DNA of 64,000 nucleotides, taken from positions 12,328 through 76,327 of the forward strand of contig JAISGI010000015.1 of the NCBI GenBank assembly GCA_031263095.1, read 5' to 3'. Below the pieces are notes generated by a model. The model was given only the letters and a program-made list of their open reading frames with translations, searched no databases and was not told where the DNA came from. This DNA comes from Rickettsiales bacterium (lineage in GTDB: Bacteria; Pseudomonadota; Alphaproteobacteria; Rs-D84; CACZYB01). Below, piece by piece: positions 1-64,000 of this stretch. The first letter of the stretch is position 1. The number at the start of each line of letters is the position of its first letter. The position numbers were made by a program, and so were the translations under genes.

Positions 1-284
1 TCGCAAAGCGCAAGGATGTGCTTGGCCTTTACATTGAAAAACCCGGTTCTTTTTATGATTTCAGACAGCCGCCGCTCACCCAAGGCAAGCATTTTTTGCG
101 GCGTGTCCGCATCCTTGAACAGCTCGGCCGTGGCGATGTTGACACCCTTGTCGGTCGATTGGGCGGACAGCAGCACCGCTATCGCGAAAGTGAACGGGGT
201 CGTGTATCTAAGCTCGGACTTCTTGTCCCCGATTTGGTCTTCGAAGAAGTGGAGTATCTTTTCAAGGTTTTTCGGCGTTATCAT
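1..284 (-). CDS. nth: endonuclease III (Nth), N-terminal part; gene runs off the left edge of the window
   Basis: Reverse-strand translation from the ATG at 284 gives MITPKNLEKILHFFEDQIGDKKSELRYTTPFTFAIAVLLSAQSTDKGVNIATAELF..., the typical HhH-GPD endonuclease III N-terminus. It lies downstream of dnaG on the same strand. No stop codon occurs before the window edge. Confidence 0.6.
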   Translation of the reverse strand, partial: MITPKNLEKILHFFEDQIGDKKSELRYTTPFTFAIAVLLSAQSTDKGVNIATAELFKDADTPQKMLALGERRLSEIIKRTGFFNVKAKHILALC

Positions 285-329
285 TTCATCTCCTGTTTTA
301 TTATTCCACAGTCTTTCATAAATGCAACA

Positions 330-2078
330 TCAAAACATATCCCCTATGATTTCATCCGTTTTGGCAAGCTCCTCCTGCAAAGCGGAAATCCGCGCGCGCA
401 GCCGCTCCACCTCCAGGTCGAGCGAGGCGGTAAGGAGCTTGGTGTTTAGCTCGCGTATCTCGGCCGCAAGGTTCTCGCGCGAAAGCCGGGCCGCTTTCTC
501 GCGCATTATGCCCTCTGCCGTATCGGGCGAAGCGGCAAGCGAGTCCATCTCGAATTTGAGCGCGCTTCGCGCGTCGAAACCCTTGGCGGACAAAAAGGCG
601 CAGATTGTATCGCGCGTATGCGGCTGGGTCGAGGTTTCCGCCGCTACCGCCTCGAATATCCGCTTGAACTTCGCGTTCGTAAGATTGACGCGGAGCCCGC
701 CCTCGACAAGCTTGGCAAACTTGTTCGGGTACGATATGGCAAAGGCGAGAATCATCCGCTCGTTCCCGTTCTCGGGGTTGGCTTTCGGTGCGACTGGTAT
801 TTTCGCGGTCGGGATTTTCGAGAACGAGGCTTTCTCCCGCCGGTTGAACTCCTCGGTATAGAAAGTGCGCACGGACTCGTCCGCAATGCGCCCGATTTCC
901 CGCGTGATGTCCGCTTTTAGGCCAGCGCGCTGCTCCGGCGTCCTGACCTGCCTCCCCTCGGTGAAATAGCTCCAAAGCACATCCGACAGCGGAAGCGATT
1001 TGTCAAGCAGCGCCTTGAACTTCTCCGCGCCGAACGCGTTCAGGAATTCGTCCGGGTCTTTCGCGTCCTTGATAAGGCAGAAGCGCAAGGATTTCCCTGG
1101 TTTCAAGATTGGCAAAGCTCGCAATGCCGCCCTCGCCGAGGCATTCCGCCCCGCGGTGTCGTTGTCGAAACACAATATCGGCTCGGCCGAGATTTTCCAG
1201 ATTATTTCAATCTGCTTCTCGGTCATGGCCGTGCCAAGCGGCGCGATAGCGGTGGTGAATCCGAACTTGTGCAAGGAGATTGTGTCCATATACCCCTCGC
1301 ACGCGATTATTGGGTGCTCCGTATCCGTGTTCGCGCGCGAAAGCGCAAGGGCGTATAGGTTCGCGCCCTTGACGAACATCATGTTCTCGGGCGAGTTGAG
1401 GTACTTGGGTTCGCTGTTGTCGAGCACGCGTCCGCCGAATGCTATTATGCGTCCGCGCGGATCGGTAATTGGGAACATCACACGCGAACGGAAATAGTCG
1501 TACGCCGAGCCGTCTTTGTCGCTTTTCCTGGCAAGCCCTGCGGCCATGATTTGCTTGGGCTCTATGCCCTTGTTGGTAAGGAAACGGACAAGCTTGTTCC
1601 CCGGCGGCGCAAAGCCAAGCTTGAAATTGGCGATAATCTCGTCCGTGAGTCCCCGGCGGCGGAGATATGCCAAGCCCTCCGCTCCCTCCGGCTCGTAAAG
1701 CTCGCGCGCGAAATATTCCGCCGCCATCAAAAGTATGTCATAGAGGTTCTTGGCCTCCTTGGCCTTGGCAGCCTCGGCGGGCGTGAATTTCGGCACCTCG
1801 AGCCCGGCCTCCATGGCAAGCTTCTCCACCGCCTCGGGAAAGCTCATGTGCTGGTGCTGCATGACGAAATCTATGACCCCGCCGTGCGCGCCGCAGCCGA
1901 AGCAGTGGAAGAATCCCTTGTCCTCGGATACCGAGAAAGAGGGCGTCTTCTCCTTGTGGAAAGGACAGCAGCCCCAGTATTGGCGGCCCTTTGCGCTCAA
2001 GGGCACGTATTTGCCTATGACCTCGGATATCGAAAGCCTGGATTTAAGAAGTTCTATGAATGTTCTGTCAAGCGCCAT
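330..2078 (-). CDS. dnaG: DNA primase
   Basis: 582-aa ORF with a CHC2 zinc finger (CCPFHKEKTPSFSV...FHCFGCGAHG), a Toprim region and a C-terminal helicase-binding region. Confidence 0.9.
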   Translation of the reverse strand: MALDRTFIELLKSRLSISEVIGKYVPLSAKGRQYWGCCPFHKEKTPSFSVSEDKGFFHCFGCGAHGGVIDFVMQHQHMSFPEAVEKLAMEAGLEVPKFTPAEAAKAKEAKNLYDILLMAAEYFARELYEPEGAEGLAYLRRRGLTDEIIANFKLGFAPPGNKLVRFLTNKGIEPKQIMAAGLARKSDKDGSAYDYFRSRVMFPITDPRGRIIAFGGRVLDNSEPKYLNSPENMMFVKGANLYALALSRANTDTEHPIIACEGYMDTISLHKFGFTTAIAPLGTAMTEKQIEIIWKISAEPILCFDNDTAGRNASARAALRALPILKPGKSLRFCLIKDAKDPDEFLNAFGAEKFKALLDKSLPLSDVLWSYFTEGRQVRTPEQRAGLKADITREIGRIADESVRTFYTEEFNRREKASFSKIPTAKIPVAPKANPENGNERMILAFAISYPNKFAKLVEGGLRVNLTNAKFKRIFEAVAAETSTQPHTRDTICAFLSAKGFDARSALKFEMDSLAASPDTAEGIMREKAARLSRENLAAEIRELNTKLLTASLDLEVERLRARISALQEELAKTDEIIGDMF

Positions 2079-2173
2079 GGTTCAAGCCTACCACTCTCAC
2101 GTCTTATATGTCAACTATCCGCTTTACAAATACACAGATTCAGTGTAAAATATTCTGGATACAGGAGAGTATT

Positions 2174-5014
2174 ATGAGAAAAGTACTTCTTTTCCTTGCC
2201 GCTTTTGTCATGGCGAATGGCGCCTTTGCGGCAAGGACTATAAACGGGATAACTTATTCCGAGGGACCCTACAGCTGCGCCGTCTGCGTGGCGGGCACCT
2301 ATTGCCCGCAGGGTTCGACAAGCTCCGTACCCTGCGTGCCCGGCGACTATTGCCCCGAGAATTCCGCGGCGAAGATAACCTGCCCGGGCGGGTCTTTCTG
2401 CACGACGCCGGCGACCAAGGACGACTGCGCCCTTGGCGAGTATTGCCCTGCCGGCACGACCGGAGCGACAATTCAGGATAGATTATGCGACGCAGGTTCG
2501 TTCTGCTCCACCACCACTTTGATAGCCAACTGCCTGCCCGGCGAATACTGCCCCGCCGGCACTTTCGCACCCGATAGGACAAGCAGGCTTTGTCCCGCAG
2601 GCTCGTGGTGCACGTCCGATACGCTTACCAAGAAGCCCTGCGGCTCTGGCGAGTATTGCCAGGCGGGTACTACCGAATCCGACCCGGAGAAAAGGAAATG
2701 TCCAGCGGGCAATTACTGTACCGATACTACCTCGCCTCCTTTGCCCTGCGACCTTGGCGAATACTGTCCGCTTGGAACTAGCGAGCAGAATTCCGCAAAC
2801 CGCCAGTGTCCCGCCGGCTGGTACTGCGCCGACACGACTGACAAGGTTGGGTGCGTATCGACCATGTATTGCCCGGAAGGCAGCACGACCCCGGATAGTT
2901 GCGCCGCGGGAAGCTATTGCTCCTCGGACGCCAAGACCCAGACGCCATGCGCAAGCGGCCAGTACTGCCCGGCCGGAAGCGTATTTACCCAGCCTTGCCC
3001 TGCTGGTTCCTACTGCGAGACCCCGGCGACGATAGCGCTCTGCCCGGCTGGCAAATATTGCGACGAGGGTTCGACCTTGCTCACGGACAGCACGCATGTC
3101 CACCCGTGCCCGGCCGGATATATCTGCGATGCCGGCACGACGCCCGCGACCAAGACGGCCACTTCCTGCTACGCCGGATTCGTATGCCCCGAGGGTACTT
3201 CGCCCGCGACTGCCAACAATACCAAGTGTCCCGCGGGCTACGTCTGCGGCTACGGCACCACTCCGGCCACGGCTCAGGATACGCAGTGTCCGGCTGGTTT
3301 GGTCTGCGGCGAGGGCGCGACCCCGAACGATGTTTCAAGCGTAAGCGGCAACGTCGGCTATTGCCCTGCCGGAAAAGTGTGCGACGTTGGCACTACCCCG
3401 GCGACCGCGAACAATACATGCTGCCCCGCCGGTTTTGCCTGCGGCGAGGGTACTTCGCCCGCGGACGTCGCAAACCCGAGCGGTTCGGACGGCCGTGTCG
3501 AGGTCTGCTCGTCCTGTCAGGCCTGCTCGGTGATAGTGCCCGATTCGACATCCTGCCCCGCCGGCCACTTCTGCTTCAACGGCATAAGGGGAACCTGCCA
3601 GGCGGGCGAATACTGCCCTGAGGGTGGAACCTACACCTCGGTCGAACGTAGCGACAGGCTCTGCGCCGGGGGCGATGTTTGCTCCGCCGACACCAAGACC
3701 ATAACCGATACATGCGACTCGGGCGAGTTCTGCCCTCCCGGCACCTACTATGGCCAAACCGTGGTATCCGCGGTAAGTGGACGGCAGGAATGCCCCGCAG
3801 GGTACTATTGCTCCACCGACACCAAGACTATAACCGAGTGCGAGACCGAGGGTTGGTACTGCTCCGCCGGCTCTACCACGTGGCAGTATTGCCCTGCTGG
3901 CTCGTACTGCTCCACTTCTAAGGTCATACAAGCATGCGTCGCTGGACAGTACTGTCCCGAGGCCTCGAGCGCCGCGGCAACCTGCCAGGCCGGTTATAAA
4001 TGCTCCAAAGAGGCGGACACAAGGTCCAAGTGTGACGAGGGCTGGCTCTGCTTAGCCGGAACATATGACACTCAGCCGATAGTCTCTGGCTCTTCCGGTG
4101 AGCAGCGTTGCCCCGCGGGACACGTGTGCGCCGCTGACGCGTCTTCCATTACGAAATGCACCGCAGGCGAGTATTGCAACGAGGGTACCTACGTCGGACA
4201 GCCTGTTGTCCCGGGCTCTACCGGACGCCAGACATGCCCGGCAGGCTATGAGTGTACTGACGACGCGGCCGCTATCGAGCCGTGCGAATCTGGACAGCTT
4301 TGTTTGGCGGGTTCAAACGTGGGCAAAATGGGCAGCTCCGGCACCGACATAGGCCGCCACCAATGTCCTGCGGGATACGAATGTTCGGCTGCCGCGTCAA
4401 GCTATACCGAGTGCGCCTCCGGCGAATACTGCCCTGCTGGCTCCTACGTGGGTCAGGCTGTGGTAGAGGCTTCCGCCGGCAGGCAAAGCTGTCCCGCCGG
4501 ACGCTACTGCCTGAATGCGGCAAGCATTTCCCAGTGCTCGCCCGGTTCGTACTGCCCGATAGGCATGACTACGGCGAATCCCGACTGTACGGCCGGTTCA
4601 TGGTGCACCACTGACGCCAAGACTATTACGGAATGTAGTGCTGGCGACTACTGCCCGGCGCGCACGTTCGCAGATAACGCCGCTGGAGTAAGTTGCCCGG
4701 TCGGATACGTATGTTCCAACGTGACGACCAAGAACAACTGCGGCGCTGGATATATCTGCCCTAATACCGGCATGCAGACTGCGATACCGTGCGCGCCTGG
4801 CTCGTACTCTGACGCGACGAACTCGACGGCGCTTGCCTGCATCGCTTGCCCAGCCAATGCCTGGAGCGACCCGGCCTCAAGCGCGCTTGAGGCCTGCGGC
4901 ACCTGCGACGCCGGCAAGTTCATCGAGGTCTGCCCGACCGGCGACTGCGACGCCGAGAAAAAGGCTCGCCCGAACTGCTCGTATAATTCGAACAATACAT
5001 ATACCTGCTCGTAA
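2174..5014 (+). CDS. large secreted cysteine-rich repeat protein (~40 tandem C-P-A-G-x-Y-C units; GCC2/GCC3- or ephrin-receptor-like pattern)
   Basis: An AGGAG Shine-Dalgarno site precedes the ATG at 2174. A signal peptide (MRKVLLFLAAFVMANGAFA) is followed by about 940 aa made of ~20–24-aa repeats of the form C(P/A)AG(S/T/Y)(Y/W/F)C...T(T/S)...C. A hairpin terminator follows at 5018-5048. The listed ORF start at 2060 reads through the upstream intergenic region and is unlikely to be the true start. Confidence 0.75.
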   Translation: MRKVLLFLAAFVMANGAFAARTINGITYSEGPYSCAVCVAGTYCPQGSTSSVPCVPGDYCPENSAAKITCPGGSFCTTPATKDDCALGEYCPAGTTGATIQDRLCDAGSFCSTTTLIANCLPGEYCPAGTFAPDRTSRLCPAGSWCTSDTLTKKPCGSGEYCQAGTTESDPEKRKCPAGNYCTDTTSPPLPCDLGEYCPLGTSEQNSANRQCPAGWYCADTTDKVGCVSTMYCPEGSTTPDSCAAGSYCSSDAKTQTPCASGQYCPAGSVFTQPCPAGSYCETPATIALCPAGKYCDEGSTLLTDSTHVHPCPAGYICDAGTTPATKTATSCYAGFVCPEGTSPATANNTKCPAGYVCGYGTTPATAQDTQCPAGLVCGEGATPNDVSSVSGNVGYCPAGKVCDVGTTPATANNTCCPAGFACGEGTSPADVANPSGSDGRVEVCSSCQACSVIVPDSTSCPAGHFCFNGIRGTCQAGEYCPEGGTYTSVERSDRLCAGGDVCSADTKTITDTCDSGEFCPPGTYYGQTVVSAVSGRQECPAGYYCSTDTKTITECETEGWYCSAGSTTWQYCPAGSYCSTSKVIQACVAGQYCPEASSAAATCQAGYKCSKEADTRSKCDEGWLCLAGTYDTQPIVSGSSGEQRCPAGHVCAADASSITKCTAGEYCNEGTYVGQPVVPGSTGRQTCPAGYECTDDAAAIEPCESGQLCLAGSNVGKMGSSGTDIGRHQCPAGYECSAAASSYTECASGEYCPAGSYVGQAVVEASAGRQSCPAGRYCLNAASISQCSPGSYCPIGMTTANPDCTAGSWCTTDAKTITECSAGDYCPARTFADNAAGVSCPVGYVCSNVTTKNNCGAGYICPNTGMQTAIPCAPGSYSDATNSTALACIACPANAWSDPASSALEACGTCDAGKFIEVCPTGDCDAEKKARPNCSYNSNNTYTCS

Positions 5015-5017
5015 GGA

Positions 5018-5048
5018 AAAAGGAGGCTCGCAAGCCTCCTTTTTTATA
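5018..5048. terminator. Rho-independent bidirectional terminator hairpin
   Basis: aaaaaGGAGGCTCGCAAGCCTCCttttttat: a GC-rich stem with A- and T-tracts on both sides, between convergent genes. Confidence 0.55.
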
Positions 5049-5281
5049 AACAAATAATTTTATTGTTATTCCACAGGCGAACTTATTTCCTTTCTACAGC
5101 TTTGGGCGCTTCTATCTTGACCGATTCGGTCTTGATTCGTATCGGCGCCTGCCAAAGCGAAAGGAAGACAAGCACGCTTGCGCTTATTGCGATTGTTATC
5201 CGCCGCCGCATCATCGAAACGTGCCGCCTAGGCGCGCTGCTCCCGCCAAGCCCGATTCCCATGCCTATCATAAAAACCTCC

Positions 5282-6052
5282 TCACTCCTCGACCAGCCTA
5301 TTGAATTCCCTCTCGACCGCCGCATGCGCCGCAGCCGCCATTTCCTTGCGATTCGCATATTTCGCCAGGTCGAGCGGCTCGCCTATCGAGATCTCGGCCG
5401 ACACGGGAAATTTGTCGCGTATTGCGCCGAAATGCTGGGCAAGAGTCTGCTCCGGCAGATACCAGGAATAAAGCTGCCTCTCGGCAAGCGTCATCCGCCT
5501 CCGCCCGCGCCGCGTATATGCAATCGCCATGGGCTGTACGATTATATCCGCCGCGCCGCCGCCCTCGAATATGGAAAACATCGAGCTTTTGAAGGACAAA
5601 ATGCTTGCCCCGTCGCCGCTGGTTCCCTCGGGAAAGATAAGCAAGGGTATGCGCCGGCCGTCAAACGCCTGCTCGATGACGCTCACTTCGCCCGCCGCCG
5701 CCATCCGCCTGCGCGAGATGAAGACCGTGTTCCCAAGCCGCGTGATAACGCCGAACAGCGGCCAGGTGGCCACATCCTCTTTCGCAACAAAGTTTATTTT
5801 GAGAAGCCGCCCTATGGCAAGGATGTCAAGATACGACATGTGGTTGCACAGCAGCAGGACTTTCTTGCCCCCGACAATCCGTCCATGCCTGACCCGCGAA
5901 TGCAGGCCAAGGAAAAGGCAATAGACTTTGAAGTAAAAACGATGGAACGACGGCGCCAGCCACCGCAGCCCCGGCACATACCTCACCGCCCACATTATCG
6001 GCATGGCGACAATCGCCCATATGAACATGAAGAAAAGCTTTATGTAAATCAT
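5282..6052 (-). CDS. plsC: 1-acyl-sn-glycerol-3-phosphate acyltransferase
   Basis: Contains the HxxxxD acyltransferase motif (LCNHMSYLDI) and the FPEGTSGDG motif, with an N-terminal transmembrane segment. Confidence 0.8.
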   Translation of the reverse strand: MIYIKLFFMFIWAIVAMPIMWAVRYVPGLRWLAPSFHRFYFKVYCLFLGLHSRVRHGRIVGGKKVLLLCNHMSYLDILAIGRLLKINFVAKEDVATWPLFGVITRLGNTVFISRRRMAAAGEVSVIEQAFDGRRIPLLIFPEGTSGDGASILSFKSSMFSIFEGGGAADIIVQPMAIAYTRRGRRRMTLAERQLYSWYLPEQTLAQHFGAIRDKFPVSAEISIGEPLDLAKYANRKEMAAAAHAAVEREFNRLVEE

Positions 6053-6074
6053 ACTTTCCCTTTTTATTATTATA

Positions 6075-6128
6075 ACCTGTGGGAATGCCGGAAATAACTT
6101 GAAAAGTTATTCTGGCTTTCCACAGGCC
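6075..6128. repeat. REP-like palindromic element (CCTGTGG...CCACAGG family)
   Basis: acCTGTGGgaatgccggaaataacttgaaaagttattctggctttCCACAGG: a ~22-bp imperfect inverted repeat around a GAAAA loop. It is preceded by the T-rich stretch ttttattattataa. Confidence 0.6.
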
Positions 6129-6146
6129 TTAAACTCCTCCAGCTTC

Positions 6147-6569
6147 CTATTTAAGCTCCACCTTGTCGAAGTTTATTGGGTTCAAGACAAAAGGCGAGAA
6201 TCCCGAATCCGCTGTAACACCTGCGATGACCGCGCGTATGAACGGGAACAGATGCGAGGGGATGGTCTTGGTAAGCAGACGCTTCAAGGCCTCCTCTTCG
6301 GTTATATGCACCGCGGCCATGGAACCGTAGGCAAGCTCGATTACGAACAGCGGCTTGTCGGCAAGCGTGTTGGTAATCTTCAGGTTCATGACGACCTCGT
6401 AAAGCTCATCTCCCATTTTGGCTGTCTTGACCTCAAGGTTCATGTCGATTTTTGGCTGGCCCTCAAGCTTCTCGAAGAATATGCGCGGACTGGACGGCGC
6501 CTCGAACGAAAGGTCTTTGATATACTGGTTCAGGATTTCGAATTCCGGCTTCGGCTGGACGTTTTCCAT
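6147..6569 (-). CDS. secB: protein-export chaperone SecB
   Basis: 140 aa with typical SecB sequence (EFEILNQYIKDLSFE...LFVIELAYGSMAAV...FPFIRAVIAGVTADSGFSPFVLNPINF). Confidence 0.85.
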   Translation of the reverse strand: MENVQPKPEFEILNQYIKDLSFEAPSSPRIFFEKLEGQPKIDMNLEVKTAKMGDELYEVVMNLKITNTLADKPLFVIELAYGSMAAVHITEEEALKRLLTKTIPSHLFPFIRAVIAGVTADSGFSPFVLNPINFDKVELK

Positions 6570-6651
6570 TTATTGCTCCTTGTTTGGCTTGCTTTTCTCT
6601 CATTATAGGATATAATGGCCGCTACGCAACAAGTTTTTTAAGGAGTGGATT

Positions 6652-7296
6652 ATGAGTGCTATAGACGTATGCATGCTTGGGTTCTTCGGGTTCGTCTGCT
6701 ATTGCGCTTGGCGCACGTTCAAGGGGGACAAACCCGAGCCGCTCGCCGCGGCGGGCAAAACCGCGGCCGAACCCATAAAGCCGCTTATAAGCCTTGCGCC
6801 CGCAAAGCCGGTTGAGAAAGCGGAGCCGGTAAAGCAGGAGGACAGCCTTGAGATGAAAGTCCTCTCTCTTGCCTCCCGCGACAAGGGGTTCGAGCCGCAG
6901 GCGTTCATGGAGTCCGCCCGCCAGGCGTTCGATATTATACTGAAGTCGTTCGAGGAGGGGGATGTCGAGGCAATCCGCCCGCTGGTCTCGGCCAAGGTTG
7001 CCAAATCGCTTGAAAAGCAGATGGCCGCGCTTGCCGCCAAGAAACACAAACTCTCGACCGAAATCGTAAGGTATAAAAAGGTCTATATGGAGGACATCGC
7101 CATTTCGGACAAGTCCGCGCGCATAGTTGTGCATATAATAACCGAGCAGACAGCGCTTCTTACCGACGCCAAGGGCAAGATTATAGAGGGGGACGAGAAC
7201 AGCATACGCGAGGTCAAGGACGCCTGGGCGTTCGAACGCAACTTCTCCTCCCGCGGCGGCTGGGTGCTGGTGGAAATGCTAAAGGCGGATAAGTAG
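6652..7296 (+). CDS. Tim44-like domain membrane protein
   Basis: N-terminal transmembrane segment, a low-complexity linker and a C-terminal Tim44/NTF2-like region (ARQAFDIILKSFEEGDVEAIRPLVSAKVAKSLEKQ...WVLVEM). Confidence 0.6.
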   Translation: MSAIDVCMLGFFGFVCYCAWRTFKGDKPEPLAAAGKTAAEPIKPLISLAPAKPVEKAEPVKQEDSLEMKVLSLASRDKGFEPQAFMESARQAFDIILKSFEEGDVEAIRPLVSAKVAKSLEKQMAALAAKKHKLSTEIVRYKKVYMEDIAISDKSARIVVHIITEQTALLTDAKGKIIEGDENSIREVKDAWAFERNFSSRGGWVLVEMLKADK

Positions 7297-7302
7297 CCGA
7301 CG

Positions 7303-7554
7303 CTATTTGCTGTCTTTTGTGGATTTATAGAGCGCCATGACGCCGATGATAAGGTTTATTATCACGGATAAAGCTGCCGCCACTATGAAAATAAATCCCA
7401 TAAGCTCGCTCGCATTCTTGAACAAGGCCGCGCCTATAAGCCCAAGCGGCATCGCAATCAGCCAGCCGAACAGTACTTTCCAAGTGAATATATTACGGTT
7501 TTTCAGCTTGTTGTTTATGCCCCTAAGCAAAGCTTCAATCCTATCTTCGTTCAT
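7303..7554 (-). CDS. small hypothetical membrane protein (83 aa, two TM segments)
   Basis: ORF with two hydrophobic helices; no motif recognised. Confidence 0.35.
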   Translation of the reverse strand: MNEDRIEALLRGINNKLKNRNIFTWKVLFGWLIAMPLGLIGAALFKNASELMGFIFIVAAALSVIINLIIGVMALYKSTKDSK

Positions 7555-7684
7555 ATCTAGCCTCCTTTTTTATCCGTAATAATATCAAATTTTATTATTA
7601 TTGTCAATCCTCGCTCTCCACAGTCTATCAAATTCTTTCTTGATTCTTGAGGTTCCATAATATATCCTCCCTTGAGAGGAAAAC

Positions 7685-9643
7685 ATGGCTCAAAGTTCAT
7701 ACAGCGCGAAAGACATCGAGGTTTTGGAGGGGCTCGAGCCCGTCCGCATGCGCCCCGGCATGTACATCGGCGGCGTGGACGCGAACGCTCTCCACCATCT
7801 GGCAAGCGAGATTCTTGATAACGCTATGGACGAGGTCGGCGCCGGCTTCGCGCGCGAAATTTCTATGGAAATCTTGGAGGACGGCCGCGTCCGCATATCC
7901 GACGACGGCCGCGGCATTCCCGTGGACGACCATCCCAAGTTTCCGGGCAAATCCGCGCTCGAGGTGATACTCACAACGCTCCACTCCGGCGGCAAGTTCA
8001 GCGACAAGGTGTACCAGACCTCCGGCGGCCTGCACGGCGTCGGCTCCTCGGTCGTGAACGCGCTTTCTGAGGAAATGACGGTCGAGGTCTCCCGCGGCGG
8101 CAACATCTACCGCCAGAAATATTCCCGCGGCCTGCCGACTTCGAAACTCGAAATCGTCGGCAAATCCAAGAAGACCGGCACCACGGTCGAGTTCAAGCCC
8201 GACGCCACGATTTTTGGCGAGGGAAACGTGTTCAAACCGCTGCGGCTCTTTCGCATGGCGCGTTCCAAGGCGTTCCTTTTCAAGGGCGTGGTAATACACT
8301 GGAAGTCGCAGATTCCCGTGGATGGCGTGCCGGCTGAGGCTACGCTCAATTTTCCAAACGGCATCGCCGACTTCTTGGCCGAAACAATAGAAACGCGTCC
8401 TAAGGTGATAGACGAGATTTTCTATACCGAAACCCCGCTTGCCGAGGACAAGGGCAGGGTGGAGGTAGCTCTGTCGTGGATAGATACCACGCGCGAGGAG
8501 GGCGCGACCGGCGGGTTCATAAGCTCTTACGCCAATACGATTCCGACACCCGACGGCGGCACGCACGAGGCCGGGTTCAAGTCGGCCATCACGAAAAGCC
8601 TCAAATCTTTCGCCGACATGGTTGGCAATAAGAAATTCGCCCAGGTCATATCCGAGGATATTTTCGACGATGCCGCGGTGGTGCTCTCGCTCTTTTACAA
8701 GAACCCGCAGTTCCAGGGTCAGACCAAGGAGAAGTTCAGCTCTGCCGAGGCGACCCGCCTAATCGACACGGCGCTCAAGAACTATTTCGACTACTTTTTG
8801 ACCCAAAACCCGGCTCAATCTAATCTTTTGCTTGGTTATATAATCGAAAAGGCCGAGGCAAGGCTTAAACTTAAAAAGCTCAAGGAAACGATTCGCAAGT
8901 CGCCTACGAAAAAACTCCGCCTGCCGGGAAAATTGGCCGACTGCTCCAACCGCGACCGCACGGGAACCGAGCTTTTTTTGGTCGAGGGCGACTCCGCGGG
9001 TGGCAGCGCGAAACAGGCTCGCAGCCGCGCGACTCAGGCGATTCTCCCGCTGCGGGGAAAAATTCTCAACGTCGCCTCCGCCTCAAGCGACAAGCTCTCC
9101 GCGAACAAGGAGATTGGCGATATTACCGAGGCCTTGGGCGCGGGCGCCGGACGCGATTATAACGAGGACAAGCTCCGCTACGACAAGGTAATAATCATGA
9201 CCGACGCCGACGTCGACGGCGCGCATATAGCAAGCCTTTTGATGACGTTCTTCTTCGAGCAGATGCCAGGGCTCATCGCCGACGGCCACCTGTATCTGGC
9301 GCTTCCGCCGCTGTTCAAGGTCTCCGACGGCCGCACGTCGTACTACGCCATGGACGAGCAGGAAAAGGACGCTATAATCGCCAGGCATTTCAAAGGAAAA
9401 AAGGTCGAAATCTCCCGCTTCAAGGGCCTTGGCGAAATGATGCCGGGACAGCTCAAGGAAACGACAATGGATCCGAAAACGCGCCAGCTGCTGCGCGTGG
9501 AAATTCCTCCGCATACCGAGGAGGGGCGCGAGGATTTCGCCGCCACGCGCGAGCTTGTCGCCAACCTCATGGGCAAGAATGCCGAGTTCCGCTTTCGCTT
9601 CATACAGGAGGGGGCGAAGTTCGGGGTCGAGCTGGATATATAA
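7685..9643 (+). CDS. parE: type IIA topoisomerase B subunit, short form (topoisomerase IV subunit B ParE-like)
   Basis: 652 aa with the GHKL ATPase region (LEGLEPVRMRPGMYIGG...HHLASEILDNAMDE), a Toprim domain ([34 protein letters not shown]) and the DADVDG motif. It lacks the ~170-aa insertion present in the 818-aa GyrB at 13450. Confidence 0.8.
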   Translation: MAQSSYSAKDIEVLEGLEPVRMRPGMYIGGVDANALHHLASEILDNAMDEVGAGFAREISMEILEDGRVRISDDGRGIPVDDHPKFPGKSALEVILTTLHSGGKFSDKVYQTSGGLHGVGSSVVNALSEEMTVEVSRGGNIYRQKYSRGLPTSKLEIVGKSKKTGTTVEFKPDATIFGEGNVFKPLRLFRMARSKAFLFKGVVIHWKSQIPVDGVPAEATLNFPNGIADFLAETIETRPKVIDEIFYTETPLAEDKGRVEVALSWIDTTREEGATGGFISSYANTIPTPDGGTHEAGFKSAITKSLKSFADMVGNKKFAQVISEDIFDDAAVVLSLFYKNPQFQGQTKEKFSSAEATRLIDTALKNYFDYFLTQNPAQSNLLLGYIIEKAEARLKLKKLKETIRKSPTKKLRLPGKLADCSNRDRTGTELFLVEGDSAGGSAKQARSRATQAILPLRGKILNVASASSDKLSANKEIGDITEALGAGAGRDYNEDKLRYDKVIIMTDADVDGAHIASLLMTFFFEQMPGLIADGHLYLALPPLFKVSDGRTSYYAMDEQEKDAIIARHFKGKKVEISRFKGLGEMMPGQLKETTMDPKTRQLLRVEIPPHTEEGREDFAATRELVANLMGKNAEFRFRFIQEGAKFGVELDI

Positions 9644-9666
9644 CAAGCAAACAAAAGGAGCCTATA

Positions 9667-10110
9667 ATGCCCAAAACCGATGTCGGCGCCGGATGCGCAG
9701 TAGTGGTCTTCAACGAGAAGAAACAGTTTCTCATGCTCCACCGCCGCAAGGATGTCAAGCACGCACCCGACACATGGTGCCTTCCCGGCGGCTGGATAGA
9801 GAAGTTCGAGGAGCTGGAAATCGCCGCCGCGCGCGAAACGCTCGAGGAAACCGGAGTCCTTGTCCGCAATGTCAAAGTAATGGGCGTCCAGAACAATATA
9901 AGGCGCAACGAAGACCACCATACGATTACGGTGATTATGGCGGCGGTTATGAGGGATGGCAGTCCCGCACCCACGAACGCCGAACCGGACAAGGCCGACG
10001 CCGTGCGCTGGATAGATGATTGGAATAATATGCCCGCCCCGACATTCTCCGCCTACTCCGCCGCCGTCTCCCGCGAAACGCTCGAAAAATATCTGTCTGA
10101 AAATCTATAA
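9667..10110 (+). CDS. NUDIX hydrolase
   Basis: Carries a Nudix box (GGWIEKFEELEIAAARETLEETGV). Confidence 0.75.
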   Translation: MPKTDVGAGCAVVVFNEKKQFLMLHRRKDVKHAPDTWCLPGGWIEKFEELEIAAARETLEETGVLVRNVKVMGVQNNIRRNEDHHTITVIMAAVMRDGSPAPTNAEPDKADAVRWIDDWNNMPAPTFSAYSAAVSRETLEKYLSENL

Positions 10111-10222
10111 TCTTTTTGTTATTATTGCCCCTGTGGAATCAGGAGATAACTTGAAAAGTTATCCTTGATTCCATAGGGCACTTGGGTTATAGTCATAAAT
10201 GTCAAACCAAAGGACAAGACCG

Positions 10223-10800
10223 ATGACAAGGAACTATAAACGTACGGGGGGGGGCAAAAGGCTAAATACCTAGCGTTTACGCTTCTCCTACTATCAGCCA
10301 ACAACTCTCAATCAGCCAATTATTATACCTGCACAGCTTGCGCCGTGCCCGGTGTCTGCCAAGCCGGAGCAAGCACAGATTTTAATAAGTACAACGCTCC
10401 GCTCACACTTGCCGAGGCTACCGCCGCCATAGGAACACCCGCAACGAACAGGTGGACGCTTGTGGACGAGCAGCCAACCGCATACCAAGTAAAATGCGGC
10501 ACTCTTCCAACCGGAATATACCGTCTTGACGCATACAACTCGGTGGAATCCTACAGCTCGCAGATAGCCGTGCTCGATAAGCCGACGGATTATACCCTTT
10601 GGCTGAACGATAGTCCTACTCCTGGATTGAATGTAAGGATTTATATGGGGACCAATTCTTGCGGCGCTTTCAATGGCTGTAACGGTGAGAACTGCAAATT
10701 TATGATACTTGCGTCCACGAATTCCAGATATACGCCCGGCATAACGCTTGACGACATGAAGCATGCCGCAAGGAATGTCGCCATATATCGGCTTCAATAG
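10223..10800 (+). CDS. phase-variable small secreted Cys-motif protein, family copy A; G9 tract at 10246-10254 leaves it out of frame (ON at 10 G)
   Basis: Leader GTCAAACCAAAGGACAAGACCG-ATG (Shine-Dalgarno plus ATG at 10223). ATG ACA AGG AAC TAT AAA CGT ACG-G9 then hits TAG at 10271 with 9 G. With 10 G it reads MTRNYKRTGGGQKAKYLAFTLLLLSANNSQSANYYTCTACAVPGVCQAGASTDFNKYNAPLTLAEATAAIGTPATNRW...AIYRLQ (the frame of ORF 10345-10800). Confidence 0.8.
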
Positions 10801-10807
10801 GAAAAGG

Positions 10808-10874
10808 GCGCAGGGAAGATTGGCGGCACGGGCTTTGGTTAGACGCAAATACCTCCCGCCAATCTTCCTTGCGC
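10808..10874 (+). ncRNA. conserved structured 3'UTR element of the family (19-bp stem, ~30-nt loop carrying an anti-leader sequence)
   Basis: Stem GCGCAGGGAAGATTGGCGG pairs with CCGCCAATCTTCCTTGCGC, the only mismatch being a G·U pair in the sense transcript. The loop contains GCTTTGGTTAGACGC, complementary to the GTCTAACCAAAG leader. The same element follows copies B and K and, on the minus strand, copy D. Confidence 0.55.
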
Positions 10875-10891
10875 CCGAAACCTCAGGAATC

Positions 10892-12499
10892 TTAAACGCT
10901 CTTCCTAATTTCCTTGACCGCGGCGATAAGCGCGGTGGTCGAGGAATCATGCGCCGCAATGTCCGCGCTTTTCAGGTCGGCAACCACGGCCGAGGCAAGC
11001 TTTTTGCCAAGCTCCACCCCGAACTGGTCGAAACTGTTTATGTCCCACATTACCCCCTCGGCGAACGTCTTGTGCTCGTACAGGGCGACAAGCATGCCGA
11101 GCGAGGCAGGAGTGATTTTCCGCACCAAAAAAGTATTGCTCGGCCGGTTGCCCTCAAACGTCTTGAACGGCGCCAATAAATCGCCCGCAAGCTCCGGCGA
11201 ATCCGCGGCTCGCCCGCGCATAAGCGCCTCGGCCTGGGCAATACCGTTCGCGACAAGCTTTATATGGTGCTCGCCAAGCTCGTTGTGTGACAGCGCAGGT
11301 ATGATAAAGTCGCACATCATGGGCTTCGTGCCCTGGTGGATAAGCTGATAGAAGCTGTGCTGCCCGTTCGTGCCCTCCTCGCCGAACAACACGGGCGAGG
11401 TCTGGTATTTGACCGGCATGCCGTCGCGACCCACGTATTTCCCGTTGCTCTCCATGACAAGCTGTTGCAGGTATGAAGGCAGATAGGCGAGATAGTGGTC
11501 GTACGGCAACACGGCAAGCGTGTCCATGCCCAAAAAATTCGCATTCCATATTTCCATAAGCGCCATGATGATCGGGATATTTTGGCGGAAATCCGTGGAG
11601 CGGAAGTGTCGATCGGCCTCCGCCGCGCCGGCAAGCATGGCCTTGAAGTTTGCCGTGCCGATAGCTATCATGATTGCAAGCCCGATTGGCCCCCACATGG
11701 AATAGCGGCCGCCCACATAGTCGCCGAAGGGGAATACCTGTGCGGTCGGAATACCGAACTCGTTGGCAAGGCGCGCGTTGGTGGAAATCGCCGCGAAATG
11801 GTGCGCGACCGCGCTTGCGCCAAGCTTCTCGATAATCCAATTCCGGCACGTCGCGGCATTGGTCATCGTCTCGTCCGTGGTGAAGGTTTTCGACGATACT
11901 ATGAACAGGGTCGACTCCGGCTCCAGCCGCCGCAAAACCTCAGCCGTGTCCGTCCCGTCGACGTTCGAGATGAAGTGGAAATTGACAAGCGGCGACTTGT
12001 ACGGAAGCAGGGCATGGATAGCCATTTTTGGCCCAAGGAACGATCCGCCGATTCCTATATTCACCACGTCGAGGATTCGCCCCTTCTTCGCACCAGTGAA
12101 ACGTCCGTCCCTTACCCGCTCCGCAAACTCGCTTGTCGCCGCGAAAGTCTCGCGTATGTCGAGGGACACATTGCGCCCGTCCACGGTAAAGTCTTCGTCC
12201 ATGTTGCGAAGCGCGGCATGCAAAACGGCGCGGTTCTCGGTGAAGTTGATTTTCTTGCCAGCGAACATCGCTTCGATTGCCGAGGCCAAACCCGCCTGCT
12301 CCGCCATTTTTACAAGGAACCCGAGGGCTTTTTTATCCACAAGATTCTTGGAAAAGTCGAACATTATGTCGCCCAAGGCAAGGCTCATTTCGCCCGCCCG
12401 CTCCGGCTCTTGGTCGAACAGGTCGGTGATTTTATAGTCGCTTAAATAGGCTTGGTGCTTTTTAAGCTGGCCATAGGCCGACGTTTCGGTGAAATTCAT
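10892..12499 (-). CDS. pgi: glucose-6-phosphate isomerase
   Basis: 535 aa with typical PGI sequence (DYSKN...GGRYSMWGPIGL...HQGTKP). Confidence 0.9.
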   Translation of the reverse strand: MNFTETSAYGQLKKHQAYLSDYKITDLFDQEPERAGEMSLALGDIMFDFSKNLVDKKALGFLVKMAEQAGLASAIEAMFAGKKINFTENRAVLHAALRNMDEDFTVDGRNVSLDIRETFAATSEFAERVRDGRFTGAKKGRILDVVNIGIGGSFLGPKMAIHALLPYKSPLVNFHFISNVDGTDTAEVLRRLEPESTLFIVSSKTFTTDETMTNAATCRNWIIEKLGASAVAHHFAAISTNARLANEFGIPTAQVFPFGDYVGGRYSMWGPIGLAIMIAIGTANFKAMLAGAAEADRHFRSTDFRQNIPIIMALMEIWNANFLGMDTLAVLPYDHYLAYLPSYLQQLVMESNGKYVGRDGMPVKYQTSPVLFGEEGTNGQHSFYQLIHQGTKPMMCDFIIPALSHNELGEHHIKLVANGIAQAEALMRGRAADSPELAGDLLAPFKTFEGNRPSNTFLVRKITPASLGMLVALYEHKTFAEGVMWDINSFDQFGVELGKKLASAVVADLKSADIAAHDSSTTALIAAVKEIRKSV

Positions 12500-12602
12500 T
12501 TGCGTCTCCTTTTTGACCGGAGAATTTTAACATAGTATTTTATTGTTGTAAAGCCCACCTGTTTCTGGTATAATGGTATAGTCAAACCAAAGGAGAAGAC
12601 CG

Positions 12603-13200
12603 ATGACAAGGAACTATAAACGTACGGGGGGGGGCAAATAAGTATATAGCTACTGCGCTTCTTCTGGTTTCAGCCAACAACTCTCAATCTGCCAATTATT
12701 ACACCTGTACCGCCTGCACCGTACCTGGAGCATGCCAACCCGGGGCGACAACGGACTGCAGCCGGTACAACGATGTATATGCGACGGGCAATCAAGGCAA
12801 CGCGGACATGGTGGCTGCATGCATAGGTTCGCCCGACAAAAGCAGGTGGCAGCTTGTCGCCAAATACTCGCTGGGCGATACTGCGGGCAATGTTTCCTCC
12901 GGCAGTCTGACGCCCGGAATCTACCGGTTCGACGGCTATTATTCGGACGACAAATACGGCTATGGCATAGTAATATTCGACCACGAGGTCAAGTATGCGT
13001 TCAAAGATTTCATCTCCAACAGCGAATCCTGCTGCAACCGCATAGTAGTCAATGTGAACAACGAAGATGCGCTGACGCATAACGCACCTGGTACGCAAAC
13101 GGCGGACGTAGGAAATTATCAGGTCAAGGCCGTGCCGAACATAACCCTTTCGGATATGATTCGTACTGGCAAAACAGGCGCAATATACAAACTGAACTAG
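12603..13200 (+). CDS. phase-variable family copy B; G9 at 12626-12634 (ON at 8 G)
   Basis: Same leader (GTCAAACCAAAGGAGAAGACCG-ATG). At 9 G translation stops (..GGC AAA TAA). At 8 G it reads MTRNYKRTGGANKYIATALLLVSANNSQSANYYTCTACTVPGACQPGATTDCSRYNDVYATGNQGNADMVAACIGSPDKSRWQLVAK...GAIYKLN, joining ORF 12808-13200. The promoter has an extended -10 (TGGTATAAT) at about 12569. Confidence 0.8.
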
Positions 13201-13208
13201 AGGGCAGG

Positions 13209-13276
13209 GTGCAGGGAAGATTGGCGGCACGGGCTTTGGTTAGACGCTAAGCGCCTCCCGCCAATCTTTCTTGCGC
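13209..13276 (+). ncRNA. family 3'UTR hairpin element (copy B)
   Basis: Stem GTGCAGGGAAGATTGGCGG pairs with CCGCCAATCTTTCTTGCGC. All three mismatches are G·U or U·G in the sense RNA. The loop is CACGGGCTTTGGTTAGACGCTAAGCGCCTC. Confidence 0.55.
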
Positions 13277-13419
13277 CCAACTCTAAATAGATAAATATTT
13301 CAACCTTTTTTATTGTTTTTATGCCTGTGGTATGCAAAGGCAACTCGCCAGAGTTGTCCTGCATTCCACAGGCGTTTAGGCATGCTTTTTTCCTTGCTTT
13401 TGGCGCTCCCTTTTGCTAG

Positions 13420-15879
<2,460 letters not shown>

Positions 15880-15900
15880 ATAACTGCAAAAGGCTATATA

Positions 15901-16473
15901 ATGGAAATCGAAACCAAACACCGCGTTCACGACCTCTCGAAGCTAAAGGAAGCCCTCGAAAAACAGGGCTTTAGGTACGAGAAGACCAAGCGTCAAATCG
16001 ACCGCTATTACATCCCGCGCGCCTACGACGACAGGGTCGAGACGGTATGGCCGATACTGCCGGATATGGTCGGCAATGTCCGCCTTCGGGAGACCGACGG
16101 CAAAACGCAAAGCCTCGACCTGAAGTATATAGGCGTTGACGTGGACGAGTCTGACGCCAGGAAAATTACCGAATTCGAGGTAGCCATAGCGGACGCTGGC
16201 TCGCTTGCGAACGCTACGAAAATCCTTGACCTGCTTGGCTTTGCCGAGATCTGCGTAATCGACAAGACCCGCGAAATCTGGCGGTTTGAGGAGGTCGAGG
16301 CCTGCCTCGACTCGGTCGCGAACCTAGGCGATTTTATCGAGCTGGAAATAATGTCCGACGACAAGGACTTGGCCGCCGCGCGCCTGGTAAGCCTCGGCGC
16401 CGCGCTTGGCCTGTCCGATTCAGACAAGCTTAAATGGGGCTATAACGAACTTTTGAAAGGACGCAAGAAATGA
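15901..16473 (+). CDS. CYTH-domain protein (class IV adenylate cyclase / triphosphatase family)
   Basis: N-terminal EIETKHRV pattern and acidic motifs typical of CYTH/CYaB; 190 aa. Confidence 0.55.
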   Translation: MEIETKHRVHDLSKLKEALEKQGFRYEKTKRQIDRYYIPRAYDDRVETVWPILPDMVGNVRLRETDGKTQSLDLKYIGVDVDESDARKITEFEVAIADAGSLANATKILDLLGFAEICVIDKTREIWRFEEVEACLDSVANLGDFIELEIMSDDKDLAAARLVSLGAALGLSDSDKLKWGYNELLKGRKK

Positions 16474-17372
16474 GCATTATGGTTTTTGGACACTCCGCGC
16501 CGGACACCGATTCGGTCGTATCGGCCATCGCCGCCGCATACCTGATAGGGGGCGAGCCGTACGTCCAAGGCGAGATTCAGCCCGAGGCGGAATTCGTGCT
16601 TGAAAAATTCGGTTTGGAAACGCCGAAACGGCTGGAATCCGTGGCTGGTGCGGATGTCGCGCTTGTCGATACGACCGAGCCCTCCCAACTGCCGGACGAT
16701 ATTGCCGAGGCGAACGTCAAGTACGTCTTCGACCACCATAACTTGGGCGGTTTGAAGACAAGAGGCGCGTTCGAGGGGTGGTTTATGCCCGTGGGCTGCT
16801 CGTCCACTGTTTTGCGCGACTATGCCGAGTGCGAGGGCAGGGAGCTCCCGGTAAATCTCGCCGGCGCCATGCTCTGCGCCATACTTTCGGATACGGTTCT
16901 GTTCAAGTCGCCGACCACGACCGATGCTGACAAAACTGCGGCCGAGAAGCTTGCCAAAATTGCCGGCATAGAGGACTATAATGCATTGGGCATGGAAATG
17001 CTCCGCGTCAAGTCCGCCATCGGGGACAAGACAGCCGACGACCTTATCGGCGGCGATTACAAGGAAATAGAGATAAACGGCAAGATGTTCGGCACCGGCC
17101 AGATTGAGCTTGTCGACGCATCCATGGCCGACCGCCTGGTTCCGGCGATTCGCGCACGGTTGGAGGAGCTGAAAAACAAGAAAGGCTACTTCGGCATGAT
17201 ATTCCTTATAACGGATATAATGAGGGAGGGCTCCCGCCTGTTCGTCTTCTCGGACGACGACGCGAAAGTCGCCGCCGCGCTCCACGCCGACCTGAACGAC
17301 CACGAGGCTTGGGTCGACGGCCTGATGAGCCGCAAGAAACAGATTGTCATCCCGCTTGGCGAGAAAATCTGA
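16470..17372 (+). CDS. ppaC: manganese-dependent inorganic pyrophosphatase (family II, DHH)
   Basis: MVFGHSAPDTDSV...DHHNLGG DHH motifs, followed by a DHHA2-like C-terminal half. Confidence 0.8.
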   Translation: MSIMVFGHSAPDTDSVVSAIAAAYLIGGEPYVQGEIQPEAEFVLEKFGLETPKRLESVAGADVALVDTTEPSQLPDDIAEANVKYVFDHHNLGGLKTRGAFEGWFMPVGCSSTVLRDYAECEGRELPVNLAGAMLCAILSDTVLFKSPTTTDADKTAAEKLAKIAGIEDYNALGMEMLRVKSAIGDKTADDLIGGDYKEIEINGKMFGTGQIELVDASMADRLVPAIRARLEELKNKKGYFGMIFLITDIMREGSRLFVFSDDDAKVAAALHADLNDHEAWVDGLMSRKKQIVIPLGEKI

Positions 17373-17395
17373 CCGCTAAACAAATTGAAGCTATG

Positions 17396-17425
17396 AAAAA
17401 CCCGCGGCATGTACGTGGGTTTTTC
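17396..17425. terminator. bidirectional terminator hairpin
   Basis: aaaaaCCCgcggcatgtacgtGGGttttt sits between the convergent ppaC gene and the lipoprotein gene. Confidence 0.5.
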
Positions 17426-17494
17426 ATTCAAATTTCCCAATTGAAAAAGACGACCCCGGGCTTTACCCGGGGGAAGTATTTTTCAATTGCCCGG

Positions 17495-18526
17495 CTACTG
17501 CCTTTTAGCACCAAACACACCATATACAGATAACGGCTGATTCGTCGCCGTGTTGTCAAGCCAGAAATTTCCCGCGGTTTCCGATATTATTCCACCCTCA
17601 CCGAAGAAAGAGTGGTTATAGCACTGCCCGCTGCTTGGGTTCCCGCACGTGGCGTTCTCTGCTTGGGACATGTAGTACTTGCTGTTGTTGCCCAGGATGC
17701 GTATTGTGCCGTCGGTCTTATAGGTTATGTTGTACCCCCACGTGTCCTTGAAATTCAGTTGGAGCTGCTCGTTTCCGTTCTGCTCGATGGTGAATATGGA
17801 TTGCCCGGTAAAGTCAGCCCAATCGTCCGTCCCGTCCTTGCCCACGACCGCATAGGCCTTGCCGAAGAAGTTTATTTTTCCAAGGTGCTGGTCTCTGGTC
17901 GCACTCGTGTCGAAAATCTGGCTCTCCGGCCGCGGCACGGTTATGAAGAGGTCATACTCCGGATGCGGCCCGGCGATAAGCTTGCCGTTCAGGAACACCT
18001 GCGACACGCTCTTCCAGTATCCGAAATCCGCATACTGCATGCCGAGCGACCCGCCGCCAAGCACGATCGAAGCGTCGATTCTCTGATTCATGGCGGTTAT
18101 CTTGCTTCTGTCGTATTGGATGCCTAATTGGTTCAGTTGGGAGATAAGCAACTCTGTGCTGCGCGCCTCGTATTTGTCTCCACTGGACGACGTGTATCCG
18201 AACAGCGGTAGGTTCATGGTCTTGTCCGCCTGATACGAGCCCGAGTTGTTCATATAGAAGTCGTTCACGGAGAATGCAACCTCGTCTTTAAGGTCGCTCG
18301 ACTGGTGCCATATATAGTTGATTTTGCCGTCTTCGTTGAAAAAATACTTTACCTGCCCGCCAGACGAGGGATTGACCGCATTATAGTTTATGCCGGTTAT
18401 GTCGTATGTTACAGGCTCGGCGGCAAGGGTGACAATTTTCTCGGCCGGAATATGCACCTCCTTGGGCGAAGACGTCCCGCACGCGCCAAGACAAAGCATG
18501 ATTGCTATAAGGGAAGTGTGTTTCAT
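17495..18526 (-). CDS. surface lipoprotein, TbpB/fHbp-like C-terminus (putative Slam-type SLP)
   Basis: A GAGGAG Shine-Dalgarno site precedes the ATG at 18526. It has a lipoprotein signal (MKHTSLIAIMLCLGAC-G) and a beta-rich body, and ends in ...YGVFGAKRQ. Confidence 0.55.
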   Translation of the reverse strand: MKHTSLIAIMLCLGACGTSSPKEVHIPAEKIVTLAAEPVTYDITGINYNAVNPSSGGQVKYFFNEDGKINYIWHQSSDLKDEVAFSVNDFYMNNSGSYQADKTMNLPLFGYTSSSGDKYEARSTELLISQLNQLGIQYDRSKITAMNQRIDASIVLGGGSLGMQYADFGYWKSVSQVFLNGKLIAGPHPEYDLFITVPRPESQIFDTSATRDQHLGKINFFGKAYAVVGKDGTDDWADFTGQSIFTIEQNGNEQLQLNFKDTWGYNITYKTDGTIRILGNNSKYYMSQAENATCGNPSSGQCYNHSFFGEGGIISETAGNFWLDNTATNQPLSVYGVFGAKRQ

Positions 18527-18602
18527 AATGCTCCTCTCTTTGCCAATATGATACCACAAAATCCCCTTTTCGTCAACAATATATGATTTCTATATAAAAG
18601 CG

Positions 18603-18636
18603 AAAAAATCCTTACGGCGTGTACGTGGGATTTTTT
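18603..18636. promoter_or_regulatory. hairpin element in a divergent promoter region, related to the one at 17396
   Basis: aaaaaaTCCttacggcgtgtacgtGGGAtttttt shares the GTGTACGTGGG core and flanks (…CAAT(T/C)GAAAAAGA) with 17396-17450. Confidence 0.4.
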
Positions 18637-18777
18637 CTCAAACAACCAATCGAAAAAGAGCGGAGCCGCTAGGCGAGCGCGACTTTTCGATTGCTAGTAT
18701 ATTTTTCATATTGCCAAGACGCCGAAAATGTGGTATAATAATCCCAGACATAAGGCAATACCTAGGAGGAGGAAGTC

Positions 18778-19890
18778 ATGCATAAACTCATGAAGTCGAT
18801 ATCGGTTCTGGCGATTCTTGCGCTTGCCGCGTGCGGAGGATCTGATAGCAATAGCCCGAGCGTTGACAATCCTGGCACGGGCTCGGGTACTGGTACCGGT
18901 ACAGGCTCAAAGAATCCGTCGTACAAGACAGATACCCCCACGAACGAGGATATGGTAACCCTTGCCTACGACCTCCCGCTTGGGCTGGTCCAGATTGAGG
19001 GCGATACCGAAATGTACGACATCCTCAAGTACGAGGCCAACACATACAACGAAAATATCGGCCTCTGGTACAGTACCATTCTGAACCTGGACGCTGCAGA
19101 TCCGGATGACGAGATAGAAGTCGAACGGTTCATCCCGGCCAAGCAGTTTATAAAGGACGGCAACGGCAACTGGACGGCCAAGACAACGTTCAATTTCACC
19201 TCCGGAGATTCTTACGCCAAGTTTGTCGATGGGTACATGACCACTTCGGAGGCTTCCGACGCTAATAATTTCGACCTTATCAAGCTTGACGTTGCACCGG
19301 TGCTGATGGGCGCGACTACGGACAAGACGGGCATGGCTTTCGTCGAGTACGGCTATTGGAAAAAGACCGCTTACCAAGGCGCTGTCGCCCAGTTCACTAC
19401 GTTCGAGCCGTTCGTCGGCGGCTTCGAGACGCACATGATTGACGACGCGTTGCTTCCCACGACCGGCGCTGCTATGACATTCTCGGGCCACGCTGGCGGC
19501 GGCATAAACGGCGTCGCTCCCGGCGCGACAAACACCGCCTTGAGCGGCGCGCAGCAGGAGCTTGTCGGCACCTCGTACCTTGTCCTTACTCCCGGCACTA
19601 CCTCGTCCGAAACGCTTAAATTGGCGTTCAACAACTTCTATACGTTCAACTTCACGAACGGCGGCTTCACGAGCATAGAGGGCGCGGCCACCGGAGACTA
19701 TGCCACCGCCTATGCTGGCAAACTTGCAACGTCCGGTGTCGATACGTCCAACAGCGGCTATACCCGCGACTTCTACGGCCGCAACTATACGCCCGAGGAG
19801 GTAGCCGGCATTGCCAACTTGACCATAACCGGAACGGATAGCAACATATACTATCTCAACGCCGCTTTCGGCGCCAAGAAAGCGAAATAG
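18778..19890 (+). CDS. surface lipoprotein paralog, TbpB/fHbp-like C-terminus
   Basis: GGAGGAGG Shine-Dalgarno site, a lipobox (LAILALAAC-G), a G/S/T-rich linker and the motifs FVEYGYWK and ...AAFGAKKAK at the C-terminus. It is transcribed divergently from 17495..18526. Confidence 0.55.
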   Translation: MHKLMKSISVLAILALAACGGSDSNSPSVDNPGTGSGTGTGTGSKNPSYKTDTPTNEDMVTLAYDLPLGLVQIEGDTEMYDILKYEANTYNENIGLWYSTILNLDAADPDDEIEVERFIPAKQFIKDGNGNWTAKTTFNFTSGDSYAKFVDGYMTTSEASDANNFDLIKLDVAPVLMGATTDKTGMAFVEYGYWKKTAYQGAVAQFTTFEPFVGGFETHMIDDALLPTTGAAMTFSGHAGGGINGVAPGATNTALSGAQQELVGTSYLVLTPGTTSSETLKLAFNNFYTFNFTNGGFTSIEGAATGDYATAYAGKLATSGVDTSNSGYTRDFYGRNYTPEEVAGIANLTITGTDSNIYYLNAAFGAKKAK

Positions 19891-19912
19891 TCTATACTGG
19901 CCAAAAGGCTTG

Positions 19913-19944
19913 GAAAAATCCCGGGGTTTCCCCGGGATTTTTTC
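19913..19944 (+). terminator. Rho-independent terminator
   Basis: gaaaaaTCCCGGGGtttCCCCGGGAtttttt. Confidence 0.7.
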
Positions 19945-20032
19945 TCATATCTCCTAATACACAAAAAACTTGTTTTTTGTATTGCTTGACCCCTAAAAAT
20001 ATGGTATAATAATAGCAAACGAGGAGAGAGAT

Positions 20033-20773
20033 ATGAAGCTCAATATCGCAAGTATCGCAGTTTTGGCCGCGCTTGGCCTTGCCGTGCCTGTGTCGGCGGA
20101 CGTGAATTCCAATCCTTGGGAGGATAGGGACAGGGAGGCGAAAATGCCCGGCCACTCGCCTGATTCCGTCGTGTACGAAATCTCCGACATCTGGGCCGGC
20201 CGCGACCGCGAGGAAAATATGAAGGGCGGCGGCCACATGGCCGAGAAGAAAGAGAGTGCTCCCAAGGCGCGCGCCTCAAGCCCTAAAAAGGAAAAGGAGA
20301 CGAAATACGTTTCCTACGAAAAGGAGCCGGAACCCAAATCCCGCCGCTACTCCGACAAGCCGGTCGAGCGCAAGATGTACGCGCCCGCGGCCTATGACGA
20401 CGATCTGACGCCGGATGAGCTTGCCTCCATCGAGCGGTGGCAGAATGGCATAAAGAACGTGTTCTGGGAGGACTATCGCGGAAACAACGTCCGCGTCGAG
20501 GTTCTCCGCACCAACCAGGATGTCAAGGAAATGCGCCTGAAGTTCGTCCAAAGCCAGGATATGAACTCCGATCCTGACGGCTCGGTTACCGCAATGCTCG
20601 ACAATGTGGCGGACGCGGTGATAAAGCGCACCTGCGGCAAGGCCAGCCGGCAGGCGATAATCCTCTACGAGCGCCCCTCGGTCGAGGTCACCAAACAGAC
20701 GACCTACGACGACTATCGCATAGTCGCCCGCGGCGCAAGCTTGCGCGAATACGGCTTCCGCTGTATATACTAG
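20033..20773 (+). CDS. secreted hypothetical protein with a charged K/E/P-rich linker
   Basis: Shine-Dalgarno site GAGGAGAGAG, a signal peptide (MKLNIASIAVLAALGLAVPVSA) and a terminator at 20793-20822. Confidence 0.5.
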   Translation: MKLNIASIAVLAALGLAVPVSADVNSNPWEDRDREAKMPGHSPDSVVYEISDIWAGRDREENMKGGGHMAEKKESAPKARASSPKKEKETKYVSYEKEPEPKSRRYSDKPVERKMYAPAAYDDDLTPDELASIERWQNGIKNVFWEDYRGNNVRVEVLRTNQDVKEMRLKFVQSQDMNSDPDGSVTAMLDNVADAVIKRTCGKASRQAIILYERPSVEVTKQTTYDDYRIVARGASLREYGFRCIY

Positions 20774-20792
20774 CCGACCACTCGCAAGAATG

Positions 20793-20822
20793 AAAAAAAA
20801 GCCGGTTTCGACCGGCTTTTTT
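20793..20822 (+). terminator. Rho-independent terminator
   Basis: aaaaaaaaGCCGGTttcgACCGGCtttttt. Confidence 0.7.
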
Positions 20823-20894
20823 GTAATAATCCCCGCTGCACTAGAAATATTACAATAACATTATTTGATTATTTTTTTTGTTGTTATTATTGTC

Positions 20895-20945
20895 CCTGTG
20901 GGCAAGCGGAGATAACTCGGGAGAGTTATCCTGCTTGTCCACAGG
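20895..20945. repeat. REP-like palindrome, preceded by the CTAGAAATATTACAAT motif (20843-20858) and a T-rich run
   Basis: CCTGTGGgcaagcggagataactcgggagagttatcctgcttgtCCACAGG, followed directly by the copy-C promoter (TTGACA, 17-nt spacer, TATTAT). Confidence 0.6.
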
Positions 20946-21006
20946 CTTGACATATATCCTTATTCATGCTATTATATATAGGTCTAACCAAAGGAGAAAG
21001 ACGGCA

Positions 21007-21547
21007 ATGACATATATGAACAAAAAGCGTACGGGGGGGGGCAAATAAGTATTTAGTTATTGCGCTTCTCCTGATTTCGACTAACTCTCAATCTTCAAAT
21101 TACTATACCTGTACTGCCTGCGCCATACCCGGAGCATGTCAGGCCGGGGCAAACGCAGACTTTGACAAGTACAACACTCCACTTACGCTTGCCGAAGCTA
21201 CCGCCGCAATCGGCACGCCCTCAAAATCGAGATGGAGCCTTATAGATGGTGGCCATTTCGTCAACAAGCGCGGTACTCTCTCGCCCGGAGCTTACATGAT
21301 AAGCGGCAATGCCAGCATGTCCGCCGGAGGCTGCACGTCCCAGGTGGCGGTGTTCGACAGGGAAGTTGGCTATAACCTGCTTGCCGACGGCATAACGATA
21401 GACACGAACAACCCCGTGTTCAGCGGCACTACCTGGGGAGTGTATAGTCCAGCGGACTGCTCGGCAGACACGCTTCAGACTCCTGGCTGGAGCAAGGAGG
21501 ACATAACCGCCCAGTCTTTCGGCAGCTATATATACAAACTCCAATAA
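21007..21547 (+). CDS. phase-variable family copy C; G9 at 21033-21041 (ON at 8 G)
   Basis: Leader GTCTAACCAAAGGAGAAAGACGGCA-ATG. At 9 G it stops (AAA TAA). At 8 G it reads MTYMNKKRTGGANKYLVIALLLISTNSQSSNYYTCTACAIPGACQAGANADFDKYNTPLTLAEATAAIGTPSKSRWSLIDGG...GSYIYKLQ. Confidence 0.8.
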
Positions 21548-21565
21548 ATTTCTGTTGCTGCCACC

Positions 21566-21612
21566 CCTGTGGAAAGTCGGCGACAACTTGTCAAGTTGTC
21601 CCGGCTTTCTAT
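21566..21612. repeat. REP-like palindrome with a degenerate right end
   Basis: CCTGTGGaaagtcggcgacaacttgtcaagttgtcccggctttCTATGG. Confidence 0.5.
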
Positions 21613-21642
21613 GGTCTCCTGAACCAAATATCTTATACCCGG

Positions 21643-21752
21643 GCGCAAGAAAGATTGGCGGAGGGCAAAGATTCCGTCTCCGGAATCCAAAAGCGTCTAA
21701 CCAAAGGGCAGAGAGAATCTGCCTATGCCGAACCCGCCAATCTCACTTGCGC
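21643..21752 (-). ncRNA. family 3'UTR hairpin element belonging to copy D, with an extended loop
   Basis: On the minus strand the stem GCGCAAGTGAGATTGGCGG pairs with CCGCCAATCTTTCTTGCGC. The loop carries CCCTTTGGTTAGACGC (anti-leader) plus a small internal hairpin (GGATTCCggagacGGAATC). Confidence 0.5.
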
Positions 21753-21772
21753 CAGGAAAGGAGCCGGCCAAG

Positions 21773-22358
21773 CTAGTTCAGCCGATAAATCGCGCTGCCA
21801 AGCCTTGTTCCGTAATGGTATATGTCGTCCTCGGCAAGTCCAGGTGTTCTTACGCCCTTGTCTAGGTATCCCGTGACGCGCGTGCTCTCCGTGGTATAGG
21901 TCGCATGGTCGAAGTCTATCATGGTGCACGATTGGTCGGAATATTGGTTGTACAGTTGATACGATATGTCCCTGTCCGCGACCACCACGCGCGAGTCGTA
22001 CATATTGCCACCGGTATAGTTGTCGAAGCGGTATATTCCCGGCGGCAGGGTTCCTCTAGGTTGAGAGTATTGTCCCTCGGCAAGCGCTTCGCCCGATACG
22101 ACCATAGTCCACCTGGCCTTGTCGGGCGTGCCGATGCATGCTGTCGCCTCCTCAAGCGAAAGAACTTTGCGCGGCGGACATTCGGCCGGAGGATTGGCGT
22201 ATTCGCTTACCGCGCCAGCAGAGCAAAATTTCGCGATTGTGCACGCGCTACAGGTGTAGTAATTAGCAGAGTTTGATTTGTTAGTAGATAATAAGAGAAG
22301 CGCAGTAGCTAAGAATAACTTATTTGCCCCCCCCCGTACGCATATCGTTCCTTGTCAT
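21773..22358 (-). CDS. phase-variable family copy D; C9 on the plus strand at 22327-22335 (ON at 8)
   Basis: The reverse strand reads GGTCAAACCAAAGGAGAAGACCG-ATG ACA AGG AAC GAT ATG CGT ACG-G9. At 8 G it gives MTRNDMRTGGANKLFLATALLLLSTNKSNSANYYTCSACTIAKFCSAGA...CIGTPDKARWTMVVSGE...AIYRLN. The promoter has an extended -10 (TGATATAAT). Confidence 0.8.
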
Positions 22359-22498
22359 CGGTCTTCTCCTTTGGTTTGACCTTTATATTATATCATACTT
22401 TACCCATATAATCAAGGACAATGATAACAAAAAATATTATTGTAATATTTCTAGCGCACCGGGAAATGCTGCAAAAAACCCGGCTGAAAACTGGCTTT

Positions 22499-23185
22499 TC
22501 ACTCTTTCAGGAATTCGCTTTCCATGCTTTCAAGCTGCTTGAGTTGCCGTTCCAGGTCGCGCACTTCGGAGGCTTTATAGCCATCCTCGTCCGCCGAGGT
22601 CGCATCCTCTAGGGGCGCCACATCCGGGCGGTTCAGGCTTTCGAATTTAAGCTCGGATTCCGAGATATTGCTGTGGACAAGCTCGTGCACCGGCTTGAAA
22701 GCCCCGTCGTCCGGAAGCAGCATGGCTACGAACAGCGCACTCGAGCGAAGCACCGGCTTTGATTTCGCCTGCTGAACCCAATCGGGACGCTCGGCCGGGT
22801 TGGGCATGAACCACAGTATCCCAATATACACCGCCGCCATAAGCAATATGCCCCTCATTATCCCGAACAGGAAGCCAAGGGACTTGTCTATGCCGTCGAA
22901 GCTCGTCTCGCGCAGGCGGGTACCGGACCAGTGGCCGATGAAGCTCAGAAGCATTATCACGATAACGAAGACCGATATATATGACGCTATGCTGACCAGC
23001 ATTGCGCTGTGCCCGAAGACTCCGGCGAACATCGGCTCGGCCATTGGAGAGAACGCCTTGGCAAGCAGGGCGGCGGCTATCCACGATACAACCGAAAGCA
23101 CGCCGGCGATGAAGCCTCCGCTATAGCCGAATACTGCGGACGCAGCCACCATCGCTATAAATATGAAGTCCATAAGCGTCAGCAT
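22499..23185 (-). CDS. cvpA: CvpA-family membrane protein (colicin V production protein homolog)
   Basis: Four TM helices at the N-terminus with a charged C-terminal tail; typical CvpA architecture. Confidence 0.65.
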   Translation of the reverse strand: MLTLMDFIFIAMVAASAVFGYSGGFIAGVLSVVSWIAAALLAKAFSPMAEPMFAGVFGHSAMLVSIASYISVFVIVIMLLSFIGHWSGTRLRETSFDGIDKSLGFLFGIMRGILLMAAVYIGILWFMPNPAERPDWVQQAKSKPVLRSSALFVAMLLPDDGAFKPVHELVHSNISESELKFESLNRPDVAPLEDATSADEDGYKASEVRDLERQLKQLESMESEFLKE

Positions 23186-23299
23186 AGTATCCTTAGTATA
23201 CCATACCAGGCAGGCAAAATCAAGGGATGGTTTATTTACTGATTGACTGGTTTAGGGATTTGTAGTATAATAGGAGTGTCAAACCAAAGGAGAAGACCG

Positions 23300-23895
23300 A
23301 TGACAAGGAACTATAAACGTACGGGGGGGGGCAAAAGGCTAAATACCTAGCATTCGCGCTTCTCTTACTATCTGCCAATAACTCTCAATCAGCAAACTAC
23401 TACACCTGCTCGGCATGTGCTGTGCCTGAACTATGCAAAGCAGGCGCAGGCACGGACTTTGACAAGTACAACGCCCCACTCACACTTGCCGAGGCTACCG
23501 CCGCCATAGGAACGCCCGCAAAATCCCGTTGGACGCTTGTCGATTCATTCGAGGAATATGGAAGCAAGCCTGGCACTCTGTCGCCGGGACTATATAGAGT
23601 CGACGCCTCGGGCATCACAAGCGTCGGCTGCCTAAGAATATCGCAAACCGTGGCCATGTCCAAGGATACCGGATACATTATGAGGAGCAGCTCGCTCCCC
23701 GCCGAGGGGAATTGCGCAGGCTGCGCCGGAGTTGTATTCGACAGCAACAATGCAACATACTCGAGCGTTTCATACACGGTAGTGGCTCAAAATAGTACGG
23801 CCTACTCGCAAAGCTACACTCCTGGTATAACCCAAGATGACTTCGCGCCAGCCGATTGCTCCACTCACAAAACGGCGATTTATAGATTAAATTAA
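23300..23895 (+). CDS. phase-variable family copy E; G9 at 23323-23331 (ON at 10 G)
   Basis: Leader GTCAAACCAAAGGAGAAGACCG-ATG. At 9 G it stops at TAG. At 10 G it reads MTRNYKRTGGGQKAKYLAFALLLLSANNSQSANYYTCSACAVPELCKAGAGTDFDKYNAPLTLAEATAAIGTPAKSRWTLVD...TAIYRLN. The promoter has TGTAGTATAAT. Confidence 0.8.
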
Positions 23896-23917
23896 AATAT
23901 TTTTTGTTATTATTATA

Positions 23918-23967
23918 CCTGTGGTAAGCGGGAGATAACTTGAAAAGTTATCCTCGCTTTCCACAGG
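23918..23967. repeat. REP-like palindrome
   Basis: CCTGTGGtaagcgggagataacttgaaaagttatcctcgctttCCACAGG. Confidence 0.6.
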
Positions 23968-23970
23968 CCT

Positions 23971-24675
23971 CTAACGCAACTGTAACTTCTCCGCCATGAA
24001 ATCCATAAGGCTATAACTCTTGCCGTCAAGCGACACCTGCTTAGCCTCCGCATAGCGGCTGATTGCGACGAAGTACAATATTTCGGCTTTCTTGAACCGG
24101 TACGCCTGCACGGTTTTAAGGTCGGCCCGACCCTTTGCACGCGCGAGGAAATCCTCGATTGCGCCGCATGGCGCCACAAGGAAAGCCCTTTTCTCCGCTA
24201 CTTCAACCATGGCCTCATCGACGCGCGCCACACCCGCCGCACCCGCGTCAAGCGGTAGTTTTACGCCAATAAGCGCAAGCGGCCGCATTGTCTTGGCAAG
24301 CGCGAAAGCCATCTCGTCCGGACTCGCCGCCTTGCGCCGTGCGCCCTCGACCGCTATGCACAAAAAGTCGCGACCCGCCGGCACGGGGATAAAGTCAAGC
24401 CGGTCAAGGACTTTCTCGTCGAACGTCGCGCCAAAGAATATATCCACGTTCGTATTCCCTTTCGGGTCGTATATCATCGCGGACTGCAACGCGCTGTTGT
24501 ATGAATCCGCAGGCACCGAACGAACGCTTGCGTCCGTCCCGTCGAAGATTTTCTCCATAGCCGACTTGGCCACAGCCGCCAAATACGGCGGGGCGACATA
24601 ACGCAAAGTCTCGCCCGCGAACACAGGCAAACCGGCAAGCAGCAGAAATATAAATAACTTTCTCAAACCCCTCAA
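23971..24675 (-). CDS. periplasmic hypothetical protein (possibly a substrate-binding-like fold)
   Basis: Signal peptide MRGLRKLFIFLLLAGLPVFAGE. No firm motif. Confidence 0.35.
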   Translation of the reverse strand: MRGLRKLFIFLLLAGLPVFAGETLRYVAPPYLAAVAKSAMEKIFDGTDASVRSVPADSYNSALQSAMIYDPKGNTNVDIFFGATFDEKVLDRLDFIPVPAGRDFLCIAVEGARRKAASPDEMAFALAKTMRPLALIGVKLPLDAGAAGVARVDEAMVEVAEKRAFLVAPCGAIEDFLARAKGRADLKTVQAYRFKKAEILYFVAISRYAEAKQVSLDGKSYSLMDFMAEKLQLR

Positions 24676-24682
24676 ACCTCCA

Positions 24683-25783
24683 TTATCCGTCCTCGCGGTA
24701 CAAAAACACCGTCGCGCACGTAAGTATCACGGTAATCGGGACAAGCAGGCTCGAGCCAAGCAGAGGCAGCCGCCCCGCCGCACCCATCGCGCGTACAATC
24801 TGGTCGAGGAAGAATGCCCCAAACCCAATCATCACCCCGGCCGAAAGCTTGAGGACAAGGTTCTTCTGGTCTCGCGACGGCGAAATCGAGAACAACGCCG
24901 ATATGAACAACATCGCCGAGAGTATAAGCGGCATGAATAAAAGGGTATAGAAGTAAAGCCTGTGATTCTTGGCCGAAAACCCCGACGCTTCGAAGAACTT
25001 GATGAACCCCGGCAGCTCCCAGAACGAGAACGCATCCGGCTCGGACGAGTTTTCCTCGATTTTCTCGCCCGATAACGATGTCGGATACTCGTACGTGGCA
25101 AAGCTCTCCTCGCGCAGCTGCGGATCTATCATCTTCACGTCCGTCATTTGCAGGCTGTGGTTTTCAAGCGTGGCCGAGCGCGCCTCTATCCGACGCAGGA
25201 AGTTGCTCTCAAGGTCGGTCGTGAATATGCTGACATTCTCGGCTTTAAGGGTCTGCCCCTCCTTGACCACGCGCCCTGCGTAAAGGAAACTTTGCGTCAG
25301 GTCGGTCTTTTCTTTAAGCCAAAGTCCGTTTTGCGAGAACAACATCGGATTCCTGCGCGAGAGCGAGTGGCGGTACTTGAGCTTGTTTATCCGCGTGTCC
25401 ATGGCCGCGTTGATAGGACTCAAGATTGTCATGTCCAAAATGCCGATAAGTACGCATGCACCTATCATTGGGGCTAAAAACCCCCACACGGACACGCCCG
25501 CTCCACGGATGACCGTAAGCTCGCTCGACCGCGACAGCCGCCAGAACGCCAAGCTCCCGGCCAAAAGGACAGAAAGCGGCAAAGTGGTCGTAAGCGTACG
25601 CAGTATCTCGAGGAACGCAAGCTGCGCCACAACCCTGAACGGCACCTGCGCGCCGGTCGCGGCCATCGACTTGATTATCGAGAATAAAAGGATTATCCCC
25701 GCTATGCAGAAGAATACAAGGCCGAACGCGCGAAAGAAATGCGCGGCCAGGAATCTGTCGAGTATTCTGTGCTTCAGCCTCAT
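24683..25783 (-). CDS. LptF/LptG-family LPS export permease
   Basis: YjgP/YjgQ architecture (N-terminal TM helices, a periplasmic beta-jellyroll, C-terminal TM helices), beginning MRLKHRILDRFLAAHFFRAF. Confidence 0.7.
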   Translation of the reverse strand: MRLKHRILDRFLAAHFFRAFGLVFFCIAGIILLFSIIKSMAATGAQVPFRVVAQLAFLEILRTLTTTLPLSVLLAGSLAFWRLSRSSELTVIRGAGVSVWGFLAPMIGACVLIGILDMTILSPINAAMDTRINKLKYRHSLSRRNPMLFSQNGLWLKEKTDLTQSFLYAGRVVKEGQTLKAENVSIFTTDLESNFLRRIEARSATLENHSLQMTDVKMIDPQLREESFATYEYPTSLSGEKIEENSSEPDAFSFWELPGFIKFFEASGFSAKNHRLYFYTLLFMPLILSAMLFISALFSISPSRDQKNLVLKLSAGVMIGFGAFFLDQIVRAMGAAGRLPLLGSSLLVPITVILTCATVFLYREDG

Positions 25784-25886
25784 GGATGGTATTATAATCG
25801 AACGCGCAACTCTTTCAACTCTTTTGTTGTTTTCTCTGTTGAGTCATGATATTATGATATAGTCTAAACAAAAGGAGAAGACAACG

Positions 25887-26446
25887 ATGAATATGAACGA
25901 AAAGCGTACGGGGGGGGGCGGAAGGCTAAGTATATAGCGACAGCGCTTCTCCTGATAGCCACTAACAACTCTCAATCTGCTAATTATTACACCTGCACCG
26001 CTTGCCCGGTACCGGGAACTTGCCCCGCCGGAAGCGTCAGGGATTGTCCCCTGAACCGCCACACATCTGCCGAAGAAGGCCTTGCCTGCGTCGGCGCGAA
26101 TCCGACATGGACGCTTGTCGATTCCATAAGCGGGTGCGGGCAGTCCGCTCAAAGCAAAAGTGTGCCCCTCCAACCGGGAGTATATAGGATAGAGGCTTGG
26201 CGTGCCGAGGGCTGGGGTTCTACCTTGGTTGCAATCGACCACACCCAAGACGCATTCCTGCAGTCCGACGGTGGAGGGCAGAAGTGGACTCTTGCTAACT
26301 TGGGCGACGCGAACGTATATCATGGAGGCGACGGCGGAGTAGGTTTCAATAGGTGGTTCTGGCATGACGGCCAATTCGCACCCGGCGCGCCTGCATCAAA
26401 CCAAATCCAAACCCCTTGCTCCGCAAGCGTGTATAAGCTGCAATAA
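25887..26446 (+). CDS. phase-variable family copy F; G9 at 25910-25918 (ON at 10 G)
   Basis: Leader GTCTAAACAAAAGGAGAAGACAACG-ATG AAT ATG AAC GAA AAG CGT ACG-G9-CGGAAGGCTAAG. At 10 G it reads MNMNEKRTGGGRKAKYIATALLLIATNNSQSANYYTCTACPVPGTCPAGSVRDCPLNRHTSAEEGLACVGANPTWTLVDS...SVYKLQ. Confidence 0.8.
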
Positions 26447-26477
26447 TATTTAATATTTTCTTTTTTATTATTGTTTT

Positions 26478-26527
26478 CCTGTGGTAAGCGGGAGATAACT
26501 TGAAAAGTTATCCTCGCTTTCCACAGG
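26478..26527. repeat. REP-like palindrome
   Basis: CCTGTGGtaagcgggagataacttgaaaagttatcctcgctttCCACAGG, identical in core to 23918 and 41501. Confidence 0.6.
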
Positions 26528-26544
26528 CTACTGAAACAAGCTGC

Positions 26545-26997
26545 TTACTTGTAAATCTTTTCCCGATTCTCGTGCTCTTCCTGCGCCTCGACGGAAAGCT
26601 TGGCCACCGGCCGCGCCTCAAGCCTCGCAAGGCCGATAGGCTCGCCAGTAATCTCGCAGTAGCCGAAAGTCCCGTCCTGTATGCGCAGCAGGGCGGCGTC
26701 GATTTGAGCGATAAGCTTGCGCTCCCGGTCGCGCGCGCGAAGCTCGAGCTGCTTTATGGCCTCGTCGTTCGCGCGGTCTACGTCATCCCCGGCCGAGCCG
26801 TACGTGTCCGCCGTCTCCTCGACTATTTCCTTGAGCGTGTCCTCCGACTCTTTCATCAGGTCGGCTTTCCAAGCGAGGAGCTTGCGCCGGAAATACTCCA
26901 GCTGCATGGGGTTCATATACTCCTCTTTTTTAGAGGGTTTGTATCCTTTCGGCAGGTCTATTTCAGGAAGTGCTTTCCCGTGCGCTCCGGTCATCAT
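26545..26997 (-). CDS. dksA: RNA polymerase-binding transcription factor DksA
   Basis: Coiled-coil with acidic tip residues and a C4 zinc finger (CEITGEPIGLARLEARPVAKLSVEAQE). Confidence 0.85.
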   Translation of the reverse strand: MMTGAHGKALPEIDLPKGYKPSKKEEYMNPMQLEYFRRKLLAWKADLMKESEDTLKEIVEETADTYGSAGDDVDRANDEAIKQLELRARDRERKLIAQIDAALLRIQDGTFGYCEITGEPIGLARLEARPVAKLSVEAQEEHENREKIYK

Positions 26998-27012
26998 CGT
27001 TTTCTCCTATGC

Positions 27013-27357
27013 TTATATGTGCTTCTTTATGAACTCGATGAGCGAGGTTTTGCCCATGGCGCCGCTGTGCCGGGCCAGGATCTCGCCATTCTTGAATAGT
27101 ATGGCGGTCGGAATTCCGGTTATGCCGAAACGGGCGGGAAGATCCGGCTCCTCGTCGACATTGACCTTGAAGAAGTCGCAGGAATCGCCCATTTCGCCCG
27201 ATACTTCCTCGACGATAGGCAGGAATTGGCGGCAAGGCCCGCACCACTGGGCCCAAAAATCCACGAACACCGGCTTCTCGCCTTGAATGGTTTTGTCGAA
27301 GTTTTCTTGGGTCAAGCTAGTGAATGCCATATTTTTTCTCCTTGTCAAATCCAGCAC
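27013..27357 (-). CDS. trxA: thioredoxin
   Basis: WCGPC active site; 114 aa. Confidence 0.85.
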   Translation of the reverse strand: MLDLTRRKNMAFTSLTQENFDKTIQGEKPVFVDFWAQWCGPCRQFLPIVEEVSGEMGDSCDFFKVNVDEEPDLPARFGITGIPTAILFKNGEILARHSGAMGKTSLIEFIKKHI

Positions 27358-27388
27358 TACAATATAGTATTAAAAGCAGGAAAAAGCA

Positions 27389-28570
27389 ATGAAAAATAAA
27401 CTAAAGGATTCTTTCCCGATTTTCGCCGCCAATGCGGATCTGGTCTATCTTGACAGCGGGGCAAGTGCGCACAAGCCCGCCTCCATGATAGATGGGATGA
27501 TGGATTTCCTCGCGCGCGATTACGCCAACATCCACCGCGGCCTGTACCCGCTTGCCGAAAGGGCGACCGCCGCCTACGATTCGGCCCGCGCCAAGGTCGC
27601 AAGGTTCCTGAACGCAGATGTCGGCGAAGTTGTCTTTACCCGCAGCACTACCGACGGCATAAATCTTCTGGCCACGGTTTTCGGCCGTTCCTTGACATCG
27701 GAGGACGAGGTTTTCATATCCGCATCCGAACACCATTCCAACCTGCTTCCATGGCAAAACACGCCTGCCAAGCTAAGAATAATCCCTGTGCTGCCTGATT
27801 GTTCGCTCGACTTGGACTGGCTGGCGGCAAATATAGGTCCGCACGCGAAAATCGTCTCCATAACCGGACAAAGCAACGTGCTTGGATTGCAGACGGATAT
27901 AGGCGCGGCTGCGGCTATAGTTCACTCCGTCGGCGCAAAAATCATCATCGACGCAGCCCAGCTTGCCGTACATGCGAGTATTGACGTCAAGGCCCTGGAC
28001 ATCGACTTTCTGGCTTTCTCCGGGCACAAGGTTTATGGCCCGACCGGCATAGGCGTTCTGTATGGTAAAAGGGCATTGTTGGAGGCTCTTCCGCCATACC
28101 AGTATGGCGGCGATATGGTCGAATCCTGTACGCTTGAAAGGGCAAGATTCATGCCACCACCGCAAAGGTTCGAGGCCGGAACACCCCCGCTTGCCGAGGC
28201 TGTCGGCCTTGGTTTGGCAATCGACTTTATGGAAAGTGTAGGGCTCGAAAATATCGCCCGCGAATCTCTGAACTTGACCCATTATGCAATCAAAAAATTG
28301 GCCGAAATCCATGGTTGCAGGTTGATAAGCTCGCCAATCGCGAACGGTACCGTTTCATTCTCCATAGAGGGCGTCTCGCCGTTCGACGTGGCCGCGATTC
28401 TGGGCAAAAAAAATATCTGCGTTCGCGCCGGATTCCACTGCGCCGAGCCATTGCACAAGGCGCTCGGACTGCCCGGCTCGCTCCGCGTCTCGCTCGGGGT
28501 CTATAACGATTCGGACGACATCGATAAATTCATCGAAGCGCTTAAAAAGGTGGTAAAAATCCTTAAATGA
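27389..28570 (+). CDS. sufS: cysteine desulfurase (SufS/CsdA-type class V aminotransferase)
   Basis: PLP-lysine region (FLAFSGHKVYGPTGIGVLY) and a C-terminal active-site cysteine (RAGFHCAEP). Confidence 0.8.
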   Translation: MKNKLKDSFPIFAANADLVYLDSGASAHKPASMIDGMMDFLARDYANIHRGLYPLAERATAAYDSARAKVARFLNADVGEVVFTRSTTDGINLLATVFGRSLTSEDEVFISASEHHSNLLPWQNTPAKLRIIPVLPDCSLDLDWLAANIGPHAKIVSITGQSNVLGLQTDIGAAAAIVHSVGAKIIIDAAQLAVHASIDVKALDIDFLAFSGHKVYGPTGIGVLYGKRALLEALPPYQYGGDMVESCTLERARFMPPPQRFEAGTPPLAEAVGLGLAIDFMESVGLENIARESLNLTHYAIKKLAEIHGCRLISSPIANGTVSFSIEGVSPFDVAAILGKKNICVRAGFHCAEPLHKALGLPGSLRVSLGVYNDSDDIDKFIEALKKVVKILK

Positions 28571-28977
28571 TCACCGATAAAATAATTTTGGACGGCGACA
28601 TAGTCGAACTTCCCGACATCACGGCGACCGCGGGAAATCCTCTGTCCGCAGGGCAAAAACCGCTCAGGGACAAGGAAACCATAATCGAAGCGATAAAGCT
28701 TGTCCTCGACCCTGACGTGCATATCGACGTCTATAACCTCGGGCTTATTTATAGCATAGACTTGCTTGACAACGGCGATGTCATGATAGACATGACGCTT
28801 ACCTCGCCGACCTGTCCGATGGCCGAGGAGATGCCGCAAATGGTAGCCGATTCGGTCGCCCGTCTTGGTGGGGTGGGGCGCGTGGAGGCAAGGCTTGTCT
28901 GGAGTCCTGCATGGACGCTCTCCATGCTCTCGGACGAGGCGAAATACCAACTTGAAATAGGAGATTTAGAACTATGA
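28567..28977 (+). CDS. SUF-system Fe-S assembly protein (DUF59/MIP18 family)
   Basis: Conserved ...VYNLGLIYSIDL...TLTSPTCP motif. It overlaps the sufS stop. Confidence 0.7.
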   Translation: MITDKIILDGDIVELPDITATAGNPLSAGQKPLRDKETIIEAIKLVLDPDVHIDVYNLGLIYSIDLLDNGDVMIDMTLTSPTCPMAEEMPQMVADSVARLGGVGRVEARLVWSPAWTLSMLSDEAKYQLEIGDLEL

Positions 28978-29876
28978 AATACTACATCGACATAGGCTCG
29001 TCCACGGTCAAGACATACCGGTACGATGACGGCAAGCTTGATTTGGTGGATGAAAACTCGCTTCATATGAAGCTCGGCTTCACGCCCGGCACCGGTCTGT
29101 CGGACGATCGTCTAGCCTCGCTTTTCAGCCATTTCGAAAGGATAAAGGCTGAATTCGGCCTCTCCCGAGATAATACAAGCACATACGCCACCGGCGTCTT
29201 TCGCGATATTCCAGAAGAACAAAAGGTCTGGATACAGCAGAAATTCGTGGACGAACTTGGCTTGGACTTCAATATAATAAGCCACGAGCAGGAGGGATAT
29301 TACCTCAAGAAAGCGACCGAGCTTGACTACGGCGCCAAGAAGGTCATGATTGTGAACATGGGCGGCAAGACTACCGAAATAGTGACCGTCGCCCGCGACA
29401 GCTCTACGCAAACACAGCTTATAAACCTCGGTGCCGCGGACTTGACCGCCGCTTTCCTGCCCAGGGTGAACGAACCATACTCCGGCGCAAGCATAGAGGA
29501 AATGGAGGCTTTCGTCGCGAACGCGATAAGGGAGGTCGAATTCGACAGGGACTATGACTTCGCGCTTTTTACGGGCGAGCTTAGGGCCGAACGACTGGTC
29601 GGCTACCCGATGGAAAAGAACACGATGTTTGCCGACGCCAACCACCCGTTTCAGGAGAGTTTGGAGGATTTCATCGAGGGCACCCGCCGCATGTTTTTCG
29701 ACATGAAGTACGAGGAGCTTGAGCAACTGACTCCGCACAATCCGAAATGGTGGGTCGGCGGCCGCGCCGGTGCAGTTCTGCCGCTTGCGATTTTCAGGAA
29801 AGCGGATATAAAGGTCATCGTGCCAAGCGACCTGAACCTCATAAACGGCGTCATCAACGACGAAAATAATAAATAA
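28974..29876 (+). CDS. hypothetical protein with an ASKHA/actin-like ATPase N-terminus (Ppx/GppA-like?)
   Basis: MKYYIDIGSSTVKTY phosphate-1 motif. Its stop codon TAA is the first 3 nt of the TAAAATTATTACAAT motif. Confidence 0.35.
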   Translation: MKYYIDIGSSTVKTYRYDDGKLDLVDENSLHMKLGFTPGTGLSDDRLASLFSHFERIKAEFGLSRDNTSTYATGVFRDIPEEQKVWIQQKFVDELGLDFNIISHEQEGYYLKKATELDYGAKKVMIVNMGGKTTEIVTVARDSSTQTQLINLGAADLTAAFLPRVNEPYSGASIEEMEAFVANAIREVEFDRDYDFALFTGELRAERLVGYPMEKNTMFADANHPFQESLEDFIEGTRRMFFDMKYEELEQLTPHNPKWWVGGRAGAVLPLAIFRKADIKVIVPSDLNLINGVINDENNK

Positions 29877-29902
29877 AATTATTACAATCTTTTGTTATTA
29901 TC

Positions 29903-29954
29903 CCTGTGGAATCCGGAAATTATTTGCTGCGCAAATTATTCTGGATTCCACAGG
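29903..29954. repeat. REP-like palindrome (variant core)
   Basis: CCTGTGGaatccggaaattatttgctgcgcaaattattctggattCCACAGG. The centre differs from other copies but is still self-complementary. Confidence 0.6.
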
Positions 29955-30000
29955 GCACATGTGATATAATCATAAAGTCTAACCAAAGGAGAAGACGACA

Positions 30001-30551
30001 ATGAATAAGAACGTATTACGTACGGGGGGGGGCAAAAGGCTAAATACATAGCATTCGCACTTCTCTTACTATCTGCCAACAACTCTCAATCTTCAAATTA
30101 TTACACTTGTACCGCATGCGCCTTACCAGGGGCTTGTCAGGCCGGAGCCACGCAAGACTGCAAATACAATGCAACCTTGAGCCTAGCAGAAGCGACCGCT
30201 TGCATAAGCGTTCCCGTTCAAGCCGACTGGGAGCTTGTCCGCTCGCAAGGCGATACACAGGAAACTTTCCAGCTCGCCGCGGGAGTATATAGGATAGACG
30301 CGAGAAGAGACGTCGAGACATGCCAATACGGGTACACTCCGACAAGTTATGTATTCGTCCTGGCCGAGCCGATGTACGTTTCAAGCGCCAATGTATGTAC
30401 GAATGGAGCCATAAGGTTTTACAAGTCGGCGCCGCCGGCCACTGAAGTATTCGCCATACACGCTTATTCAACCATATCGACTCCGGGCATAACCGCGGCG
30501 GATTTGTCATACCTTGAAAACGCTTCGCGCAAGTTTTATAAGTTGAAGTAG
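30001..30551 (+). CDS. phase-variable family copy G; G9 at 30024-30032 (ON at 10 G)
   Basis: Leader GTCTAACCAAAGGAGAAGACGACA-ATG. At 10 G it reads MNKNVLRTGGGQKAKYIAFALLLLSANNSQSSNYYTCTACALPGACQAGATQDCKYNATLSLAEATACISVP...KFYKLK. The promoter has TGTGATATAAT. Confidence 0.8.
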
Positions 30552-30562
30552 CATTCGGGAGT

Positions 30563-30608
30563 CCTGTGGAAAGGTGTGCAATCTAAAAGTTGTGCACGGT
30601 TCCACAGG
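30563..30608. repeat. REP-like palindrome (variant core)
   Basis: CCTGTGGaaaggtgtgcaatctaaaagttgtgcacggttCCACAGG. Confidence 0.6.
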
Positions 30609-30613
30609 TTTCT

Positions 30614-31483
30614 CTAATGCTTCATTTTCCCAAGCGGATGTCCGGCCTCGACCGCCTCGCGCAGATGTTCGGGCAGTATGTGGGTATAGATCTGCGTGGT
30701 CGAAATGTCGCTGTGCCCAAGCATGGCTTGCACTGCGCGCAGATCGCTTCCGCCCGCAAGCACATGCGATGCGAACGAGTGTCGAAACACGTGCGGCGAC
30801 ACCCGCGCGGGGTCAAGGCCGGCCGAAACGGCCGTGTCTTTCAACTCCTTGAGAAACGCGTTCCGCGTCAGGTGTCTGCTTGCGCCCTTGCCGGGAAAGA
30901 GGAACTTCGACCCCTCCGGCTTCCTGAATACCATCCATTTGCCAAGCTTTTCCATAATGCGACGGTTCAGGGGGACAAGCCGCTCTTTGCTGCCTTTGCC
31001 CATTACGCTAAGCGTCTCGCCCTTTATAATAGATGCAAGCGGCAGGCTGACAAGCTCGGACACCCGGAGCCCGGTTCCGTATAGAAGCTCAAGCATGAAG
31101 TCAAGCCTGACGCCTATCGCTGCTCCACGCTTTTCCGCCGATTCGATAAGCTTGTCCACCTCCGAGGGAGATAGGTATTTCGGAAGCGGACGTCCCGCCT
31201 TCGGCGGATACACGCCATCCGCTGGATTGGCCACAATCGCCCGCGACTCGAGCAGGAACTTGAAATAGCCTTTAAGCGCGGAAAGCTTCCTCGCCTGCGA
31301 CCGCGCCGCAATGCCCCGACCGGCAAGCATGCCAAGCCACGCTTTCACATCCTCGGTCGTCGCGGCCGTTGCGCCTCCAGCCACGGTTTTCTCGAATTCC
31401 TCAAGGTCGCGCCCGTACGCCGCGCATGTGGCAAGCGAAGCGCCCCTCTCCGCCATCATCATTTCAAGGAACTGCTTTATCAT
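30614..31483 (-). CDS. xerD: tyrosine recombinase XerD/XerC
   Basis: R...HxxR...Y catalytic pattern (VFRHSFASHVLAGGSDLRAVQAMLGHSDISTTQIYTHI). Confidence 0.8.
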   Translation of the reverse strand: MIKQFLEMMMAERGASLATCAAYGRDLEEFEKTVAGGATAATTEDVKAWLGMLAGRGIAARSQARKLSALKGYFKFLLESRAIVANPADGVYPPKAGRPLPKYLSPSEVDKLIESAEKRGAAIGVRLDFMLELLYGTGLRVSELVSLPLASIIKGETLSVMGKGSKERLVPLNRRIMEKLGKWMVFRKPEGSKFLFPGKGASRHLTRNAFLKELKDTAVSAGLDPARVSPHVFRHSFASHVLAGGSDLRAVQAMLGHSDISTTQIYTHILPEHLREAVEAGHPLGKMKH

Positions 31484-31522
31484 GGTTGCATTATACCATA
31501 TTTCCTGTATAATTGAAAGGTT

Positions 31523-32056
31523 ATGTACGAGAAATCGAAATCACCAAAATGCGACTTTCCCGGGTGCAAGGAGGAGGGGCTCCACCGCGCGCCCAAGGAC
31601 AGGAACTTGAAGGAGTATTATAGCTTCTGCCAAAAGCACGCGGCCGAATATAACAAGTCGTGGAACTATTGCGACGGCATGTCCGCGGACGAGATAGAGT
31701 GCGAAATAAGGGCGGACGAAATCTGGCGCTCGCAGACTTTCCGCTTCGGCCTGAACCTGGGGCAAATGCTAAAGGACGGGCATATCGACGACCCGCTGGG
31801 CTTGTTCGAGGGCTTGATGGGCCATGCCGCTCCAGCCGCGGGAAAACCTGCTCTTGCGCCCGCGTTGACCCCGGCACAAAGAGAGGCGTTGAAGACCTTG
31901 TGTCTAGAGTATCCTTTTACCGCCTCGACGCTGAAATCGGCATATAAGAAACAGGTAAAAATCCACCACCCGGATCTGAACGCCGGCTCCAAGGAGTCCG
32001 AGGAGCGCTTCAAATCCGCCGTCGCAGCATATAATTTGTTGAAACAGTCATTGTAG
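31523..32056 (+). CDS. J-domain (DnaJ-like) protein
   Basis: C-terminal J domain with an HPD motif (YKKQVKIHHPDLNAG) and an N-terminal CxxC/H-rich region. Confidence 0.55.
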   Translation: MYEKSKSPKCDFPGCKEEGLHRAPKDRNLKEYYSFCQKHAAEYNKSWNYCDGMSADEIECEIRADEIWRSQTFRFGLNLGQMLKDGHIDDPLGLFEGLMGHAAPAAGKPALAPALTPAQREALKTLCLEYPFTASTLKSAYKKQVKIHHPDLNAGSKESEERFKSAVAAYNLLKQSL

Positions 32057-32103
32057 CATTTCCCGTCGTGCTAGAAATATTACATATATTTTCTGTTATT
32101 ATC

Positions 32104-32154
32104 CCTGTGGAATCCGGAAATTATTTGCGAAGCAAATTATTCTGGATTCACAGG
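32104..32154. repeat. REP-like palindrome, preceded by CTAGAAATATTACAT (32068-32082)
   Basis: CCTGTGGaatccggaaattatttgcgaagcaaattattctggattCACAGG. Confidence 0.6.
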
Positions 32155-32201
32155 ACACATGTGATATAATCATAAAGTCTAACCAAAGGAGAAAGACGAC
32201 A

Positions 32202-32808
32202 ATGACATATATGAACAAAAAGTGTACGGGGGGGGGCAGGTAAGTATATAGCTTTAGCGCTTCTCCTAATATCGACTCAATCACAATCTTCAAACTACTA
32301 TACTTGCACAGCTTGCGCATTGCCCGGTGCCTGCCAAGCGGGTGCGGCGCAAGACTGCAAATATAATGCAACCTTGAGCCTAGCCGAAGCGACCGCTTGC
32401 ATAGGAGTCCCGGAATTGAACAGATGGAAAGTCTATACCGGCGGCCACGTCTTGACGCCGGGCATATATAGGCACGACATAGAGAAGAACGCGGTTTCGC
32501 ACAGCTTGGGCCTTGAGGATGGAAGCGCGGTGTTCACCGTGGTGCAGAATTCCTATTTAGCCTGCTTCATCGGCAACGGCACATACGAAGGCACTAGCGG
32601 AATATCGAACTGCGGGTGCCAGGCCCGAACCGATGGCTCGAACGAGCCTTTTAACTATCAGCAGGCAGGCATACCGAAGTTCGCGGCGGGCGCGGCGCTT
32701 AGGACGGCGATACTCACTCCCGGCCTGACAAGCGAAACCCTGACCAAAGGAGAGACTTTGCCCACGTGGTGCAGATATACCCTGTACAAGCTTGACAGCG
32801 ATAGCTAG
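32202..32808 (+). CDS. phase-variable family copy H; G9 at 32228-32236 (ON at 8 G)
   Basis: Leader GTCTAACCAAAGGAGAAAGACGACA-ATG ACA TAT ATG AAC AAA AAG TGT ACG-G9. At 8 G it reads MTYMNKKCTGGAGKYIALALLLISTQSQSSNYYTCTACALPGACQAGAAQDCKYNATLSLAEATACIGVPELNRW...YTLYKLDSDS. Confidence 0.8.
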
Positions 32809-32828
32809 AACGCTTTTAGCATATTGTC

Positions 32829-32879
32829 CCTGTGGGATTAGTGTGCAACTCTAACGGAGTTGTGCACGGATTCCACAGG
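32829..32879. repeat. REP-like palindrome (variant core)
   Basis: CCTGTGGgattagtgtgcaactctaacggagttgtgcacggattCCACAGG. Confidence 0.6.
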
Positions 32880-32885
32880 GTAAAG

Positions 32886-33422
32886 TTATAACCGGTTCAT
32901 AACTTTGTTCACGAAATCTATCCATTGCGTTCGTGGATGCATTACGCCGCTCTTCATCATGTTCAAAAGCTCGGTATAGTCGGCCCATTTTACTTCGTCA
33001 ACCTCGGCGTCGTTGAAGCTGATGTTGTCGAGCGCAAGGTTCTTGCGTATCACGAACAGGTTATAGAACTGGTTTTCCTTGAACTCACCGATAGTCCTGC
33101 GGTCGCGGAAAGTCTTGGTGAACAGGAAGTCGGACACGCGGATGTCCCGGGGCAGTTGGAGCCCGATCTCCTCGTTGTTTTCCCGCATTATGGTGGAGAG
33201 CGCATCTTCGCCCGCGCTTATGTGCGAGGCAAGCGATATATCCCACAGTCCCGGATACTTTTCCTTCGTCATCGAACGTTTCTGCAAAAGCACATGGTTC
33301 TTCTGGTTTATGATGGCGACGATTGCGGCCTCGTGCCAGTCGCCGTCCCTGTGCACTTCGTCCCGGGTCTTTATTTTTCCGGTCGGAATGCCGTCTTCGT
33401 CCAATATGCTTATGTATTCCAT
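32886..33422 (-). CDS. NUDIX hydrolase (IDI-like)
   Basis: The true start is MEYISILDEDG... at 33422. Its ATG shares the A of the fabG TGA stop. The ORF-track start at 33704 would overlap fabG. It carries a Nudix box (GEDALSTIMRENNEEIG). Confidence 0.7.
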   Translation of the reverse strand: MEYISILDEDGIPTGKIKTRDEVHRDGDWHEAAIVAIINQKNHVLLQKRSMTKEKYPGLWDISLASHISAGEDALSTIMRENNEEIGLQLPRDIRVSDFLFTKTFRDRRTIGEFKENQFYNLFVIRKNLALDNISFNDAEVDEVKWADYTELLNMMKSGVMHPRTQWIDFVNKVMNRL

Positions 33423-34159
33423 CAAACCCTCAACATCCCACCGTTCACGTGTAAAGTCTGCCCAGTGATGTACGAGGCTTCGTCGCTTGCCAAATAAGCA
33501 GCGGCCGAGGCGACATCCGAGGGAGTGCCGAAGCGTTTCAAGGGAATCTGCGCCATCATGGAGGTCTTGACATCTTCGGAGAGCACGTCCGTCATAGCGG
33601 TCTCGATGAACCCGGGCGCAATGCAGTTCGCGGTTATTCCGCGGCTTGCGACCTCGGCCGCCAAGGCCTTGGTAAGCGAGGTCAGCCCACCCTTCGAGGC
33701 GCAATAGTTCGCTTGGCCCGGGTTGCCCATAAACCCGACAATCGAGGTTATGTTGATTATCCGCCCGAACCGCTGCTTCATCATGGGGCCGACAGCCTCG
33801 CGCATAAGCCGGAACGAGGCGGTCAGGTTCACGTCGATTACGCGCAAAAAGTCTTCGTCTTTCATCCGCATCATAAGCGTGTCTGCGGTCAAGCCCGCAT
33901 TGTTGACAAGGATGTCAAGCCGCCCGGCTTTTTCAATCGACTCCTTGATAAGACGCGCCGGCTCGTCGGCAATGGAAAGGTCGGCCGGTATCGCGAACAC
34001 CCGCCCGCCAAGCTCGCCCGCAAGCTTCTCAAGCACATCCGCCTTGCGCCCGGTTATAACTACCGCCGCGCCAAGTGAATGGAGCGTCCGGGCAATCGCC
34101 TCGCCAATCCCGCCGGTGGCGCCGGTAATCAGGGCAGTTTTTCCGCTTAAATCGAACAT
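33422..34159 (-). CDS. fabG: 3-oxoacyl-[ACP] reductase
   Basis: SDR with TGATGGIG and YCASK motifs; 245 aa. Confidence 0.85.
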   Translation of the reverse strand: MFDLSGKTALITGATGGIGEAIARTLHSLGAAVVITGRKADVLEKLAGELGGRVFAIPADLSIADEPARLIKESIEKAGRLDILVNNAGLTADTLMMRMKDEDFLRVIDVNLTASFRLMREAVGPMMKQRFGRIINITSIVGFMGNPGQANYCASKGGLTSLTKALAAEVASRGITANCIAPGFIETAMTDVLSEDVKTSMMAQIPLKRFGTPSDVASAAAYLASDEASYITGQTLHVNGGMLRV

Positions 34160-34186
34160 TTTTGCCTCTTGTTTTGTAAAGGTTTC

Positions 34187-34471
34187 CTACTTGTCCTTGG
34201 GAAAGTATAGGCCGAGGACGAACGGCAGACAGTATGACAATACCCACAGGACGGCTTTTATCAAAGTATCGGGCGAATTCCAGTTCAAATAAATGGCCAG
34301 CCCTACTATTATAAGTATAAAGACCGAGCCACCTATTACCAGCATGGGTATGACGAAGCTGCAAATTACGTCCGTGAACGCTTCCCTTACCTTCTTTGTG
34401 GTCTCGAATTTAAGGTTCTGATACCTGTCGTTCAAATCTTCGTTCGGCACCAGAGGGTTTTCGACTGTCAT
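34187..34471 (-). CDS. small hypothetical membrane protein (94 aa)
   Basis: Two TM helices. It sits between fabG and fabD, where acpP would normally be expected. Confidence 0.35.
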   Translation of the reverse strand: MTVENPLVPNEDLNDRYQNLKFETTKKVREAFTDVICSFVIPMLVIGGSVFILIIVGLAIYLNWNSPDTLIKAVLWVLSYCLPFVLGLYFPKDK

Positions 34472-34692
34472 TTCAAAAGCTCTTTTTGCGGGCTCATGAA
34501 CTCGACCGAGTCATCAGCCTTTACAATGCCCACGGCATTGCGGTTCGTGGCCGCAAGTATGGCTATCATATAGTCCATGATGGATTCATAGTCCTTGAAC
34601 CCGAACCTGTCCTTGATTATTTCAAGCTTGCCGACCTCGCCGTTGTCGACGGTGTAGATTATTTTGTCGTCTTCTTTTTTTGCCAAAATCAT
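34468..34692 (-). CDS. small hypothetical protein (74 aa)
   Basis: The ORF overlaps the next gene by 4 nt. It has no ACP DSL motif. Confidence 0.35.
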   Translation of the reverse strand: MILAKKEDDKIIYTVDNGEVGKLEIIKDRFGFKDYESIMDYMIAILAATNRNAVGIVKADDSVEFMSPQKELLK

Positions 34693-34735
34693 GTCGTACC
34701 TCTAAACGGGAACATACACCGGATTTGCGAAAAAG

Positions 34736-35638
34736 TCAAGTATTTTTCAGGGTTTCGACCCCTGCCTTGTCCTCGACGGAAGCACAGCTTGCCGCATCCG
34801 TACAACGCTTGACAAGGCCGCCTAGCACGGCTCCACTGCCAAGCTCGAAGAATTCGGAAACTCCCGCACCCACCATGAACCCGACGCATTCCGTGAATCG
34901 CACGCCGCTGGTCATCTGCTGGGTAAGAAGAGCCTTTATGTCCGAGGCTTTCGCAACCGCCGCGGTTCGGTTCGAGACGAAAGGTATCGAGGGTTCGCCT
35001 ACATCGACCGAAGACAGGAGAACTTCCATTTTTTCGCGCGCGGGCTGCATAAGCGGACAGTGCGCAGGCACGGACACGGGCAGTATAACACACTTTTTCG
35101 CCCCTGCGTCTTTAAGCATGGCTTCCGCCGCTACGACCGACTCCTTGACGCCCGAGATTACGATTTGTCCCGGACAGTTGTCGTTCGCGACCCATACCTT
35201 GTCGAGCTTCGAGCATACGTCCGCCACCACATTCGCGCCAAGGCCGATTACCGCCATCATACCGCCAAGTCCTGCCGGAACCGCCGCTGCCATCGCCTCG
35301 CCACGCGCGCGCAGAAGGCGGGCGCCGTCCGCAAGAGTTATCGCGCCAGCGGCGACCAGCGCCGAATATTCGCCAAGCGAATGCCCGCATACATAGTCGG
35401 CCATAGGCGAACCTGCCGCACGATATGCCGCCACGCTCGCCGCCAATAACGCGGGTTGAGTGTTCTGCGTCTGGTTCAGCGCCTCCATATCCTCGCCCCA
35501 AATAACGGCAGACAAGGAAAATCCCAAAGCTTCGTCGACCTCCTCGAATACCGCCCGCGCTTCGGGAAATTCGGACACAAGCTCTCGCCCCATACCAAGC
35601 TTTTGCGAACCCTGTCCGGGAAATAGGAATGCTCTCAT
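34736..35638 (-). CDS. fabD: malonyl-CoA-ACP transacylase
   Basis: An AAGAGG Shine-Dalgarno site precedes the ATG at 35638 (MRAFLFPGQGSQ...GHSLGEYSAL). Confidence 0.85.
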   Translation of the reverse strand: MRAFLFPGQGSQKLGMGRELVSEFPEARAVFEEVDEALGFSLSAVIWGEDMEALNQTQNTQPALLAASVAAYRAAGSPMADYVCGHSLGEYSALVAAGAITLADGARLLRARGEAMAAAVPAGLGGMMAVIGLGANVVADVCSKLDKVWVANDNCPGQIVISGVKESVVAAEAMLKDAGAKKCVILPVSVPAHCPLMQPAREKMEVLLSSVDVGEPSIPFVSNRTAAVAKASDIKALLTQQMTSGVRFTECVGFMVGAGVSEFFELGSGAVLGGLVKRCTDAASCASVEDKAGVETLKNT

Positions 35639-35651
35639 TATACAACCTCTT

Positions 35652-36917
35652 TTATAGATATTCATTATTGTTCATATAAGGCCTGATTTTCTCCGGCAGT
35701 CGTACGCGCCCATCCTCGGTCTGATGGTTCTCGATGAACTGCGCCAATATGCGCGGCGTAGCAATGCCGGTATTATTCAAAGTAAAGCAGTGCCGCACCT
35801 TGTTCGTCCCGTTCTCGCGATAGCGAAGATTCGCCCGCCTCGCCTGCCACTCGGTAAGATTCGAGCAGGAATGCGTCTCGCGATAGCGGTTCTCCGACGG
35901 CATCCAGGTCTCGAGATCGTTCATCTTGTACTTGCCCGCGCCCATGTCCCCGGTACAGCACTCGACCACTTGGTAAGGAAGCTCGAGGTCTGCCAAAACC
36001 TCCTCCGCGCACGACAGCAGCACGCCGTACCACTTCTTTGATTCCTCAAGGTCGTTCTTGCAGATTACGTACTGCTCGACCTTCATAAACTGGTGCACAC
36101 GGAACAGTCCGCGCACGTCCTTTCCGGCCGAGCCCGCCTCGCGCCTGAAACAAGGAGAATATCCGGCATACAGCAGGGGCAGTTGTGCCTCCTCGAGTAT
36201 CTCGCTCGAATGTAGCGAGGTCAGCACGACTTCGGCCGTACCGGAAAGGTAAGTATCGTCCTTTTCCAGATAATATACCTCCTCGCGCCCCGTGGGAAAG
36301 TGCCCGGTGCCGTACAACGCGGTTTCACGCACCATAGAGGGCACGGTTATCATGGTGAAGCCCTTGGCGGTCAGCTTGTCCATCATGTACGCATGCAGGG
36401 CTATCTCAAGCCGAGATAACGCGCCCTTTAACGCGACCGAACGACTCCCACACACATTCGGAATCCGCTTGAAGTCGGCCCAGTTGTTCATTTCGGCAAG
36501 CTCCCAGTGGGCTTTCGGCGCAAAGCCGAATTCCCGTGGTTTGCCTACTTGCCGTACGACCACGTTTTCCGAGTCGTCCTTTCCAACCGGCACATCCGGC
36601 GCAGGAATATTGGGAACAAGCCACATAAGCTGCTCGAATTCGGCGCCGCTTGCCTTGCTGTTAGACTCAAGCTTGGATATTTCCTCGCCAAGCTCTTTGG
36701 ATTTGGCCACGGCCGCGGTTTTCTCGCCAGCGCCAAGCTTGGGGATAGACTCGGAAATCGCGTTCTTCTCCGCGCGTAGGTTCTGAAGCCTGGTGTCAGC
36801 CTCGCGAAGCTCGGCGTCCAGCTGTAAAAGCCGGTCTAGGTTCAAATCGACCCGCTTGTCCGCGATGGCTTTTTTGACGGCATCGGGATTTTCCCGAATG
36901 AATTTTATGTCAAGCAT
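35652..36917 (-). CDS. serS: seryl-tRNA synthetase
   Basis: N-terminal coiled-coil plus class II motifs (FRREAGSAG, GTGLAxxR-like). Confidence 0.9.
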   Translation of the reverse strand: MLDIKFIRENPDAVKKAIADKRVDLNLDRLLQLDAELREADTRLQNLRAEKNAISESIPKLGAGEKTAAVAKSKELGEEISKLESNSKASGAEFEQLMWLVPNIPAPDVPVGKDDSENVVVRQVGKPREFGFAPKAHWELAEMNNWADFKRIPNVCGSRSVALKGALSRLEIALHAYMMDKLTAKGFTMITVPSMVRETALYGTGHFPTGREEVYYLEKDDTYLSGTAEVVLTSLHSSEILEEAQLPLLYAGYSPCFRREAGSAGKDVRGLFRVHQFMKVEQYVICKNDLEESKKWYGVLLSCAEEVLADLELPYQVVECCTGDMGAGKYKMNDLETWMPSENRYRETHSCSNLTEWQARRANLRYRENGTNKVRHCFTLNNTGIATPRILAQFIENHQTEDGRVRLPEKIRPYMNNNEYL

Positions 36918-37101
36918 TTCTTGCTCCTGTTTGTGGATACTTTAGCGATTTTGCATGGGAAAGCAAGAAATTTCTATCCAACACCAGTTCGTATTTTATT
37001 GTTATTGACAAAAGCCTTTCGCCTGAATATAATTCTTTTCAGCGGTTTAAGAGAGCCGCAAAATCAACCGACTTCAGCAATATAATCTTAGGAAAAATCA
37101 A

Positions 37102-38364
37102 ATGCACATAAGAGACGTCCGCCAGATAAAGCCGGCAGAGCTTATCGTAATGGCCGAGGCAAAAGGCATAGAAAACCCCGGCAGCTTCGATATACAGACG
37201 CTGCGCTTCAACTTCCTCAAAAAAATGGCCGCCGAGGAGACGCTTACCGGCGAGGGCGTGCTCGAGCTGATGAGCGACGGCTACGGCTTCCTTCGTTCGC
37301 CGGACGCAAGCTATACTGCCGGGCCGGACGACATCTATGTCAGCCCCATGCTGGTCAAGAAATTCGGCCTAAAGGCCGGCGACACCATTGAGGGCGAACT
37401 GCGCGCACCCAAGTCGAACGAGAAATACTTCGCGCTTGACAACGTGAACCGCATAAACTTCGACGCAGACCTTAGCAGATCCAAACACAGGGTGCATTTC
37501 GACGACCTTGTGCCCCTGTACCCGCAGGACAAGCTTGACCTTGACGTCCAGATGGGCGACGGGAAGAAGCCGAACTTCACCACGCGGATAATCGACCTGG
37601 TAGCTCCGCAGGGCAAGGGCCAGCGCGCCCTCATTGTCGCTCCGCCCAAGGCCGGAAAGACCATGATGCTCCAGAACATCGCGCACGCGATTACCGAGCG
37701 GCACCCCGAGGTTTATCTTATAGTCCTCCTCATCGACGAGCGGCCGGAGGAGGTCACGGACATGGAGCGCTCTATAAAGGGCGAGGTCGTGTCCTCGACT
37801 TTCGACGAGCCCGCGGCCCGCCACGTCCAGGTAACCGAAATGGTCATCGAGAAGGCCAAACGCCTTGTTGAGTACAAGCGGGACGTCGTTATCCTTATGG
37901 ATTCTATTACCCGTCTTGGGCGCGCATACAACGCGGTAGTCCCCTCCTCGGGCAAAGTGCTGACCGGCGGCGTGGACGCGAACGCGCTCCAGCGGCCCAA
38001 ACGCGTCATAGGCGCGGCCAGGAACATCGAGGACGGCGGGTCTTTGTCGATTATAGCGACCGCGCTTATCGAAACCGGCTCTAAGATGGACGAGGTTATC
38101 TTCGAGGAATTCAAGGGCACTGGCAACTCGGAAATCGTGCTCGACCGCAAGCTTTCGGACAAGCGTACTTTCCCAGCAATCGACGTTACCCGGTCTGGCA
38201 CGCGCAAGGAAGAGCTGCTCGTCTCGCCCGAGACTTTGCAGAAAATGTGGCTTTTGCGCCGGATTTTGGTCAGCATGGGCTCCTCGGACGCCATGGACTT
38301 CCTGCTAGAAAAGATACGGCACACCAAGACCAATGCAGAATTTTTCGAGACAATGAACCAGTAA
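37102..38364 (+). CDS. rho: transcription termination factor Rho
   Basis: N-terminal RNA-binding domain and Walker A (APPKAGKT); 420 aa. Confidence 0.9.
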
Positions 38365-38371
38365 ATCAACT

Positions 38372-38445
38372 AAAAAATCCCTGCGGGCTTTTTTAGTTGG
38401 AAGTTTGAGAAAAAAGGCCGGGGAAACCCTGGCCTTTTTTCGATT
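38372..38445. terminator. two terminator hairpins (rho 3' end and the 3' end of 38460..39020)
   Basis: aaaaaATCCCTGCGGGCTtttttag and gaaaaaaGGCCGGGGaaaCCCTGGCCttttttcg. Confidence 0.6.
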
Positions 38446-38459
38446 TTATCCAAGATTGT

Positions 38460-39020
38460 TTAATTCAGCTTGTACAAATACACCATGCCGGAAGTCCTGT
38501 CCATATCGGAAAGTGTGAGGCCGGGTGTGGCCATCCTTCCGCCGTTGGGGTTATTTGCGTACATTTGTGCTCCGTAAACCAAAACATTCTCTGCAGATCC
38601 CATATAAGGCGATTTGAAGAATACAAGGTCGGTGCAAGCATTGTTCAAACACCCTCCGGCATTCAACAGCGAATATATACGCACAGAGGCAGGCTGGTTC
38701 AATACCACTATGTTGGACGAGTAACTATTCCCGGCTACGTAGGCGTCTATGCGATAGACTCCAGGTGCGTAAAGGTTATCCGCTGAAGCGCTTATGCCAT
38801 TGCCGGGCGAAGAAGTTTGGGCGACGACCTGCCACCTCGATTTTTCCGGCGTTCCTATTGCTGCTGTCGCTTCTTCAAGCGTCAATACAGCATTGTACCT
38901 GCAATCTTGGGTGGCGCCGGATTGGCAGGCACCGGGCACGGCGCACGCCGAACAGGAATAATAGTTCGCCGCACCGGCTGGCATTGCCATAAGCATCACC
39001 ATTGCTAGTAGTTTTTTCAT
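38460..39020 (-). CDS. family copy I with no homopolymer tract: constitutive-type member with a standard signal peptide
   Basis: MKKLLAMVMLMAMPAGA-ANYYSCSACAVPGACQSGATQDCRYNAVLTLEEATAAIGTPEKSRWQVV...PGVYRIDAY...PGLTLSDMDRTSGMVYLYKLN. Shine-Dalgarno site AAGGAGG-ACTGA-ATG. It has all the family motifs but a different, uninterrupted leader. Confidence 0.85.
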   Translation of the reverse strand: MKKLLAMVMLMAMPAGAANYYSCSACAVPGACQSGATQDCRYNAVLTLEEATAAIGTPEKSRWQVVAQTSSPGNGISASADNLYAPGVYRIDAYVAGNSYSSNIVVLNQPASVRIYSLLNAGGCLNNACTDLVFFKSPYMGSAENVLVYGAQMYANNPNGGRMATPGLTLSDMDRTSGMVYLYKLN

Positions 39021-39210
39021 TCAGTCCTCCTTTGGTTGTGGCTGAAAGTCGCACCCTCCACGGGGCTATGTGCAATTGCTCGCAAAAGGCGCGAACCTTG
39101 CCGGCGAATCTCTTCGTCGGCGGAAGTATTATAGCACAAAATCGGGACGCGGACAACCGGAAAAGAATTTCTTGCAATTTTCGGCCGTGCGCCTTATATT
39201 GGCCTGCAAC

Positions 39211-39299
39211 GGAAGGTTGGCAGAGCGGTAATGCAGCGGATTGCTAATCCGTGACGGGGTTAAATCCGTCCAGAGGTTCGAGTCCTCTACCTTCCGCCA
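39211..39299 (+). tRNA. tRNA-Ser (anticodon GCU), type II with a long variable arm
   Basis: Acceptor GGAAGGT/ACCTTCC, anticodon loop TTGCTAA, variable arm GACGGggttaaatCCGTC, T-loop GGTTCGAGTCC, and discriminator G followed by an encoded CCA. Confidence 0.85.
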
Positions 39300-39348
39300 T
39301 TCTATTGTAGTTCCCCGGCTTGACCAAGGAATCCAGTCAGCCATAATC

Positions 39349-40014
39349 CTATTTTATTTTTGCAGCCCTGCGCAGCACCCATCCGGATTCTCTCTTCCAT
39401 ATTACGCCTCGTCGGATGACGGACGCCGGGTTTCCCGCAATCGCGGTGTGTTTTTCCGAAAAGCTCTTTGTGACCACTGCACCGGCGCCGACTATGGTGC
39501 CGTCGGGTATGGAAGCATTTTTCGTGAATATTGCGGCTTGCCCTATCCAGCAGTGCTCTCCTATACGCAGCGGATTCCGCGGATTGCTTATTATTTCACC
39601 GGACGCCGCCTCTATTATTGCGTGTCCTTCCGACGGGCGCAGGGTTGCGCTGTTTATCATACAGTCTTTCCCAATCTCGCACCGACATTCCTCCGACATT
39701 CGGATGAACATCGGGCCCGAGCTCAATCCCTCGTCGATGGTCAATGTCTGCTTCTCTCCGTCCGACATAAGAATGCGGAGCTCGTTTATGTGGAGTGGAC
39801 TGCGGATTTCGATTTTGCAGTCATCGGCAAGGCATTCGATACTGCAATTTTTCGCATTCGTCGGAAAGAAAAACTTCACAAGATTGTTTTTCCCGCCAAG
39901 GGTTATGGCAAAGCCCGGGACTTTTTCTCCATGGGCAAGCTCTCGCTCGTTGCCATTCTCGACTACGATTATCTTGTTATCGGTTCCCGTATCTGACACA
40001 GACGATTCTGCCAC
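39349..40014 (-). CDS. hexapeptide-repeat (LbH) acetyltransferase. A C9 contingency tract (plus-strand G9 at 40042-40050) lies upstream; at 10 C an N-terminal extension from the ATG at 40151 joins in frame
   Basis: The core ORF begins at the GTG at 40014 and contains LbH repeats (IGEHCWIGQAAIFTKNASIPDGTIVGAGAVV). From the ATG at 40151 the reading frame (MEIRKALVNLICIFVPNRGLRHRIRTICAKSAIYPPP...) runs through the C-tract. With 9 C it terminates at 39969 (60 aa). With 10 C it continues as ...PPPTFPDKSNTDVAESSVS... into the acetyltransferase. Confidence 0.7.
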   Translation of the reverse strand: MAESSVSDTGTDNKIIVVENGNERELAHGEKVPGFAITLGGKNNLVKFFFPTNAKNCSIECLADDCKIEIRSPLHINELRILMSDGEKQTLTIDEGLSSGPMFIRMSEECRCEIGKDCMINSATLRPSEGHAIIEAASGEIISNPRNPLRIGEHCWIGQAAIFTKNASIPDGTIVGAGAVVTKSFSEKHTAIAGNPASVIRRGVIWKRESGWVLRRAAKIK

Positions 40015-40152
40015 ATCCGTATTGGATTTATCAGGAAACGTGGGGGGGGGTAAATCGCTGATTTTGCACAGATTGTCCGTATTCTATGGCGCAAGCCTCT
40101 GTTTGGGACGAAAATGCATATAAGATTGACGAGAGCCTTGCGGATTTCCATT

Positions 40153-40857
40153 TTACATATCCGCCCGGGTCTTCACCACCTTGTCAATCAAGCCAAAGCC
40201 TTGGGCTTCCTCGGCGCTCATGAAGTTGTCCCGCTCGACCGCTGCGGCGACCTCGGCAATCGGCCGCCCGGTGTGGAATGCATAAAGCGAATTGAGCTTC
40301 TCCCTGGTCTTCAAAATCTCCCGCGCGTGAATCTCGATGTCCGTGGCCTGACCTTGGTACCCGCCAAGCGGCTGGTGTATCATTATGCGCGAGTTGGTAA
40401 GCGCGAATCGCTTGCCCTTCGCACCGCCGGCGAGCAGAAACGAGCCCATCGAGCACGCCTGGCCAAGACAAAGCGTGGCCACATCCGGCTTGACGTACTG
40501 CATGGTGTCGTATATTGCAAGACCCGATGTCACTACACCGCCTGGCGAGTTTATGTACATGAATATGTCCTTGTCCGGGTTCTCCGACTCGAGAAACACA
40601 AGCTGCGCCACGACGAGCGAGGCCGAGGCATCGTTTATCTCACCGTTGATGAAGATTATACGCTCCTTGAGTAGGCGCGAGAATATGTCGAAACTCCGCT
40701 CGCCGCGGGCCGTCTGCTCGATTACATAGGGTATGAAATTCATTGAATCATCCATTTGAGGCTCCTTTTTTAAGAAGAGTCTAACATACTTTTTAGCCGT
40801 TGTAAAGCCTGTGGAAAGCCAAACGGTTATCCTCGCTTTCCACAGGAAAAATAACAA
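40153..40857 (-). CDS. clpP: ATP-dependent Clp protease proteolytic subunit
   Basis: Ser-His-Asp triad context ([14 protein letters not shown]...MIHQP). Confidence 0.9.
40808..40846. repeat. REP-like palindrome plus GGACTAGAATTATTACAAT motif (40861-40879, minus orientation)
   Basis: CCTGTGGaaagccaaacggttatcctcgctttCCACAGG. The motif's TAG is the stop codon of copy J. Confidence 0.55.
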
Positions 40858-40878
40858 AATTCAATTATTGTAATAATT

Positions 40879-41439
40879 CTAGTCCAGCTTATATATTGCT
40901 GCTTTGCCTTCCGAGCCTATGTCGTCACTTGTTATCCCTGGAGTAGTGATTACAACCGACGGTGCGTTATCTCTGACAGCCTGCTGTATATACCAATTAG
41001 GGTCATTGGGCTTGCGCGTCCATATCCACCCGCATAATAAACCGTCGCATTCAATTGTATGTTCCAAGTATCCTGTACGATTGTCGGGAATAACAGCCAC
41101 TCCGGAGCGTTTGTTGTTTGCAGCGCGTATGACGTCGAACCTATACACCCCTGGCACAAGCTCGACCGACTGATGATCTCCGGCAAATGCACTTTGCTTC
41201 ACAAGACTCCACCTTGATTTCTCGGGAGTACCTATGCAGCGTGTTGCCTCCTCAAACGAAAGTATGTTTTCTGTATAGGCGCAATCCTTTGTCATTCCTG
41301 CCTGACAAGCCCCTGGTACAGAACAATTGGTACAGGTATAGTAGTTTGATGATTGAGAGTTGTTGGCTGAAATCAGGAGAAGCGCAATAGCTAAATACTT
41401 ATTTGCCCCCCCCCGTACGCTTTTTGTTCATAATACTCA
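40879..41439 (-). CDS. phase-variable family copy J; C9 at 41405-41413 (ON at 8)
   Basis: The reverse strand reads GTCTAACCAAAGGATAAAGACATTA-ATG AGT ATT ATG AAC AAA AAG CGT ACG-G9. At 8 it gives MSIMNKKRTGGANKYLAIALLLISANNSQSSNYYTCTNCSVPGACQAGMTKDCAYTENILSFEEATRCIGTPEKSRWSLV...AAIYKLD. The promoter is TTGACA, 18-nt spacer, TATAGT. Confidence 0.8.
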
Positions 41440-41500
41440 TTAATGTCTTTATCCTTTGGTTAGACAATTATACTATATCATCATTTATTATTGTTGTCAA

Positions 41501-41550
41501 CCTGTGGTAAGCGGGAGATAACTTGAAAAGTTATCCTCGCTTTCCACAGG
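41501..41550. repeat. REP-like palindrome
   Basis: CCTGTGGtaagcgggagataacttgaaaagttatcctcgctttCCACAGG. Confidence 0.6.
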
Positions 41551-41567
41551 CGCTCTATACAACTATC

Positions 41568-42470
41568 TTACATCTTTTTAACATTCGCTCCGCGGCGCAG
41601 ACGGTCGAAGTACTTGTTCGAATAAACCTCGAGCTTGCCGCCAAGCAGGCTCCATTTTAGCCGCGCCTTGTCCTCGTCCGTGGCTGTGATGTCCTTTTTC
41701 TGCTTGTCGCACACGAAGAAGATTGTAAGCGTATCCTCGAACGCAAGCGGAGCAAGAGTGTCGCCGACGCTGGCACCCTGCGCAAGAGCTTTGAGCTCCG
41801 GTTGCATCTGAACCTCCATTATGACGATTTTCTCGCCCGAGATCCCGGTTCCGCCCTCGCGCGCGACGGCCGCGAATTCTTCGCACGATTTCGCTCCAGC
41901 CACGGATTTCTGGGCATTCTCGATGTCGGGTTTGGCCACCAAGTAGGGCACGAGCGAGTACTCGAACGAGCTTGTCCCGTTCTGCTCGGCAAACACGCCG
42001 TCAACCTCCCTGTCCGAGGCGTTCACATATGCGCGCAGGACTTGGAAAGTAAGCTTGGACCACAGGACGTCGGCCTTGGCTTGGGATTTAAGCGTGTCCT
42101 CGGCAATCCCCTCCTTGGCCATAAGGGCTTTTAGGCCCTCCGCGGTGGTATTGTAGAATTTCGCGAACTTTTCTATGGATTCGGATGTTTCTTTCTCGTC
42201 CGCGGTAATCTTGTACTTTGCCGCCTCTTGCACACGAACAATGTCGTCTATCATGTTGTCGAGCATGTGGGTATAAAGCGCATCCTCCGGCGGCAGCTTG
42301 GCCTCGATAAGCGGGGCCAAGGCCTTGATAAGCCTGACCCGCGCAGAGACTTCGGCCGAGGTGATAATCTCGCCGTTCACGACCGCCGCGATTTTGACTT
42401 CCGCGGCAATGGCGGAAAACCCGAATAGTAATAACATCAAAATTATTATTTTATTTTTTGCCTTGTTCAT
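41568..42470 (-). CDS. surA: periplasmic chaperone, SurA N-terminal-domain family
   Basis: Signal peptide plus a SurA-N-like helical chaperone region, immediately downstream of lptD as in the lptD-surA operon. No clear parvulin domain. Confidence 0.55.
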   Translation of the reverse strand: MNKAKNKIIILMLLLFGFSAIAAEVKIAAVVNGEIITSAEVSARVRLIKALAPLIEAKLPPEDALYTHMLDNMIDDIVRVQEAAKYKITADEKETSESIEKFAKFYNTTAEGLKALMAKEGIAEDTLKSQAKADVLWSKLTFQVLRAYVNASDREVDGVFAEQNGTSSFEYSLVPYLVAKPDIENAQKSVAGAKSCEEFAAVAREGGTGISGEKIVIMEVQMQPELKALAQGASVGDTLAPLAFEDTLTIFFVCDKQKKDITATDEDKARLKWSLLGGKLEVYSNKYFDRLRRGANVKKM

Positions 42471-42481
42471 TTTCTCCTCCT

Positions 42482-44629
42482 TTATTTATACATTCCGACG
42501 CCGGATATGCCGTTGGTCTCCGAAAGGCTTGAACCATACCCGATTGTGCCGAGCGTGTTGTACGTGACGGTCAAGTATATCGACTTGTTCCCTTCATAGT
42601 CGCGGTCGCGCATATAGTCGTTGGCAAGGTTCAGTGCCGCGCGGAAGCAGTTGTTCTCGAACGCGACGCCGCCCACTATCTGAAGCGTCTTGTTCGCGTT
42701 GAAGTCATACTTGTTCGCAGCAAACACGCTCCAAGTGCGGGTAAGCTGGCTCGAGATTCTGGTGTTGAGCTCGTCTTTCCTCTGGTTGTCGCCGTCCTCG
42801 GTGAATATGCTGCGCAGATAGACGTAGTTGGCAGTGAAGTTCAAAGCCCTTGGGCCTATCTGGAACCGGAGGTCCTGCCGGTTCATTGAGAAATTCTCGT
42901 GGTTCATGCGGAACTTGTACCCAAGATAGAGGAACCCCGACGGGCGATAGCTTATGTCCGATACGACGTCCGAGAATCCGTCTCCGCTTGCAAGGCCCGA
43001 GCCGTCAAGGTAAAGCTCCTCCGGCGTGTCGATGTTATAGTTCTGGCCAAGGAATACCGAAGTCCGCCCGCCGAATGTATAGCGAAGCCCATAATTGGCG
43101 CGCGTACCGGACTCGAAAAGGTCATAACCTGCGAACCTGTCCTCCTGGAACAGGTTGTCCGAATCAAGCTCCATGTACTTCGAGTCCATGTTCGGTATTG
43201 AATCCGGACGGTTGGCTTTCGGCGAGGCTATTATCTGCGCCGTAGGCTCGAGTATCTCCTTGCCTCTGACTAAAGGATAGCGCCACATCGCACTCGCTTG
43301 GGTCGAGGCGATTGCCTCGCTCCCGCTGAAATGCTCGCCGTTTTGCTGCATTATGTCCGAAAGAGAATACACATCCGCCCGCGCGGAAAGCCCGAAGTCG
43401 AACAAATGCCCGCCGTCCGTGCGCGCCGGCTGCAGATACTTGGTCTGTGCGGACGTGCGGAAATAGCTCTCGTCAGGAGTGTTTGTCTTGGTATATTCGC
43501 GAAGTATCCGGGCCGAGTTCAGGTTCGTATCCCACTGCCCTCCGGCCGAGTTGGTCTCGCTTATCCTGCGATAGTTGACAATGGGGAGCACTTTTGGGCT
43601 GAACCCGTCCGGCACCTGGCGCAGGTCTTGGTAGGTATAGGTATCGAGCGTAAGATAGCTTTTTCCTCGCACCCCTTCCAAATGCGCGCGCGAGGTAAGC
43701 CACGGATCGGTATTCAGCTCGTAAAGGCGAAGATAGGTATCATCCGACGTGCGGCTGAAGTCGATTTTCGCCCGCCAGGTATTGTCGAACTCCATATAGT
43801 CGTATATGTTGTAGTACCAGCGGGCGTTCTCGCTCTCGTTTTCGCCCCTCTTGTAATTTCCGAACAGCCGGGCGGTCATGAAGTCCTGGTTGGTGCGGTA
43901 TTCTCCCTCATAGATAAGGCCGCGCTTTGTCGTGAATATGGGAGTGAAGGTCAGGTCGTTGTATCTGTTTATATTCAGGTACGCCGGCTGACGATATACG
44001 GTGCCAAGGACGTTGGACATTCCGATTGCCGGGGTAAGAAATCCGGTCTTGTTCTTGACGTTCGGGCCATAGTTTGTAAAGAACGGAAGCCAGAATATCG
44101 GCACGTCCCACATGTACACGACCGCATTTTTATATAAAAGCTGCCCCGATTCTTGGTAATGGGTCACTCTCGAGGCGCCGATTTTCCAAGTAGGGGTCTC
44201 CCCGCAGTCGAGAAGCTCTTTCTTGCATGCCGAGTATTCGACGTTCTGCATGACTATGGTGTCGTCGCCCCGCACCTCCATCCCGTCGGATTTAAGGGCG
44301 GCCGCAGTGCCAAGCTCGACTTTGGCTTCGCCAAGCGTCCCGGTCGCGGTATCGGTGTTGTACAAAAGGTCGCGCGTGGTTATCGTGGCCTCTTTGGTTT
44401 TCATGTCGATTTTTCCGTCGACCTCGATTTCGTTTTTCTGGGCGTCGAACTCGATGGCATTGGCTCTCATGTCGCGCCCGCCCTCCGAAAGCGTTATTCC
44501 GCCTATGGCCGTGAATTTGTCCGAGGTTTTGTCATAAACTACCGCCTGGCCGGTAAAATCGACCTCTCCAGCAAGCGCGGACGAACCGAAAAACAACAAA
44601 AATAATCCCAACCGCCGCCCGACTTTCAT
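42482..44629 (-). CDS. lptD: LPS assembly outer-membrane protein LptD
   Basis: 715 aa with a signal peptide, an N-terminal OstA-like domain and a large C-terminal beta-barrel. It overlaps the upstream permease gene by 4 nt. Confidence 0.85.
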   Translation of the reverse strand: MKVGRRLGLFLLFFGSSALAGEVDFTGQAVVYDKTSDKFTAIGGITLSEGGRDMRANAIEFDAQKNEIEVDGKIDMKTKEATITTRDLLYNTDTATGTLGEAKVELGTAAALKSDGMEVRGDDTIVMQNVEYSACKKELLDCGETPTWKIGASRVTHYQESGQLLYKNAVVYMWDVPIFWLPFFTNYGPNVKNKTGFLTPAIGMSNVLGTVYRQPAYLNINRYNDLTFTPIFTTKRGLIYEGEYRTNQDFMTARLFGNYKRGENESENARWYYNIYDYMEFDNTWRAKIDFSRTSDDTYLRLYELNTDPWLTSRAHLEGVRGKSYLTLDTYTYQDLRQVPDGFSPKVLPIVNYRRISETNSAGGQWDTNLNSARILREYTKTNTPDESYFRTSAQTKYLQPARTDGGHLFDFGLSARADVYSLSDIMQQNGEHFSGSEAIASTQASAMWRYPLVRGKEILEPTAQIIASPKANRPDSIPNMDSKYMELDSDNLFQEDRFAGYDLFESGTRANYGLRYTFGGRTSVFLGQNYNIDTPEELYLDGSGLASGDGFSDVVSDISYRPSGFLYLGYKFRMNHENFSMNRQDLRFQIGPRALNFTANYVYLRSIFTEDGDNQRKDELNTRISSQLTRTWSVFAANKYDFNANKTLQIVGGVAFENNCFRAALNLANDYMRDRDYEGNKSIYLTVTYNTLGTIGYGSSLSETNGISGVGMYK

Positions 44630-45717
44630 TTAAGCCGCCTTGCAAGGAATATTATTCCGCCGATTGCGGATATATAGACAACCGGCCATATATAGCGGTT
44701 GATTGCCATCGCGTCATAGGACGAGATAAGACCAATCTGCGCTCCGACCATAACCGCCGCGGCGATAATGCTGTGCCTGCTTGCCGAGCGGGAGATTAAA
44801 GGGCTCGAGAATATTGCCGCAAGCGCGATAAGCGCGAACAATACGTTCATAAGCGGGGACAAGAGCCGCCGGTGCAGCTCGACCATAATCCTCAAATAGT
44901 GATTATCGCTATGCGCAAGCCCGCGCTCGCGCGCGAACAAAAGGTCTAAGGCCGAGAATTCATCCAAATTCGGGCTTCTCTCCTCCTGCTGGGATACAAG
45001 GCCAAGGTCGGCCGTATAGTGTTCGAACGTGCCGAAAGTGTATTTGTCGCCGTTCTTCTCCTGTATGCTGCCGTTCTCTAGGATAAGTATGGCCGAGTCT
45101 TTGCTCGGGCGTATAATACCTTTTTGGGCGATTATGGTGCGCGCCATGCCGGAGCGCCGACTGTCGTTGACAAATATGTCGCTCATGGTGTTGTTGAAGG
45201 CGCTTTTGACATAGATTGTGACGCCTTGGGTAAGTTGGTTGAACTCGCCCTCTTTGATAAGCAGGGCCGATAGGTCGTTTTTGGACGAGGAAATCATGTT
45301 GCGGTATGCGCGCGAACCTGCCGGCGCGACGAACATGGTACACGCATAGGCGACTATCATGCCGGCAGCCGCGACGATAAGAGCCGGTCGTGCAAGCCGC
45401 TTGGGCGGCAGGCCCGCGGCCTCCATTATGACAAGCTCCCTGTCCGCGATAAGACGGTTATATACGAACAGTATTACGGAAAATATCGCGATAGGCATGA
45501 TTATGACAATCAGGTCTGGAAGCAAAAGGGACGTCATCTTTATGAACGTCCAGAAAGAAAGCGAGTTGTTCACAAGATAGGACAGCAGGCGGATAATCTG
45601 GGAAAACCAGGCAATGCCAAGCAGAATCGCGCCGACTATGGCGGCGCCTGCGACAATCTGCCCCGCTATGTACCTGTCAAGGGTGCTTGGTTTTCGAAAC
45701 ATACGCCGATGATACAC
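44626..45717 (-). CDS. LptF/LptG-family LPS export permease
   Basis: YjgP/YjgQ architecture, translationally coupled to lptD. Confidence 0.75.
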   Translation of the reverse strand: MYHRRMFRKPSTLDRYIAGQIVAGAAIVGAILLGIAWFSQIIRLLSYLVNNSLSFWTFIKMTSLLLPDLIVIIMPIAIFSVILFVYNRLIADRELVIMEAAGLPPKRLARPALIVAAAGMIVAYACTMFVAPAGSRAYRNMISSSKNDLSALLIKEGEFNQLTQGVTIYVKSAFNNTMSDIFVNDSRRSGMARTIIAQKGIIRPSKDSAILILENGSIQEKNGDKYTFGTFEHYTADLGLVSQQEERSPNLDEFSALDLLFARERGLAHSDNHYLRIMVELHRRLLSPLMNVLFALIALAAIFSSPLISRSASRHSIIAAAVMVGAQIGLISSYDAMAINRYIWPVVYISAIGGIIFLARRLK

Positions 45718-45814
45718 CGTGCCATTGCCTAACTCAATAAATTTTTTCTGTTATTCTTGACACCAACCGCGACTTATGGTATATTCTAAAAGTCAACCAA
45801 AGGAGAAGACAATA

Positions 45815-46416
45815 ATGACATATATGAACAAAGTACGTACGGGGGGGGGCAAAAGGCTAAATACATAGCATTCGCACTTCTCTTACTATCTGCCAATAAC
45901 TCTCAATCATCCAATTATTATACCTGTACCGCATGCACAATTCCTGGCGCATGCCAGGCTGGAGCGACGCAAGAGTGCACATACAACGTAATGCTTACTA
46001 AGGCAAGCGCGATAGGTTGTTTCGGCTCGCCCTCCAAGGAAAGTTGGACGCTTGTGGACAAGGTAACAAGCGGCAACAGGTCCGGCACCTTGCAAAAGGG
46101 AATATATAGGTTCGAGGCTATAATCCCCGGTCATCCCGGCCATGCAAGCACAGCCGCAGTGGTCTTCGACCACCCGGTCGGCTATATAATGTACAGGCAA
46201 GCCTCAACCGGAACGCCGGGTTGGCCTAACATCACATGCGACGCATGCCCTGGAATCCTTGTGGATTTGAACAGTCAGACATACTCCGGTGCGTCGCTGT
46301 TCTTCGTGGCAAACGGCGCTGGTATCGGGACAGGCTCGAATGTTCCAAATATAACAACCGAAGCCGACATGGATTCCGCTTCAGGAGTGCACGCGGCTAT
46401 ATACAAGCTGAACTAG
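45815..46416 (+). CDS. phase-variable family copy K; G9 at 45841-45849 (ON at 10 G)
   Basis: Leader GTCAACCAAAGGAGAAGACAATA-ATG ACA TAT ATG AAC AAA GTA CGT ACG-G9. At 10 G it reads MTYMNKVRTGGGQKAKYIAFALLLLSANNSQSSNYYTCTACTIPGACQAGATQECTYNVMLTKASAIGCFGSPSKESWTLVD...AAIYKLN. The promoter has TGGTATATT. Confidence 0.8.
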
Positions 46417-46424
46417 AGGGCAGG

Positions 46425-46492
46425 GCGCAGGGAAGATTGGCGGCACGGACTTTGGTTAGACGCTAAGCACCTCCCGCCAATCTTCTCTGCGC
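46425..46492 (+). ncRNA. family 3'UTR hairpin element (copy K)
   Basis: Stem GCGCAGGGAAGATTGGCGG pairs with CCGCCAATCTTCTCTGCGC, the single mismatch being G·U. The loop is CACGGACTTTGGTTAGACGCTAAGCACCTC. Confidence 0.55.
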
Positions 46493-46516
46493 CCGAGCCA
46501 AAAAATAAATATCCCT

Positions 46517-47242
46517 CTACCATCTAAGAGTCAACTTTTCGAACATTGCGCGGAGCTTGGCCTCGAATTCGGTATCGGTAAAGAACTGCATTATGTCCGC
46601 GGACGAGGGCACGCCATCGGCATTCTTATCGACGGGGCGGTACCGCTGCACCGCATAGTTCCGCACACCGAGCCGCGACAGGAGCGAGGCCAGCTCGAGT
46701 ATTGCCTCCTTGTCCAATACGCGCGGATCTGCGGTAGTGCGCACTTCGAACGGCAGACAGCTTTTAAGAAGCAGGTCGAGAGACCTGAACGCCGCCTCGG
46801 CCGACCCGGGCACGCACGTTATATCCTCGTAAAGCCGAGCCGGCGCCTTGATGTCAAGCCCAACCCAATCGACAAGGGGCAGTAGGTCCTCCACCGCGTC
46901 CGGCAGGCACCCGTTCGTATGCAACCCTATTTTGAAGTCCGGAGATATGAAATGTATGTCCGCGATAGCGTTCGCAACCTCCTTTGACTGCATTGTAGCC
47001 TCTCCGCCCGAGAACACTACAGCGTCGATGACCTTTGTGCGTCTCGACAACATGTCCAAGACATACTGCCAGTTTTCGATGTCTTGCTCGGCCGCCTGCC
47101 TCGCCTCGAACAGGTGGGGGTTCGAGCAATACACGCACCTCCAAGGACAGCCCTGAAGGAATACGACCATCGCGACCTTTCCCGGATAGTCGATTGTGGT
47201 AAAGGGGACAAGCCCGCCGACGATGATTTTAGAACTCGCCAT
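46517..47242 (-). CDS. nrdG: anaerobic ribonucleoside-triphosphate reductase activating protein (radical SAM)
   Basis: CxxxCxxC-type cluster motif (GCPWRCVYCSNP). Confidence 0.8.
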   Translation of the reverse strand: MASSKIIVGGLVPFTTIDYPGKVAMVVFLQGCPWRCVYCSNPHLFEARQAAEQDIENWQYVLDMLSRRTKVIDAVVFSGGEATMQSKEVANAIADIHFISPDFKIGLHTNGCLPDAVEDLLPLVDWVGLDIKAPARLYEDITCVPGSAEAAFRSLDLLLKSCLPFEVRTTADPRVLDKEAILELASLLSRLGVRNYAVQRYRPVDKNADGVPSSADIMQFFTDTEFEAKLRAMFEKLTLRW

Positions 47243-47918
47243 TTAAGTATCCCTCAAGGTATTCTAGCCACTCCGCGGCATCTATTTCAAGGAAATATTG
47301 CCTTAGGAATTCGACCATTATCGCCTTGCGTTTTTCTGCTTCCGCCTTGCCCGGCTCGGTCAGCATAAAGCTGCTCAGGCGCAAAAGCTTCTCGAAAAAG
47401 TGGTTGATTGCTGTGTTCGCCGGCCGGTCAAGGTGCTTGTAATCCTCAATGGAAAGGTCAAGCTCGGGGAACAGGTCGCGCCTGAACGTCCCGCCGCCCC
47501 ATTTTGTATGGGAGATTATGTTCCGCGCTATGCCGTGGGCGCCTATGGCGTCGCACATGTCCGCATCCGACACGATTTTCGCCTCTATGCTGGATGGCAC
47601 GACGCCGGACAAACGCTTGGAGTATCCAATGGTCTTGATAAGGAAAAGGATTTCTTTCTGCGCCTCGCCCGGCACCTGCGCCGCGTCCATAACTACGCGC
47701 GCATTGGCAAGCCCGCCTGCGACCCCAGCTCCGACTAGCTTATAGTCGTCAACATCGTGCAGCCACGCTCCAGCCACGGCAATCTCGCGATTCGCCTTTG
47801 GCGTGAAAAGACAGAACCGCTCGGTCAAAGCAACGGTGTTCAGTATATGCTCCGCCCCGTGTCCGGTCTTGTCGTCCCGTACTATTTTAAGCACCGAAGT
47901 TTTTATTTTCTCAAGCAT
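47229..47918 (-). CDS. HD-domain phosphohydrolase
   Basis: H..HD motif (AGAWLHDVDDYK). Confidence 0.55.
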   Translation of the reverse strand: MLEKIKTSVLKIVRDDKTGHGAEHILNTVALTERFCLFTPKANREIAVAGAWLHDVDDYKLVGAGVAGGLANARVVMDAAQVPGEAQKEILFLIKTIGYSKRLSGVVPSSIEAKIVSDADMCDAIGAHGIARNIISHTKWGGGTFRRDLFPELDLSIEDYKHLDRPANTAINHFFEKLLRLSSFMLTEPGKAEAEKRKAIMVEFLRQYFLEIDAAEWLEYLEGYLNGEF

Positions 47919-47919
47919 T

Positions 47920-48501
47920 CTAGGCCCTTTCGTTCGAATATATGTACAGCGGTCCGCTGGCGAAGTTGACGAATTTGTCCGTATTTACAAGACGCATTCC
48001 GGCAAGCTTGAACTTGTTCGATATTATGAGCGTTTTTGAGGGTAGCTCGCGCTTCAACTTGCCCGTAATCTTTGCGTTCGCGGCCCTGCTAAGGTAAAGA
48101 TATACCGCGTCCGGCCGAACGGCTCCGATGTCCGCCTTGAATATGTCCGCTGAAATGGCCGAAGCGTTTTTAAGACCAAGAATCCGCCGCTTTATATTGA
48201 ACAAAAGCCTGATGTACGGATTATGCTCTATGCCTATTGAGCGGGCAAGGGGAAAGCGCTGCGCGACAAAAAGGACGATTCGCCCGCTGCCGCAGCCAAG
48301 GTCTAGGAATGTGAATTTACGCCCGGAAAAACGCTTGATAAGTAGTGGCTCAAGCCTGTTGCACGCTATCCGGGTCGAGGGTAGCGGCACAGCCGATCCG
48401 CTCCTGAACGACATGAACGCGAACAAGATGAAATAATGCACCGCCACAAGCGTTAGCGCTATGTTGGCAAGTATAAGTACGATGTCTTTGATTTCGCTCA
48501 T
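47920..48501 (-). CDS. class I SAM-dependent methyltransferase
   Basis: Motif I LDLGCGSGRIVLF. A TM helix may be present at the N-terminus. Confidence 0.55.
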   Translation of the reverse strand: MSEIKDIVLILANIALTLVAVHYFILFAFMSFRSGSAVPLPSTRIACNRLEPLLIKRFSGRKFTFLDLGCGSGRIVLFVAQRFPLARSIGIEHNPYIRLLFNIKRRILGLKNASAISADIFKADIGAVRPDAVYLYLSRAANAKITGKLKRELPSKTLIISNKFKLAGMRLVNTDKFVNFASGPLYIYSNERA

Positions 48502-48592
48502 GTCTTTTCTCTAAAAAACTGCTGGAATCCGGCGGTTTGTACGACGAATTCCAGCACATATTTCTAAAACGGATTTATTACATAAATTCGCT

Positions 48593-48796
48593 TTAAGCAG
48601 CTTTCCGCTCGCACAGGCAGAATCCTTCCATCGAGGCAAGCGTGGCCGGCTCGGTGAAGAAACGGCGCTCCTTGAACTCGGACTTTTTGCCCTTGTTGAA
48701 GTTCTGCACCGGGCGACAGTATCCCATGGCGCGGGTCCAAACCTCGCACTTGGTGCGAAGCTTCATATCTATGTTGTCGAAAGTCATCATTGCCAT
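48593..48796 (-). CDS. stand-alone glycyl-radical domain of class III RNR (NrdD C-terminal-like small protein)
   Basis: An AAGGAGG Shine-Dalgarno site precedes the ATG at 48796. MAMMTFDNIDMKLRTKCEVWTRAMGYCRPVQNFNKGKKSEFKERRFF carries the R-x-x-G-Y-x-R-P...N-x-G-K...E glycyl-radical signature that is missing from the NrdD ORF upstream. Confidence 0.5.
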   Translation of the reverse strand: MAMMTFDNIDMKLRTKCEVWTRAMGYCRPVQNFNKGKKSEFKERRFFTEPATLASMEGFCLCERKAA

Positions 48797-48864
48797 TTCA
48801 AGTCCTCCTTTTGTTGTTTCTTTTTTAACCACTCTACACAAATCATCGTCTCTACATATAATTT

Positions 48865-50895
48865 CTAAGCAACTTTGCGTTGGGTAAGCTCCTCGTCGCA
48901 GATAGGGCAATACTCGTGCTCCCCCGCGATATACCCATGTTTCGGACAGATCGAGAATGTCGGCGTAATCGTTATGTACGGCACGCGGTAGTTCTCGAAT
49001 ACCTTGCGGATTATGTCGCGGCACACCTGGCTGTCGGAAATCCGCTCTGCCATATAGAGGTGCAACACTGTGCCGCCGGTGTAAAGCGTCTGAAGCTTGT
49101 CCTGCAGATCGAGCGCCTCGAACGGATCGTCGGTATATCCGGCATGCACCTGCGAGGAATTGGTGTAATAAGGAGCCTCTTTCGTCCCGGCCTGGATTAT
49201 ATCGGAATAGGCTTTTGCATCCTCCTTGGCGAAACGGTAGGTAGTACCTTCGGCAGGAGTGGCCTCGAGGTTGTACATATGCCCGGTCTCCTCCTGGAAC
49301 TCCACCATCTTGGTGCGTATGTGCTCAAGGAATTCAACCGCCATCTTTTGCCCGCGCGGGTCGGTAATATCGTACTCGTCCTCGGTAAAGTTGCGTATCA
49401 TCTCGTTGATGCCGTTGACACCAATGGTCGAGAAATGGTTCTTCAAAGTTCCCAAGTACCTTTTCGTGAACGGATAAAGCCCGCCGTCCATAAGCTTCTG
49501 TATGGTCTTGCGCTTTATCTCGAGCGAGGTTTTCGCAAGGTTCATAAGCTGGTCAAGGCGATAGTACAGCCCCTCCATGTTGCCCTTGTGGTTATAGCCA
49601 AGCCTGGCGCAGTTGATTGTCACAACGCCGACCGACCCGGTCTGCTCTGCGCTGCCGAACAAGCCGTTCCCACGTTTCAAGAGCTCGCGCACGTCCAGCC
49701 TCAACCTACAACACATCGAACGAACGTCCGTGGGCTTCAGGTCGGAATTTATGAAGTTCTGGAAATACGGTAGTCCGTACTTGGCTGTCATCTCGAACAG
49801 AAGATCCGCCGTCTCTCCCTCCCACTTGAAGTCCTTGGTAACATTATATGTGGGTATGGGGAAAGTGAACGGCCGTCCCTTTGCATCTCCCGAAGTCATG
49901 ACTTCGATATATGCCTTGTTTATCATGTCCATCTCGGTTTGCAGGTCGCCATAGGTAAAGTCCACCTCTCGCCCGCCGATTTTCGGATGCACGTCCTTCA
50001 GGTCGGCCGGACACACGCCGTCGAAAGTAAAGTTGGTGAACGGCGTCTGTGTGCCCCACCGGGACGGAACGTTCAGGTTGTAGATAAGCTCCTGCATCTT
50101 CTGCTTCACCTCGCGATAGGTCATGCCGTCAAGCTTGATGTACGGGGCAAGGTAAGTATCGACCGAGGAAAACGCCTGCGCGCCCGCCCATTCGTTCTGC
50201 AAGGTGCCCATGAAGTTGACCATCTGGCCGACTGCCGCGGACAAATGCTTGGGCGCGACCGATTCGACATGCCCCGGCACGCCGTTGAAGCCTTCCTCCA
50301 AGAGGGTGCGCAAAGACCAGCCCGCGCAATATCCCGAAAGCATGGAAAGGTCGTGTATGTGATAGTCGCCATTCCTATGTGCCTCGCCTACCTCCTTGGG
50401 ATATATGTGGGAGAGCCAATAGTTGGCTATCACCTTGCCGGAAATGGAGAGAATCATTCCGCCAAGGGAATAGCCCTGATTGGCATTTTCGTTCACGCGC
50501 CAGTCAAGCTGGTCTATGTATTCGTTGACTGTGGAATCGACGTCAACCTTGATTTTCTCGGATTCGCGGTTGCTTGCGCGCTTCTCACGGTATATTATAT
50601 AGGCCTTGGCAGTTTCGAAATGCCCGGCGTTGATAAGCGCCTGCTCGATAATATCCTGTATTTTCTCCAAAAATACGGCCTGCTCGGCGGAATATTTGTG
50701 GTTTATGACATCGACGACGCTGTTCGTGATGGATATAAGCTCGTCCGCGGTAAAGGGTCTGACCGCATCTCCGGCCATCTTTATTGCTGCCGAGATTTTT
50801 CCGATGTCGAAAGGCACGATTTCGCCGTTCCTTTTGACCACGCTTTTCGGCACTACCTTTTTGGTTGGCGCAAGCTCGATAACATTGTCCACCAC
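48865..50895 (-). CDS. nrdD: anaerobic ribonucleoside-triphosphate reductase, large subunit
   Basis: 676 aa with an ATP-cone-like N-terminus, a conserved catalytic core (CCRLRLD, NxGxxxxS) and a C-terminal zinc ribbon (CPKHGY...CPICDE). It ends before the glycyl-radical motif. Confidence 0.9.
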   Translation of the reverse strand: MVDNVIELAPTKKVVPKSVVKRNGEIVPFDIGKISAAIKMAGDAVRPFTADELISITNSVVDVINHKYSAEQAVFLEKIQDIIEQALINAGHFETAKAYIIYREKRASNRESEKIKVDVDSTVNEYIDQLDWRVNENANQGYSLGGMILSISGKVIANYWLSHIYPKEVGEAHRNGDYHIHDLSMLSGYCAGWSLRTLLEEGFNGVPGHVESVAPKHLSAAVGQMVNFMGTLQNEWAGAQAFSSVDTYLAPYIKLDGMTYREVKQKMQELIYNLNVPSRWGTQTPFTNFTFDGVCPADLKDVHPKIGGREVDFTYGDLQTEMDMINKAYIEVMTSGDAKGRPFTFPIPTYNVTKDFKWEGETADLLFEMTAKYGLPYFQNFINSDLKPTDVRSMCCRLRLDVRELLKRGNGLFGSAEQTGSVGVVTINCARLGYNHKGNMEGLYYRLDQLMNLAKTSLEIKRKTIQKLMDGGLYPFTKRYLGTLKNHFSTIGVNGINEMIRNFTEDEYDITDPRGQKMAVEFLEHIRTKMVEFQEETGHMYNLEATPAEGTTYRFAKEDAKAYSDIIQAGTKEAPYYTNSSQVHAGYTDDPFEALDLQDKLQTLYTGGTVLHLYMAERISDSQVCRDIIRKVFENYRVPYITITPTFSICPKHGYIAGEHEYCPICDEELTQRKVA

Positions 50896-50935
50896 TTTTG
50901 TTTTCTCCCTGTAAGAAGTTTTCCTTATGTCTCTT

Positions 50936-50985
50936 GAAACACAATATATAGTGTTTTTCGCCGATTCACAACCAATATTTTGTGT
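50936..50985. promoter_or_regulatory. probable NrdR boxes upstream of nrdD
   Basis: Near-palindrome ACACAATATATAGTGT, with a weaker second box (ACAACCAATATTTTGTGT) about 30 bp away, in the nrdD 5' region. Confidence 0.4.
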
Positions 50986-51315
50986 TTTTTAACAATTTTT
51001 TTGCTTGACTGGAAAAAAGTTGGGGAAAATAGGGAGGTTAGAAAAAAAAGAAAAATATAAACTTTTTAAGGGACAAAAACGGCTGTGCGAAATGTCGATT
51101 TTGCGTCCAAAAATCTGGTCGTTTTTTGGCAAATTAGAGGTGTTTTGGCAAAGTTTTTGGTATAGCGCGATTCGTGGCCGATTCGTTCCGATTCTCGCGA
51201 CTTTATAGGGCTTCTGAAACACTTCCCGGCACACTAGAATTATTACAATCTTTTGTTGTTGCCATACCTGTGAAATCATGCTATTATATATGGGTCTAAC
51301 CAAAGGAGAAAGACG

Positions 51316-51883
51316 ATGAATAAGAACATACTGCGTACGGGGGGGGGCAAATAAGTATATAGCTACTGCGCTTCTCCTAATATCGGCTCAAACTCAATCT
51401 TCAAATTATTACACCTGCACAGCTTGCCCGCCTTTGCGCGACGCACCTGCCGGCTCGACCAGCTGCAAGCCGACCGGCGCGACTTGCCCAAAAAACCGCT
51501 TCCTGACCCTGGCCGAAGTTGAAAGTTGCCTCGGCGACATAGCGCTTGCCGAATGGGGCGAGGCGATCTTCACCGCGAGTATGAATAATCCGTCGCAAAC
51601 TCCGACAACTGTACAGCCGGGAATCTATAGGGCCGATACGTTCTACAATAATACATCGCTGGATGCCTCCGCGATATTCGTCGCGGACAAGCCCTTGGGT
51701 CTAAGCTTCCAGCATTCCTCGGACAATTTCTCCGTCCGCATAGATGCGGATAACGCGACGTATGCAAACCCTACCTCAAGCCTTGGCAACTGTAGCGTTT
51801 GCTCGCAAAACAGAACCGTAGAAACGCCGAACGTCGTGAACTATCCATCCGGCGCCAACAAAGGCTATCTGTACAGGCTCTAG
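51316..51883 (+). CDS. phase-variable family copy L; G9 at 51339-51347 (ON at 8 G)
   Basis: Leader GTCTAACCAAAGGAGAAAGACG-ATG AAT AAG AAC ATA CTG CGT ACG-G9. At 8 G it reads MNKNILRTGGANKYIATALLLISAQTQSSNYYTCTACPPLRDAPAGSTSCKPTGATCPKNRFLTLAEVESCLG...GYLYRL. It is preceded by ACTAGAATTATTACAAT (51233-51249) and a promoter with TATTATAT. Its stop overlaps the 3' end of the lipoprotein gene on the opposite strand. Confidence 0.8.
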
Positions 51884-52611
51884 CGCTTGACGCCCCATAC
51901 GCCTTCAAGCCGGGAGAGACCCGAGGATACAGACACTCTCCCGGCCGCCTCGGTCGGGTTTCCACTGTCAATGCCGTAAAGCTGGCCGGAGAGGTTCCCG
52001 ACGGTTTCTCCAGATGAAAACGTTATACCGGATATATTCTCCCCGGTTCTGATGACGGCTACCGGACCGTTATAGGAGATTGCACCGCCTTCGGACGTTA
52101 TATTCGCGAACGAGAATTTATAGAAGTCCGCGAATTCAAGGTCGAGCTTTTGCACAGAAAAGTCAAGCTTGGCCACGCCGGATACTATCATGGCCACGTC
52201 CGACCCGTTAGAGGCGACTGCCACGGTCGAACCGGTGAAGATTCCGCCGGACGGAGCCGTTGTCGCCCACCTAGCCTCGTCTTCGGCAATCTCGATTTTA
52301 TACGCGGCCCAAGGCATTGTTTCATAGTGTGGGCTCGGAGCGAACTCTCCGACAGAGGCCCAAAGGCCAAGCGATACATGCTCAAGCTCGAACTTTGTCC
52401 AATCTCCCCGCACGCCGCCAAGATAGTCGTTGTTTTCCGCCTGCCTGCCAGAGGAAGATTCTCCGCCGGGATTTCCCGCCCCCGGTTGGTTTTCCAAGGG
52501 CGGAGGAACGCTCCCTTCTTTCTGACTATTGGAAGTGAATTCCGGTGCGCCGGCCCTATAACATCCCGCAAGCATTACTAGAACAAGCAGACGTAATTCC
52601 CGCAAATGCAT
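51880..52611 (-). CDS. lipoprotein with a TbpB/fHbp-like C-terminal barrel-type motif
   Basis: Signal-peptide lipobox (LVMLAGC-Y) and a C-terminus ...LSRLEGVWGVKR, related to the ends of 17495..18526 and 18778..19890. Confidence 0.5.
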   Translation of the reverse strand: MHLRELRLLVLVMLAGCYRAGAPEFTSNSQKEGSVPPPLENQPGAGNPGGESSSGRQAENNDYLGGVRGDWTKFELEHVSLGLWASVGEFAPSPHYETMPWAAYKIEIAEDEARWATTAPSGGIFTGSTVAVASNGSDVAMIVSGVAKLDFSVQKLDLEFADFYKFSFANITSEGGAISYNGPVAVIRTGENISGITFSSGETVGNLSGQLYGIDSGNPTEAAGRVSVSSGLSRLEGVWGVKR

Positions 52612-52709
52612 ATATTTTCCCCTCTACTGGGAGGATAATCCTGCGAGATGAAAATGCAAGCATTTTTTGAATAAATTCCAAATGTTTTTTATTTTTGCAG
52701 CATGATATA

Positions 52710-53984
52710 TTAAACAATTTTGCCCCTAAGGTTGGCATAGCTTGCCGATTCGACCTTGACTTTGGCGATGCGTCCGACAAGCTCCGCGCCTCCGGGCGCG
52801 ATGACAAGCTGCTGATACTCGTTCCGTCCAATTGCGCTGTCGCCGTCGATTTCAGTGAACAGAGCTTCCGTCTCGCCGCCTATGAAAGTTTTGTTGAACT
52901 CGTCCTGCTGGGCGCGCAGTAGCCATTGGATTTCCGCGATTCGCCGCGATTTCACCGGCAGGGGAATCTGGTCGTCCATCTTGGCCGCGACTGTTCCCGG
53001 CCGCGGAGAATAGCGGAACGAAAAACTCTGCACAAACCCGATTTCGCGTATGGCCGAAAGCGTGTCCTGAAAGTCCTCCTCGCTCTCGCCGGGAAACCCG
53101 ACGATAAAGTCGCTCGAAAGTTTCACGCGCGGCGCAACCTGGCGGATATGCGTGGCTAGGGCTATATATTGCTCGCGCGTATATTTGCGATTCATAAGCT
53201 TCAAAATCCTGTCCGACCCCGACTGCATAGGTAGGTATAAAAGGGGCATAAGCTTATCTTCCTCCGCGAACAACTGCACAAGCTCCTCGGTCATCTTCGA
53301 CGGGTACGAGGTTGTGAAACGGATACGCCTCACACCGCCGATTTTTGCGATTTCTCGGATAAGACCCGCAAGGTCGGGATAGCTGTTCACATTCTGCCCG
53401 ACAAGGTTGAGCTCGACCGCACCCAAGTCAGCCAACCGCTCCGCCTCGGCAATGACATCCGCCACCGGACGGCACACCTCGCGCCCGCGTGTGAACGGGA
53501 CACAGCAATAGGTGCAGTATTGGTCGCACCCCTCCTGTATTTGCAAATACTCGACCGCCACTGCGCGTGAAACCGGCGGCAGACAGCCGAACTTCTCGAG
53601 CCCCGAAAGCCCGAGGTCAAGCGAACGCTCGCCGGCAATCGCCGCCGCAAGCATATCCGGAAGCAGGTGGTACTTCTGGCTCGACAGCACGACTTTGACG
53701 AACGGCGCGCGCTTGAACACGTTATCGCCCTCGGCCTTGGCCATACAGCCGACAATCGCGAACACCGGCGAGAGGCGCAGGGCTTTTTTAAGCCGCCCAA
53801 GCTCGGAAAACACTTTCTCCCCGGCTTTCTCGCGGATATAGCATGTATTGAAAATTATGGCCTCCGCTTCCTCGGGTTTGTCTGTCTCGACATAACCCGA
53901 GGAGGTCAAAAGGCCGGCAATGCGCCGGGTGTCATAGACGTTCATCTGGCACCCGAACGCGCGTATATAGAATTTGTGCGACAT
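52710..53984 (-). CDS. miaB: tRNA methylthiotransferase (MiaB family)
   Basis: UPF0004 N-terminal domain (FYIRAFGCQMNVYDTRRIAG), a radical SAM CxxxCxxC cluster (CDQYCTYCCVP) and a C-terminal TRAM domain. Confidence 0.8.
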   Translation of the reverse strand: MSHKFYIRAFGCQMNVYDTRRIAGLLTSSGYVETDKPEEAEAIIFNTCYIREKAGEKVFSELGRLKKALRLSPVFAIVGCMAKAEGDNVFKRAPFVKVVLSSQKYHLLPDMLAAAIAGERSLDLGLSGLEKFGCLPPVSRAVAVEYLQIQEGCDQYCTYCCVPFTRGREVCRPVADVIAEAERLADLGAVELNLVGQNVNSYPDLAGLIREIAKIGGVRRIRFTTSYPSKMTEELVQLFAEEDKLMPLLYLPMQSGSDRILKLMNRKYTREQYIALATHIRQVAPRVKLSSDFIVGFPGESEEDFQDTLSAIREIGFVQSFSFRYSPRPGTVAAKMDDQIPLPVKSRRIAEIQWLLRAQQDEFNKTFIGGETEALFTEIDGDSAIGRNEYQQLVIAPGGAELVGRIAKVKVESASYANLRGKIV

Positions 53985-54026
53985 GGGGCAAGCTTATACC
54001 GCCCGCCCCGCCATTGCAACTTTATT

Positions 54027-54561
54027 TCAGTTCAGACGATATATGGCGCCATACATTCCCGCGGCCTGGTCGGACAGATTGGGAGTGTGCATATTGAAGT
54101 CATACATGAGATAAGTCTTGCCGTCGGTGGCGTCGTTCGTTATCCTGGCAGTAGGGTTGACTCCTGCCGTAGGGTCGGAATCTCCCACAAAATATTCGGA
54201 CGCGCGGTCGACTATCACTATGCCAGACGACCTTGTGTTGTTCGCAACCGCGTCTAGCCTATAGATTCCCGCCTGTACTTGGCCGGTTTTCTGTTCGGCT
54301 CCATTAGCTCTGTCTATAAGAGTCCACGCAGACTCGGCTGGGGAACCGACGCACCGCGCGACCTCGCCCGGATAGCCCCAATTGGTAAGCAGCCTGTTAT
54401 AGGTACAGTCGGATACGGCCCCGGCTTGGCACGCCCCCGGTACAGCACAAGCTGTACAAGTATAATAATTTGATGATTGAGAGTTGTTGGTAGATAATAG
54501 GAGAAGCGCTAAAGCTAAATACTTATTTGCCCCCCCCCGTACGTTTATAGTTCCTTGTCAT
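54027..54561 (-). CDS. phase-variable family copy M; C9 at 54530-54538 (ON at 8)
   Basis: The reverse strand reads GTCTAACCAAAGGAGAAGACAG-ATG ACA AGG AAC TAT AAA CGT ACG-G9. At 8 it gives MTRNYKRTGGANKYLALALLLLSTNNSQSSNYYTCTACAVPGACQAGAVSDCTYNRLLTNWGYPGEVARCVGSPAESAWTLID...GAIYRLN. The promoter is TTGACA, 17-nt spacer, TATTAT. Confidence 0.8.
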
Positions 54562-54619
54562 CTGTCTTCTCCTTTGGTTAGACAATCCGTATAATACTCT
54601 ATTTTATTATTATTGTCAA

Positions 54620-54669
54620 CCTGTGGAAAGCCAGAATAACTCGGGAGAGTTATTCTGGCTTTCCACAGG
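54620..54669. repeat. REP-like palindrome
   Basis: CCTGTGGaaagccagaataactcgggagagttattctggctttCCACAGG. Confidence 0.6.
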
Positions 54670-54739
54670 CGGCCTAACTAAACAATTCTCCTTGATTTCA
54701 TAATCGCCGCCTCTTATACTTCCGCTCAAGGAGACCCAG

Positions 54740-55393
54740 ATGAAGAAAATTTCCGCCACGCGTATCAAGACCATAAAGAGCGCGCCCAAGGCTATCAAAA
54801 GGAACCTTGCCTTGGCGCTTCCGAACCTGCTGACCTACGCTCGAATCCTGGTGATTCCAATAGTGTGCTACATGCTGTATATGAATAGCGAGATGTATTC
54901 CCGCTACGTTGCCTGCCTGCTGTTCTTTTTGGCAAGCATTACGGACTATTTCGACGGCTATCTTTCGAGGAAGATGAAGATAACCTCGGAAATAGGCCGC
55001 TTCCTCGACCCGATTGCGGACAAGCTTCTGGTCGGCGCGGTGCTTATTTCCATGGCCCAGACCAAGTTCGTGACCGGGTTCGAGACCATGCTCGCCGCCA
55101 TAATCATCAGCCGCGAGATTTTCATCTCCGGCCTGCGCGAGTACTTGGGCGGCAAAAGCGTCAAGGTGCCGGTTTCGCGCCTTGCCAAATGGAAGACCGC
55201 GGCGCAGCTTTTCGCCATAGGCTTCCTGATATTCGGCCGGAATTACAGGTACCGGTTCTATAACTCCTGGTGGGACGGACTTTTGTTCGATATATATGTT
55301 GCGGGAGTTGTGTTGCTGCTTGTTGCGTGCGCGCTGACCATAATCACGGGTTGGAAATATATGCGCGCCGCGTTCAAGTATATGAAGGAATAG
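54740..55393 (+). CDS. pgsA: CDP-diacylglycerol--glycerol-3-phosphate 3-phosphatidyltransferase
   Basis: CDP-alcohol phosphatidyltransferase motif (DGYLSRKMKITSEIGRFLDPIADK). Confidence 0.85.
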   Translation: MKKISATRIKTIKSAPKAIKRNLALALPNLLTYARILVIPIVCYMLYMNSEMYSRYVACLLFFLASITDYFDGYLSRKMKITSEIGRFLDPIADKLLVGAVLISMAQTKFVTGFETMLAAIIISREIFISGLREYLGGKSVKVPVSRLAKWKTAAQLFAIGFLIFGRNYRYRFYNSWWDGLLFDIYVAGVVLLLVACALTIITGWKYMRAAFKYMKE

Positions 55394-55394
55394 C

Positions 55395-55988
55395 GTGATA
55401 TACAAGCTCACCGGCATAGTCGACGAGATTTCCGACAATCACTTGGTCTTGGACGTGGGCGGAGTGGGCTACGGCATATTCGCGCCGATTGGTACGCTTG
55501 CGCACCTTGCGCCCAAATCTCCCGCGAACCTGTATATAGAGATGGTGGTGAAAGAGGACGGCGTATCATTATACGGTTTTTCCGCCGCGGCCGAGAAAGC
55601 CTTTTTCAACCTACTGACCACAGTCCAGGGCGTAGGGCCCAAGGCCGCGATGGCGATATTGTCCGCCCTACCGCTCGAGCAGGCGGTATCGGCGATACTT
55701 GCTGGCGATTCGGCATCTCTTGCAAAGGCTAACGGGATAGGGGCCAAGACCGCCGTGCGCATAGCCTCGGAACTGAAGGACAAGGTAGCCAAGCTTGGCC
55801 TCGACCTGGCCGTTGCCGACGTTTCTAAAACAATCACAAACTCGGACGCTGGGGATGCGATTTCCGCGCTTACTAACCTAGGCTATTCGAGGACGGAGGC
55901 CGCCGCAGCCGTGGCCAAGACGCTCGAGGCAGAGCAGGGCCTTACCGTCGGCGATATAATCCGCAAGGCCCTGGCCAGGTTTTCCTAA
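55395..55988 (+). CDS. ruvA: Holliday junction DNA helicase RuvA
   Basis: GTG start. N-terminal OB domain, two HhH motifs and a C-terminal RuvB-interaction domain. Confidence 0.85.
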   Translation: MIYKLTGIVDEISDNHLVLDVGGVGYGIFAPIGTLAHLAPKSPANLYIEMVVKEDGVSLYGFSAAAEKAFFNLLTTVQGVGPKAAMAILSALPLEQAVSAILAGDSASLAKANGIGAKTAVRIASELKDKVAKLGLDLAVADVSKTITNSDAGDAISALTNLGYSRTEAAAAVAKTLEAEQGLTVGDIIRKALARFS

Positions 55989-55991
55989 GGT

Positions 55992-56586
55992 TTAGTCAAG
56001 CTTGTATATTGCGACAGTAGGGTCTATCGTGTATATCATGTCCGAGACAGTTATACCGGGGACATATGATACAGTGCTTGGCTTTTGGGTACTACTATTC
56101 GCATTGATCGTGTGGTACCTGCCACCACAGTTGTTGAAGCGTTGCACTGTTGTCCAGTCTTCGGACGAGTTATCTATGCATACATGTGCTCCGCTGTCTA
56201 CGAATTTACCGCTCCAGGTGCCATAGTCGGTGTCTTGGGCAAGCACTACAATCCGTGATGTCCAGCTTGCCTCGGTATGCCACAAATCTACGCGATAGAT
56301 TCCGGGCGAAAGCATGCCAAGCTTTTGCGGCCCCCGAGGACCCTCTTCTTTTTTAACAAGCGTCCATCTGGATTTAGCGGGCGTACCTATACAGCGGACA
56401 GCTTCTTCCAAAGACAAAGTTTTGTCATAAGTGCAATCCTTGGTCGCACCAACTTGACACGCACCCGGCACTGCACAGGTCGAGCATGTGTAATAATTTG
56501 CTGAATAGGATTGGTTAGCTGATATTAGGAGAAGCGCAACAGCTATATACTTATTTGCCCCCCCCCATACGTATATTATTCCTCAT
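55992..56586 (-). CDS. phase-variable family copy N; C9 at 56558-56566 (ON at 8)
   Basis: The reverse strand reads GTCAAACAAAAGGAGAAGACCGATA-ATG AGG AAT AAT ATA CGT ATG-G9. At 8 it gives MRNNIRMGGANKYIAVALLLISANQSYSANYYTCSTCAVPGACQVGATKDCTYDKTLSLEEAVRCIGTPAKSRWTLV...VAIYKLD. The promoter is TTGACG, 17-nt spacer, TATAGT. Confidence 0.8.
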
Positions 56587-56648
56587 TATCGGTCTTCTCC
56601 TTTTGTTTGACTTAAATACTATACCGCAAATCCCTAAATCCGTCAATC

Positions 56649-57410
56649 TTAAATCTTAAATTTCATGCCAAGGTAAAAGGCATTCGCCTCGACATCGACT
56701 ATGGCCGTGGTCGCGATGGTGTTTATGCCTGTGTCGATAAGCATGCCGCCGCTCAGCTCGCCATAGCTTATGTGGCGCCAGCCGAACTCGACCGCAATAC
56801 GCTCGCTCACGTCCGCATTCGCGCCAAGCATGACTTGCCACCCGAACCCAGCTTCTCTGATGCTTGCGCCCGAAAGGATGGTCGGCCCGCCGCGGCCCCA
56901 AAGGTCGAACTCGGCCGACAGCAGGGTAATGCCAAACCCTATTCCGACATAAGGGGTTATGACGCTGGTATTGCCAAAGTCGTAATAGCCGTTCAACATA
57001 AGGGCCGATGCTTTGAAATTGTCCGTCTCTCTAATCGCCTCGACTTTGACGCCCCCGGCGATAATAAGCTCGCCCTCGGTTCGTAATTCTCCGCTTTTGC
57101 TTCCATAGGCAAGAGTAAGGCCGCCGGGCTTTGCCGTCGCGTCAAGCGCGAACGCCCCGCCAAGGCTTACATCCACATCCATGTTGCGGTAGGCCAAAAG
57201 CCGCGCGGCTATGTACCCGCCGTCTTTGCCCATAGAGGTCATAGGGACGGGTGCCGGCTCGACAACAACCGCCTCGGGTGGCGGCATTGCGATAGAGGCA
57301 GGTTTCGGCGTTCCGAATTTGGCCTGGAATTCCGCCTCGCGCTCCTCAAGACTCTGCGCCCGCACGCCAAAGGCAGACAATGTAGCTATTATGAATGCAA
57401 ATTTTCTCAT
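56649..57410 (-). CDS. outer-membrane beta-barrel porin-family protein (Omp25/RopB-like)
   Basis: Signal peptide (MRKFAFIIATLSAFGVRAQS), alternating beta-strand pattern and a C-terminal ...FYLGMKFKI. Confidence 0.6.
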   Translation of the reverse strand: MRKFAFIIATLSAFGVRAQSLEEREAEFQAKFGTPKPASIAMPPPEAVVVEPAPVPMTSMGKDGGYIAARLLAYRNMDVDVSLGGAFALDATAKPGGLTLAYGSKSGELRTEGELIIAGGVKVEAIRETDNFKASALMLNGYYDFGNTSVITPYVGIGFGITLLSAEFDLWGRGGPTILSGASIREAGFGWQVMLGANADVSERIAVEFGWRHISYGELSGGMLIDTGINTIATTAIVDVEANAFYLGMKFKI

Positions 57411-57535
57411 TTCTTACTCCTTGCTCAAAGGATACAACCATAAATATATAACTCAATAATTTTTTTCTGTTATCCTTGATTCCGCTGATAAAGTATGCTA
57501 TCCTATAAAAGTCTAATTGAAAGGAGAAGACGAAA

Positions 57536-58119
57536 ATGATTATTATGAACAAAAAGCGCACGGGGGGGGGCGGCGGCGGAATGCTAAGTATAGAGCAACT
57601 GCGCGTCTCTTACTATCAGCTAACAACTCTCAATCATCAAATTATTATACCTGTACAAACTGCGCTGTACCCGGCGCTTGCCAAGCTGGCGCCACGGCGG
57701 ACTGTACTTATGGCCAATTCCTATCCCTTGAGGGAGCGGCGCGTTGTTTAGGAACTCCAGCGAAAACCAGATGGACGGAAGTCTATAGGTGTACAAACAA
57801 CTGCTCTTCTTCTGCAGGAGGTTTTCCAAAAGGAGTCTACAGGTTCGATCTCAAGAACTCGAAAACCGTATATTCACGCGTCTTTATATCGTTATATGAT
57901 ACGAAGCTATACAGCTTCCAGCGCGCCTGCAACGGGGTTGAAGACCGAGCGTGCGTGGGAATGCTGTGCGGCCCATCACAGACGTTCGACGAATGCAACC
58001 GATGGGCAGGAATGAACGAAAATTCAACAGCGCCGCAGATATTCACTCCGGGCATAACGGCCGATGACATAACGAACCCAAGTGCCGGGTCAATTGTGGT
58101 GTATAGGCTCGAGGGATAG
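57536..58119 (+). CDS. phase-variable family copy O; G9 at 57562-57570 followed by (CGG)3 (ON at 10 G)
   Basis: Leader GTCTAATTGAAAGGAGAAGACGAAA-ATG ATT ATT ATG AAC AAA AAG CGC ACG-G9-CGGCGGCGG. At 9 G it yields a 71-aa out-of-frame product (ORF 57536-57751). At 10 G it reads MIIMNKKRTGGGRRRNAKYRATARLLLSANNSQSSNYYTCTNCAVPGACQAGATADCTYGQFLSLEGAARCLGTPAKTRWTEV...IVVYRLEG. Confidence 0.8.
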
Positions 58120-58132
58120 AGGAACTCGGGCC

Positions 58133-58163
58133 CCTGTGGAAATCTGCCCGGGATTTCCACAGG
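58133..58163. repeat. short REP-like palindrome
   Basis: CCTGTGGaaatctgcccgggatttCCACAGG. Confidence 0.55.
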
Positions 58164-58226
58164 TTTCATAAATTGTCTTGCATTCCACCCGCGGTCAATA
58201 TATCTTTGAGCCGTGGGAGGAACAAG

Positions 58227-58397
58227 ATGAAGAAAGCCATCATCGCCGTGCTGCTTGCCTCGTGCGGCTCGATTTATGAAACCGACCCGGTCGGAGTCGG
58301 ATACGACGCGAACGAGCTCAAGCTTTCGCCGTGCGCCTGCATCCAGGTTGAAACCCTGCCGGGGCTGCCCGAATGGTTCGCAAGCGCGATAGCGTAA
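58227..58397 (+). CDS. small lipoprotein (56 aa; VirB7-like?)
   Basis: A GGAGG Shine-Dalgarno site precedes the ATG at 58227. Lipobox MKKAIIAVLLASC-GS. Confidence 0.4.
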   Translation: MKKAIIAVLLASCGSIYETDPVGVGYDANELKLSPCACIQVETLPGLPEWFASAIA

Positions 58398-59149
58398 ATC
58401 CCGCGCAGGAGGACGCGCCGGTATATCCCTTTTCTGTCGATGCCGGAGCAGACCTTTCGCGCAAATATCTTGCCGCCACGTATTCGCTGGCGCGGTTTTC
58501 CTATGCCGTGCTCGGCCTTTGTATAGTCGTCGTCCTGCTTGGTGTGCTTGGCGCCGGAAATATGAAGAGCGCGCCTTATTTCGTCAAGTGGGACGAGGCA
58601 GAGCGGCGGTTCGTCGCAATAGGCTCCGGCACCGACGCGCCCGAAACCCTGCCCGAGGGACAGTATTTCGAGGAATACTTCGCGCGCGAGTATATACGAC
58701 GTATGTTCGGGATTTCGGGCGTCTTGGCCGAGAACGACGACAACTGGTGCCAGTGCGAGAATTCATCCAAGCCCGGACTGTTCGACACGCAAGCGCGGTG
58801 CTGGCTTTGCAATTTCTCTGCCACTCCGGTATATTCCAACTTCGCAAGCAACGCCAAGCCCGCGTTCGAACTTGCCGCCAAGCGGGGCGAGAGCCGCCGG
58901 GTCAAAATCCTCGATTCCCATTATCTCTCCGGGTTCGCTGATCCCGCGCCGTTGGGCCTTTCCGCCTATCTGCCAATAAAAAAGCCAACGCGGTTCAGGC
59001 ATTCGGAGTATCGAATCGACTTTATAACCGGAGGCGAGCATTTGACCGCCAACATCGCTATTTCAAGCCCTATCACGAACCCAAGGTACCAATACCGGGT
59101 TGAATCCGCCTCGTTCTCGTTCACTCCAAGGGCAAGGTGGCGCGAATGA
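58373..59149 (+). CDS. bitopic membrane protein with a VirB8-like (NTF2-fold) periplasmic domain, low confidence
   Basis: One TM helix (FSYAVLGLCIVVVLLGVLGAG), then ...EEYFAREYIRRMFG..., resembling the VirB8 core. Start uncertain. Confidence 0.35.
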   Translation: MVRKRDSVNPAQEDAPVYPFSVDAGADLSRKYLAATYSLARFSYAVLGLCIVVVLLGVLGAGNMKSAPYFVKWDEAERRFVAIGSGTDAPETLPEGQYFEEYFAREYIRRMFGISGVLAENDDNWCQCENSSKPGLFDTQARCWLCNFSATPVYSNFASNAKPAFELAAKRGESRRVKILDSHYLSGFADPAPLGLSAYLPIKKPTRFRHSEYRIDFITGGEHLTANIAISSPITNPRYQYRVESASFSFTPRARWRE

Positions 59150-59844
59150 GAAAGTCCGGGGTAATCCTTGTCATTTCGAGCTTTTTGTGCCTTGCCGCAG
59201 CGGTGCTTTGCATCTATGCGGCGCTTGGATTTTCGGACAGCCTCGAACGCGACCGCCTGCGTGTGCTTGTAGTTGTGAAAGAGGACGGCCGCGGACTCGA
59301 CTTTTCCGCGACCCCGCTCAAAATGCCGGCCCTTTCGGCTGCGCGGCGCGAGGAGCTTCTTAAAAAGCTTATAGTGGAGTATATAGTCGCGCGCTATACG
59401 TGGACGGGAAGCGCAACCGAGTCGCGGCGCATATTCGGCGGATGGGGCAAGGATATGGCCTCGGGCTCGCTGTTCAAGCTTGCCTCGCTCGCCACGTTCG
59501 ATCCGGAAAGGCCGGACGCGCCGCCGTACCTTGCGCCCTATTACGACTTTATGAAAGAGAAAGAGGAAATCCGCAGGCTTTCCGAATCTGGCACCACGCG
59601 CACGGTCGAAATTACCGTGCCTCCACGGCGGTACAAGGACGATATGTGGATAGCCGAGGTCGAGTTCGTCTATAAGGGCCCGGCCGTATGGAATCTCGCC
59701 CAGGCCAACCGAGAGAAGTACGAGCTCCAGATGACAATCGAGCCCATTACCGATCTTCGTACACCTACGGCCGCAATGCTCCTGAATCTGCCGTCCGCTG
59801 TGTTCGAATGGCGCATTGTCTGGTTCAAGCGCGTGGTGAAGTAG
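59137..59844 (+). CDS. second VirB8-like bitopic membrane protein, low confidence
   Basis: TM helix (VILVISSFLCLAAAVLCIYAAL) then ...LIVEYIVARYTW...; paralogous in architecture to the preceding gene. Confidence 0.35.
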   Translation: MARMRKSGVILVISSFLCLAAAVLCIYAALGFSDSLERDRLRVLVVVKEDGRGLDFSATPLKMPALSAARREELLKKLIVEYIVARYTWTGSATESRRIFGGWGKDMASGSLFKLASLATFDPERPDAPPYLAPYYDFMKEKEEIRRLSESGTTRTVEITVPPRRYKDDMWIAEVEFVYKGPAVWNLAQANREKYELQMTIEPITDLRTPTAAMLLNLPSAVFEWRIVWFKRVVK

Positions 59845-59860
59845 GACATTGGGGATATAA

Positions 59861-59895
59861 AAAAAGGCCGGTAAAACCTTGGCCTTTTTTCGGTT
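59861..59895. terminator. bidirectional terminator
   Basis: aaaaaaGGCCggtaaaaccttGGCCttttttcgg. Confidence 0.6.
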
Positions 59896-59909
59896 TTATT
59901 TTAGATTGC

Positions 59910-60477
59910 TCAGTTTAGTTTATACAGGGCAGCGACTGTATCCTCGCTATATGCCGCGATTGCGGTTTGCAGGGTTATGCCCGGCGTCCATATTCCTTGA
60001 TTGGCCGAGGAAACAACACGGTCATTACCTGGACCGGGCGCTCCGCCAGTATATCCTGCGTTCGGAAGCGCGATGGCTCCGCTTCCAGCCCAATACTGTA
60101 CATTTGAAGTCTTGTCCAAGACTATGACGCCGGAAGAAAACCGAGGATTTCCACCATTTTTCAGGAATCCGTCAAGCCTATAGACGCCCGGGCCGACGGA
60201 TGTTCCCCCGCCGTCGCCAGAGGTGTATTTCTGGACTAGGTTCCAGCGGCCGGCGGCCGGAGTACCTATGCATGCCGTCGCCTCCTCGAGGCTTGACATC
60301 TTGTTCATTGTGCATACAGGTTTGACTGCTGTACCAGCAGGGCAAGTTTCGGAAATATCGCACGCACTACAAGTGTAATAATTTGAAGATTGAGAGTTGT
60401 TAGCAGATAATAGGAGAAGCGCAATAGCTAAATACTTATTTGCCCCCCCCCGTACGTACTGTGTTCATAACAGTCAT
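59910..60477 (-). CDS. phase-variable family copy P; C9 at 60443-60451 (ON at 8)
   Basis: The reverse strand reads GTCTAACCAAAGGAGAAGACATA-ATG ACT GTT ATG AAC ACA GTA CGT ACG-G9. At 8 it gives MTVMNTVRTGGANKYLAIALLLLSANNSQSSNYYTCSACDISETCPAGTAVKPVCTMNKMSSLEEATACIGTPAAGRWNLV...AALYKLN. The promoter is TTGACT, 17-nt spacer, TATATAAT. Confidence 0.8.
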
Positions 60478-60720
60478 TATGTCTTCTCCTTTGGTTAGAC
60501 TATACCATTATATACCAAGTCCGTAAATCAGTCAATCCTAAATCCATAAATAGTTATCCCGGCTTTCCACAGGCACCTAAACCGACTGCTTTTTGTCCCC
60601 TTCTCGTCTTATTCTGCAAAACCTTGACAAAACCGCAAAAAATCTAGCCTATAGCGATGTTTTTTGTTGAAAGTCTTGACGCCTGATGTTAGACTTGACC
60701 AAATTAAAAAAGAGGTTGAT

Positions 60721-61782
60721 ATGATAAGAAAACTAAAGGCGCGGTATATGAACTCGCGCTTGGGGCAAAAACATCCCAAGGTTCAGGCGGTCGTGTTTTT
60801 CATGGCGGCTCTCGTCCTATGGTTCGCGCTTGGCATGCTTACCAAGTCGGCGCCCAAGTTGACGCCGCGCGAGGACAAGCTGATGAAGGTCGGTGTCAGG
60901 GTGCTTCATTCCGAAAGTGCGACCGCGGACATCCTTGTCTTCGGCCATACCTTGGCCGAGGAGCGGGTCGAGCTTAAAACCCGCACCGCCGGCACTATAG
61001 AGAAGATTCTCAAGCCCAAGGGCTCGCGCGTGAAGAAAGGCGAGACCATACTAAGGCTAGGTATGGAAGACCGTCAGGCCCGCCTTGTCGCCGCCAAGAC
61101 CGAGGTCGAATGGCAGACCGCCCAAGAGTTGATGAAGAAAGGCCTGATTTCCAAGGTCGAGTATATCGCCGCCGAAGCCGCGTACAAGCAGGCATCTCTC
61201 GATGTCGAATACGCCAATATAAAGGCTCCGTTCGACGGCGTGGTCGGCTCTCTCGATTACGAGGAGGGCGCCTACATCCCCGCCAACACGCACATAGGGC
61301 TGTTCCTGAACCTCGCGACTATGAAGATAGTGGCCGAGCTGCCCGAGAAGTACGTTTCCCGTGCGCGTATCGGTTCGGTTGCGGCCGCAAAGATAGCGGA
61401 CGGCTCGAAAATCGACGCCGCGCTTATGTACATAGCGCCTGCCGCGAACTCCTCCACCCGCACGTTCTCGCTCGAGTTCATAGCAAGGAATAATGGAAGG
61501 ATTTCCGAGGGTATGACCGCCGAGGTAAGATTGCCTCTGGACGCTGTGATGGCCTCGCGCCTGCCGTCAAGCTCGTGCCTGACGTTCGGCGACGACGGCC
61601 GCATAGGGGTCAAGGCCTTGGACGACGGCGACAAGGTGGAATTCTATCCCGTGGAGCTGGTCAAGGATGAGGACGTCGGCCTGTGGGTATCTGGCCTGCC
61701 GGACAAGGCGTCCGTTATAGTATCCGGGCAGGAGTTCGTCCGCACCGGCGAAAAGGTCGAGCCCAAGTATCAGGAGGACTAG
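60721..61782 (+). CDS. RND efflux membrane fusion protein (HlyD/AcrA family)
   Basis: An AAAGAGG Shine-Dalgarno site precedes the ATG at 60721. TM anchor, coiled-coil/lipoyl-like region and beta-barrel domains. Its stop is 4 nt before the pump start. Confidence 0.8.
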   Translation: MIRKLKARYMNSRLGQKHPKVQAVVFFMAALVLWFALGMLTKSAPKLTPREDKLMKVGVRVLHSESATADILVFGHTLAEERVELKTRTAGTIEKILKPKGSRVKKGETILRLGMEDRQARLVAAKTEVEWQTAQELMKKGLISKVEYIAAEAAYKQASLDVEYANIKAPFDGVVGSLDYEEGAYIPANTHIGLFLNLATMKIVAELPEKYVSRARIGSVAAAKIADGSKIDAALMYIAPAANSSTRTFSLEFIARNNGRISEGMTAEVRLPLDAVMASRLPSSSCLTFGDDGRIGVKALDDGDKVEFYPVELVKDEDVGLWVSGLPDKASVIVSGQEFVRTGEKVEPKYQED

Positions 61783-61785
61783 AAC

Positions 61786-64000
61786 ATGTCCATAATAAAC
61801 TGGGCGCTCGCGCGCAAAAGGCTGTTTTTCTTTACCCTCTTCATGCTGGTGATAGTGGGTGTGCAAAGCTATCAAAAGATGCCCAAGGAGGCATTCCCCG
61901 ACATCAACATCCCGTTCATGATAGCGACCGTGACCCAGACGGGCATCTCGCCCGAGGATGGCGAGCGACTGATTGCCAAGCCGCTCGAGAAGGAGTTCAA
62001 GACCATCGAGGGCATGAAGAGCATGAATACCAAGTGCTACGAGGGCTACTGCAACGTTGTGCTCGAGTTCTTCGTCGGCCTCGATCCGGAACGCTCGCTG
62101 CGCCAGACCAAGGACGCGGTTGACAAGGCCAAGCCGTACCTGCCGATAGACGCGGACGAGCCTGTGATAACCGAGATAAACACCTCCGAATTCCCGATTG
62201 CGATAGTCAACGTCTATGGCGCCGCGCCGGAAAAGACGCTTGCCCGCGTCGCCGACCGGCTTCAGGATATATTCGAGGCTCTGCCGGGTGTCTTGGAGGC
62301 CGAGGTAGGTGGAAAACGCGAAGAGCAGGTCGAGATAGTTATACACCCGGGCCTGCTTGACAGCTATCGCCTATCGGTCTCCGGCATTTCGCAGTTCTTG
62401 GCCCAGACGAATATCCTTGTCCCCGCCGGCAATATCGAGACCCCGCGCGGCAGCTTTCCGATAAAGGTTCCGGGGCTGATAGAATCGGTCGAGGATGTCC
62501 TTACCTTGCCTATAAAATCCTCGGGCGATTCCGTGGTCAAGCTCTCCGACATAGCGGACGTAAGACGCAACTACAAGGACGCTGACGGGTACGTCAGGAT
62601 GAACGAGCGTCCCTCCCTATCTCTCGAGGTGAAGAAGCGCGTCGGCGCCAACACGATTGACACGGTCGAGGCCGTAAGGTACGTGATAAAACGCGCAGCT
62701 TCGATAATCCCCGACAACGTGGTCGTGACGCTTACGAACGACACTTCGAAAAGGATAAAGGACAACCTGATGGATCTGGGCAACAGCGTCATCTTCGCTA
62801 TGGTGCTGGTCATATTGTGCGTAGTCCTTATGCTTGGCGTTCGCGAGGGACTGCTGGTGGGCTTTTCGATACCACTGTCGTTCATATTGGGTATATGGAT
62901 ACTCTCGTTCGTTATAACAAGCATAAATATGATGGTTTTGTTCGGGCTTATACTCTCTGTTGGGCTACTTGTGGACGGAGCCATAGTCGTAACCGAATAC
63001 GCCGACCAAAAGCTTGCCGAGGGCGAGAATAGGGTCAATGCCTATTCCGAGGCAAGCCGCCGTATGGCGCTTGTCGTGATACTTTCGACTGTCACTACGC
63101 TTATGGCGTTCGCGCCGCTGATGTTTTGGCCCGGCACTATGGGCGAATTTATGCGCTTCCTGCCTATAACAGTCTCCTGCATCCTTGCCGCAAGCCTTCT
63201 GGTGGCGCTTGTCTTTCTGCCCATACTGGGCGCCATGTTCGGCTCGAAAAAGTCGGCAGAAGGGCCGGAGAAAGAGCAGATTTTGGCCGCCTCGTCCGGC
63301 GAGTACGGCAAGCTTACCGGCTATATGAAGGTGTATCACAACATACTTGATTGGGCCTTGAAGCGCCCCGGTAAAGTATTCGCCGGCGTTTGCGCCATGC
63401 TTGTGCTTTCGATTTTCCTATACGGCAGGCTTGGCGTGGGGGTCGAGCTTTTCCCCTCGACCGACCCCGATTTCATAAACATAAACGTTCGCGCGCGCGG
63501 CAACCTGTCGGTCGAGGAAAAGACCCGCTATGTAATCGACGTTGAAAAACGCGTCATAGACATGCCGTACTTCAAGAACGTGTATTCAAGAAGCGGCGCC
63601 CGCTCTCAGGACGCGGCCGAGGATGTGGTTGGATACGTCCAGGTCGAGCTTGACGATTGGGATGTGCGCCCCAAGGCCGATACCGTGGTAGCCGAGATGG
63701 AGCGTCGCCTCGACGACATCGAAGGTGTGCAGATAGAGGTTGTCAAGGAACGCAAGGGCCCGTCAAGCGGCAAGCCGATAGATATACAGATTTCCGCCCT
63801 CGGCGACGACCAGAAGCTCATAGATGATGGATACCGCTATATCATGGCCGCTATCGGCAAAATCGGCGGCTTCGCCAACGTCGAGGATACGACCAGCCTG
63901 CCGGGGATTCAGTGGGAGATGAGGATAAACAAGGCCCAGGCGGCCAAGCTTGGAGTCTCCATCGGCTCGATAGGCGGCATAGTCCAGATGATGACCCACG
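61786..64000 (+). CDS. RND efflux transporter permease (AcrB/CusA family), partial; runs off the right edge
   Basis: MSIINWALARKRLFFFTLFMLVIVGVQSYQKMPKEAFPDINIPFMIATVTQ... is a typical RND N-terminus. The frame stays open to the window end. Confidence 0.85.
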   Translation, partial: MSIINWALARKRLFFFTLFMLVIVGVQSYQKMPKEAFPDINIPFMIATVTQTGISPEDGERLIAKPLEKEFKTIEGMKSMNTKCYEGYCNVVLEFFVGLDPERSLRQTKDAVDKAKPYLPIDADEPVITEINTSEFPIAIVNVYGAAPEKTLARVADRLQDIFEALPGVLEAEVGGKREEQVEIVIHPGLLDSYRLSVSGISQFLAQTNILVPAGNIETPRGSFPIKVPGLIESVEDVLTLPIKSSGDSVVKLSDIADVRRNYKDADGYVRMNERPSLSLEVKKRVGANTIDTVEAVRYVIKRAASIIPDNVVVTLTNDTSKRIKDNLMDLGNSVIFAMVLVILCVVLMLGVREGLLVGFSIPLSFILGIWILSFVITSINMMVLFGLILSVGLLVDGAIVVTEYADQKLAEGENRVNAYSEASRRMALVVILSTVTTLMAFAPLMFWPGTMGEFMRFLPITVSCILAASLLVALVFLPILGAMFGSKKSAEGPEKEQILAASSGEYGKLTGYMKVYHNILDWALKRPGKVFAGVCAMLVLSIFLYGRLGVGVELFPSTDPDFININVRARGNLSVEEKTRYVIDVEKRVIDMPYFKNVYSRSGARSQDAAEDVVGYVQVELDDWDVRPKADTVVAEMERRLDDIEGVQIEVVKERKGPSSGKPIDIQISALGDDQKLIDDGYRYIMAAIGKIGGFANVEDTTSLPGIQWEMRINKAQAAKLGVSIGSIGGIVQMMTH

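What the first reader, a model, noticed from the sequence alone, without database searches (positions are those of the whole stretch)
2174..5014. 947-aa secreted protein of ~40 CPAG-x-YC cysteine repeats; its first repeat resembles the family N-terminus and its last residues resemble the family mature start
The repeat unit C-P-A-G-(S/T/Y)-(Y/W)-C ... 20-24 aa is reminiscent of GCC2/GCC3, TNFR or ephrin-receptor Cys-rich modules and of protist variant surface antigens.

The first repeat after the signal peptide (YSCAVCVAGTYCPQGST) aligns with the family's mature N-terminus (YTCTACAVPGVCQAGAS). The protein ends ...CSYNSNNTYTCS-stop, which echoes the family's ...SANNSQSANYYTCTAC.

This suggests that the small family and the giant repeat protein share a module. 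It may mark a historical recombination junction.
Basis: partly seen in the sequence, partly recalled or inferred. Interest (0 to 1): 0.6.

Follow-up and report, generated by a model that had tools for sequence, protein, structure and literature searches.

The report
Bacterial giant cysteine-ladder rod protein
An uncultured gut-type alphaproteobacterium encodes a secreted 946-residue protein built from about 45 tiny disulfide-bonded hairpins of a kind otherwise seen mostly in eukaryotic surface proteins, and short versions of the same building block form the stalk of relatives of a neighbouring family of switchable small secreted proteins.

Summary
Window 2174-5014 (+) is an intact gene with a promoter-like site, a Shine-Dalgarno sequence, a Sec signal peptide and a terminator hairpin. 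The product is 946 aa (947 codons with the stop) and has 102 Cys. It holds 44 C-x5-C units, against 10.9±3.0 in shuffles.

No Pfam or NCBIfam model reaches its threshold. It still matches about 1000 proteins, mostly eukaryotic Ephrin_rec_like/GCC2_GCC3 proteins, at E down to 1e-79. Its AlphaFold model matches best the cysteine-rich rod of the Chlamydomonas mastigoneme protein MST1, then ELAPOR1 and TNFR modules.

- the family profile scores negative bits on the giant;
- there is no nucleotide similarity;
- GC3 differs (0.70 against 0.53-0.56).

A profile search of the family nevertheless found relatives, such as P0135 and P0193, whose family "head" domain sits behind a stalk of genuine Ephrin_rec_like repeats. 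P0168 has a comparable cysteine-rich stalk but no Pfam match on record. These stalks align with the giant at E 4e-8 (P0135) and 2e-5 (P0193). So the family N-terminus is best read as a collapsed stalk and the giant as a stalk-only extreme. The shared-module idea is supported. The recombination-junction idea is not.

The likely function is a rigid, disulfide-laddered extracellular or surface rod. That function is inferred, not shown.

The parts
2123..2151 (+). Promoter-like site TTTACA-17-TAAAAT, 22 nt upstream of the start codon
   Evidence: 10 of 12 consensus matches. This is a consensus match only. It lies downstream of the alternative ATG at 2060, which favours 2174 as the start.
2163..2167 (+). 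Shine-Dalgarno core AGGAG, 6 nt before the ATG
   Evidence: Read directly from the sequence.
2174..5014 (+). Coding sequence of the 946-aa cysteine-repeat protein, stop codon included
   Evidence: An identical protein lies in the same dnaG/plsC/secB neighbourhood on an independent Logan contig.
2174..2230 (+). Signal peptide, residues 1-19 (MRKVLLFLAAFVMANGAFA), with an A-x-A cleavage motif and no lipobox
   Evidence: Read from the sequence. AF2 gives helix 2-12. No signal-peptide predictor was available.
2270..2314 (+). N-terminal cap unit, residues 33-47 (YSCAVCVAGTYCPQG). It holds the only C-x2-C-x5-C in the repeat array.
   Evidence: It aligns with the first stalk unit of P0135, P0193, P0176 and P0177, and with the first Cys of the window's small family.
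2285..3478 (+). First repeat block, residues 38-435: units 1-22. Units 17-22 are a sub-block of 20-28-aa units of the form CPAGxVC-GxGTTPATAxxT.
   Evidence: AF2 pLDDT is mostly 70-90, with strings of short beta-hairpins.
3479..3553 (+). Irregular hinge, residues 436-460, including CSSCQAC
   Evidence: pLDDT is below 50 over residues 436-459. The regular unit pattern is broken here.
3554..4789 (+). Second repeat block, residues 461-872: units 24-45, mostly A/B alternation with long 26-27-aa B units
4790..4975 (+). C-terminal CxxC-containing module, residues 873-934 (CAPGSYSDATNSTALACIACPANAWSDP...CGTCDAGKF...). It looks TNFR/ELAPOR1/Ephrin_rec_like-like.
   Evidence: Only sub-threshold Pfam hits: NCD3G 18.5 bits, TNFR_ELAPOR1_6th 16.8 and TNFR_c6 17.3, all below their gathering scores. 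No homologue was found for the last 106 aa alone.
4976..5011 (+).
   Evidence: Its C-x9-C spacing equals the giant's own A-type inter-unit spacing. AF2 gives a hairpin with strands 935-937 and 943-945.
5016..5045 (+). Terminator hairpin (13 bp, loop CGCA), flanked by A and U runs, lying between the giant gene and the convergent plsC
   Evidence: dG -18.8 kcal/mol, z -4.8, and 0 of 200 shuffles fold as well.
38460..39020 (-). The one member of the small family with an ordinary start and signal peptide. Its mature N-terminus NYYSCSACAVPGACQSGATQDC is read here as a collapsed stalk unit.
   Evidence: P0168, found next to rho/serS/fabD in a related genome, has a cysteine-repeat stalk about 110 aa long in the same place.

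Best explanation
**What the protein is.** The gene encodes a Sec-exported mature protein of 927 aa that is acidic and has no hydrophobic anchor. It consists almost entirely of about 45 short cysteine-framed hairpin units (C-x2-G-x-[YWF]-C plus a loop). Two unit types mostly alternate. The array has an N-terminal CxxC cap, one flexible hinge, and a C-terminal TNFR-like CxxC module.

**Shown here.**
- The repeat architecture.
- Homology at superfamily level to Ephrin_rec_like/GCC2_GCC3-type proteins.
- A predicted chain of beta-hairpins whose best solved match is the 26-nm, 26-disulfide cysteine-rich rod of the mastigoneme protein MST1.
- Native codon usage.
- No phase-variation tract.

**Inferred.**
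- After export, the periplasmic disulfide machinery oxidises the 102 cysteines into a ladder of about 51 disulfides.
- This gives two stiff, protease-resistant rods, tens of nanometres long in total.
- The protein works outside the cytoplasm, most likely on or beyond the cell surface, as a structural spacer or adhesive fibre. The organism is an anaerobic, probably gut- or host-associated, uncultured alphaproteobacterium.

**Place in the lineage.** The protein belongs to a lineage-specific toolkit. Short arrays of the same unit type form the N-terminal stalk of small secreted proteins, which end in a conserved beta-sandwich 'head'. In this genome those stalks have shrunk to a single unit and the genes are switched by G9 tracts. 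The giant is the opposite extreme: stalk only, no head, and with no slippage tract of its own.
For: **Architecture and signals:**

**Homology**
- 1037 hits, the best at 287 bits, and the named ones among the 120 listed are eukaryotic, many carrying PF07699.
- Composition-matched shuffles of the hits give none.

**Fold**
- AF2 mean pLDDT is 67.7, with 525 residues at or above 70 and hairpin strings.
- Foldseek against the PDB gives MST1 entries 8wa2/9b4h/8tx1 at E 5.7e-14 to 6.5e-11. ELAPOR1 follows at 0.03-0.1, then TNFR-family receptors and EphA4 at 0.1-0.7.
[quoted passage not shown] They are also described as a disulfide ladder with about 11 Å spacing (PMC10602792).

**A genuine bacterial gene**
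- It is flanked by dnaG, plsC, secB, tim44 and parE in two assemblies.
- GC3 is 0.70, against 0.69-0.77 for housekeeping genes.

**Diderm, anaerobic context:** LptD, SurA, NrdD and a radical-SAM protein that is probably the NrdD activase.

**Bacterial precedents:** P0078 lies in an alphaproteobacterial context with flagellar genes, an N6_N4_Mtase+RAMA methyltransferase and OmpA. P0043 is another.

**Toolkit link**
- The family profile finds P0135 (head E 1.8e-19; PF07699 at 28.7 bits, above the gathering score of 23.1), and also P0193, P0168, P0176, P0177, P0149 and P0138.
- P0135 and P0193 align with the giant at E 4e-8 and 2e-5. tblastn of P0135 against the whole window hits only the giant.
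- L093, which carries P0168, is from a related genome: Rho 80% and SerS 72% identical.

**No homopolymer tract of 7 or more in 2000-5300**.
Against: - No experiment, and no predicted final location. The window shows no type II secretion system, usher, TpsB, beta-barrel or sorting signal that would carry a folded rod across the outer membrane. A periplasmic location is therefore not excluded.
- pTM is 0.30 and several segments have pLDDT below 50, so overall shape and length are guesses by analogy with MST1.
- No orthologue was found anywhere except an identical copy. Conservation and selection therefore could not be assessed.
- No Pfam or NCBIfam model reaches threshold.
- The link to the small family rests on bridging proteins, not on significant direct similarity.
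Confidence: 0.55

Rival explanations
1. Eukaryote-derived mimic. The gene was captured from a eukaryotic host or prey. It acts as a decoy or ligand mimic of host extracellular cysteine-rich receptors (TNFR/ephrin-receptor-like), rather than as a structural rod of a bacterial toolkit.
For: Every named hit among the 120 listed is eukaryotic. Of the unnamed metagenome hits inspected, one sits in a clearly eukaryotic context (P0115) and one in a eukaryote- or giant-virus-like context (P0047). Fold matches include the TNFR family and EphA4.
Against: - The best identity to any eukaryotic protein is 26-39%, with no close donor.
- GC3 equals that of the housekeeping genes.
- The gene has bacterial SD, signal peptide and terminator.
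- The same unit type recurs in many small secreted proteins of related alphaproteobacteria. An ancient, domesticated module fits better than a recent capture.
- The array lacks the regular C-x2-C subunits of the eukaryotic mega-repeat: 4 against about 15-25 per protein.
Confidence: 0.15
2. The giant gene is, or borders, a historical recombination junction with the small family. Its two ends would derive from family gene 5' ends.
For: Y-[ST]-C occurs only twice in the giant, at residue 33 and at residue 943, which are its two ends. The pattern Y-[ST]-C-x2-C-x5-C-x2-G-[AS]-[ST] is shared with the family and is absent from 120 homologues.
Against: - The family HMM scores -4.0 bits (whole-family model) and -7.0 bits (N-terminus model) at the first repeat. 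The best match anywhere is 5.3 bits, against a shuffle maximum of 5.8, and unrelated homologues reach 11.5.
- blastn with word size 7 finds nothing below E 0.36, and nothing at the 3' end.
- GC3 is 0.70 against 0.53-0.56.
- There is a stop plus terminator, and no head remnant in any frame of 4701-5500.
- The C-terminal loop matches the giant's own A-type loops.
Confidence: 0.05
3. A periplasmic thiol or metal buffer. The 102 cysteines would serve redox buffering or metal sequestration (metallothionein-like) in the periplasm, not a disulfide ladder.
For: The protein is 10.8% Cys. It is exported, and no onward secretion signal is recognisable. The organism is an anaerobe, where periplasmic oxidation may be limited (NrdD).
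Against: - The cysteines sit in a strict structural frame, with conserved Gly, Pro and aromatic residues. That frame is typical of disulfide-bonded hairpins and is shared with extracellular eukaryotic proteins.
- The fold matches are to disulfide ladders.
- There are only four CxxC motifs, and no His- or Cys-cluster metal motifs.
Confidence: 0.07
4. A constant shaft for exchangeable tips. The giant rod would be the invariant shaft on which the phase-variable small head proteins dock. Their collapsed stalk unit would stack onto, or form a disulfide with, a terminal unit of the rod.
For: - Both carry the same unit type.
- 13 of 16 family members have an odd number of Cys, so a free thiol is possible.
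- The giant has no slippage tract, whereas 15 family genes sit behind G9 tracts that leave them out of frame with their ATG.
Against: - The giant has an even Cys count.
- The family genes are scattered among housekeeping genes, not linked to the giant.
- Relatives with longer stalks suggest each head protein carries its own stalk.
- No interaction evidence of any kind exists.
Confidence: 0.07

Closest known systems
Eukaryotic Ephrin_rec_like / GCC2_GCC3 (Pfam PF07699) mega-repeat proteins, e.g. predicted 'MEGF6-like' or 'Notch4-like' vertebrate proteins and protist surface proteins; the SVEP1/SCUBE/CRMP class is named from memory
   Same: - The CPxGxYC hairpin unit with conserved Gly and an aromatic residue.
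- About 10% Cys.
- Hundreds of residues of tandem units.
- phmmer E down to 1.7e-79, with 26-39% identity over up to 95% of the query.
   Different: - The window protein is bacterial.
- It is almost purely C-x5-C (44 such units, with C-x2-C at only four places). The eukaryotic proteins typically interleave 15-25 C-x2-C units.
- It does not reach the PF07699 gathering score. The family is not even reported at E ≤ 10 on segments.
Cysteine-rich domain of the Chlamydomonas mastigoneme protein MST1 (PDB 8wa2, 9b4h, 8tx1)
   Same: It is the best solved-structure match (Foldseek E 5.7e-14). It is a long extracellular rod made of a ladder of disulfide-bonded hairpins: 26 nm and 26 disulfides (PMC11015965), with about 11 Å spacing (PMC10602792).
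   Different: - There is no sequence-level match, either with phmmer or with a di-repeat profile against PDB sequences.
- MST1 also has nine Ig-like domains and a glycosylated polyproline helix, and it polymerises.
- TM-scores are low because the overall rod paths differ.
TNFR-family cysteine-rich domains and ELAPOR1 TNFR-like domains
   Same: - Small two-disulfide modules stacked into an elongated ectodomain.
- Weak fold matches at E 0.03-0.7.
- Sub-threshold Pfam hits on residues 856-946.
   Different: Scores are below the gathering thresholds. TNFRs have 1-6 modules and a membrane anchor. Here there are about 45 units and no anchor.
Stalk-head secreted proteins of related uncultured alphaproteobacteria (P0135, P0193, P0168, P0176, P0177, P0149, P0138), including the window's own small family
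   Same: - The same type of cysteine unit directly after the signal peptide, beginning with a CxxC cap.
- BLASTP of the stalks of P0135 and P0193 against the giant gives E 4e-8 and 2e-5.
- Where context was checked (P0135, P0193, P0168), the genes sit singly among housekeeping genes.
   Different: - Those proteins have 1-6 units followed by a head of about 130 aa ending in ...IYKL[ND]. The giant has about 45 units and no head.
- The family genes in this window carry G9 tracts and have lower GC3. The giant has neither feature.
P0078, a 1316-aa protein of a GC-40% alphaproteobacterium (locus L083)
   Same: It is a bacterial, signal-peptide-bearing protein. Its C-terminal third is a run of 16-aa CPAGxYC-PAGSxxxxx units, 38% identical to the giant over 378 aa.
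   Different: It has a long, different cysteine-rich N-terminal region. Its units are uniform, without A/B alternation. The genome is different, and it is not an orthologue.
Giardia VSPs and other protist variant surface antigens
   Same: Cysteine-rich, secreted, repetitive.
   Different: As recalled from general knowledge, VSPs are built on frequent CXXC motifs and end in a membrane anchor with a conserved tail. Here there are four CxxC motifs, no hydrophobic segment and no VSP profile hit. The gene is single-copy and has no slippage tract.

Membership tests
Pfam PF07699 Ephrin_rec_like (GCC2_GCC3) | The profile HMM scores at or above its gathering threshold of 23.1 bits | tested here: not met
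   The family is not reported for the whole protein at E ≤ 1, nor for five segments at E ≤ 10.
Pfam PF07699 Ephrin_rec_like (GCC2_GCC3) | Significant sequence similarity to proteins that do carry the domain | tested here: met
   One search gives E 1.7e-79 to 1e-38 against many proteins with precomputed PF07699. Shuffled controls give no hit. P0135, which passes PF07699 at 28.7 bits, aligns with the giant at E 4e-8.
Pfam PF07699 Ephrin_rec_like (GCC2_GCC3) | Units containing C-x2-C-P-x-G-x-Y interleaved along the array | tested here: inconclusive
   C-x2-C occurs only at residues 35/38, 445/448/451, 889/892 and 908/911. The homologues have 15-25 each.
Growth-factor-receptor / TNFR-like cysteine-rich fold (disulfide-laddered hairpin rod) | Fold similarity to solved members | tested here: met
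   Foldseek against the PDB gives MST1 at E 5.7e-14, ELAPOR1 at 0.03, and TNFR family and EphA4 at 0.1-0.7. The model is of moderate confidence (pLDDT 67.7).
Growth-factor-receptor / TNFR-like cysteine-rich fold (disulfide-laddered hairpin rod) | All cysteines paired in a regular ladder of disulfides | not testable with these tools
   Model coordinates are not returned. The Cys count is even (102), which is compatible with full pairing.
Pfam PF00020 TNFR_c6 | The profile HMM scores at or above 29.4 bits | tested here: not met
   10.4 bits on the whole protein, and 17.3 bits on residues 856-946.
Protist variant surface proteins (Giardia VSP type) | Dense CXXC motifs, a C-terminal membrane anchor, a multigene variant family | tested here: not met
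   There are four CxxC motifs. The most hydrophobic 19-aa window of the mature protein has 6 V/L/I/F/M/W residues. There is no Pfam hit. The gene is single in the window.
Myxococcus-type cysteine-rich repeat and other NCBIfam bacterial repeat families | An NCBIfam model hit | tested here: not met
   Zero families at E ≤ 1.
The window's small secreted 'head' family (NYYTC...IYKLN) | The C-terminal head domain (C..N..L[ST]..EA..CIG..W.LV, PGIYR.D, TPGI...IYKL) | tested here: not met
   The family HMM scores -73.5 bits on the full giant sequence, and every domain scores 0 or less. No match is found in six frames of 4701-5500.
The window's small secreted 'head' family (NYYTC...IYKLN) | An N-terminal cysteine unit of the same class directly after the signal peptide | tested here: inconclusive
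   Direct scores are not significant. The link is supported through bridging relatives with longer stalks.
Homopolymer-tract phase-variable genes | A G/C tract of about 7 or more in the 5' coding region or promoter | tested here: not met
   There is no G/C run of 7 or more, and no A/T run of 9 or more, between 2000 and 5300. All 16 G9/C9 tracts lie elsewhere.
Lipoproteins, autotransporters and other anchored surface proteins | A lipobox Cys at +1, a C-terminal beta-barrel, or a sorting signal | tested here: not met
   The cleavage region is AFA|ART, with no Cys. There are no Pfam barrel or sorting domains, and no hydrophobic segment.

The most novel reading that the evidence does not exclude
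The giant rod and the 16 small head genes, 15 of them behind G9 tracts, are parts of one modular surface structure. A constant shaft tens of nanometres long, built from a disulfide ladder, would receive its tip from whichever head protein is switched on. The head's single collapsed stalk unit would stack onto, or form a disulfide with, a terminal unit of the shaft. Most heads have an odd Cys count, so a free thiol is available. This would be a new way for a bacterium to build an antigenically variable fibre from eukaryote-type cysteine modules.
Probability: 0.07. Interest if true: 0.8.

Novelty: new variant of a known kind. Interest (0 to 1): 0.45.

Why it matters
Long arrays of Ephrin_rec_like/TNFR-type cysteine hairpins are a hallmark of eukaryotic extracellular proteins. 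Here such an array is a native, well-adapted gene of an uncultured anaerobic alphaproteobacterium, with about 51 potential disulfides in one exported chain.

Current domain libraries do not recognise it, so proteins like it are invisible to routine annotation.

The follow-up also shows that this unit is a reusable stalk module in the lineage. Relatives combine short arrays of it, or coiled coils, with a novel beta-sandwich head. In this genome the head genes are numerous, and nearly all sit behind G9 tracts that leave them out of frame.

This gives a concrete, testable picture of how a poorly known gut-type bacterium may build and vary its surface. It also gives a bacterial system for studying the folding of extreme disulfide ladders.

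The giant protein alone is a moderately interesting member of a known structural class, not a new kind of system.

Tried and rejected
**Profile and sequence searches that found nothing**
- Pfam and NCBIfam on the whole protein: nothing at threshold.
- Pfam on five segments: only sub-threshold hits from cysteine-rich families (NCD3G, TNFR_ELAPOR1_6th, TNFR_c6, Dickkopf_N, Lustrin_cystein, FOLN). I treat these as noise or as superfamily hints.
- PDB by sequence, with the protein and with a 15-member di-repeat profile: nothing.
- PHROGs for the giant and the head proteins: nothing, so no phage tail-fibre link.
- The last 106 aa as a query for true orthologues: no hit.

**Searches for relatives and context**
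- Exact-sequence look-ups of the giant: not indexed, although an identical gene sits on Logan contig SRR14710921_15665.
- Genome scan with DnaG, to find synteny in relatives. The best hit is only 47% identical (a ruminal alphaproteobacterial MAG) and sits at a contig end, so it was uninformative.
- Metagenome scan with the giant: only 26-40% repeat-type hits.
- Literature searches for the run accession, for Ephrin_rec_like in symbionts, and for termite Rickettsiales MAGs: nothing usable.

**Internal structure of the gene**
- Tandem Repeats Finder: no array. The DNA copies are 60-85% identical, so the repeats are old and not a recombination hotspot.

- The first 121-sequence alignment was too large for structure prediction, and two alignment calls failed internally.

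**Ideas rejected**
- Contamination or a chimeric eukaryotic insert. The gene has bacterial signals, matching GC3, and appears in two assemblies.
- A head remnant downstream of the stop.

**An error of mine**
- In one search I trimmed the wrong end of the minus-strand secB reference, so that look-up says nothing.

Full report
**1. What is at the coordinates**

The longest ORF over the finding runs 2060-5014. The biologically sensible start is the ATG at 2174:
- AGGAG lies 6 nt upstream of it.
- A promoter-like TTTACA-17-TAAAAT sits at 2123-2151, downstream of the 2060 ATG.
- The product then begins MRKVLLFLAAFVMANGAFA|ARTING, a textbook Sec signal with an A-x-A cleavage motif and no lipobox.

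The product is 946 aa. Directly after the stop, 5016-5045 folds into a 13-bp hairpin flanked by A and U runs (dG -18.8 kcal/mol, z -4.8). The gene therefore ends cleanly.

An identical protein sits between dnaG and plsC-secB-tim44-parE on an independently assembled Logan contig. One window protein is annotated at NCBI as coming from a MAG labelled 'Rickettsiales bacterium'.

The gene's third-position GC (0.70) equals that of the surrounding housekeeping genes (0.69-0.77). Its higher overall GC comes from second positions, that is, from Ala/Gly/Pro/Cys/Thr content. It is a native bacterial gene, not contamination.

**2. The repeats are real and far beyond chance**

- The protein has 102 Cys (10.8%).
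- C-x5-C occurs 44 times, against 10.9±3.0 (maximum 22) in 2000 shuffles.
- C-x2-G-x2-C occurs 42 times, against 1.2±1.1.
- Counting one C-x6-C variant, there are about 45 units.

Two unit types mostly alternate:
- A = CPAGxYC followed by an S/T/D-rich loop of 8-10 residues.
- B = CxxGEYC-PxGT followed by 9-19 residues.

The array has these landmarks:
- Residues 312-444 form a sub-block of 20-28-aa units (CPAGxVC-GxGTTPATAxxT).
- Residues 436-460 break the pattern (CSSCQAC).
- Residues 873-934 switch to C-x2-C-containing modules.
- The chain ends in the loop C935-SYNSNNTYT-C945-S.

At DNA level the copies are only 60-85% identical, and Tandem Repeats Finder sees no array. The repeats are old.

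The mature protein is acidic (86 D+E against 44 K+R). It has no hydrophobic segment that could anchor it.

**3. What kind of protein it is**

No curated model recognises it:
- Pfam gives only TNFR_c6 and FOLN at E≈0.9 on the whole protein.
- NCBIfam gives nothing.
- On segments, only sub-threshold hits appear. NCD3G, TNFR_ELAPOR1_6th and TNFR_c6 hit the last 91 residues at E 2e-3 to 7e-3, all below their gathering scores.
- Ephrin_rec_like is never reported.

Even so, a search of 5.8 billion proteins returns 1037 hits. The best are at 287-150 bits and 26-39% identity over up to 95% of the query. Every named hit among the 120 listed is eukaryotic, from fish, reptiles, echinoderms, cnidarians, stramenopiles, apicomplexans and diplonemids. 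Many carry PF07699.

Residue-shuffled versions of the same proteins give no hit at all. The similarity lies in the ordered unit, not in composition.

Most of those proteins interleave C-x5-C with 15-25 C-x2-C units. The window protein is almost purely C-x5-C.

I inspected the context of five unnamed metagenome hits:
- P0078 lies in an alphaproteobacterial neighbourhood, with flagellar genes, an N6_N4_Mtase+RAMA methyltransferase, OmpA, and GC 40%.
- P0043 is a lipoprotein-like protein with TSP1 domains.
- P0047 sits beside HMG-box and SNF2 genes.
- P0115 sits beside BEACH, G-alpha and PH genes.
- P0063 has neighbours with no Pfam hits, so its origin is unresolved.

Bacterial examples exist but are a minority.

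**4. Structure**

AlphaFold2 was run with a 44-sequence alignment:
- Mean pLDDT is 67.7, with 525 of 946 residues at or above 70. pTM is 0.30.
- The model is a chain of short beta-hairpins.
- Low-confidence breaks fall at 322-346, 436-459, 485-512 and 909-929.

Foldseek against the PDB ranks the matches as follows:
- The Chlamydomonas mastigoneme protein MST1 first (8wa2, 9b4h, 8tx1; E 5.7e-14 to 6.5e-11).
- Then ELAPOR1 (E 0.03-0.1).
- Then TNFR-family ectodomains and EphA4 (E 0.1-0.7).

TM-scores are low, as expected when two long flexible rods are superposed.

[quoted passage not shown] It is also described as a ladder of disulfides about 11 Å apart that gives mechanical robustness (PMC10602792).

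By analogy, the window protein would form two stiff rods joined at the 436-460 hinge, tens of nanometres long in total. This is inference. I could not obtain coordinates, so the disulfide map and the length are not determined. There is no sequence-level match to any PDB chain, even with a di-repeat profile.

**5. The claimed link to 'the family': direct tests**

The family is real. There are 16 genes in the window, each with a mature part of about 150-170 aa. They start NYYTCTACAVPGACQAGAT and end ...IYKL[ND].

Every direct test of relatedness to the giant fails:
- A whole-family HMM gives only negative domain scores on the giant.
- Its best score anywhere in the giant is 5.3 bits, on CALGEYCPAGTT at 85-96. 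Shuffles of the giant reach 5.8, and unrelated eukaryotic homologues reach 11.5.
- blastn with 7-nt words finds nothing below E 0.36, and nothing at the 3' end.
- Family genes have GC3 of 0.53-0.56, against 0.70 for the giant.
- The C-x2-C-x5-C spacing the two share is the commonest spacing of the whole class, with 1657 instances in 120 homologues. The Y-[ST] prefix is rare, at 3 of those 1657.

**6. The claimed link: indirect evidence that rescues part of it**

I searched a profile of the 16 paralogues against 1.84 billion representatives. It found 77 relatives, 31 of them at E ≤ 1e-10.

Many are start-truncated small proteins. Several others keep the family's C-terminal 'head' but carry something else in front of it. 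The head motifs are C..N..L[ST]..EA..CIG..W.LV, PGIYR.D, TPGI and ...IYKL.

Relatives with cysteine-repeat stalks:
- P0135 (head E 1.8e-19) has about 100 residues of cysteine repeats there. They pass PF07699 at 28.7 bits, above the gathering score of 23.1.
- P0193, P0168, P0176, P0177, P0149, P0138 and P0183 are similar.

Relatives with coiled-coil stalks: P0156, P0160, P0179 and P0181.

How the cysteine stalks relate to the giant:
- They align with it at BLASTP E 4e-8 (42% identity over 71 aa) for P0135, and E 2e-5 for P0193.
- P0135's first unit aligns with the giant's first unit, C35AVCVAGTYC.
- tblastn of P0135 against the whole 64-kb window hits only the giant gene.

Genomic context of these relatives:
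- P0168 lies beside rho, serS and fabD in a related genome, with Rho 80% and SerS 72% identical to the window's. The window's only normally initiated family gene (38460-39020) lies in the same neighbourhood.
- P0193 comes from NCBI assembly GCA_031268815.1. Two such genes sit there among housekeeping genes.

In a joint alignment, the first Cys after the signal peptide lines up in the giant, the family and all stalked relatives. The family's ...CAVPGACQAGATxDC lines up with the last stalk unit of the relatives.

My reading is that the family's N-terminus is a collapsed stalk, made of the cap plus the last unit. The giant is the opposite extreme of the same module: about 45 units and no head. 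'Shared module' is therefore supported.

'Recombination junction' is not supported:
- There is no shared DNA.
- There is no head remnant in any frame after the stop.
- The terminal C-x9-C loop is like the giant's own A-type loops, for example C737-SAAASSYTE-C747.

An AlphaFold model of a family member has pLDDT 74 and pTM 0.72. It is a beta-sandwich with one helix and a poorly defined N-terminal cysteine segment, and it has no significant PDB match. Apart from that segment, the two proteins are structurally unrelated.

**7. How it most likely works**

*Shown:*
- an export signal;
- a hairpin-ladder architecture;
- membership of the growth-factor-receptor/TNFR/Ephrin_rec_like structural class at superfamily level;
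- native codon usage;
- no homopolymer tract, so no sign of the slippage switch seen at the family genes;
- a diderm, anaerobic host genome, with LptD, SurA, NrdD and a radical-SAM protein that is probably the NrdD activase.

*Inferred:*
- oxidative folding in the periplasm into about 51 disulfides;
- a rigid, protease-resistant rod;
- a role outside the cell as a spacer or adhesive fibre, by analogy with MST1 and with the stalk role of the same units in the head proteins.

*Unknown:*
- how it crosses the outer membrane;
- how it is held in place;
- what it binds.

I put 0.55 on this explanation. The rivals are:
- an ancient or recent eukaryote-derived mimic or decoy (0.15);
- a periplasmic thiol or metal buffer (0.07);
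- a constant shaft that carries the variable heads (0.07);
- the recombination-junction idea (0.05).

**8. Novelty and score**

The structural class is known. Eukaryote-like repeat proteins in host-associated bacteria are also a known theme.

Three things are new here:
- a bacterial, nearly pure C-x5-C array of about 45 units that curated models miss;
- no orthologue in any collection searched;
- the demonstration that the unit is a stalk module shared with a lineage-specific family of head proteins.

I rate it a new variant of a known kind, with interest 0.45. The more striking biology in this window is the 16-gene family, 15 of whose members sit behind G9 tracts. That is noted separately.

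Noticed in passing
G9/C9 tracts at window 10246, 12626, 21033, 22327, 23323, 25910, 30024, 32228, 41406, 45841, 51339, 54530, 56558, 57562 and 60443: Fifteen of the 16 small-family genes share a conserved 5' end: SD AAAGGAGA, then ATG, then about 7 codons, then GTAC-G9-CAAA. In every case G9 puts the ATG out of frame with the long ORF. In one sequence class G8 would restore the frame, and in the other G10 would. This looks like slipped-strand phase variation with every copy one step from ON. Transcriptional slippage or assembly consensus effects are not excluded.
   Followed up: partly
window 38460-39020 (-): This is the only family member with an ordinary ATG start and signal peptide (MKKLLAMVMLMAMPAGA|ANYYSCSAC) and no G tract. 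It is also the only member the word-indexed search of 5.8 billion proteins returned: MDR1008959.1, 'Rickettsiales bacterium'.
   Followed up: partly
window 40042-40050 (+): A sixteenth G9 tract is not followed by a family ORF. It lies between an unannotated ORF (39241-39996, no Pfam hit) and the minus-strand ORF at 40153-40857, which was not scanned.
   Followed up: no
all 16 family genes; alignment A4: The family has conserved ends and a hypervariable middle of about 60 residues. Thirteen of the 16 mature proteins have an odd number of cysteines. Their GC3 (0.53-0.56) is well below that of housekeeping genes. The pattern suits a variable surface-exposed protein.
   Followed up: partly
proteins P0121-P0197; loci L091, L092, L093: The family 'head' domain is not an orphan. 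77 relatives exist. Some have N-terminal stalks of cysteine repeats and some have long coiled coils (P0156, P0160, P0179, P0181). Weak multi-stretch matches also fall on K319L-like PKD repeat proteins, hinting that part of the head is PKD/Ig-like. The head has no Pfam, PHROG or PDB match.
   Followed up: partly
L093 9925-9960; also L093 15503 and L092 3203: In a related genome the family homologue P0168 is preceded by TTGACT-TTCCCCCCCCCGTGG-TAATGT. That is a C9 tract inside a promoter-like spacer of 15 nt. Homopolymer switching may therefore act on the promoter there, rather than on the reading frame. Further G9/C9 tracts occur in the same loci.
   Followed up: no
L001/L094 (Logan contig SRR14710921_15665), corresponding to about window 1-10100: The independent assembly of the same organism breaks just before the first family gene at about 10240. 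This fits the repeated, tract-bearing 5' ends causing assembly breaks.
   Followed up: no
window 17495-18559 (-), 18778-19890 (+), 20033-20773 (+), 23971-24675 (-), 51880-52611 (-): Several other predicted secreted or lipoprotein-like ORFs have no Pfam match. One has a GTGSGTGTGTGS low-complexity linker after a lipobox-like LAACG.
   Followed up: no
L083 8001-12521: P0078 is a 1316-aa bacterial protein. It combines a different CxxC-rich N-terminal region with a C-terminal run of 16-aa CPAGxYC units. It sits next to a faint ankyrin-repeat gene in a GC-40% alphaproteobacterial contig. This is another eukaryote-like surface protein worth its own look.
   Followed up: no
precomputed annotations (P0037, P0054, P0055, P0057, P0079): Some homologues carry Pfam PF27023, which is absent from the local Pfam copy. 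It may be a newer model for exactly this CPAGxYC unit. I could not check whether the window protein would pass it.
   Followed up: no

Follow-up and report, generated by a model that had tools for sequence, protein, structure and literature searches.

What are the short palindromes that lie scattered over a 64,000-nt stretch of DNA (the whole stretch analysed, hereafter the window) of an uncultured alphaproteobacterium: mobile repeats, RNA elements, promoter structures or recombination sites? The original prediction described them as dispersed REP-like hairpins, and offered a MITE, a REP, a terminator-insulator or a vehicle for the cassettes of a gene family as their possible nature. They are best read as a known kind of element and not as a new kind, i.e., as a new REP-type 'selfish hairpin' family private to this bacterium.

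Copies, fold and strand asymmetry

Hairpins of 31-52 nt built on a CCTGTGG...CCACAGG foot number 16 in the window, and three half copies come in addition; they are intergenic without exception. The gene family found next to them is a 15-member poly-G secreted-protein family (all G9, all out of frame), the members of which are called family genes below.

6076-6126, plus strand: 51-nt hairpin between the secB stop (6147, minus strand) and the plsC start (6052, minus strand)
10130-10178, plus strand: 49-nt hairpin, 3' foot CCATAGG, upstream of family gene 10246
13324-13372, plus strand: 49-nt hairpin between family gene 12603-13200 and gyrB
20895-20945, plus strand: 51-nt hairpin, canonical terminator 20790-20827 upstream
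21566-21614, plus strand: 49-nt hairpin, degenerate 3' foot, 18 nt past the stop of family gene 21007-21547
23918-23967, plus strand: 50-nt hairpin, one of three identical, between convergent genes
26478-26527, plus strand: 50-nt hairpin, same sequence as 23918, between a family gene (plus) and dksA (minus)
29903-29954, plus strand: 52-nt hairpin upstream of family gene 30024
30563-30608, plus strand: 46-nt hairpin between two convergent genes, 11 nt past the stop of a family gene and 6 nt from that of an XerD-like one
32104-32154, plus strand: 51-nt hairpin, 3' foot TTCACAGG
32829-32879, plus strand: 51-nt hairpin, five G·U pairs on the plus strand, between a family gene (plus) and a NUDIX gene (minus)
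40808-40846, minus strand: 39-nt hairpin with a central deletion, upstream of clpP
41501-41550, plus strand: 50-nt hairpin, same sequence as 23918, upstream of minus-strand family gene 41440-40879
54620-54669, plus strand: hairpin with a perfect 23-bp stem, divergent region
58133-58163, plus strand: short 31-nt hairpin with a central deletion, 13 nt past the stop of family gene 57536-58119
5055-5077, plus strand: remnant, T-rich leader fused straight to CCACAGG, canonical terminator 5017-5044 upstream
7590-7623, plus strand: half copy, T-rich leader, GTCAA and right-arm remnant TCCTCGCTCTCCACAG
60552-60573, plus strand: half copy consisting of a single arm, AGTTATCCCGGCTTTCCACAGG; family gene 60477-59910 lies downstream

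The heptamers CCTGTGG/CCACAGG occur 32 times against 4.4 ± 1.9 expected, and their paired pattern was never obtained in shuffled sequences; dispersed hairpins with fixed termini, as predicted, are thus present. Both exact heptamers are found in 13 complete hairpins, 12 in the window and one outside it (L029, 807-842); the 3' foot is degenerate in three copies (10130, 21566 and 32104). Half copies were recovered at 5071, 7608-7623 and 60552-60573, whereas the one announced at 13325 turned out to be complete, with a length of 49 nt. A covariance model search gave no copy beyond those already located, and Rfam covariance models matched only a tRNA-Ser in the window, i.e., the hairpins match no curated family.

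The orientation is the same in 15 of 16 copies. Only 40808 has its T-rich leader and its better-folding strand on the minus strand. Seven copies lie between convergent genes, nine between tandem genes and three between divergent genes, the latter being one full hairpin (54620) and two half copies. Thirteen of 17 copies are localized 3' of a co-oriented gene, with a stop-to-hairpin gap of 11-123 nt (mostly 11-47 nt). The density is uneven: 16 copies per 64 kb in the window versus none in the 17 kb of L030.

Hairpin formation had been staked on folding, and every copy does fold (−20 to −42 kcal/mol, z −5.6 to −11); for 6076 the energy is −29.4 kcal/mol, the plus strand beating its complement by 7.5 kcal/mol. 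Foot pairs 1-7 are nearly invariant while pairs 10-13 each show four to six different standard pair types, i.e., the interior varies with compensation. The mean complementarity of the arms within a copy (0.78) exceeds the identity of arms between copies (0.60), which agrees with the claim that the centres differ and yet stay self-complementary.

Non-Watson-Crick positions are almost confined to one strand as G·U pairs (25 versus 3), and this indicates that one specific single strand is selected to fold. With RNA parameters, each of the 14 distinct hairpins is more stable on the strand having the T-rich tract on its 5' side than on the complement (ddG −0.9 to −12.3); with DNA parameters, the plus strand is the better one in 13 of 14. 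Foldability as a hairpin is demonstrably kept on one strand, namely that with the T-rich tract 5' of the hairpin. In terms of the criterion that separates REP from iREP, the computed asymmetry points indirectly to this strand as the putative REP-like active strand. GTGG within CCTGTGG is found in 16/16 copies and the complementary 3' CCAC in 13/16. In every predicted fold GTGG is paired with CCAC inside the stem, with three more paired bases outside. The stem next to the foot is A/T-rich, the next four bases being AAAG, TAAG, AATC and similar.

A downstream T-run was sought at the hairpins and is present at none; none was called terminator-like and the T-rich tract sits 5'. The hairpins are thus not canonical intrinsic (Rho-independent) terminators, and this part of the terminator-insulator proposal is not supported; a role as 3' RNA hairpin or insulator is possible. 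Canonical A-tract/hairpin/T-tract terminators occur elsewhere in the same DNA, two of them just upstream of copies (full hairpin 20895 and half copy 5071).

Gene borders and promoters

Of 17 copies, 13 have in front of them the T-rich leader (consensus TTTTnTTATTATTGTC), which diverges between copies with identical hairpins. The TAGAAATATTACAAT motif is present at all six expected sites, though a few bases away from the coordinates first given.

23892-23917, plus strand: example of the T-rich leader, preceding hairpin 23918
20842-20856, 29874, 32072 and 51235, plus strand: TAGAAATATTACAAT motif
22439 and 40867, minus strand: TAGAAATATTACAAT motif

This motif is part of a conserved upstream block in six family cassettes, and the hairpin is absent at two of the six sites. 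Most of the T-rich plus TAGAAATATTACAAT module is upstream sequence of the gene family itself and not a part of the hairpin.

Promoters are associated with the hairpins in two ways: (i) three family promoters have their −35 box within the right arm; (ii) at four more promoter-like sites the box touches the foot. In the scanned regions, the four best promoter matches all adjoin a hairpin foot.

10165-10170, plus strand: −35 TTGATT in the right arm of 10130, 17-nt spacer, −10 TATAGT at 10188-10193, family gene 10246
29942-29947, plus strand: −35 TGGATT in the right arm of 29903, −10 TATAAT at 29965-29970, family gene 30024
32143-32148, plus strand: −35 TGGATT in the right arm of 32104, −10 TATAAT at 32165-32170
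20947-20975, plus strand: promoter TTGACA-17-TATTAT, beginning 1 nt past the foot of 20895
40806-40778, minus strand: promoter-like TTTACA-17-TAGACT, abutting 40808, upstream of clpP
41500-41472, minus strand: promoter TTGACA-17-TATAGT, beginning at the foot of 41501 and serving family gene 41440-40879
54619-54591, minus strand: promoter TTGACA-17-TATTAT, beginning at the foot of 54620

The reverse complement of half copy 7590-7623 also provides TTGACA-17-TATTAT for the small gene 7554-7303, and a 15-nt string, GTTATCCTTGATTCC, is common to the right arm of 10130 and to the hairpin-less promoter of gene 57562. Many copies are built into gene borders, promoters included. The poly-G contingency family, whose borders the hairpins mark, is probably the more interesting biology of the window.

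It must be noticed that six cassettes in the window and both in L030 have no hairpin and that hairpins upstream of minus-strand cassettes keep their orientation instead of being flipped with the cassette. Since, moreover, identity among recent copies stops at the palindrome, the view of the hairpins as the vehicle that spread the family cassettes is not supported. Copies also occur away from family genes, as had been stated, e.g., 6076 between secB and plsC.

The unit of copying and its lineage

Hairpins 23918, 26478 and 41501 are identical over 50/50 bp; identity stops at the foot and the flanks differ. The palindrome itself, about 50 bp, is the unit copied or homogenised. Gene conversion, instead of transposition, could account for these three identical copies. 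An empty and a filled version can be compared in paralogous promoters: ATTGTC is followed directly by CTTGATT at gene 22327, and by a hairpin and then CTTGACA at gene 21033. No direct duplication was detected in the flanks of all copies or in this empty/filled pair (ATTGTC/CTTGA). A MITE is rejected: there is neither target-site duplication nor terminal repeats around a separate core.

The syntenic relative L031 has a secB-plsC spacer of 44 nt that is devoid of hairpin, which gives the presence/absence difference expected from a comparison of orthologous spacers. Relatives with 76-79% GyrB identity are free of copies, and none was detected in L030-L033; GTDB representative genomes, JGI metagenomes and IMG/VR gave only unrelated matches.

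REP-type repeats and rival explanations

About an even chance is given to the reading of the hairpins as a lineage-specific family of REP-type repeats, with the 'double foot' GTGG...CCAC, that has been recruited into promoters and as 3' hairpins. REPs are hairpins 21-65 nt long whose foot carries GT[AG]G, to which double-foot REPs (subclass 2.4) add a 3' C[TC]AC (PMC6006769). The elements of the window share with REPs/REPINs, whose RAYT is TnpA_REP: (i) the size range (31-52 nt), the dispersed intergenic position and the restriction to one species, relatives having none; (ii) a foot with GT[AG]G on its 5' side and C[TC]AC on its 3' side, and CT/CC beside the guide, CCT being immediately 5' of GTGG here; (iii) a strand-specific recognition of single strands, here inferred from folding; (iv) bulges, G·T pairs and mostly tandem or convergent sites. 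Of the two REP strands, the nuclease binds the folded one and not the complement; cleavage takes place at CT or, with a GTGG guide, at CC (PMC8266576). Frequent G·T pairs and the same location bias (convergent and tandem over divergent) are described for REPs, the tag of which is unpaired (PMC3733652). On the contrary, GTGG is paired here and flanked by three more pairs (CCT/AGG), and the adjacent stem is A/T-rich whereas the published search rule requires a G/C-rich basal stem (PMC6006769). Also different are the conserved T-rich leader, which has no counterpart in described REPs, and the absence of BIME-like clusters and of REP doublets. The uneven density of the copies counts against the REP reading too. 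A search of the window plus L029-L030, about 85 kb (Pfam/NCBIfam on the window ORFs, called genes of L029 and L030), revealed no transposase gene, be it Y1/RAYT, IS200 or another; for this reason the proposed RAYT-target status, i.e., REP membership, is unproven.

By analogy with REPs, the invariant foot CCT-GTGG/CCAC-AGG would be the part read by a protein, presumably a single-strand HUH/Y1 nuclease (RAYT), which would bind the folded strand and cut at CT or CC beside the GT[AG]G guide. New copies would insert into AT-rich intergenic DNA, and long copies would decay through central or one-arm deletions. At the 13 post-stop positions the transcribed hairpin may protect or insulate the message as a 3' stem-loop, acting otherwise than as a canonical intrinsic terminator.

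This last function could also be the main one. It is conceivable, although rather unlikely, that the hairpins are mainly RNA elements, i.e., that the stem-loop ending the upstream gene blocks 3' exonucleases or read-through, or is cut by RNase III, phase-variable cassettes being insulated from their neighbours and the sequence family resulting from cassettes duplicated with their ends. The preference for positions shortly past the stop of a co-oriented gene, the G·U pairs on the sense strand, and the fact that every family gene ends in one of these hairpins, the GC-rich hairpin or a canonical terminator agree with this, as does 40808, the sole copy after a minus-strand family gene, which folds better on the minus strand. 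Nevertheless, the hairpins lack the T-run in an organism that does use canonical terminators, even just upstream of copies; 6076 and 41501 show plus-strand asymmetry in minus-strand transcription units, and 54620 and two half copies lie between divergent genes. Stability alone explains neither an invariant 7-bp foot beside a freely varying stem nor an identity ending exactly at the palindrome. An origin as promoter-derived cis-regulatory structures is improbable: the T-rich/−35 region of the contingency-family promoter would have undergone inverted duplication, promoter strength being tuned via cruciform extrusion or a bound protein and copies elsewhere being leftovers of lost cassettes. The right arm is indeed homologous to hairpin-less family promoters (15/15 match, −35/−10 spacing conserved), the leader is similar to the UP-like tract found in ordinary promoters, e.g., in the rho promoter, and the best promoter matches touch the foot. 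But nine copies have no outward-facing promoter (e.g., 23918, 26478, 30563 and 32829, between convergent genes), the secB/plsC copy is away from family genes, the length (31-52 nt) and the centre vary unlike those of a fixed operator, and a strand-specific G·U pattern is unexpected for a double-stranded binding site. Alternatively, the hairpin family may have arisen by palindromisation of the phase-variable family's promoter, or may have been captured by this promoter, and would now spread in a single orientation on the chromosome with outward −35 boxes. A selfish single-strand element would then both seed promoters for a large contingency family, all-OFF (G9), and define its borders, the host being uncultured and endosymbiont-like. 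No recognisable RAYT would take part, which implies a different mobilising enzyme; we hold this quite improbable as well.

It is very improbable that the hairpins serve as recombination sites (attC-like or Xer-type) by which family cassettes are moved or shuffled. Several cassettes are bracketed by hairpins, there is a tyrosine recombinase gene 6 nt away from hairpin 30563, and integron attC sites are likewise imperfect palindromes with conserved 7-bp ends, variable centres, extrahelical bases, strand selectivity and a post-ORF position. However, the sole recombinase reaches 130 bits, far below the integron-integrase cut-off of 265 bits, and best matches XerD/XerC (housekeeping). The termini CCTGTGG/CCACAGG are not RYYYAAC/GTTRRRY cores; the cassettes have their own promoters, form no array, are scattered among essential genes and often have no hairpin. 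The core sequences and the integrase score thus both reject an integron attC, no IntI being present.

Correia repeat-enclosed elements (CREE) are 100-155 bp long and consist of a core enclosed by 26-bp terminal repeats, with an IHF site and a duplicated TA. The element of the window differs in being a single 31-52 nt hairpin without duplication. The likeness lies in small palindromic repeats which, in Neisseria, create promoters at either end, stand beside phase-variable surface genes and can form an RNA hairpin when transcribed (PMC2649163). The ends of IS200/IS605 elements and of their miniature derivatives share a subterminal hairpin with a 5' guide tetranucleotide and a single-strand, orientation-biased insertion beside a short target, with no target duplication. 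Theirs are two unlike ends (LE/RE) and a fixed 4-5 nt target, whereas one symmetric hairpin is found here and the last four left-flank bases are not fixed. IS200/IS605-type elements favour the lagging-strand template; here GC3 skew is a weak hint that the strand which folds serves as leading-strand template.

REP-type repeats are known chiefly from Proteobacteria with cultured representatives. The family is small and clean, occurs in a MAG labelled 'Rickettsiales bacterium' and is absent from its nearest relatives; it is therefore a good case for studying repeat birth, i.e., whether by promoter palindromisation or by invasion, and the conversion of repeats into promoters and gene-border elements. 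Assemblies break at the hairpins, one Logan contig ending inside a hairpin.

Number, fold and strand of the hairpins

Judged on their sequences, the palindromes with the foot CCTGTGG...CCACAGG form a real, lineage-specific hairpin family, best read as being of the REP (repetitive extragenic palindrome) type; the kind of element is already known, the family itself is new. The original prediction of dispersed hairpins is upheld: the heptamer pair CCTGTGG/CCACAGG is found 32 times vs. 4.4 expected (i.e., a ~7-fold excess), the paired-heptamer pattern has zero occurrences in shuffled sequence, and all copies fold strongly (−20 to −42 kcal/mol, z-scores −5.6 to −11). The window contains 15 hairpins, named here by start coordinate, and three half copies; a sixteenth hairpin (L029:807-842) is found outside it, on a different contig of this organism. 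A covariance model built from the copies gives zero additional ones. All copies are intergenic.

Almost no variation is seen in the seven foot pairs; 4-6 different standard pair types are found at each of pairs 10-13. These counts were taken from each copy's own fold, the MAFFT (A1) and model-fitted (A4) alignments being out of register. Long palindromes usually end in central or one-arm deletion; the shorter copies, of 31, 36 and 39 nt, have the look of the former and the half copies that of the latter.

A transition in a palindrome appears as G·T on one of the strands and as A·C on its complement; under neutral decay, a 1:1 ratio is expected. The strand with the 5' T-rich tract (the T-rich leader) carries 25 G·U pairs vs. 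3 on its complement. The direction of this bias is opposite to the local compositional skew, and the bias thus reflects selection for the folding of one single strand. With RNA parameters, the T-rich-leader strand folds better in 14 of the 14 distinct sequences. With DNA parameters, the + strand folds better than the − strand in 13 of 14, the exception being 40808, i.e., the sole copy having its T-rich leader on the minus strand. The + strand orientation is observed for 15/16 copies, and 13/17 copies have the orientation of the gene immediately upstream (the presumed direction of replication comes from GC3 skew). The chromosome-strand and gene-orientation rules conflict at three copies only: orientation agrees with the chromosome strand at 6076 and 41501, and with the gene at 40808. 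The relevant single strand may thus be either RNA or DNA, and the family has probably been mobilised or homogenised as a single strand.

Spread of the palindrome and comparison with known elements

Copies 23918, 26478 and 41501 are identical (50/50); outside the palindrome, several positions of the T-rich leader vary among them and the right flanks have nothing in common. Both empty and filled sites are found among paralogous promoters, with no duplication. In L031, a syntenic relative, the secB-plsC spacer is 44 nt long and the hairpin is absent; no copy was found in L030 to L033 (~69 kb in total). From these comparisons, it is the palindrome itself that appears to be the spreading unit.

REPs are hairpins of 21-65 nt whose foot carries a GT[AG]G guide, and «double-foot» REPs also end with C[TC]AC (PMC6006769). 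Binding by the REP nuclease (RAYT, a Y1 HUH nuclease) is restricted to the folded REP strand, and cleavage takes place at CT, or at CC with a GTGG guide (PMC8266576). REPs lie mainly between tandem and convergent genes, and G·T pairs are frequent in them (PMC3733652). The foot CCT-GTGG...CCAC-AGG and every testable feature match REPs, as had been proposed, with two exceptions: (i) in the window hairpins the tag takes part in base pairing, next to a stem rich in A/T; (ii) no RAYT gene was seen within the ~85 kb available.

The terminator and MITE options of the original prediction are not borne out. The organism and its relatives do use A-tract/hairpin/T-tract terminators, and canonical ones lie just upstream of full hairpin 20895 and half copy 5071. 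The hairpins themselves are rejected as canonical intrinsic terminators: none has a T-run 3' of it in either direction, none is called terminator-like, and 54620 lies between divergent genes, so that no transcript ends there. The defining feature of a MITE fails, the flanks having no duplication, and so does the defining feature tested for integron attC sites. By eye, the foot or centre was also considered as a DnaA-box, IHF or CRP-like site; variable spacing and a variable centre led to the rejection of these readings. A diversity-generating retroelement hairpin was also rejected: the window has no reverse transcriptase, nor any template-/variable-repeat pair by self-BLAST.

A genome-collection scan with CCTGTGGNAAGC...GCTTNCCACAGG gave only chance matches, in Acidobacteriota MAGs and one Lacticaseibacillus. 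Two IMG/VR scans gave no matches, and no Rfam family matches the hairpin. The metagenome scan with CCTGTGGNAAGC...GCTTNCCACAGG gave only a GC-rich hairpin within an IS3-family orfA. This 47-nt CCTGTGG...CCACAGG hairpin, from soil and freshwater metagenomes (L005-L027, e.g., L025 3570-3980), has TTTTGTTGGT just before it and resembles the T-rich-plus-foot arrangement of the window; the likeness is probably a coincidence, since the foot is forced by the search pattern.

Genomic setting and the poly-G gene family

The window is chromosomal DNA (~54% G+C) of a Gram-negative alphaproteobacterium. Its Pfam matches include dnaG, parE, gyrB, pgi, secB, a Tim44-like gene, lptD/F/G, surA, clpP, rho, serS, nrdD, dksA and ruvA. 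Proteins identical in sequence to its ORFs are annotated «MAG: Rickettsiales bacterium» (locus tags LBL52_) and lie on a 105-kb contig, and GyrB of the nearest relatives is only 76-79% identical. Exact-protein look-ups (PGI, Rho, DksA, P0001, P0003) gave zero contigs. That of SecB gave L034 (Logan SRR14710921 contig), an independent assembly of the same sample, 99.99% identical to window 1-10158 and uninformative on polymorphism. It must be noted that L034 ends within the loop of hairpin 10130; assemblies are broken by these palindromes.

The window contains 15 paralogous secreted-protein genes (~190 aa), confined to this MAG among 5.8 billion proteins compared. Their signal peptide ends with ...LLLSANNSQS, the mature protein starts with NYYTCTAC and the C-terminus reads TPGIT...AIYKLN. 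The signal-peptide region of each gene has a run of exactly G9, which puts every one of them out of frame.

Family genes with a G9 run (17 in total)
Window: 10246, 12626, 21033, 22327, 23323, 25910, 30024, 32228
Window, continued: 41406, 45841, 51339, 54530, 56558, 57562, 60443
Outside the window: L030 9906, L030 3281

In the window, the frame would be restored by G8 for nine genes and by G10 for six. No tract deviates from 9 (17/17); a resting state that is uniformly OFF, or else expression via transcriptional/translational slippage, is suggested by this. Two family members without poly-G (window 38460-39020 (−) and L029 275-793) have an ordinary signal peptide (MKKLLAMV...) and would be constitutively readable.

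G9 is also found within promoter spacers of L032, a relative (GyrB 77%), at ~9837 (−) and ~21568 (+), e.g., TTGACA-aaagac-G9-TAGAAT and, 5' of a gene for an Opacity-like porin, TTGATA...G9-TAAAAT. The window has a G9 site of this sort close to the 3' end of clpP (40042-40050). Poly-G switching thus seems to be a clade trait.

A second hairpin family lies 3' of other family genes, at 10806-10876, 13207-13278 and 46423-46496 (+) and at 21641-21755 (−). It has a 21-bp GC-rich stem (GGGCGCAGGGAAGATTGGCGG / CCCGCCAATCTTCCTTGCGCCC; −50 to −63 kcal/mol), and its orientation flips with the gene. The 5' UTR and ribosome-binding region of the cassette family, GUCUAACCAAAGG, has an antisense match in the loop, CUUUGGUUAGAC; the hairpin could be a 3'-UTR antisense regulator of other family mRNAs.

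Hairpins at gene borders and promoters

The CCTGTGG...CCACAGG family is probably partly domesticated, as promoters and 3' stem-loops bordering the poly-G contingency genes. Hairpins lie 5' of 6 cassettes (with a half copy 5' of a seventh) and immediately 3' of 8; the other sites are the secB/plsC gap and two divergent promoter regions. Concerning the predicted fused module, the «family promoter» and the TAGAAATATTACAAT motif exist; both are part of the cassette upstream region, and the hairpin is absent at 2 of the 6 motif sites. A conserved block, (A)TTTCCCGGTGCG-CTAGAAATATTACAAT, adds ~15 nt upstream to this motif (20827-20856, 22439-22470 (−), 32057-32086 and 51220-51249); its ends, ATTTC...GAAAT, are inverted, and a regulator of the family promoters may bind there.

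When the family upstream regions are aligned, the right arm proves homologous to promoters that lack a hairpin, and the 15-nt string GTTATCCTTGATTCC occurs both in the arm of 10130 and in the gene 57562 promoter. For genes 10246, 30024 and 32228, the −35 box (TTGATT or TGGATT) is inside the right arm and the foot is within the 17- or 16-nt spacer, followed by TATAGT or TATAAT. At 20895, 41501, 54620 and 40808, a TTGACA or TTTACA box begins 0-1 nt from the foot. The entire promoter of the leftward gene is formed by the T-rich leader, read as its reverse complement, at 41501, at 54620 and at half copy 7590. These observations are compatible with two origins: an inverted duplication of the promoter gave rise to the hairpin, or the hairpin-less promoters are one-arm remnants.

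In the rho promoter (36994-37035), the same T-rich tract runs straight into TTGACA-17-TATAAT and the hairpin is absent; UP-like tracts rich in T thus seem to be common to promoters of this organism in general.

Follow-up and report, generated by a model that had tools for sequence, protein, structure and literature searches.

A family of small, predicted exported beta-sandwich proteins in an uncultured alphaproteobacterium is probably switched by poly-G tracts in the signal-peptide coding region

In this study, we analysed one stretch of DNA from an uncultured alphaproteobacterium that contains 16 paralogs of a gene for a small, predicted secreted protein, 15 of them interrupted by exactly nine Gs (G9) and one carrying an ordinary signal peptide. 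The window, by which we mean the whole stretch of 64,000 nucleotides analysed, comes from a MAG labelled "Rickettsiales bacterium" that contains at least 34 members of the family; we put the number of gated loci in 50 kb at 16 or more, with 15 tract-bearing copies listed here. The coordinates given for all 16 paralogs in the original prediction were confirmed, except that the minus-strand copy placed at 40879-41439 starts at 41440. In the list that follows, class A copies are in frame at G10 or G7 and class B copies at G8 or G11.

10223-10800, plus strand: family copy, class A; G9 at 10246-10254
12603-13200, plus strand: family copy, class B; G9 at 12626-12634
21007-21547, plus strand: family copy, class B; G9 at 21033-21041; promoter-like TTGACA-17-TATTAT
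21773-22358, minus strand: family copy, class B; C9 on the plus strand at 22327-22335
23300-23895, plus strand: family copy, class A; G9 at 23323-23331; promoter-like TTGACT-17-TATAAT
25887-26446, plus strand: family copy, class A; G9 at 25910-25918
30001-30551, plus strand: family copy, class A; G9 at 30024-30032; mosaic
32202-32808, plus strand: family copy, class B; G9 at 32228-32236
38460-39020, minus strand: family copy without a tract, ordinary signal peptide (MKKLLAMVMLMAMPAGAA); intact 186-aa ORF annotated LBL52_01755
40879-41440, minus strand: family copy, class B; C9 on the plus strand at 41406-41414
45815-46416, plus strand: family copy, class A; G9 at 45841-45849
51316-51883, plus strand: family copy, class B; G9 at 51339-51347; truncated ORF annotated LBL52_01820
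54027-54561, minus strand: family copy, class B; C9 on the plus strand at 54530-54538
55992-56586, minus strand: family copy, class B; C9 on the plus strand at 56558-56566; length 9 repeated in Logan assembly L005
57536-58119, plus strand: family copy, class A; G9 at 57562-57570; length 9 repeated in Logan assembly L005
59910-60477, minus strand: family copy, class B; C9 on the plus strand at 60443-60451

That these copies form one family, as had been proposed, is borne out by an alignment to the first member, in which protein identity is 23-40% and N-Y-Y-x-C-x-x-C, G, W, G-x-Y, P and Y-x-L are among the residues that never vary. Conserved and variable segments lie where they had been described, with pN 0.65 and pS 0.79 in the central segment. 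Few copies are intact in the consensus (38460-39020, LBL52_00195 and LBL52_04475); annotation pipelines called the gated copies as truncated ORFs or left them uncalled, and in protein databases most copies are missing or held as truncated ORFs only.

The tracts are far in excess of chance. A search of the window for G runs of 8 or longer returned 32 overlapping matches, corresponding to 16 runs; shuffled sequence would give 2.5, and about 0.5 runs of G9 would be expected by chance. All 16 runs are exactly nine long, and the window contains no further G or C run longer than six. Fifteen of them sit in the signal-peptide coding region of a family copy, in agreement with the original prediction, 20, 23 or 26 nt downstream of the ATG and in a conserved context, (C)GTAC-G9-C, which is the best-conserved stretch of the family 5' region. 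The sixteenth run, which was absent from the earlier list, lies outside the family:

40042-40050, no strand assigned: intergenic G9 run with clpP (40153-40857) on one side and a hexapeptide acetyltransferase gene (39349-40014) on the other, both genes on the minus strand

This run is 28 nt upstream of the acetyltransferase GTG and is followed by TAAATC, in the manner of the promoter-spacer G9 runs of related genomes.

Frame analysis revealed a point that the original prediction had left implicit, namely that the gated copies fall into two classes and that none of the 15 is in frame at G9, an outcome with a probability of (2/3)^15 = 0.002 if frames were random. When tract length was varied in silico from G7 to G11, the full ORF was obtained at G10 or G7 in six copies and at G8 or G11 in nine; at G9, the frame opened by the ATG runs for 7-24 codons, the exception being copy 57536 with 71. 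A homopolymer of hypermutable length (about 7-8 or more) stands in the 5' coding region of 15 genes, and a one-unit change toggles each, in silico, between a full-length and a truncated ORF, the pattern of a translational contingency locus. When a change of one G restores the ORF, its product starts with a basic n-region, continues with 10-12 hydrophobic residues as the h-region and has an SQS|(A/S)NYY cleavage site, signal peptides having been judged by eye; in tract-less copies the signal peptide ends in AGA|ANYY. Downstream of the tract, the length is 63 or 69 nt for class A copies, whereas class B copies have 56, 59 or 62 nt. Since indels within each frame class are multiples of three, the flanks on both sides of the tract are under coding constraint.

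Each tract-bearing copy also has a complete apparatus for its own expression. The claim that every copy has its own promoter and Shine-Dalgarno site holds for all 15, in which a promoter-like site (-35, a 17-nt spacer that is 16 nt in one copy, and -10) agrees with the consensus at 8-11 of 12 positions and has its end 28-31 nt upstream of the ATG, a fixed distance, and in which a Shine-Dalgarno site and ATG are present throughout. A further element is found 3' of some copies:

10806-10878, plus strand: 3' hairpin element with a stem of about 21 bp, starting about 6 nt past the stop codon of copy 10223

In the loop of this hairpin stands CTTTGGTTAGACGC, a sequence complementary to the family 5' leader. 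The hairpin recurs at 13209-13282 and at 46424-46497, and an orphan copy in expanded form lies at 21640-21762. With a loop complementary to the leader in its 3'-UTR, it is possible, if doubtful, that an expressed copy could repress others.

We found that the gated bodies are old and open. Across the 15 gated ORFs there is not a single in-frame stop over 147-171 codons, as compared with 1-12 in the other two frames, and the N-terminal domain is under purifying selection (pN 0.33 vs pS 0.79; pN/pS 0.42). The signal-peptide segments are likewise diverged at synonymous sites (pS 0.57). As synonymous sites are saturated and the ORFs are still open, the copies must be both old and maintained; very recent duplication, considered as a cause of the open frames, is excluded by the same saturation. 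The nearest paralog of a copy differs from segment to segment, which indicates recombination among copies. Copy 30001 (class A) is one such mosaic: in promoter and N-domain it most resembles copy 32202 (class B), and in the signal-peptide segment copy 45815 (class A).

Evidence for a tract at an ON length comes from another contig of the same MAG, where LBL52_04475 (P0088) is annotated as a full-length protein reading MTRNKIRTGGGQKAKYLAF... / MTRNKIRTGGGQKAKYLAFTLLLLSANQSYSANYYTC..., an N-terminus identical to the predicted G10 ON product of a class A leader. The annotated protein implies that this paralog is an ON copy with G10. No second sample of the organism turned up with which tract lengths could be compared. 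Related genomes add to the picture. In relatives, G9 lies in the spacer of TTGATA-18-TAAAAT before a gene for an Opa-like outer-membrane protein and in that of TTGACA-15-TAGAAT before a gene for a small secreted protein (both in L007). Because these runs are located in promoter spacers, they can matter solely through DNA length.

Together, these observations indicate that the family is probably a repertoire of small exported beta-sandwich proteins, switched by slipped-strand mispairing of poly-G in the signal-peptide coding region. The original suggestion of a contingency-locus repertoire is thereby strengthened by the tract position, the frame logic, the coding constraint, the open ORFs, the implied G10 paralog and the spacers of the relatives. 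Each copy would act as an independent unit, with a sigma-70-type promoter, a leader of roughly 30 nt, a Shine-Dalgarno site and an ATG, from which translation would enter the tract after 7-9 codons. At G9, a stop would be reached within a few codons (71 in copy 57536) and no exported protein would be made; gain of one G during replication, in six copies, or loss of one, in nine, would join the ATG to the signal peptide and mature domain. Since gated copies would make no exported protein at G9, most cells would express the tract-less copies only, and a changing minority would add one or a few variants. Each variant would present a different surface through its variable central loops, set on a scaffold that is conserved, and recombination between copies would reshuffle promoter, signal-peptide and body modules. 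Tract length presumably changes within the population, the products would be expected to reach the cell surface or medium, and by analogy with adhesins, receptors or antigens they may bind something.

Several other explanations were weighed against slipped-strand switching. One run length throughout three different assemblies might raise the suspicion that homopolymer lengths were miscalled in sequencing or assembly and that the true tracts are in frame. This is highly improbable: two frame classes would need errors of opposite direction, the A8 and T8 runs in housekeeping genes leave their frames whole (sufS, with A8 at 28406-28413, is full-length), and an independent assembly from Logan (L005), built from the same run and 100% identical over 2985 bp, also gives G9 at two tracts. 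Moreover, the assembler appears not to be capped at nine, given the G10 that LBL52_04475, in the same MAG, implies. It is just as hard to credit a decaying pseudogene family frameshifted at a mutation-prone run. All 15 tract-bearing copies are frameshifted in the consensus and annotation yielded truncated ORFs or nothing, as decay would have it, but the frame is kept on both sides of the tract, promoters are intact and the N-terminal domain is constrained; bodies that are old yet all open, without an in-frame stop despite saturated synonymous sites, are not those of pseudogenes. We also considered whether the gated copies are a silent archive that donates sequence by gene conversion to the few intact copies, as msp2/p44 in Anaplasma and pilS in Neisseria would suggest. 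Mosaicism with a nearest neighbour that changes by segment, and the small number of intact copies, would fit; the archive is nevertheless very unlikely. Silent cassettes of the msp2/p44, pilS and vls type are donors that lack a promoter, start codon and 5' coding sequence and serve a single expression site, whereas every gated copy here owns a complete 5' end, with promoter-like site, leader, Shine-Dalgarno site, ATG and constrained signal-peptide coding region. The bodies, at about 60% nucleotide identity, would also offer little homology for conversion.

Programmed recoding at the RNA level deserves closer attention, although we regard it as unlikely. Under this explanation G9 is a fixed and selected slippery site at which RNA polymerase stuttering, or tRNA-Gly slippage on the ribosome, would produce +1 and -1 products as a small, steady fraction, giving low expression of the whole repertoire in every cell instead of a DNA-level switch. 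All 15 tracts are indeed slippery runs of conserved length at which a one-base change of frame is needed either way; both frame classes are one step from nine, as if +1 and -1 slips were both used. That old paralogs with a signal-peptide pS of 0.57 have kept nine in 15 of 15 cases looks like selection on length, and no part of the 5' region is more conserved than CGTAC-G9-C. Against this, the same genome holds the implied G10 ON paralog, and the G9 runs in the promoter spacers of relatives are beyond the reach of RNA slippage. To our knowledge, documented transcriptional slippage in bacteria uses A or T runs, while G and C runs are classic DNA-level switches.

Whichever mechanism gates it, the protein itself appears to be new. 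The mature product would be 15-18 kDa, with three to five conserved Cys residues, and structure modelling gives a beta-sandwich with about 10 strands and one helix, predicted to be soluble. In line with the earlier claim that the family was undescribed, we found no match to a family in Pfam, NCBIfam-style libraries, PHROGs or PADLOC, no match to PDB sequences and no fold match. Membership of the Opa/Opacity family (PF02462) was rejected, as there is no Pfam hit and the model is not an eight-stranded outer-membrane barrel. Homologs from related MAGs, P0014 and P0055, match Ephrin_rec_like (PF07699) at 28.7 and 27.2 bits (cut-off 23.1), whereas the window copies and P0088 have no Pfam hit above the gathering threshold; the NYYTCxxCxxPGxC motif may be, at most, a degenerate relative or remnant of the Ephrin_rec_like repeats of these homologs. 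The C-terminal domain also occurs in related MAGs, where the signal peptides are ordinary ones and the domain forms the C-terminal end of coiled-coil or Cys-rich proteins, a position that suggests a binding "head". The family would define a new, predicted exported domain of about 150 aa.

The mechanism, as we read it, is of a known kind, a contingency locus with the logic of PilC and Opa, and it is the protein family that is new. In Neisseria PilC, as proposed here, translation of an exported protein is turned on or off when a G run in its signal-peptide coding region changes by one G, with transcription independent of the tract. PilC, however, is a pilus-tip adhesin of about 110 kDa encoded at one or two loci, whereas the family described here has a far smaller mature protein, unrelated in sequence or fold, and 34 or more members in one genome. 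The Opa proteins of Neisseria resemble it in their scattered multicopy loci with their own promoters, a repeat in the leader-peptide coding region, independent switching (predicted for the present family), hypervariable segments on a conserved scaffold and recombination between loci. They differ in having 11-12 scattered loci gated by a CTCTT pentamer rather than a mononucleotide run, and in encoding outer-membrane barrels rather than predicted soluble beta-sandwiches; the present family is also set apart by two frame classes that share one resting length, at which each is OFF. In Helicobacter pylori oipA, sabA and hopZ, the repeat likewise stands in the signal-peptide region of paralogous genes, there for surface proteins, but it is a dinucleotide CT repeat, the products are beta-barrel outer-membrane proteins and the loci are few. 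Switches in promoter spacers (Neisseria porA and opc, Bordetella fim) resemble the L007 runs between -35-like and -10-like hexamers, and possibly run 40042-40050; the 15 family copies differ in that their tracts are coding.

The uniformity of the tracts is harder to place. Nine was found at all 15 family tracts, at the one other window tract and at all three tracts in relatives, which is sharper than in known polyG phasomes, where G8 to G13 are mixed. In Campylobacter jejuni, polyG tracts have a modal length of nine that arises from insertion bias in short tracts and deletion bias in long ones, a mutational pattern proposed as the driver across many loci (PMC3401435); those loci are mostly unrelated surface-glycan modification genes at G8-G13, in contrast to a single family at a uniform nine in our window. 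By analogy, we read G9 as a mutational resting length. Nine is common to old paralogs, to both frame classes, to a site outside the family and to promoter as well as coding sites of relatives, and could instead be an active or selected set-point in this clade, maintained by obligatory RNA slippage or by a replication or repair process that resets tracts to OFF, although we consider such a set-point doubtful. Were it to act through RNA slippage, the whole repertoire would be expressed at a fixed low level; were it to act through replication or repair, tracts would return to nine as a built-in OFF reset. With a common OFF length and two oppositely switching classes, the family offers a clean natural test case for modes of tract length, and one for DNA-level versus RNA-level slippage on G runs.

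Altogether, this study describes a gated gene family of a kind that annotation pipelines overlook, in an uncultured alphaproteobacterial lineage without genetics or described surface biology. If slipped-strand switching is the right reading, this lineage would possess a poly-G phase-variation repertoire that ranks, for a single family, among the largest known.

The window holds 16 runs of G or C of at least eight bases, against a chance expectation of about 2.5 overlapping G8 matches, and every one of them is exactly nine bases long (16/16), and the same stretch contains no further G or C run that reaches seven. Fifteen of these runs share the context ...AACCAAAGGAGAAGAC-N-ATG-(20/23/26 nt)-CGTAC-G9-C... 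and lie at the 5' ends of 15 genes of a family of small secreted Cys-motif proteins, named here by their start coordinates; the original prediction of 15 copies with an identical G9 is thus borne out by both run count and conserved context. The remaining family gene (38460-39020, minus strand) lacks a tract and encodes an ordinary signal peptide. Once the frames are corrected, the 16 proteins can be aligned as a single family, as had been predicted, with 23-40% identity to the first member and the invariant residues N-Y-Y-x-C-x-x-C, G, W, G-x-Y, P and Y-x-L. The predicted gene coordinates held to within one base, the copy placed at 40879-41439 in fact starting at 41440. We also considered CGTACG as a restriction or methylation target and rejected this, with 21 sites present against about 18 expected and nine of them outside the family.

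By changing tract length in silico, we found that G9 places all 15 gated copies out of frame. Six of them (class A), with CAAAAGGCTAAATAC after the tract, are full-length at G10 or G7, and the other nine (class B), with CAAATAAGTAT in that position, at G8 or G11; the classes differ by a 4-nt indel 3' of the tract. The ATG lies 20, 23 or 26 nt from the tract, and the tract 63 or 69 nt from NYY in class A and 56, 59 or 62 nt in class B, such that within each class the indels on both sides are multiples of three, the pattern expected if both flanks are translated. Under random frames, the probability that 0 of 15 copies would be in frame at nine is (2/3)^15, or about 0.002. Read by eye, the corrected N-termini resemble Sec signal peptides, with two to four basic residues, a hydrophobic core (e.g. 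YLAFALLLLSA) and a putative cleavage site between ...NNSQS and (A/S)NYYTC; two tract-less paralogs have ...AGA followed by ANYY at the equivalent place.

The coding regions bear marks of constraint. Not one of the 15 gated ORFs contains an in-frame stop over 147-171 codons, compared with 1-12 stops in the other two frames. The dN/dS comparison proposed with the original prediction, run here as pN/pS, revealed that synonymous differences in the mature region are saturated (median pS 0.72-0.79) and that purifying selection acts on the N-terminal domain (pN 0.33, pN/pS 0.42); in the central segment, where the alignment is weak, change is near-neutral or diversifying (pN 0.65). The signal-peptide segment has also diverged synonymously (pS 0.57), and therefore the invariant G9 is not a by-product of recent duplication. 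Judged by sequence, these genes appear to be both alive and old. A promoter of its own had been predicted for every copy, and this stands for the 15 gated copies in the form of promoter-like sites, each with -35 and -10 hexamers 17 nt apart (16 nt in one), 8-11 of 12 consensus positions matched and an end 28-31 nt upstream of the ATG; nine have an extended -10, with TG two bases 5' of the hexamer. Segment-wise comparison showed that the nearest paralog varies along the gene, indicating that the copies recombine. The promoter and N-domain of copy 30001, for example, are closest to those of copy 32202, which belongs to the other frame class, and its signal-peptide segment is closest to that of copy 45815.

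How would such genes be turned on? Pseudogenes, silent cassettes and an assembly artefact were considered as explanations and are disfavoured, and three results favour DNA-level slipped-strand variation. One is LBL52_04475 (P0088), a family protein from another contig of the same MAG, annotated as 220 aa and starting MTRNKIRTGGGQKAKYLAFTLLLLSANQSYSANYYTC...; in a class A leader this N-terminus needs ACG followed by GGG GGG GGG, implying G10, and P0088 is thereby the predicted ON product. The implied G10 also means that the assembly is not capped at nine. Another comes from contigs L006 and L007, the nearest relatives whose DNA was compared, which lack the family at the parE-gyrB position and carry three G runs of exactly nine (L007 21568-21576, L007 9837-9845 and L006 2546-2554). 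Among these, one sits in TTGATA-(9 nt+G9)-TAAAAT, 56 nt upstream of an Opa-like/OMP_b-brl gene, and another in TTGACA-(6 nt+G9)-TAGAAT, upstream of a gene for an 81-aa small secreted protein; the third is in frame inside a HAD hydrolase gene, encoding KGGGK. Since a tract in a promoter spacer acts only through DNA length, the relatives' runs favour variation at the DNA level. Finally, polyG/C tracts of C. jejuni are most often nine long, and this mode has been put down to a bias towards insertion when tracts are short and towards deletion when they are long (PMC3401435).

A Logan assembly made independently from the same sequencing run (SRR14710921) reproduced G9 at two tracts on L005, the only Logan contig to span two of them, and A8 and T8 runs within housekeeping genes leave their frames unbroken; together these make an assembly artefact unlikely. 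Across the window and 45 kb of relatives, 19 of 19 runs of at least eight bases are exactly nine, to our knowledge a sharper uniformity than in any phasome. This is the observation that speaks for slippage at the RNA level on a fixed G9, an explanation that we regard as improbable, the promoter-spacer runs and P0088 pointing to length change in the DNA itself. Contigs L001 and L002 of the Logan assembly end within the repeated leader or a palindrome. L005 ends at window position 57581, 11 nt beyond the tract of copy 57536, and no repeat of at least 31 nt that would explain the break was found at that site.

The only run outside the family lies beside an acetyltransferase gene:

40042-40050, G9 outside the family, intergenic between clpP and the acetyltransferase gene
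39349-40014, minus strand, hexapeptide O-acetyltransferase gene, its GTG 28 nt downstream of the non-family G9

On the plus strand this run reads TTATCA-8 nt-G9-TAAATC, a spacer of 17 nt, and C8 or C11 would join an 18-codon N-terminal extension to the acetyltransferase ORF. TA(A/G)A follows all non-family tracts, this one and the relatives' three.

Two kinds of repeat accompany the family copies:

10806-10878, 13209-13282 and 46424-46497, repeated hairpin, after the stop codons of three family copies
21640-21762, expanded orphan hairpin, between two convergent family copies
10130-10177, 13324-13372, 23918-23967, 26478-26527, 29902-29955 and 30563-30608, examples of the REP-like palindrome
32829-32879, 40808-40846, 41501-41550, 54620-54669, 58133-58163 and also 6076-6126, further examples of the REP-like palindrome

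The hairpin is very stable (19-21-bp stem, free energy -43 to -61 kcal/mol, z-score -6.6 to -8.7); it starts 6-9 nt past the stop codon, and the perfectly paired part of the stem 14-17 nt past it. The loop has a conserved CTTTGGTTAGACGC that is exactly complementary to GTCTAACCAAAG, the family leader adjoining the Shine-Dalgarno site, and predicted leader-to-loop duplexes reach -19 to -27 kcal/mol, compared with -12.6 +/- 2.9 for shuffled leaders. The hairpin, which has no match in Rfam, may act as a terminator or as a 3'UTR-to-leader antisense element, and the modelled pairing is only suggestive of cross-talk between paralogs. Scanning with Rfam found only tRNA-Ser. The REP-like palindrome (CCTGTGGAA-N-TTCCACAGG; 36 arm matches against 10 expected) is intergenic on both sides of many family copies, abuts the -35 hexamer in several, and occurs on other contigs of the same organism (L001, L002) and not in the relatives' loci L003, L004, L006 and L007.

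The family is set in a housekeeping backbone (dnaG, parE, pgi, gyrB, lptG, sufS, xerD, serS, rho, clpP, surA, lptD, lptF, nrdG, nrdD and miaB) whose GyrB is 73-79% identical to that of about 20 other uncultured alphaproteobacterial MAGs and about 65% to that of Magnetospirillum. The intact ungated copy matches LBL52_01755 at 100% identity; this protein belongs to a MAG labelled "Rickettsiales bacterium", for which a literature search by accession found no paper. That an anaerobic ribonucleotide reductase is encoded suggests that the host is an anaerobe. In the closest relative (L006 3122-7874, compared with window 7685-15879), parE and gyrB are adjacent with only a 78-aa ORF between them, and in the window pgi, two family copies and a Nudix gene come between them, which places the family copies in insertions or rearrangements specific to the lineage. 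Six backbone ORFs, one of 984 aa, have no NCBIfam or PADLOC match (2060-5014, 17495-18559, 18778-19890, 20033-20773, 23971-24675 and 26500-27099).

Word-indexed protein searches returned only three, later six, proteins, and the wider family emerged only from an exhaustive HMM search (76 hits). Apart from truncated ORFs of the window itself, the same MAG has at least 18 more members, spread over seven other contigs and the part of the source contig beyond the window, for a total of at least 34 paralogs. L001 (1-30, 3265-3741), where a tract-less copy is flanked by a leader fragment and a partial copy, contributes two of these members. Remoter homologs, in "Rickettsiales bacterium" MAGs LBO78, LBH41, LBB08 and LBI17 and in metagenome contigs, share a ~150-aa C-terminal domain whose end reads ...TPG(I/V)...(I/V)YKL(N/D), preceded by an ordinary signal peptide and either Cys-rich Ephrin_rec_like repeats or long coiled coils. 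The NYYTCxxCxxPGxC motif of the window family, below Pfam threshold, looks like a degenerate single repeat of the Ephrin_rec_like type. The family has no match in Pfam, NCBIfam-style libraries, PHROGs or PADLOC, nothing at E<=1 in a PDB sequence profile search and no fold match, in agreement with the predicted absence of similarity to a named family; protein- and DNA-pattern scans of genome and metagenome contig collections likewise returned no match.

AlphaFold2 modelled the mature form of the intact copy (pLDDT 78, pTM 0.79) as a beta-sandwich with one short helix, at low confidence in the variable segment. Its top structural matches are weak (parts of phage tail fibres or spikes, a Bdellovibrio fibre tip and TNF-like domains) and, with the C-terminal position of the domain on coiled-coil proteins in relatives, are compatible with a binding "head". 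A chaperone-usher pilin was rejected for want of a fold match and of any usher or chaperone gene in the vicinity. Four giant PKD-like-repeat proteins (P0019, P0021, P0042 and P0046) repeatedly match profile positions ~5 to 89, their GVYxFxLxVTD resembling the family PGIYRxD, which hints that part of the sandwich may be distantly PKD/Ig-like. Between two divergently oriented copies lies a 253-aa OMP_b-brl protein (56649-57410, minus strand) with a weak NCBIfam match to the Rickettsia adhesin Adr and no G tract of its own.

The contingency reading originally proposed, in the style of PilC/Opa, gains support from the frame logic, the coding constraint, P0088 and the relatives' promoter-spacer G9. 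As in Neisseria PilC/Opa and Helicobacter outer-membrane proteins, the repeat lies in the signal-peptide coding region of independent loci with variable surfaces and inter-locus recombination, and tract length equals the Campylobacter polyG mode, yet the family belongs to none of these protein families. Both the scale and the uniform OFF resting state are unusual for such a switch. Altogether, the sequence evidence describes a new family of proteins, in a lineage where this known type of switch would be new.
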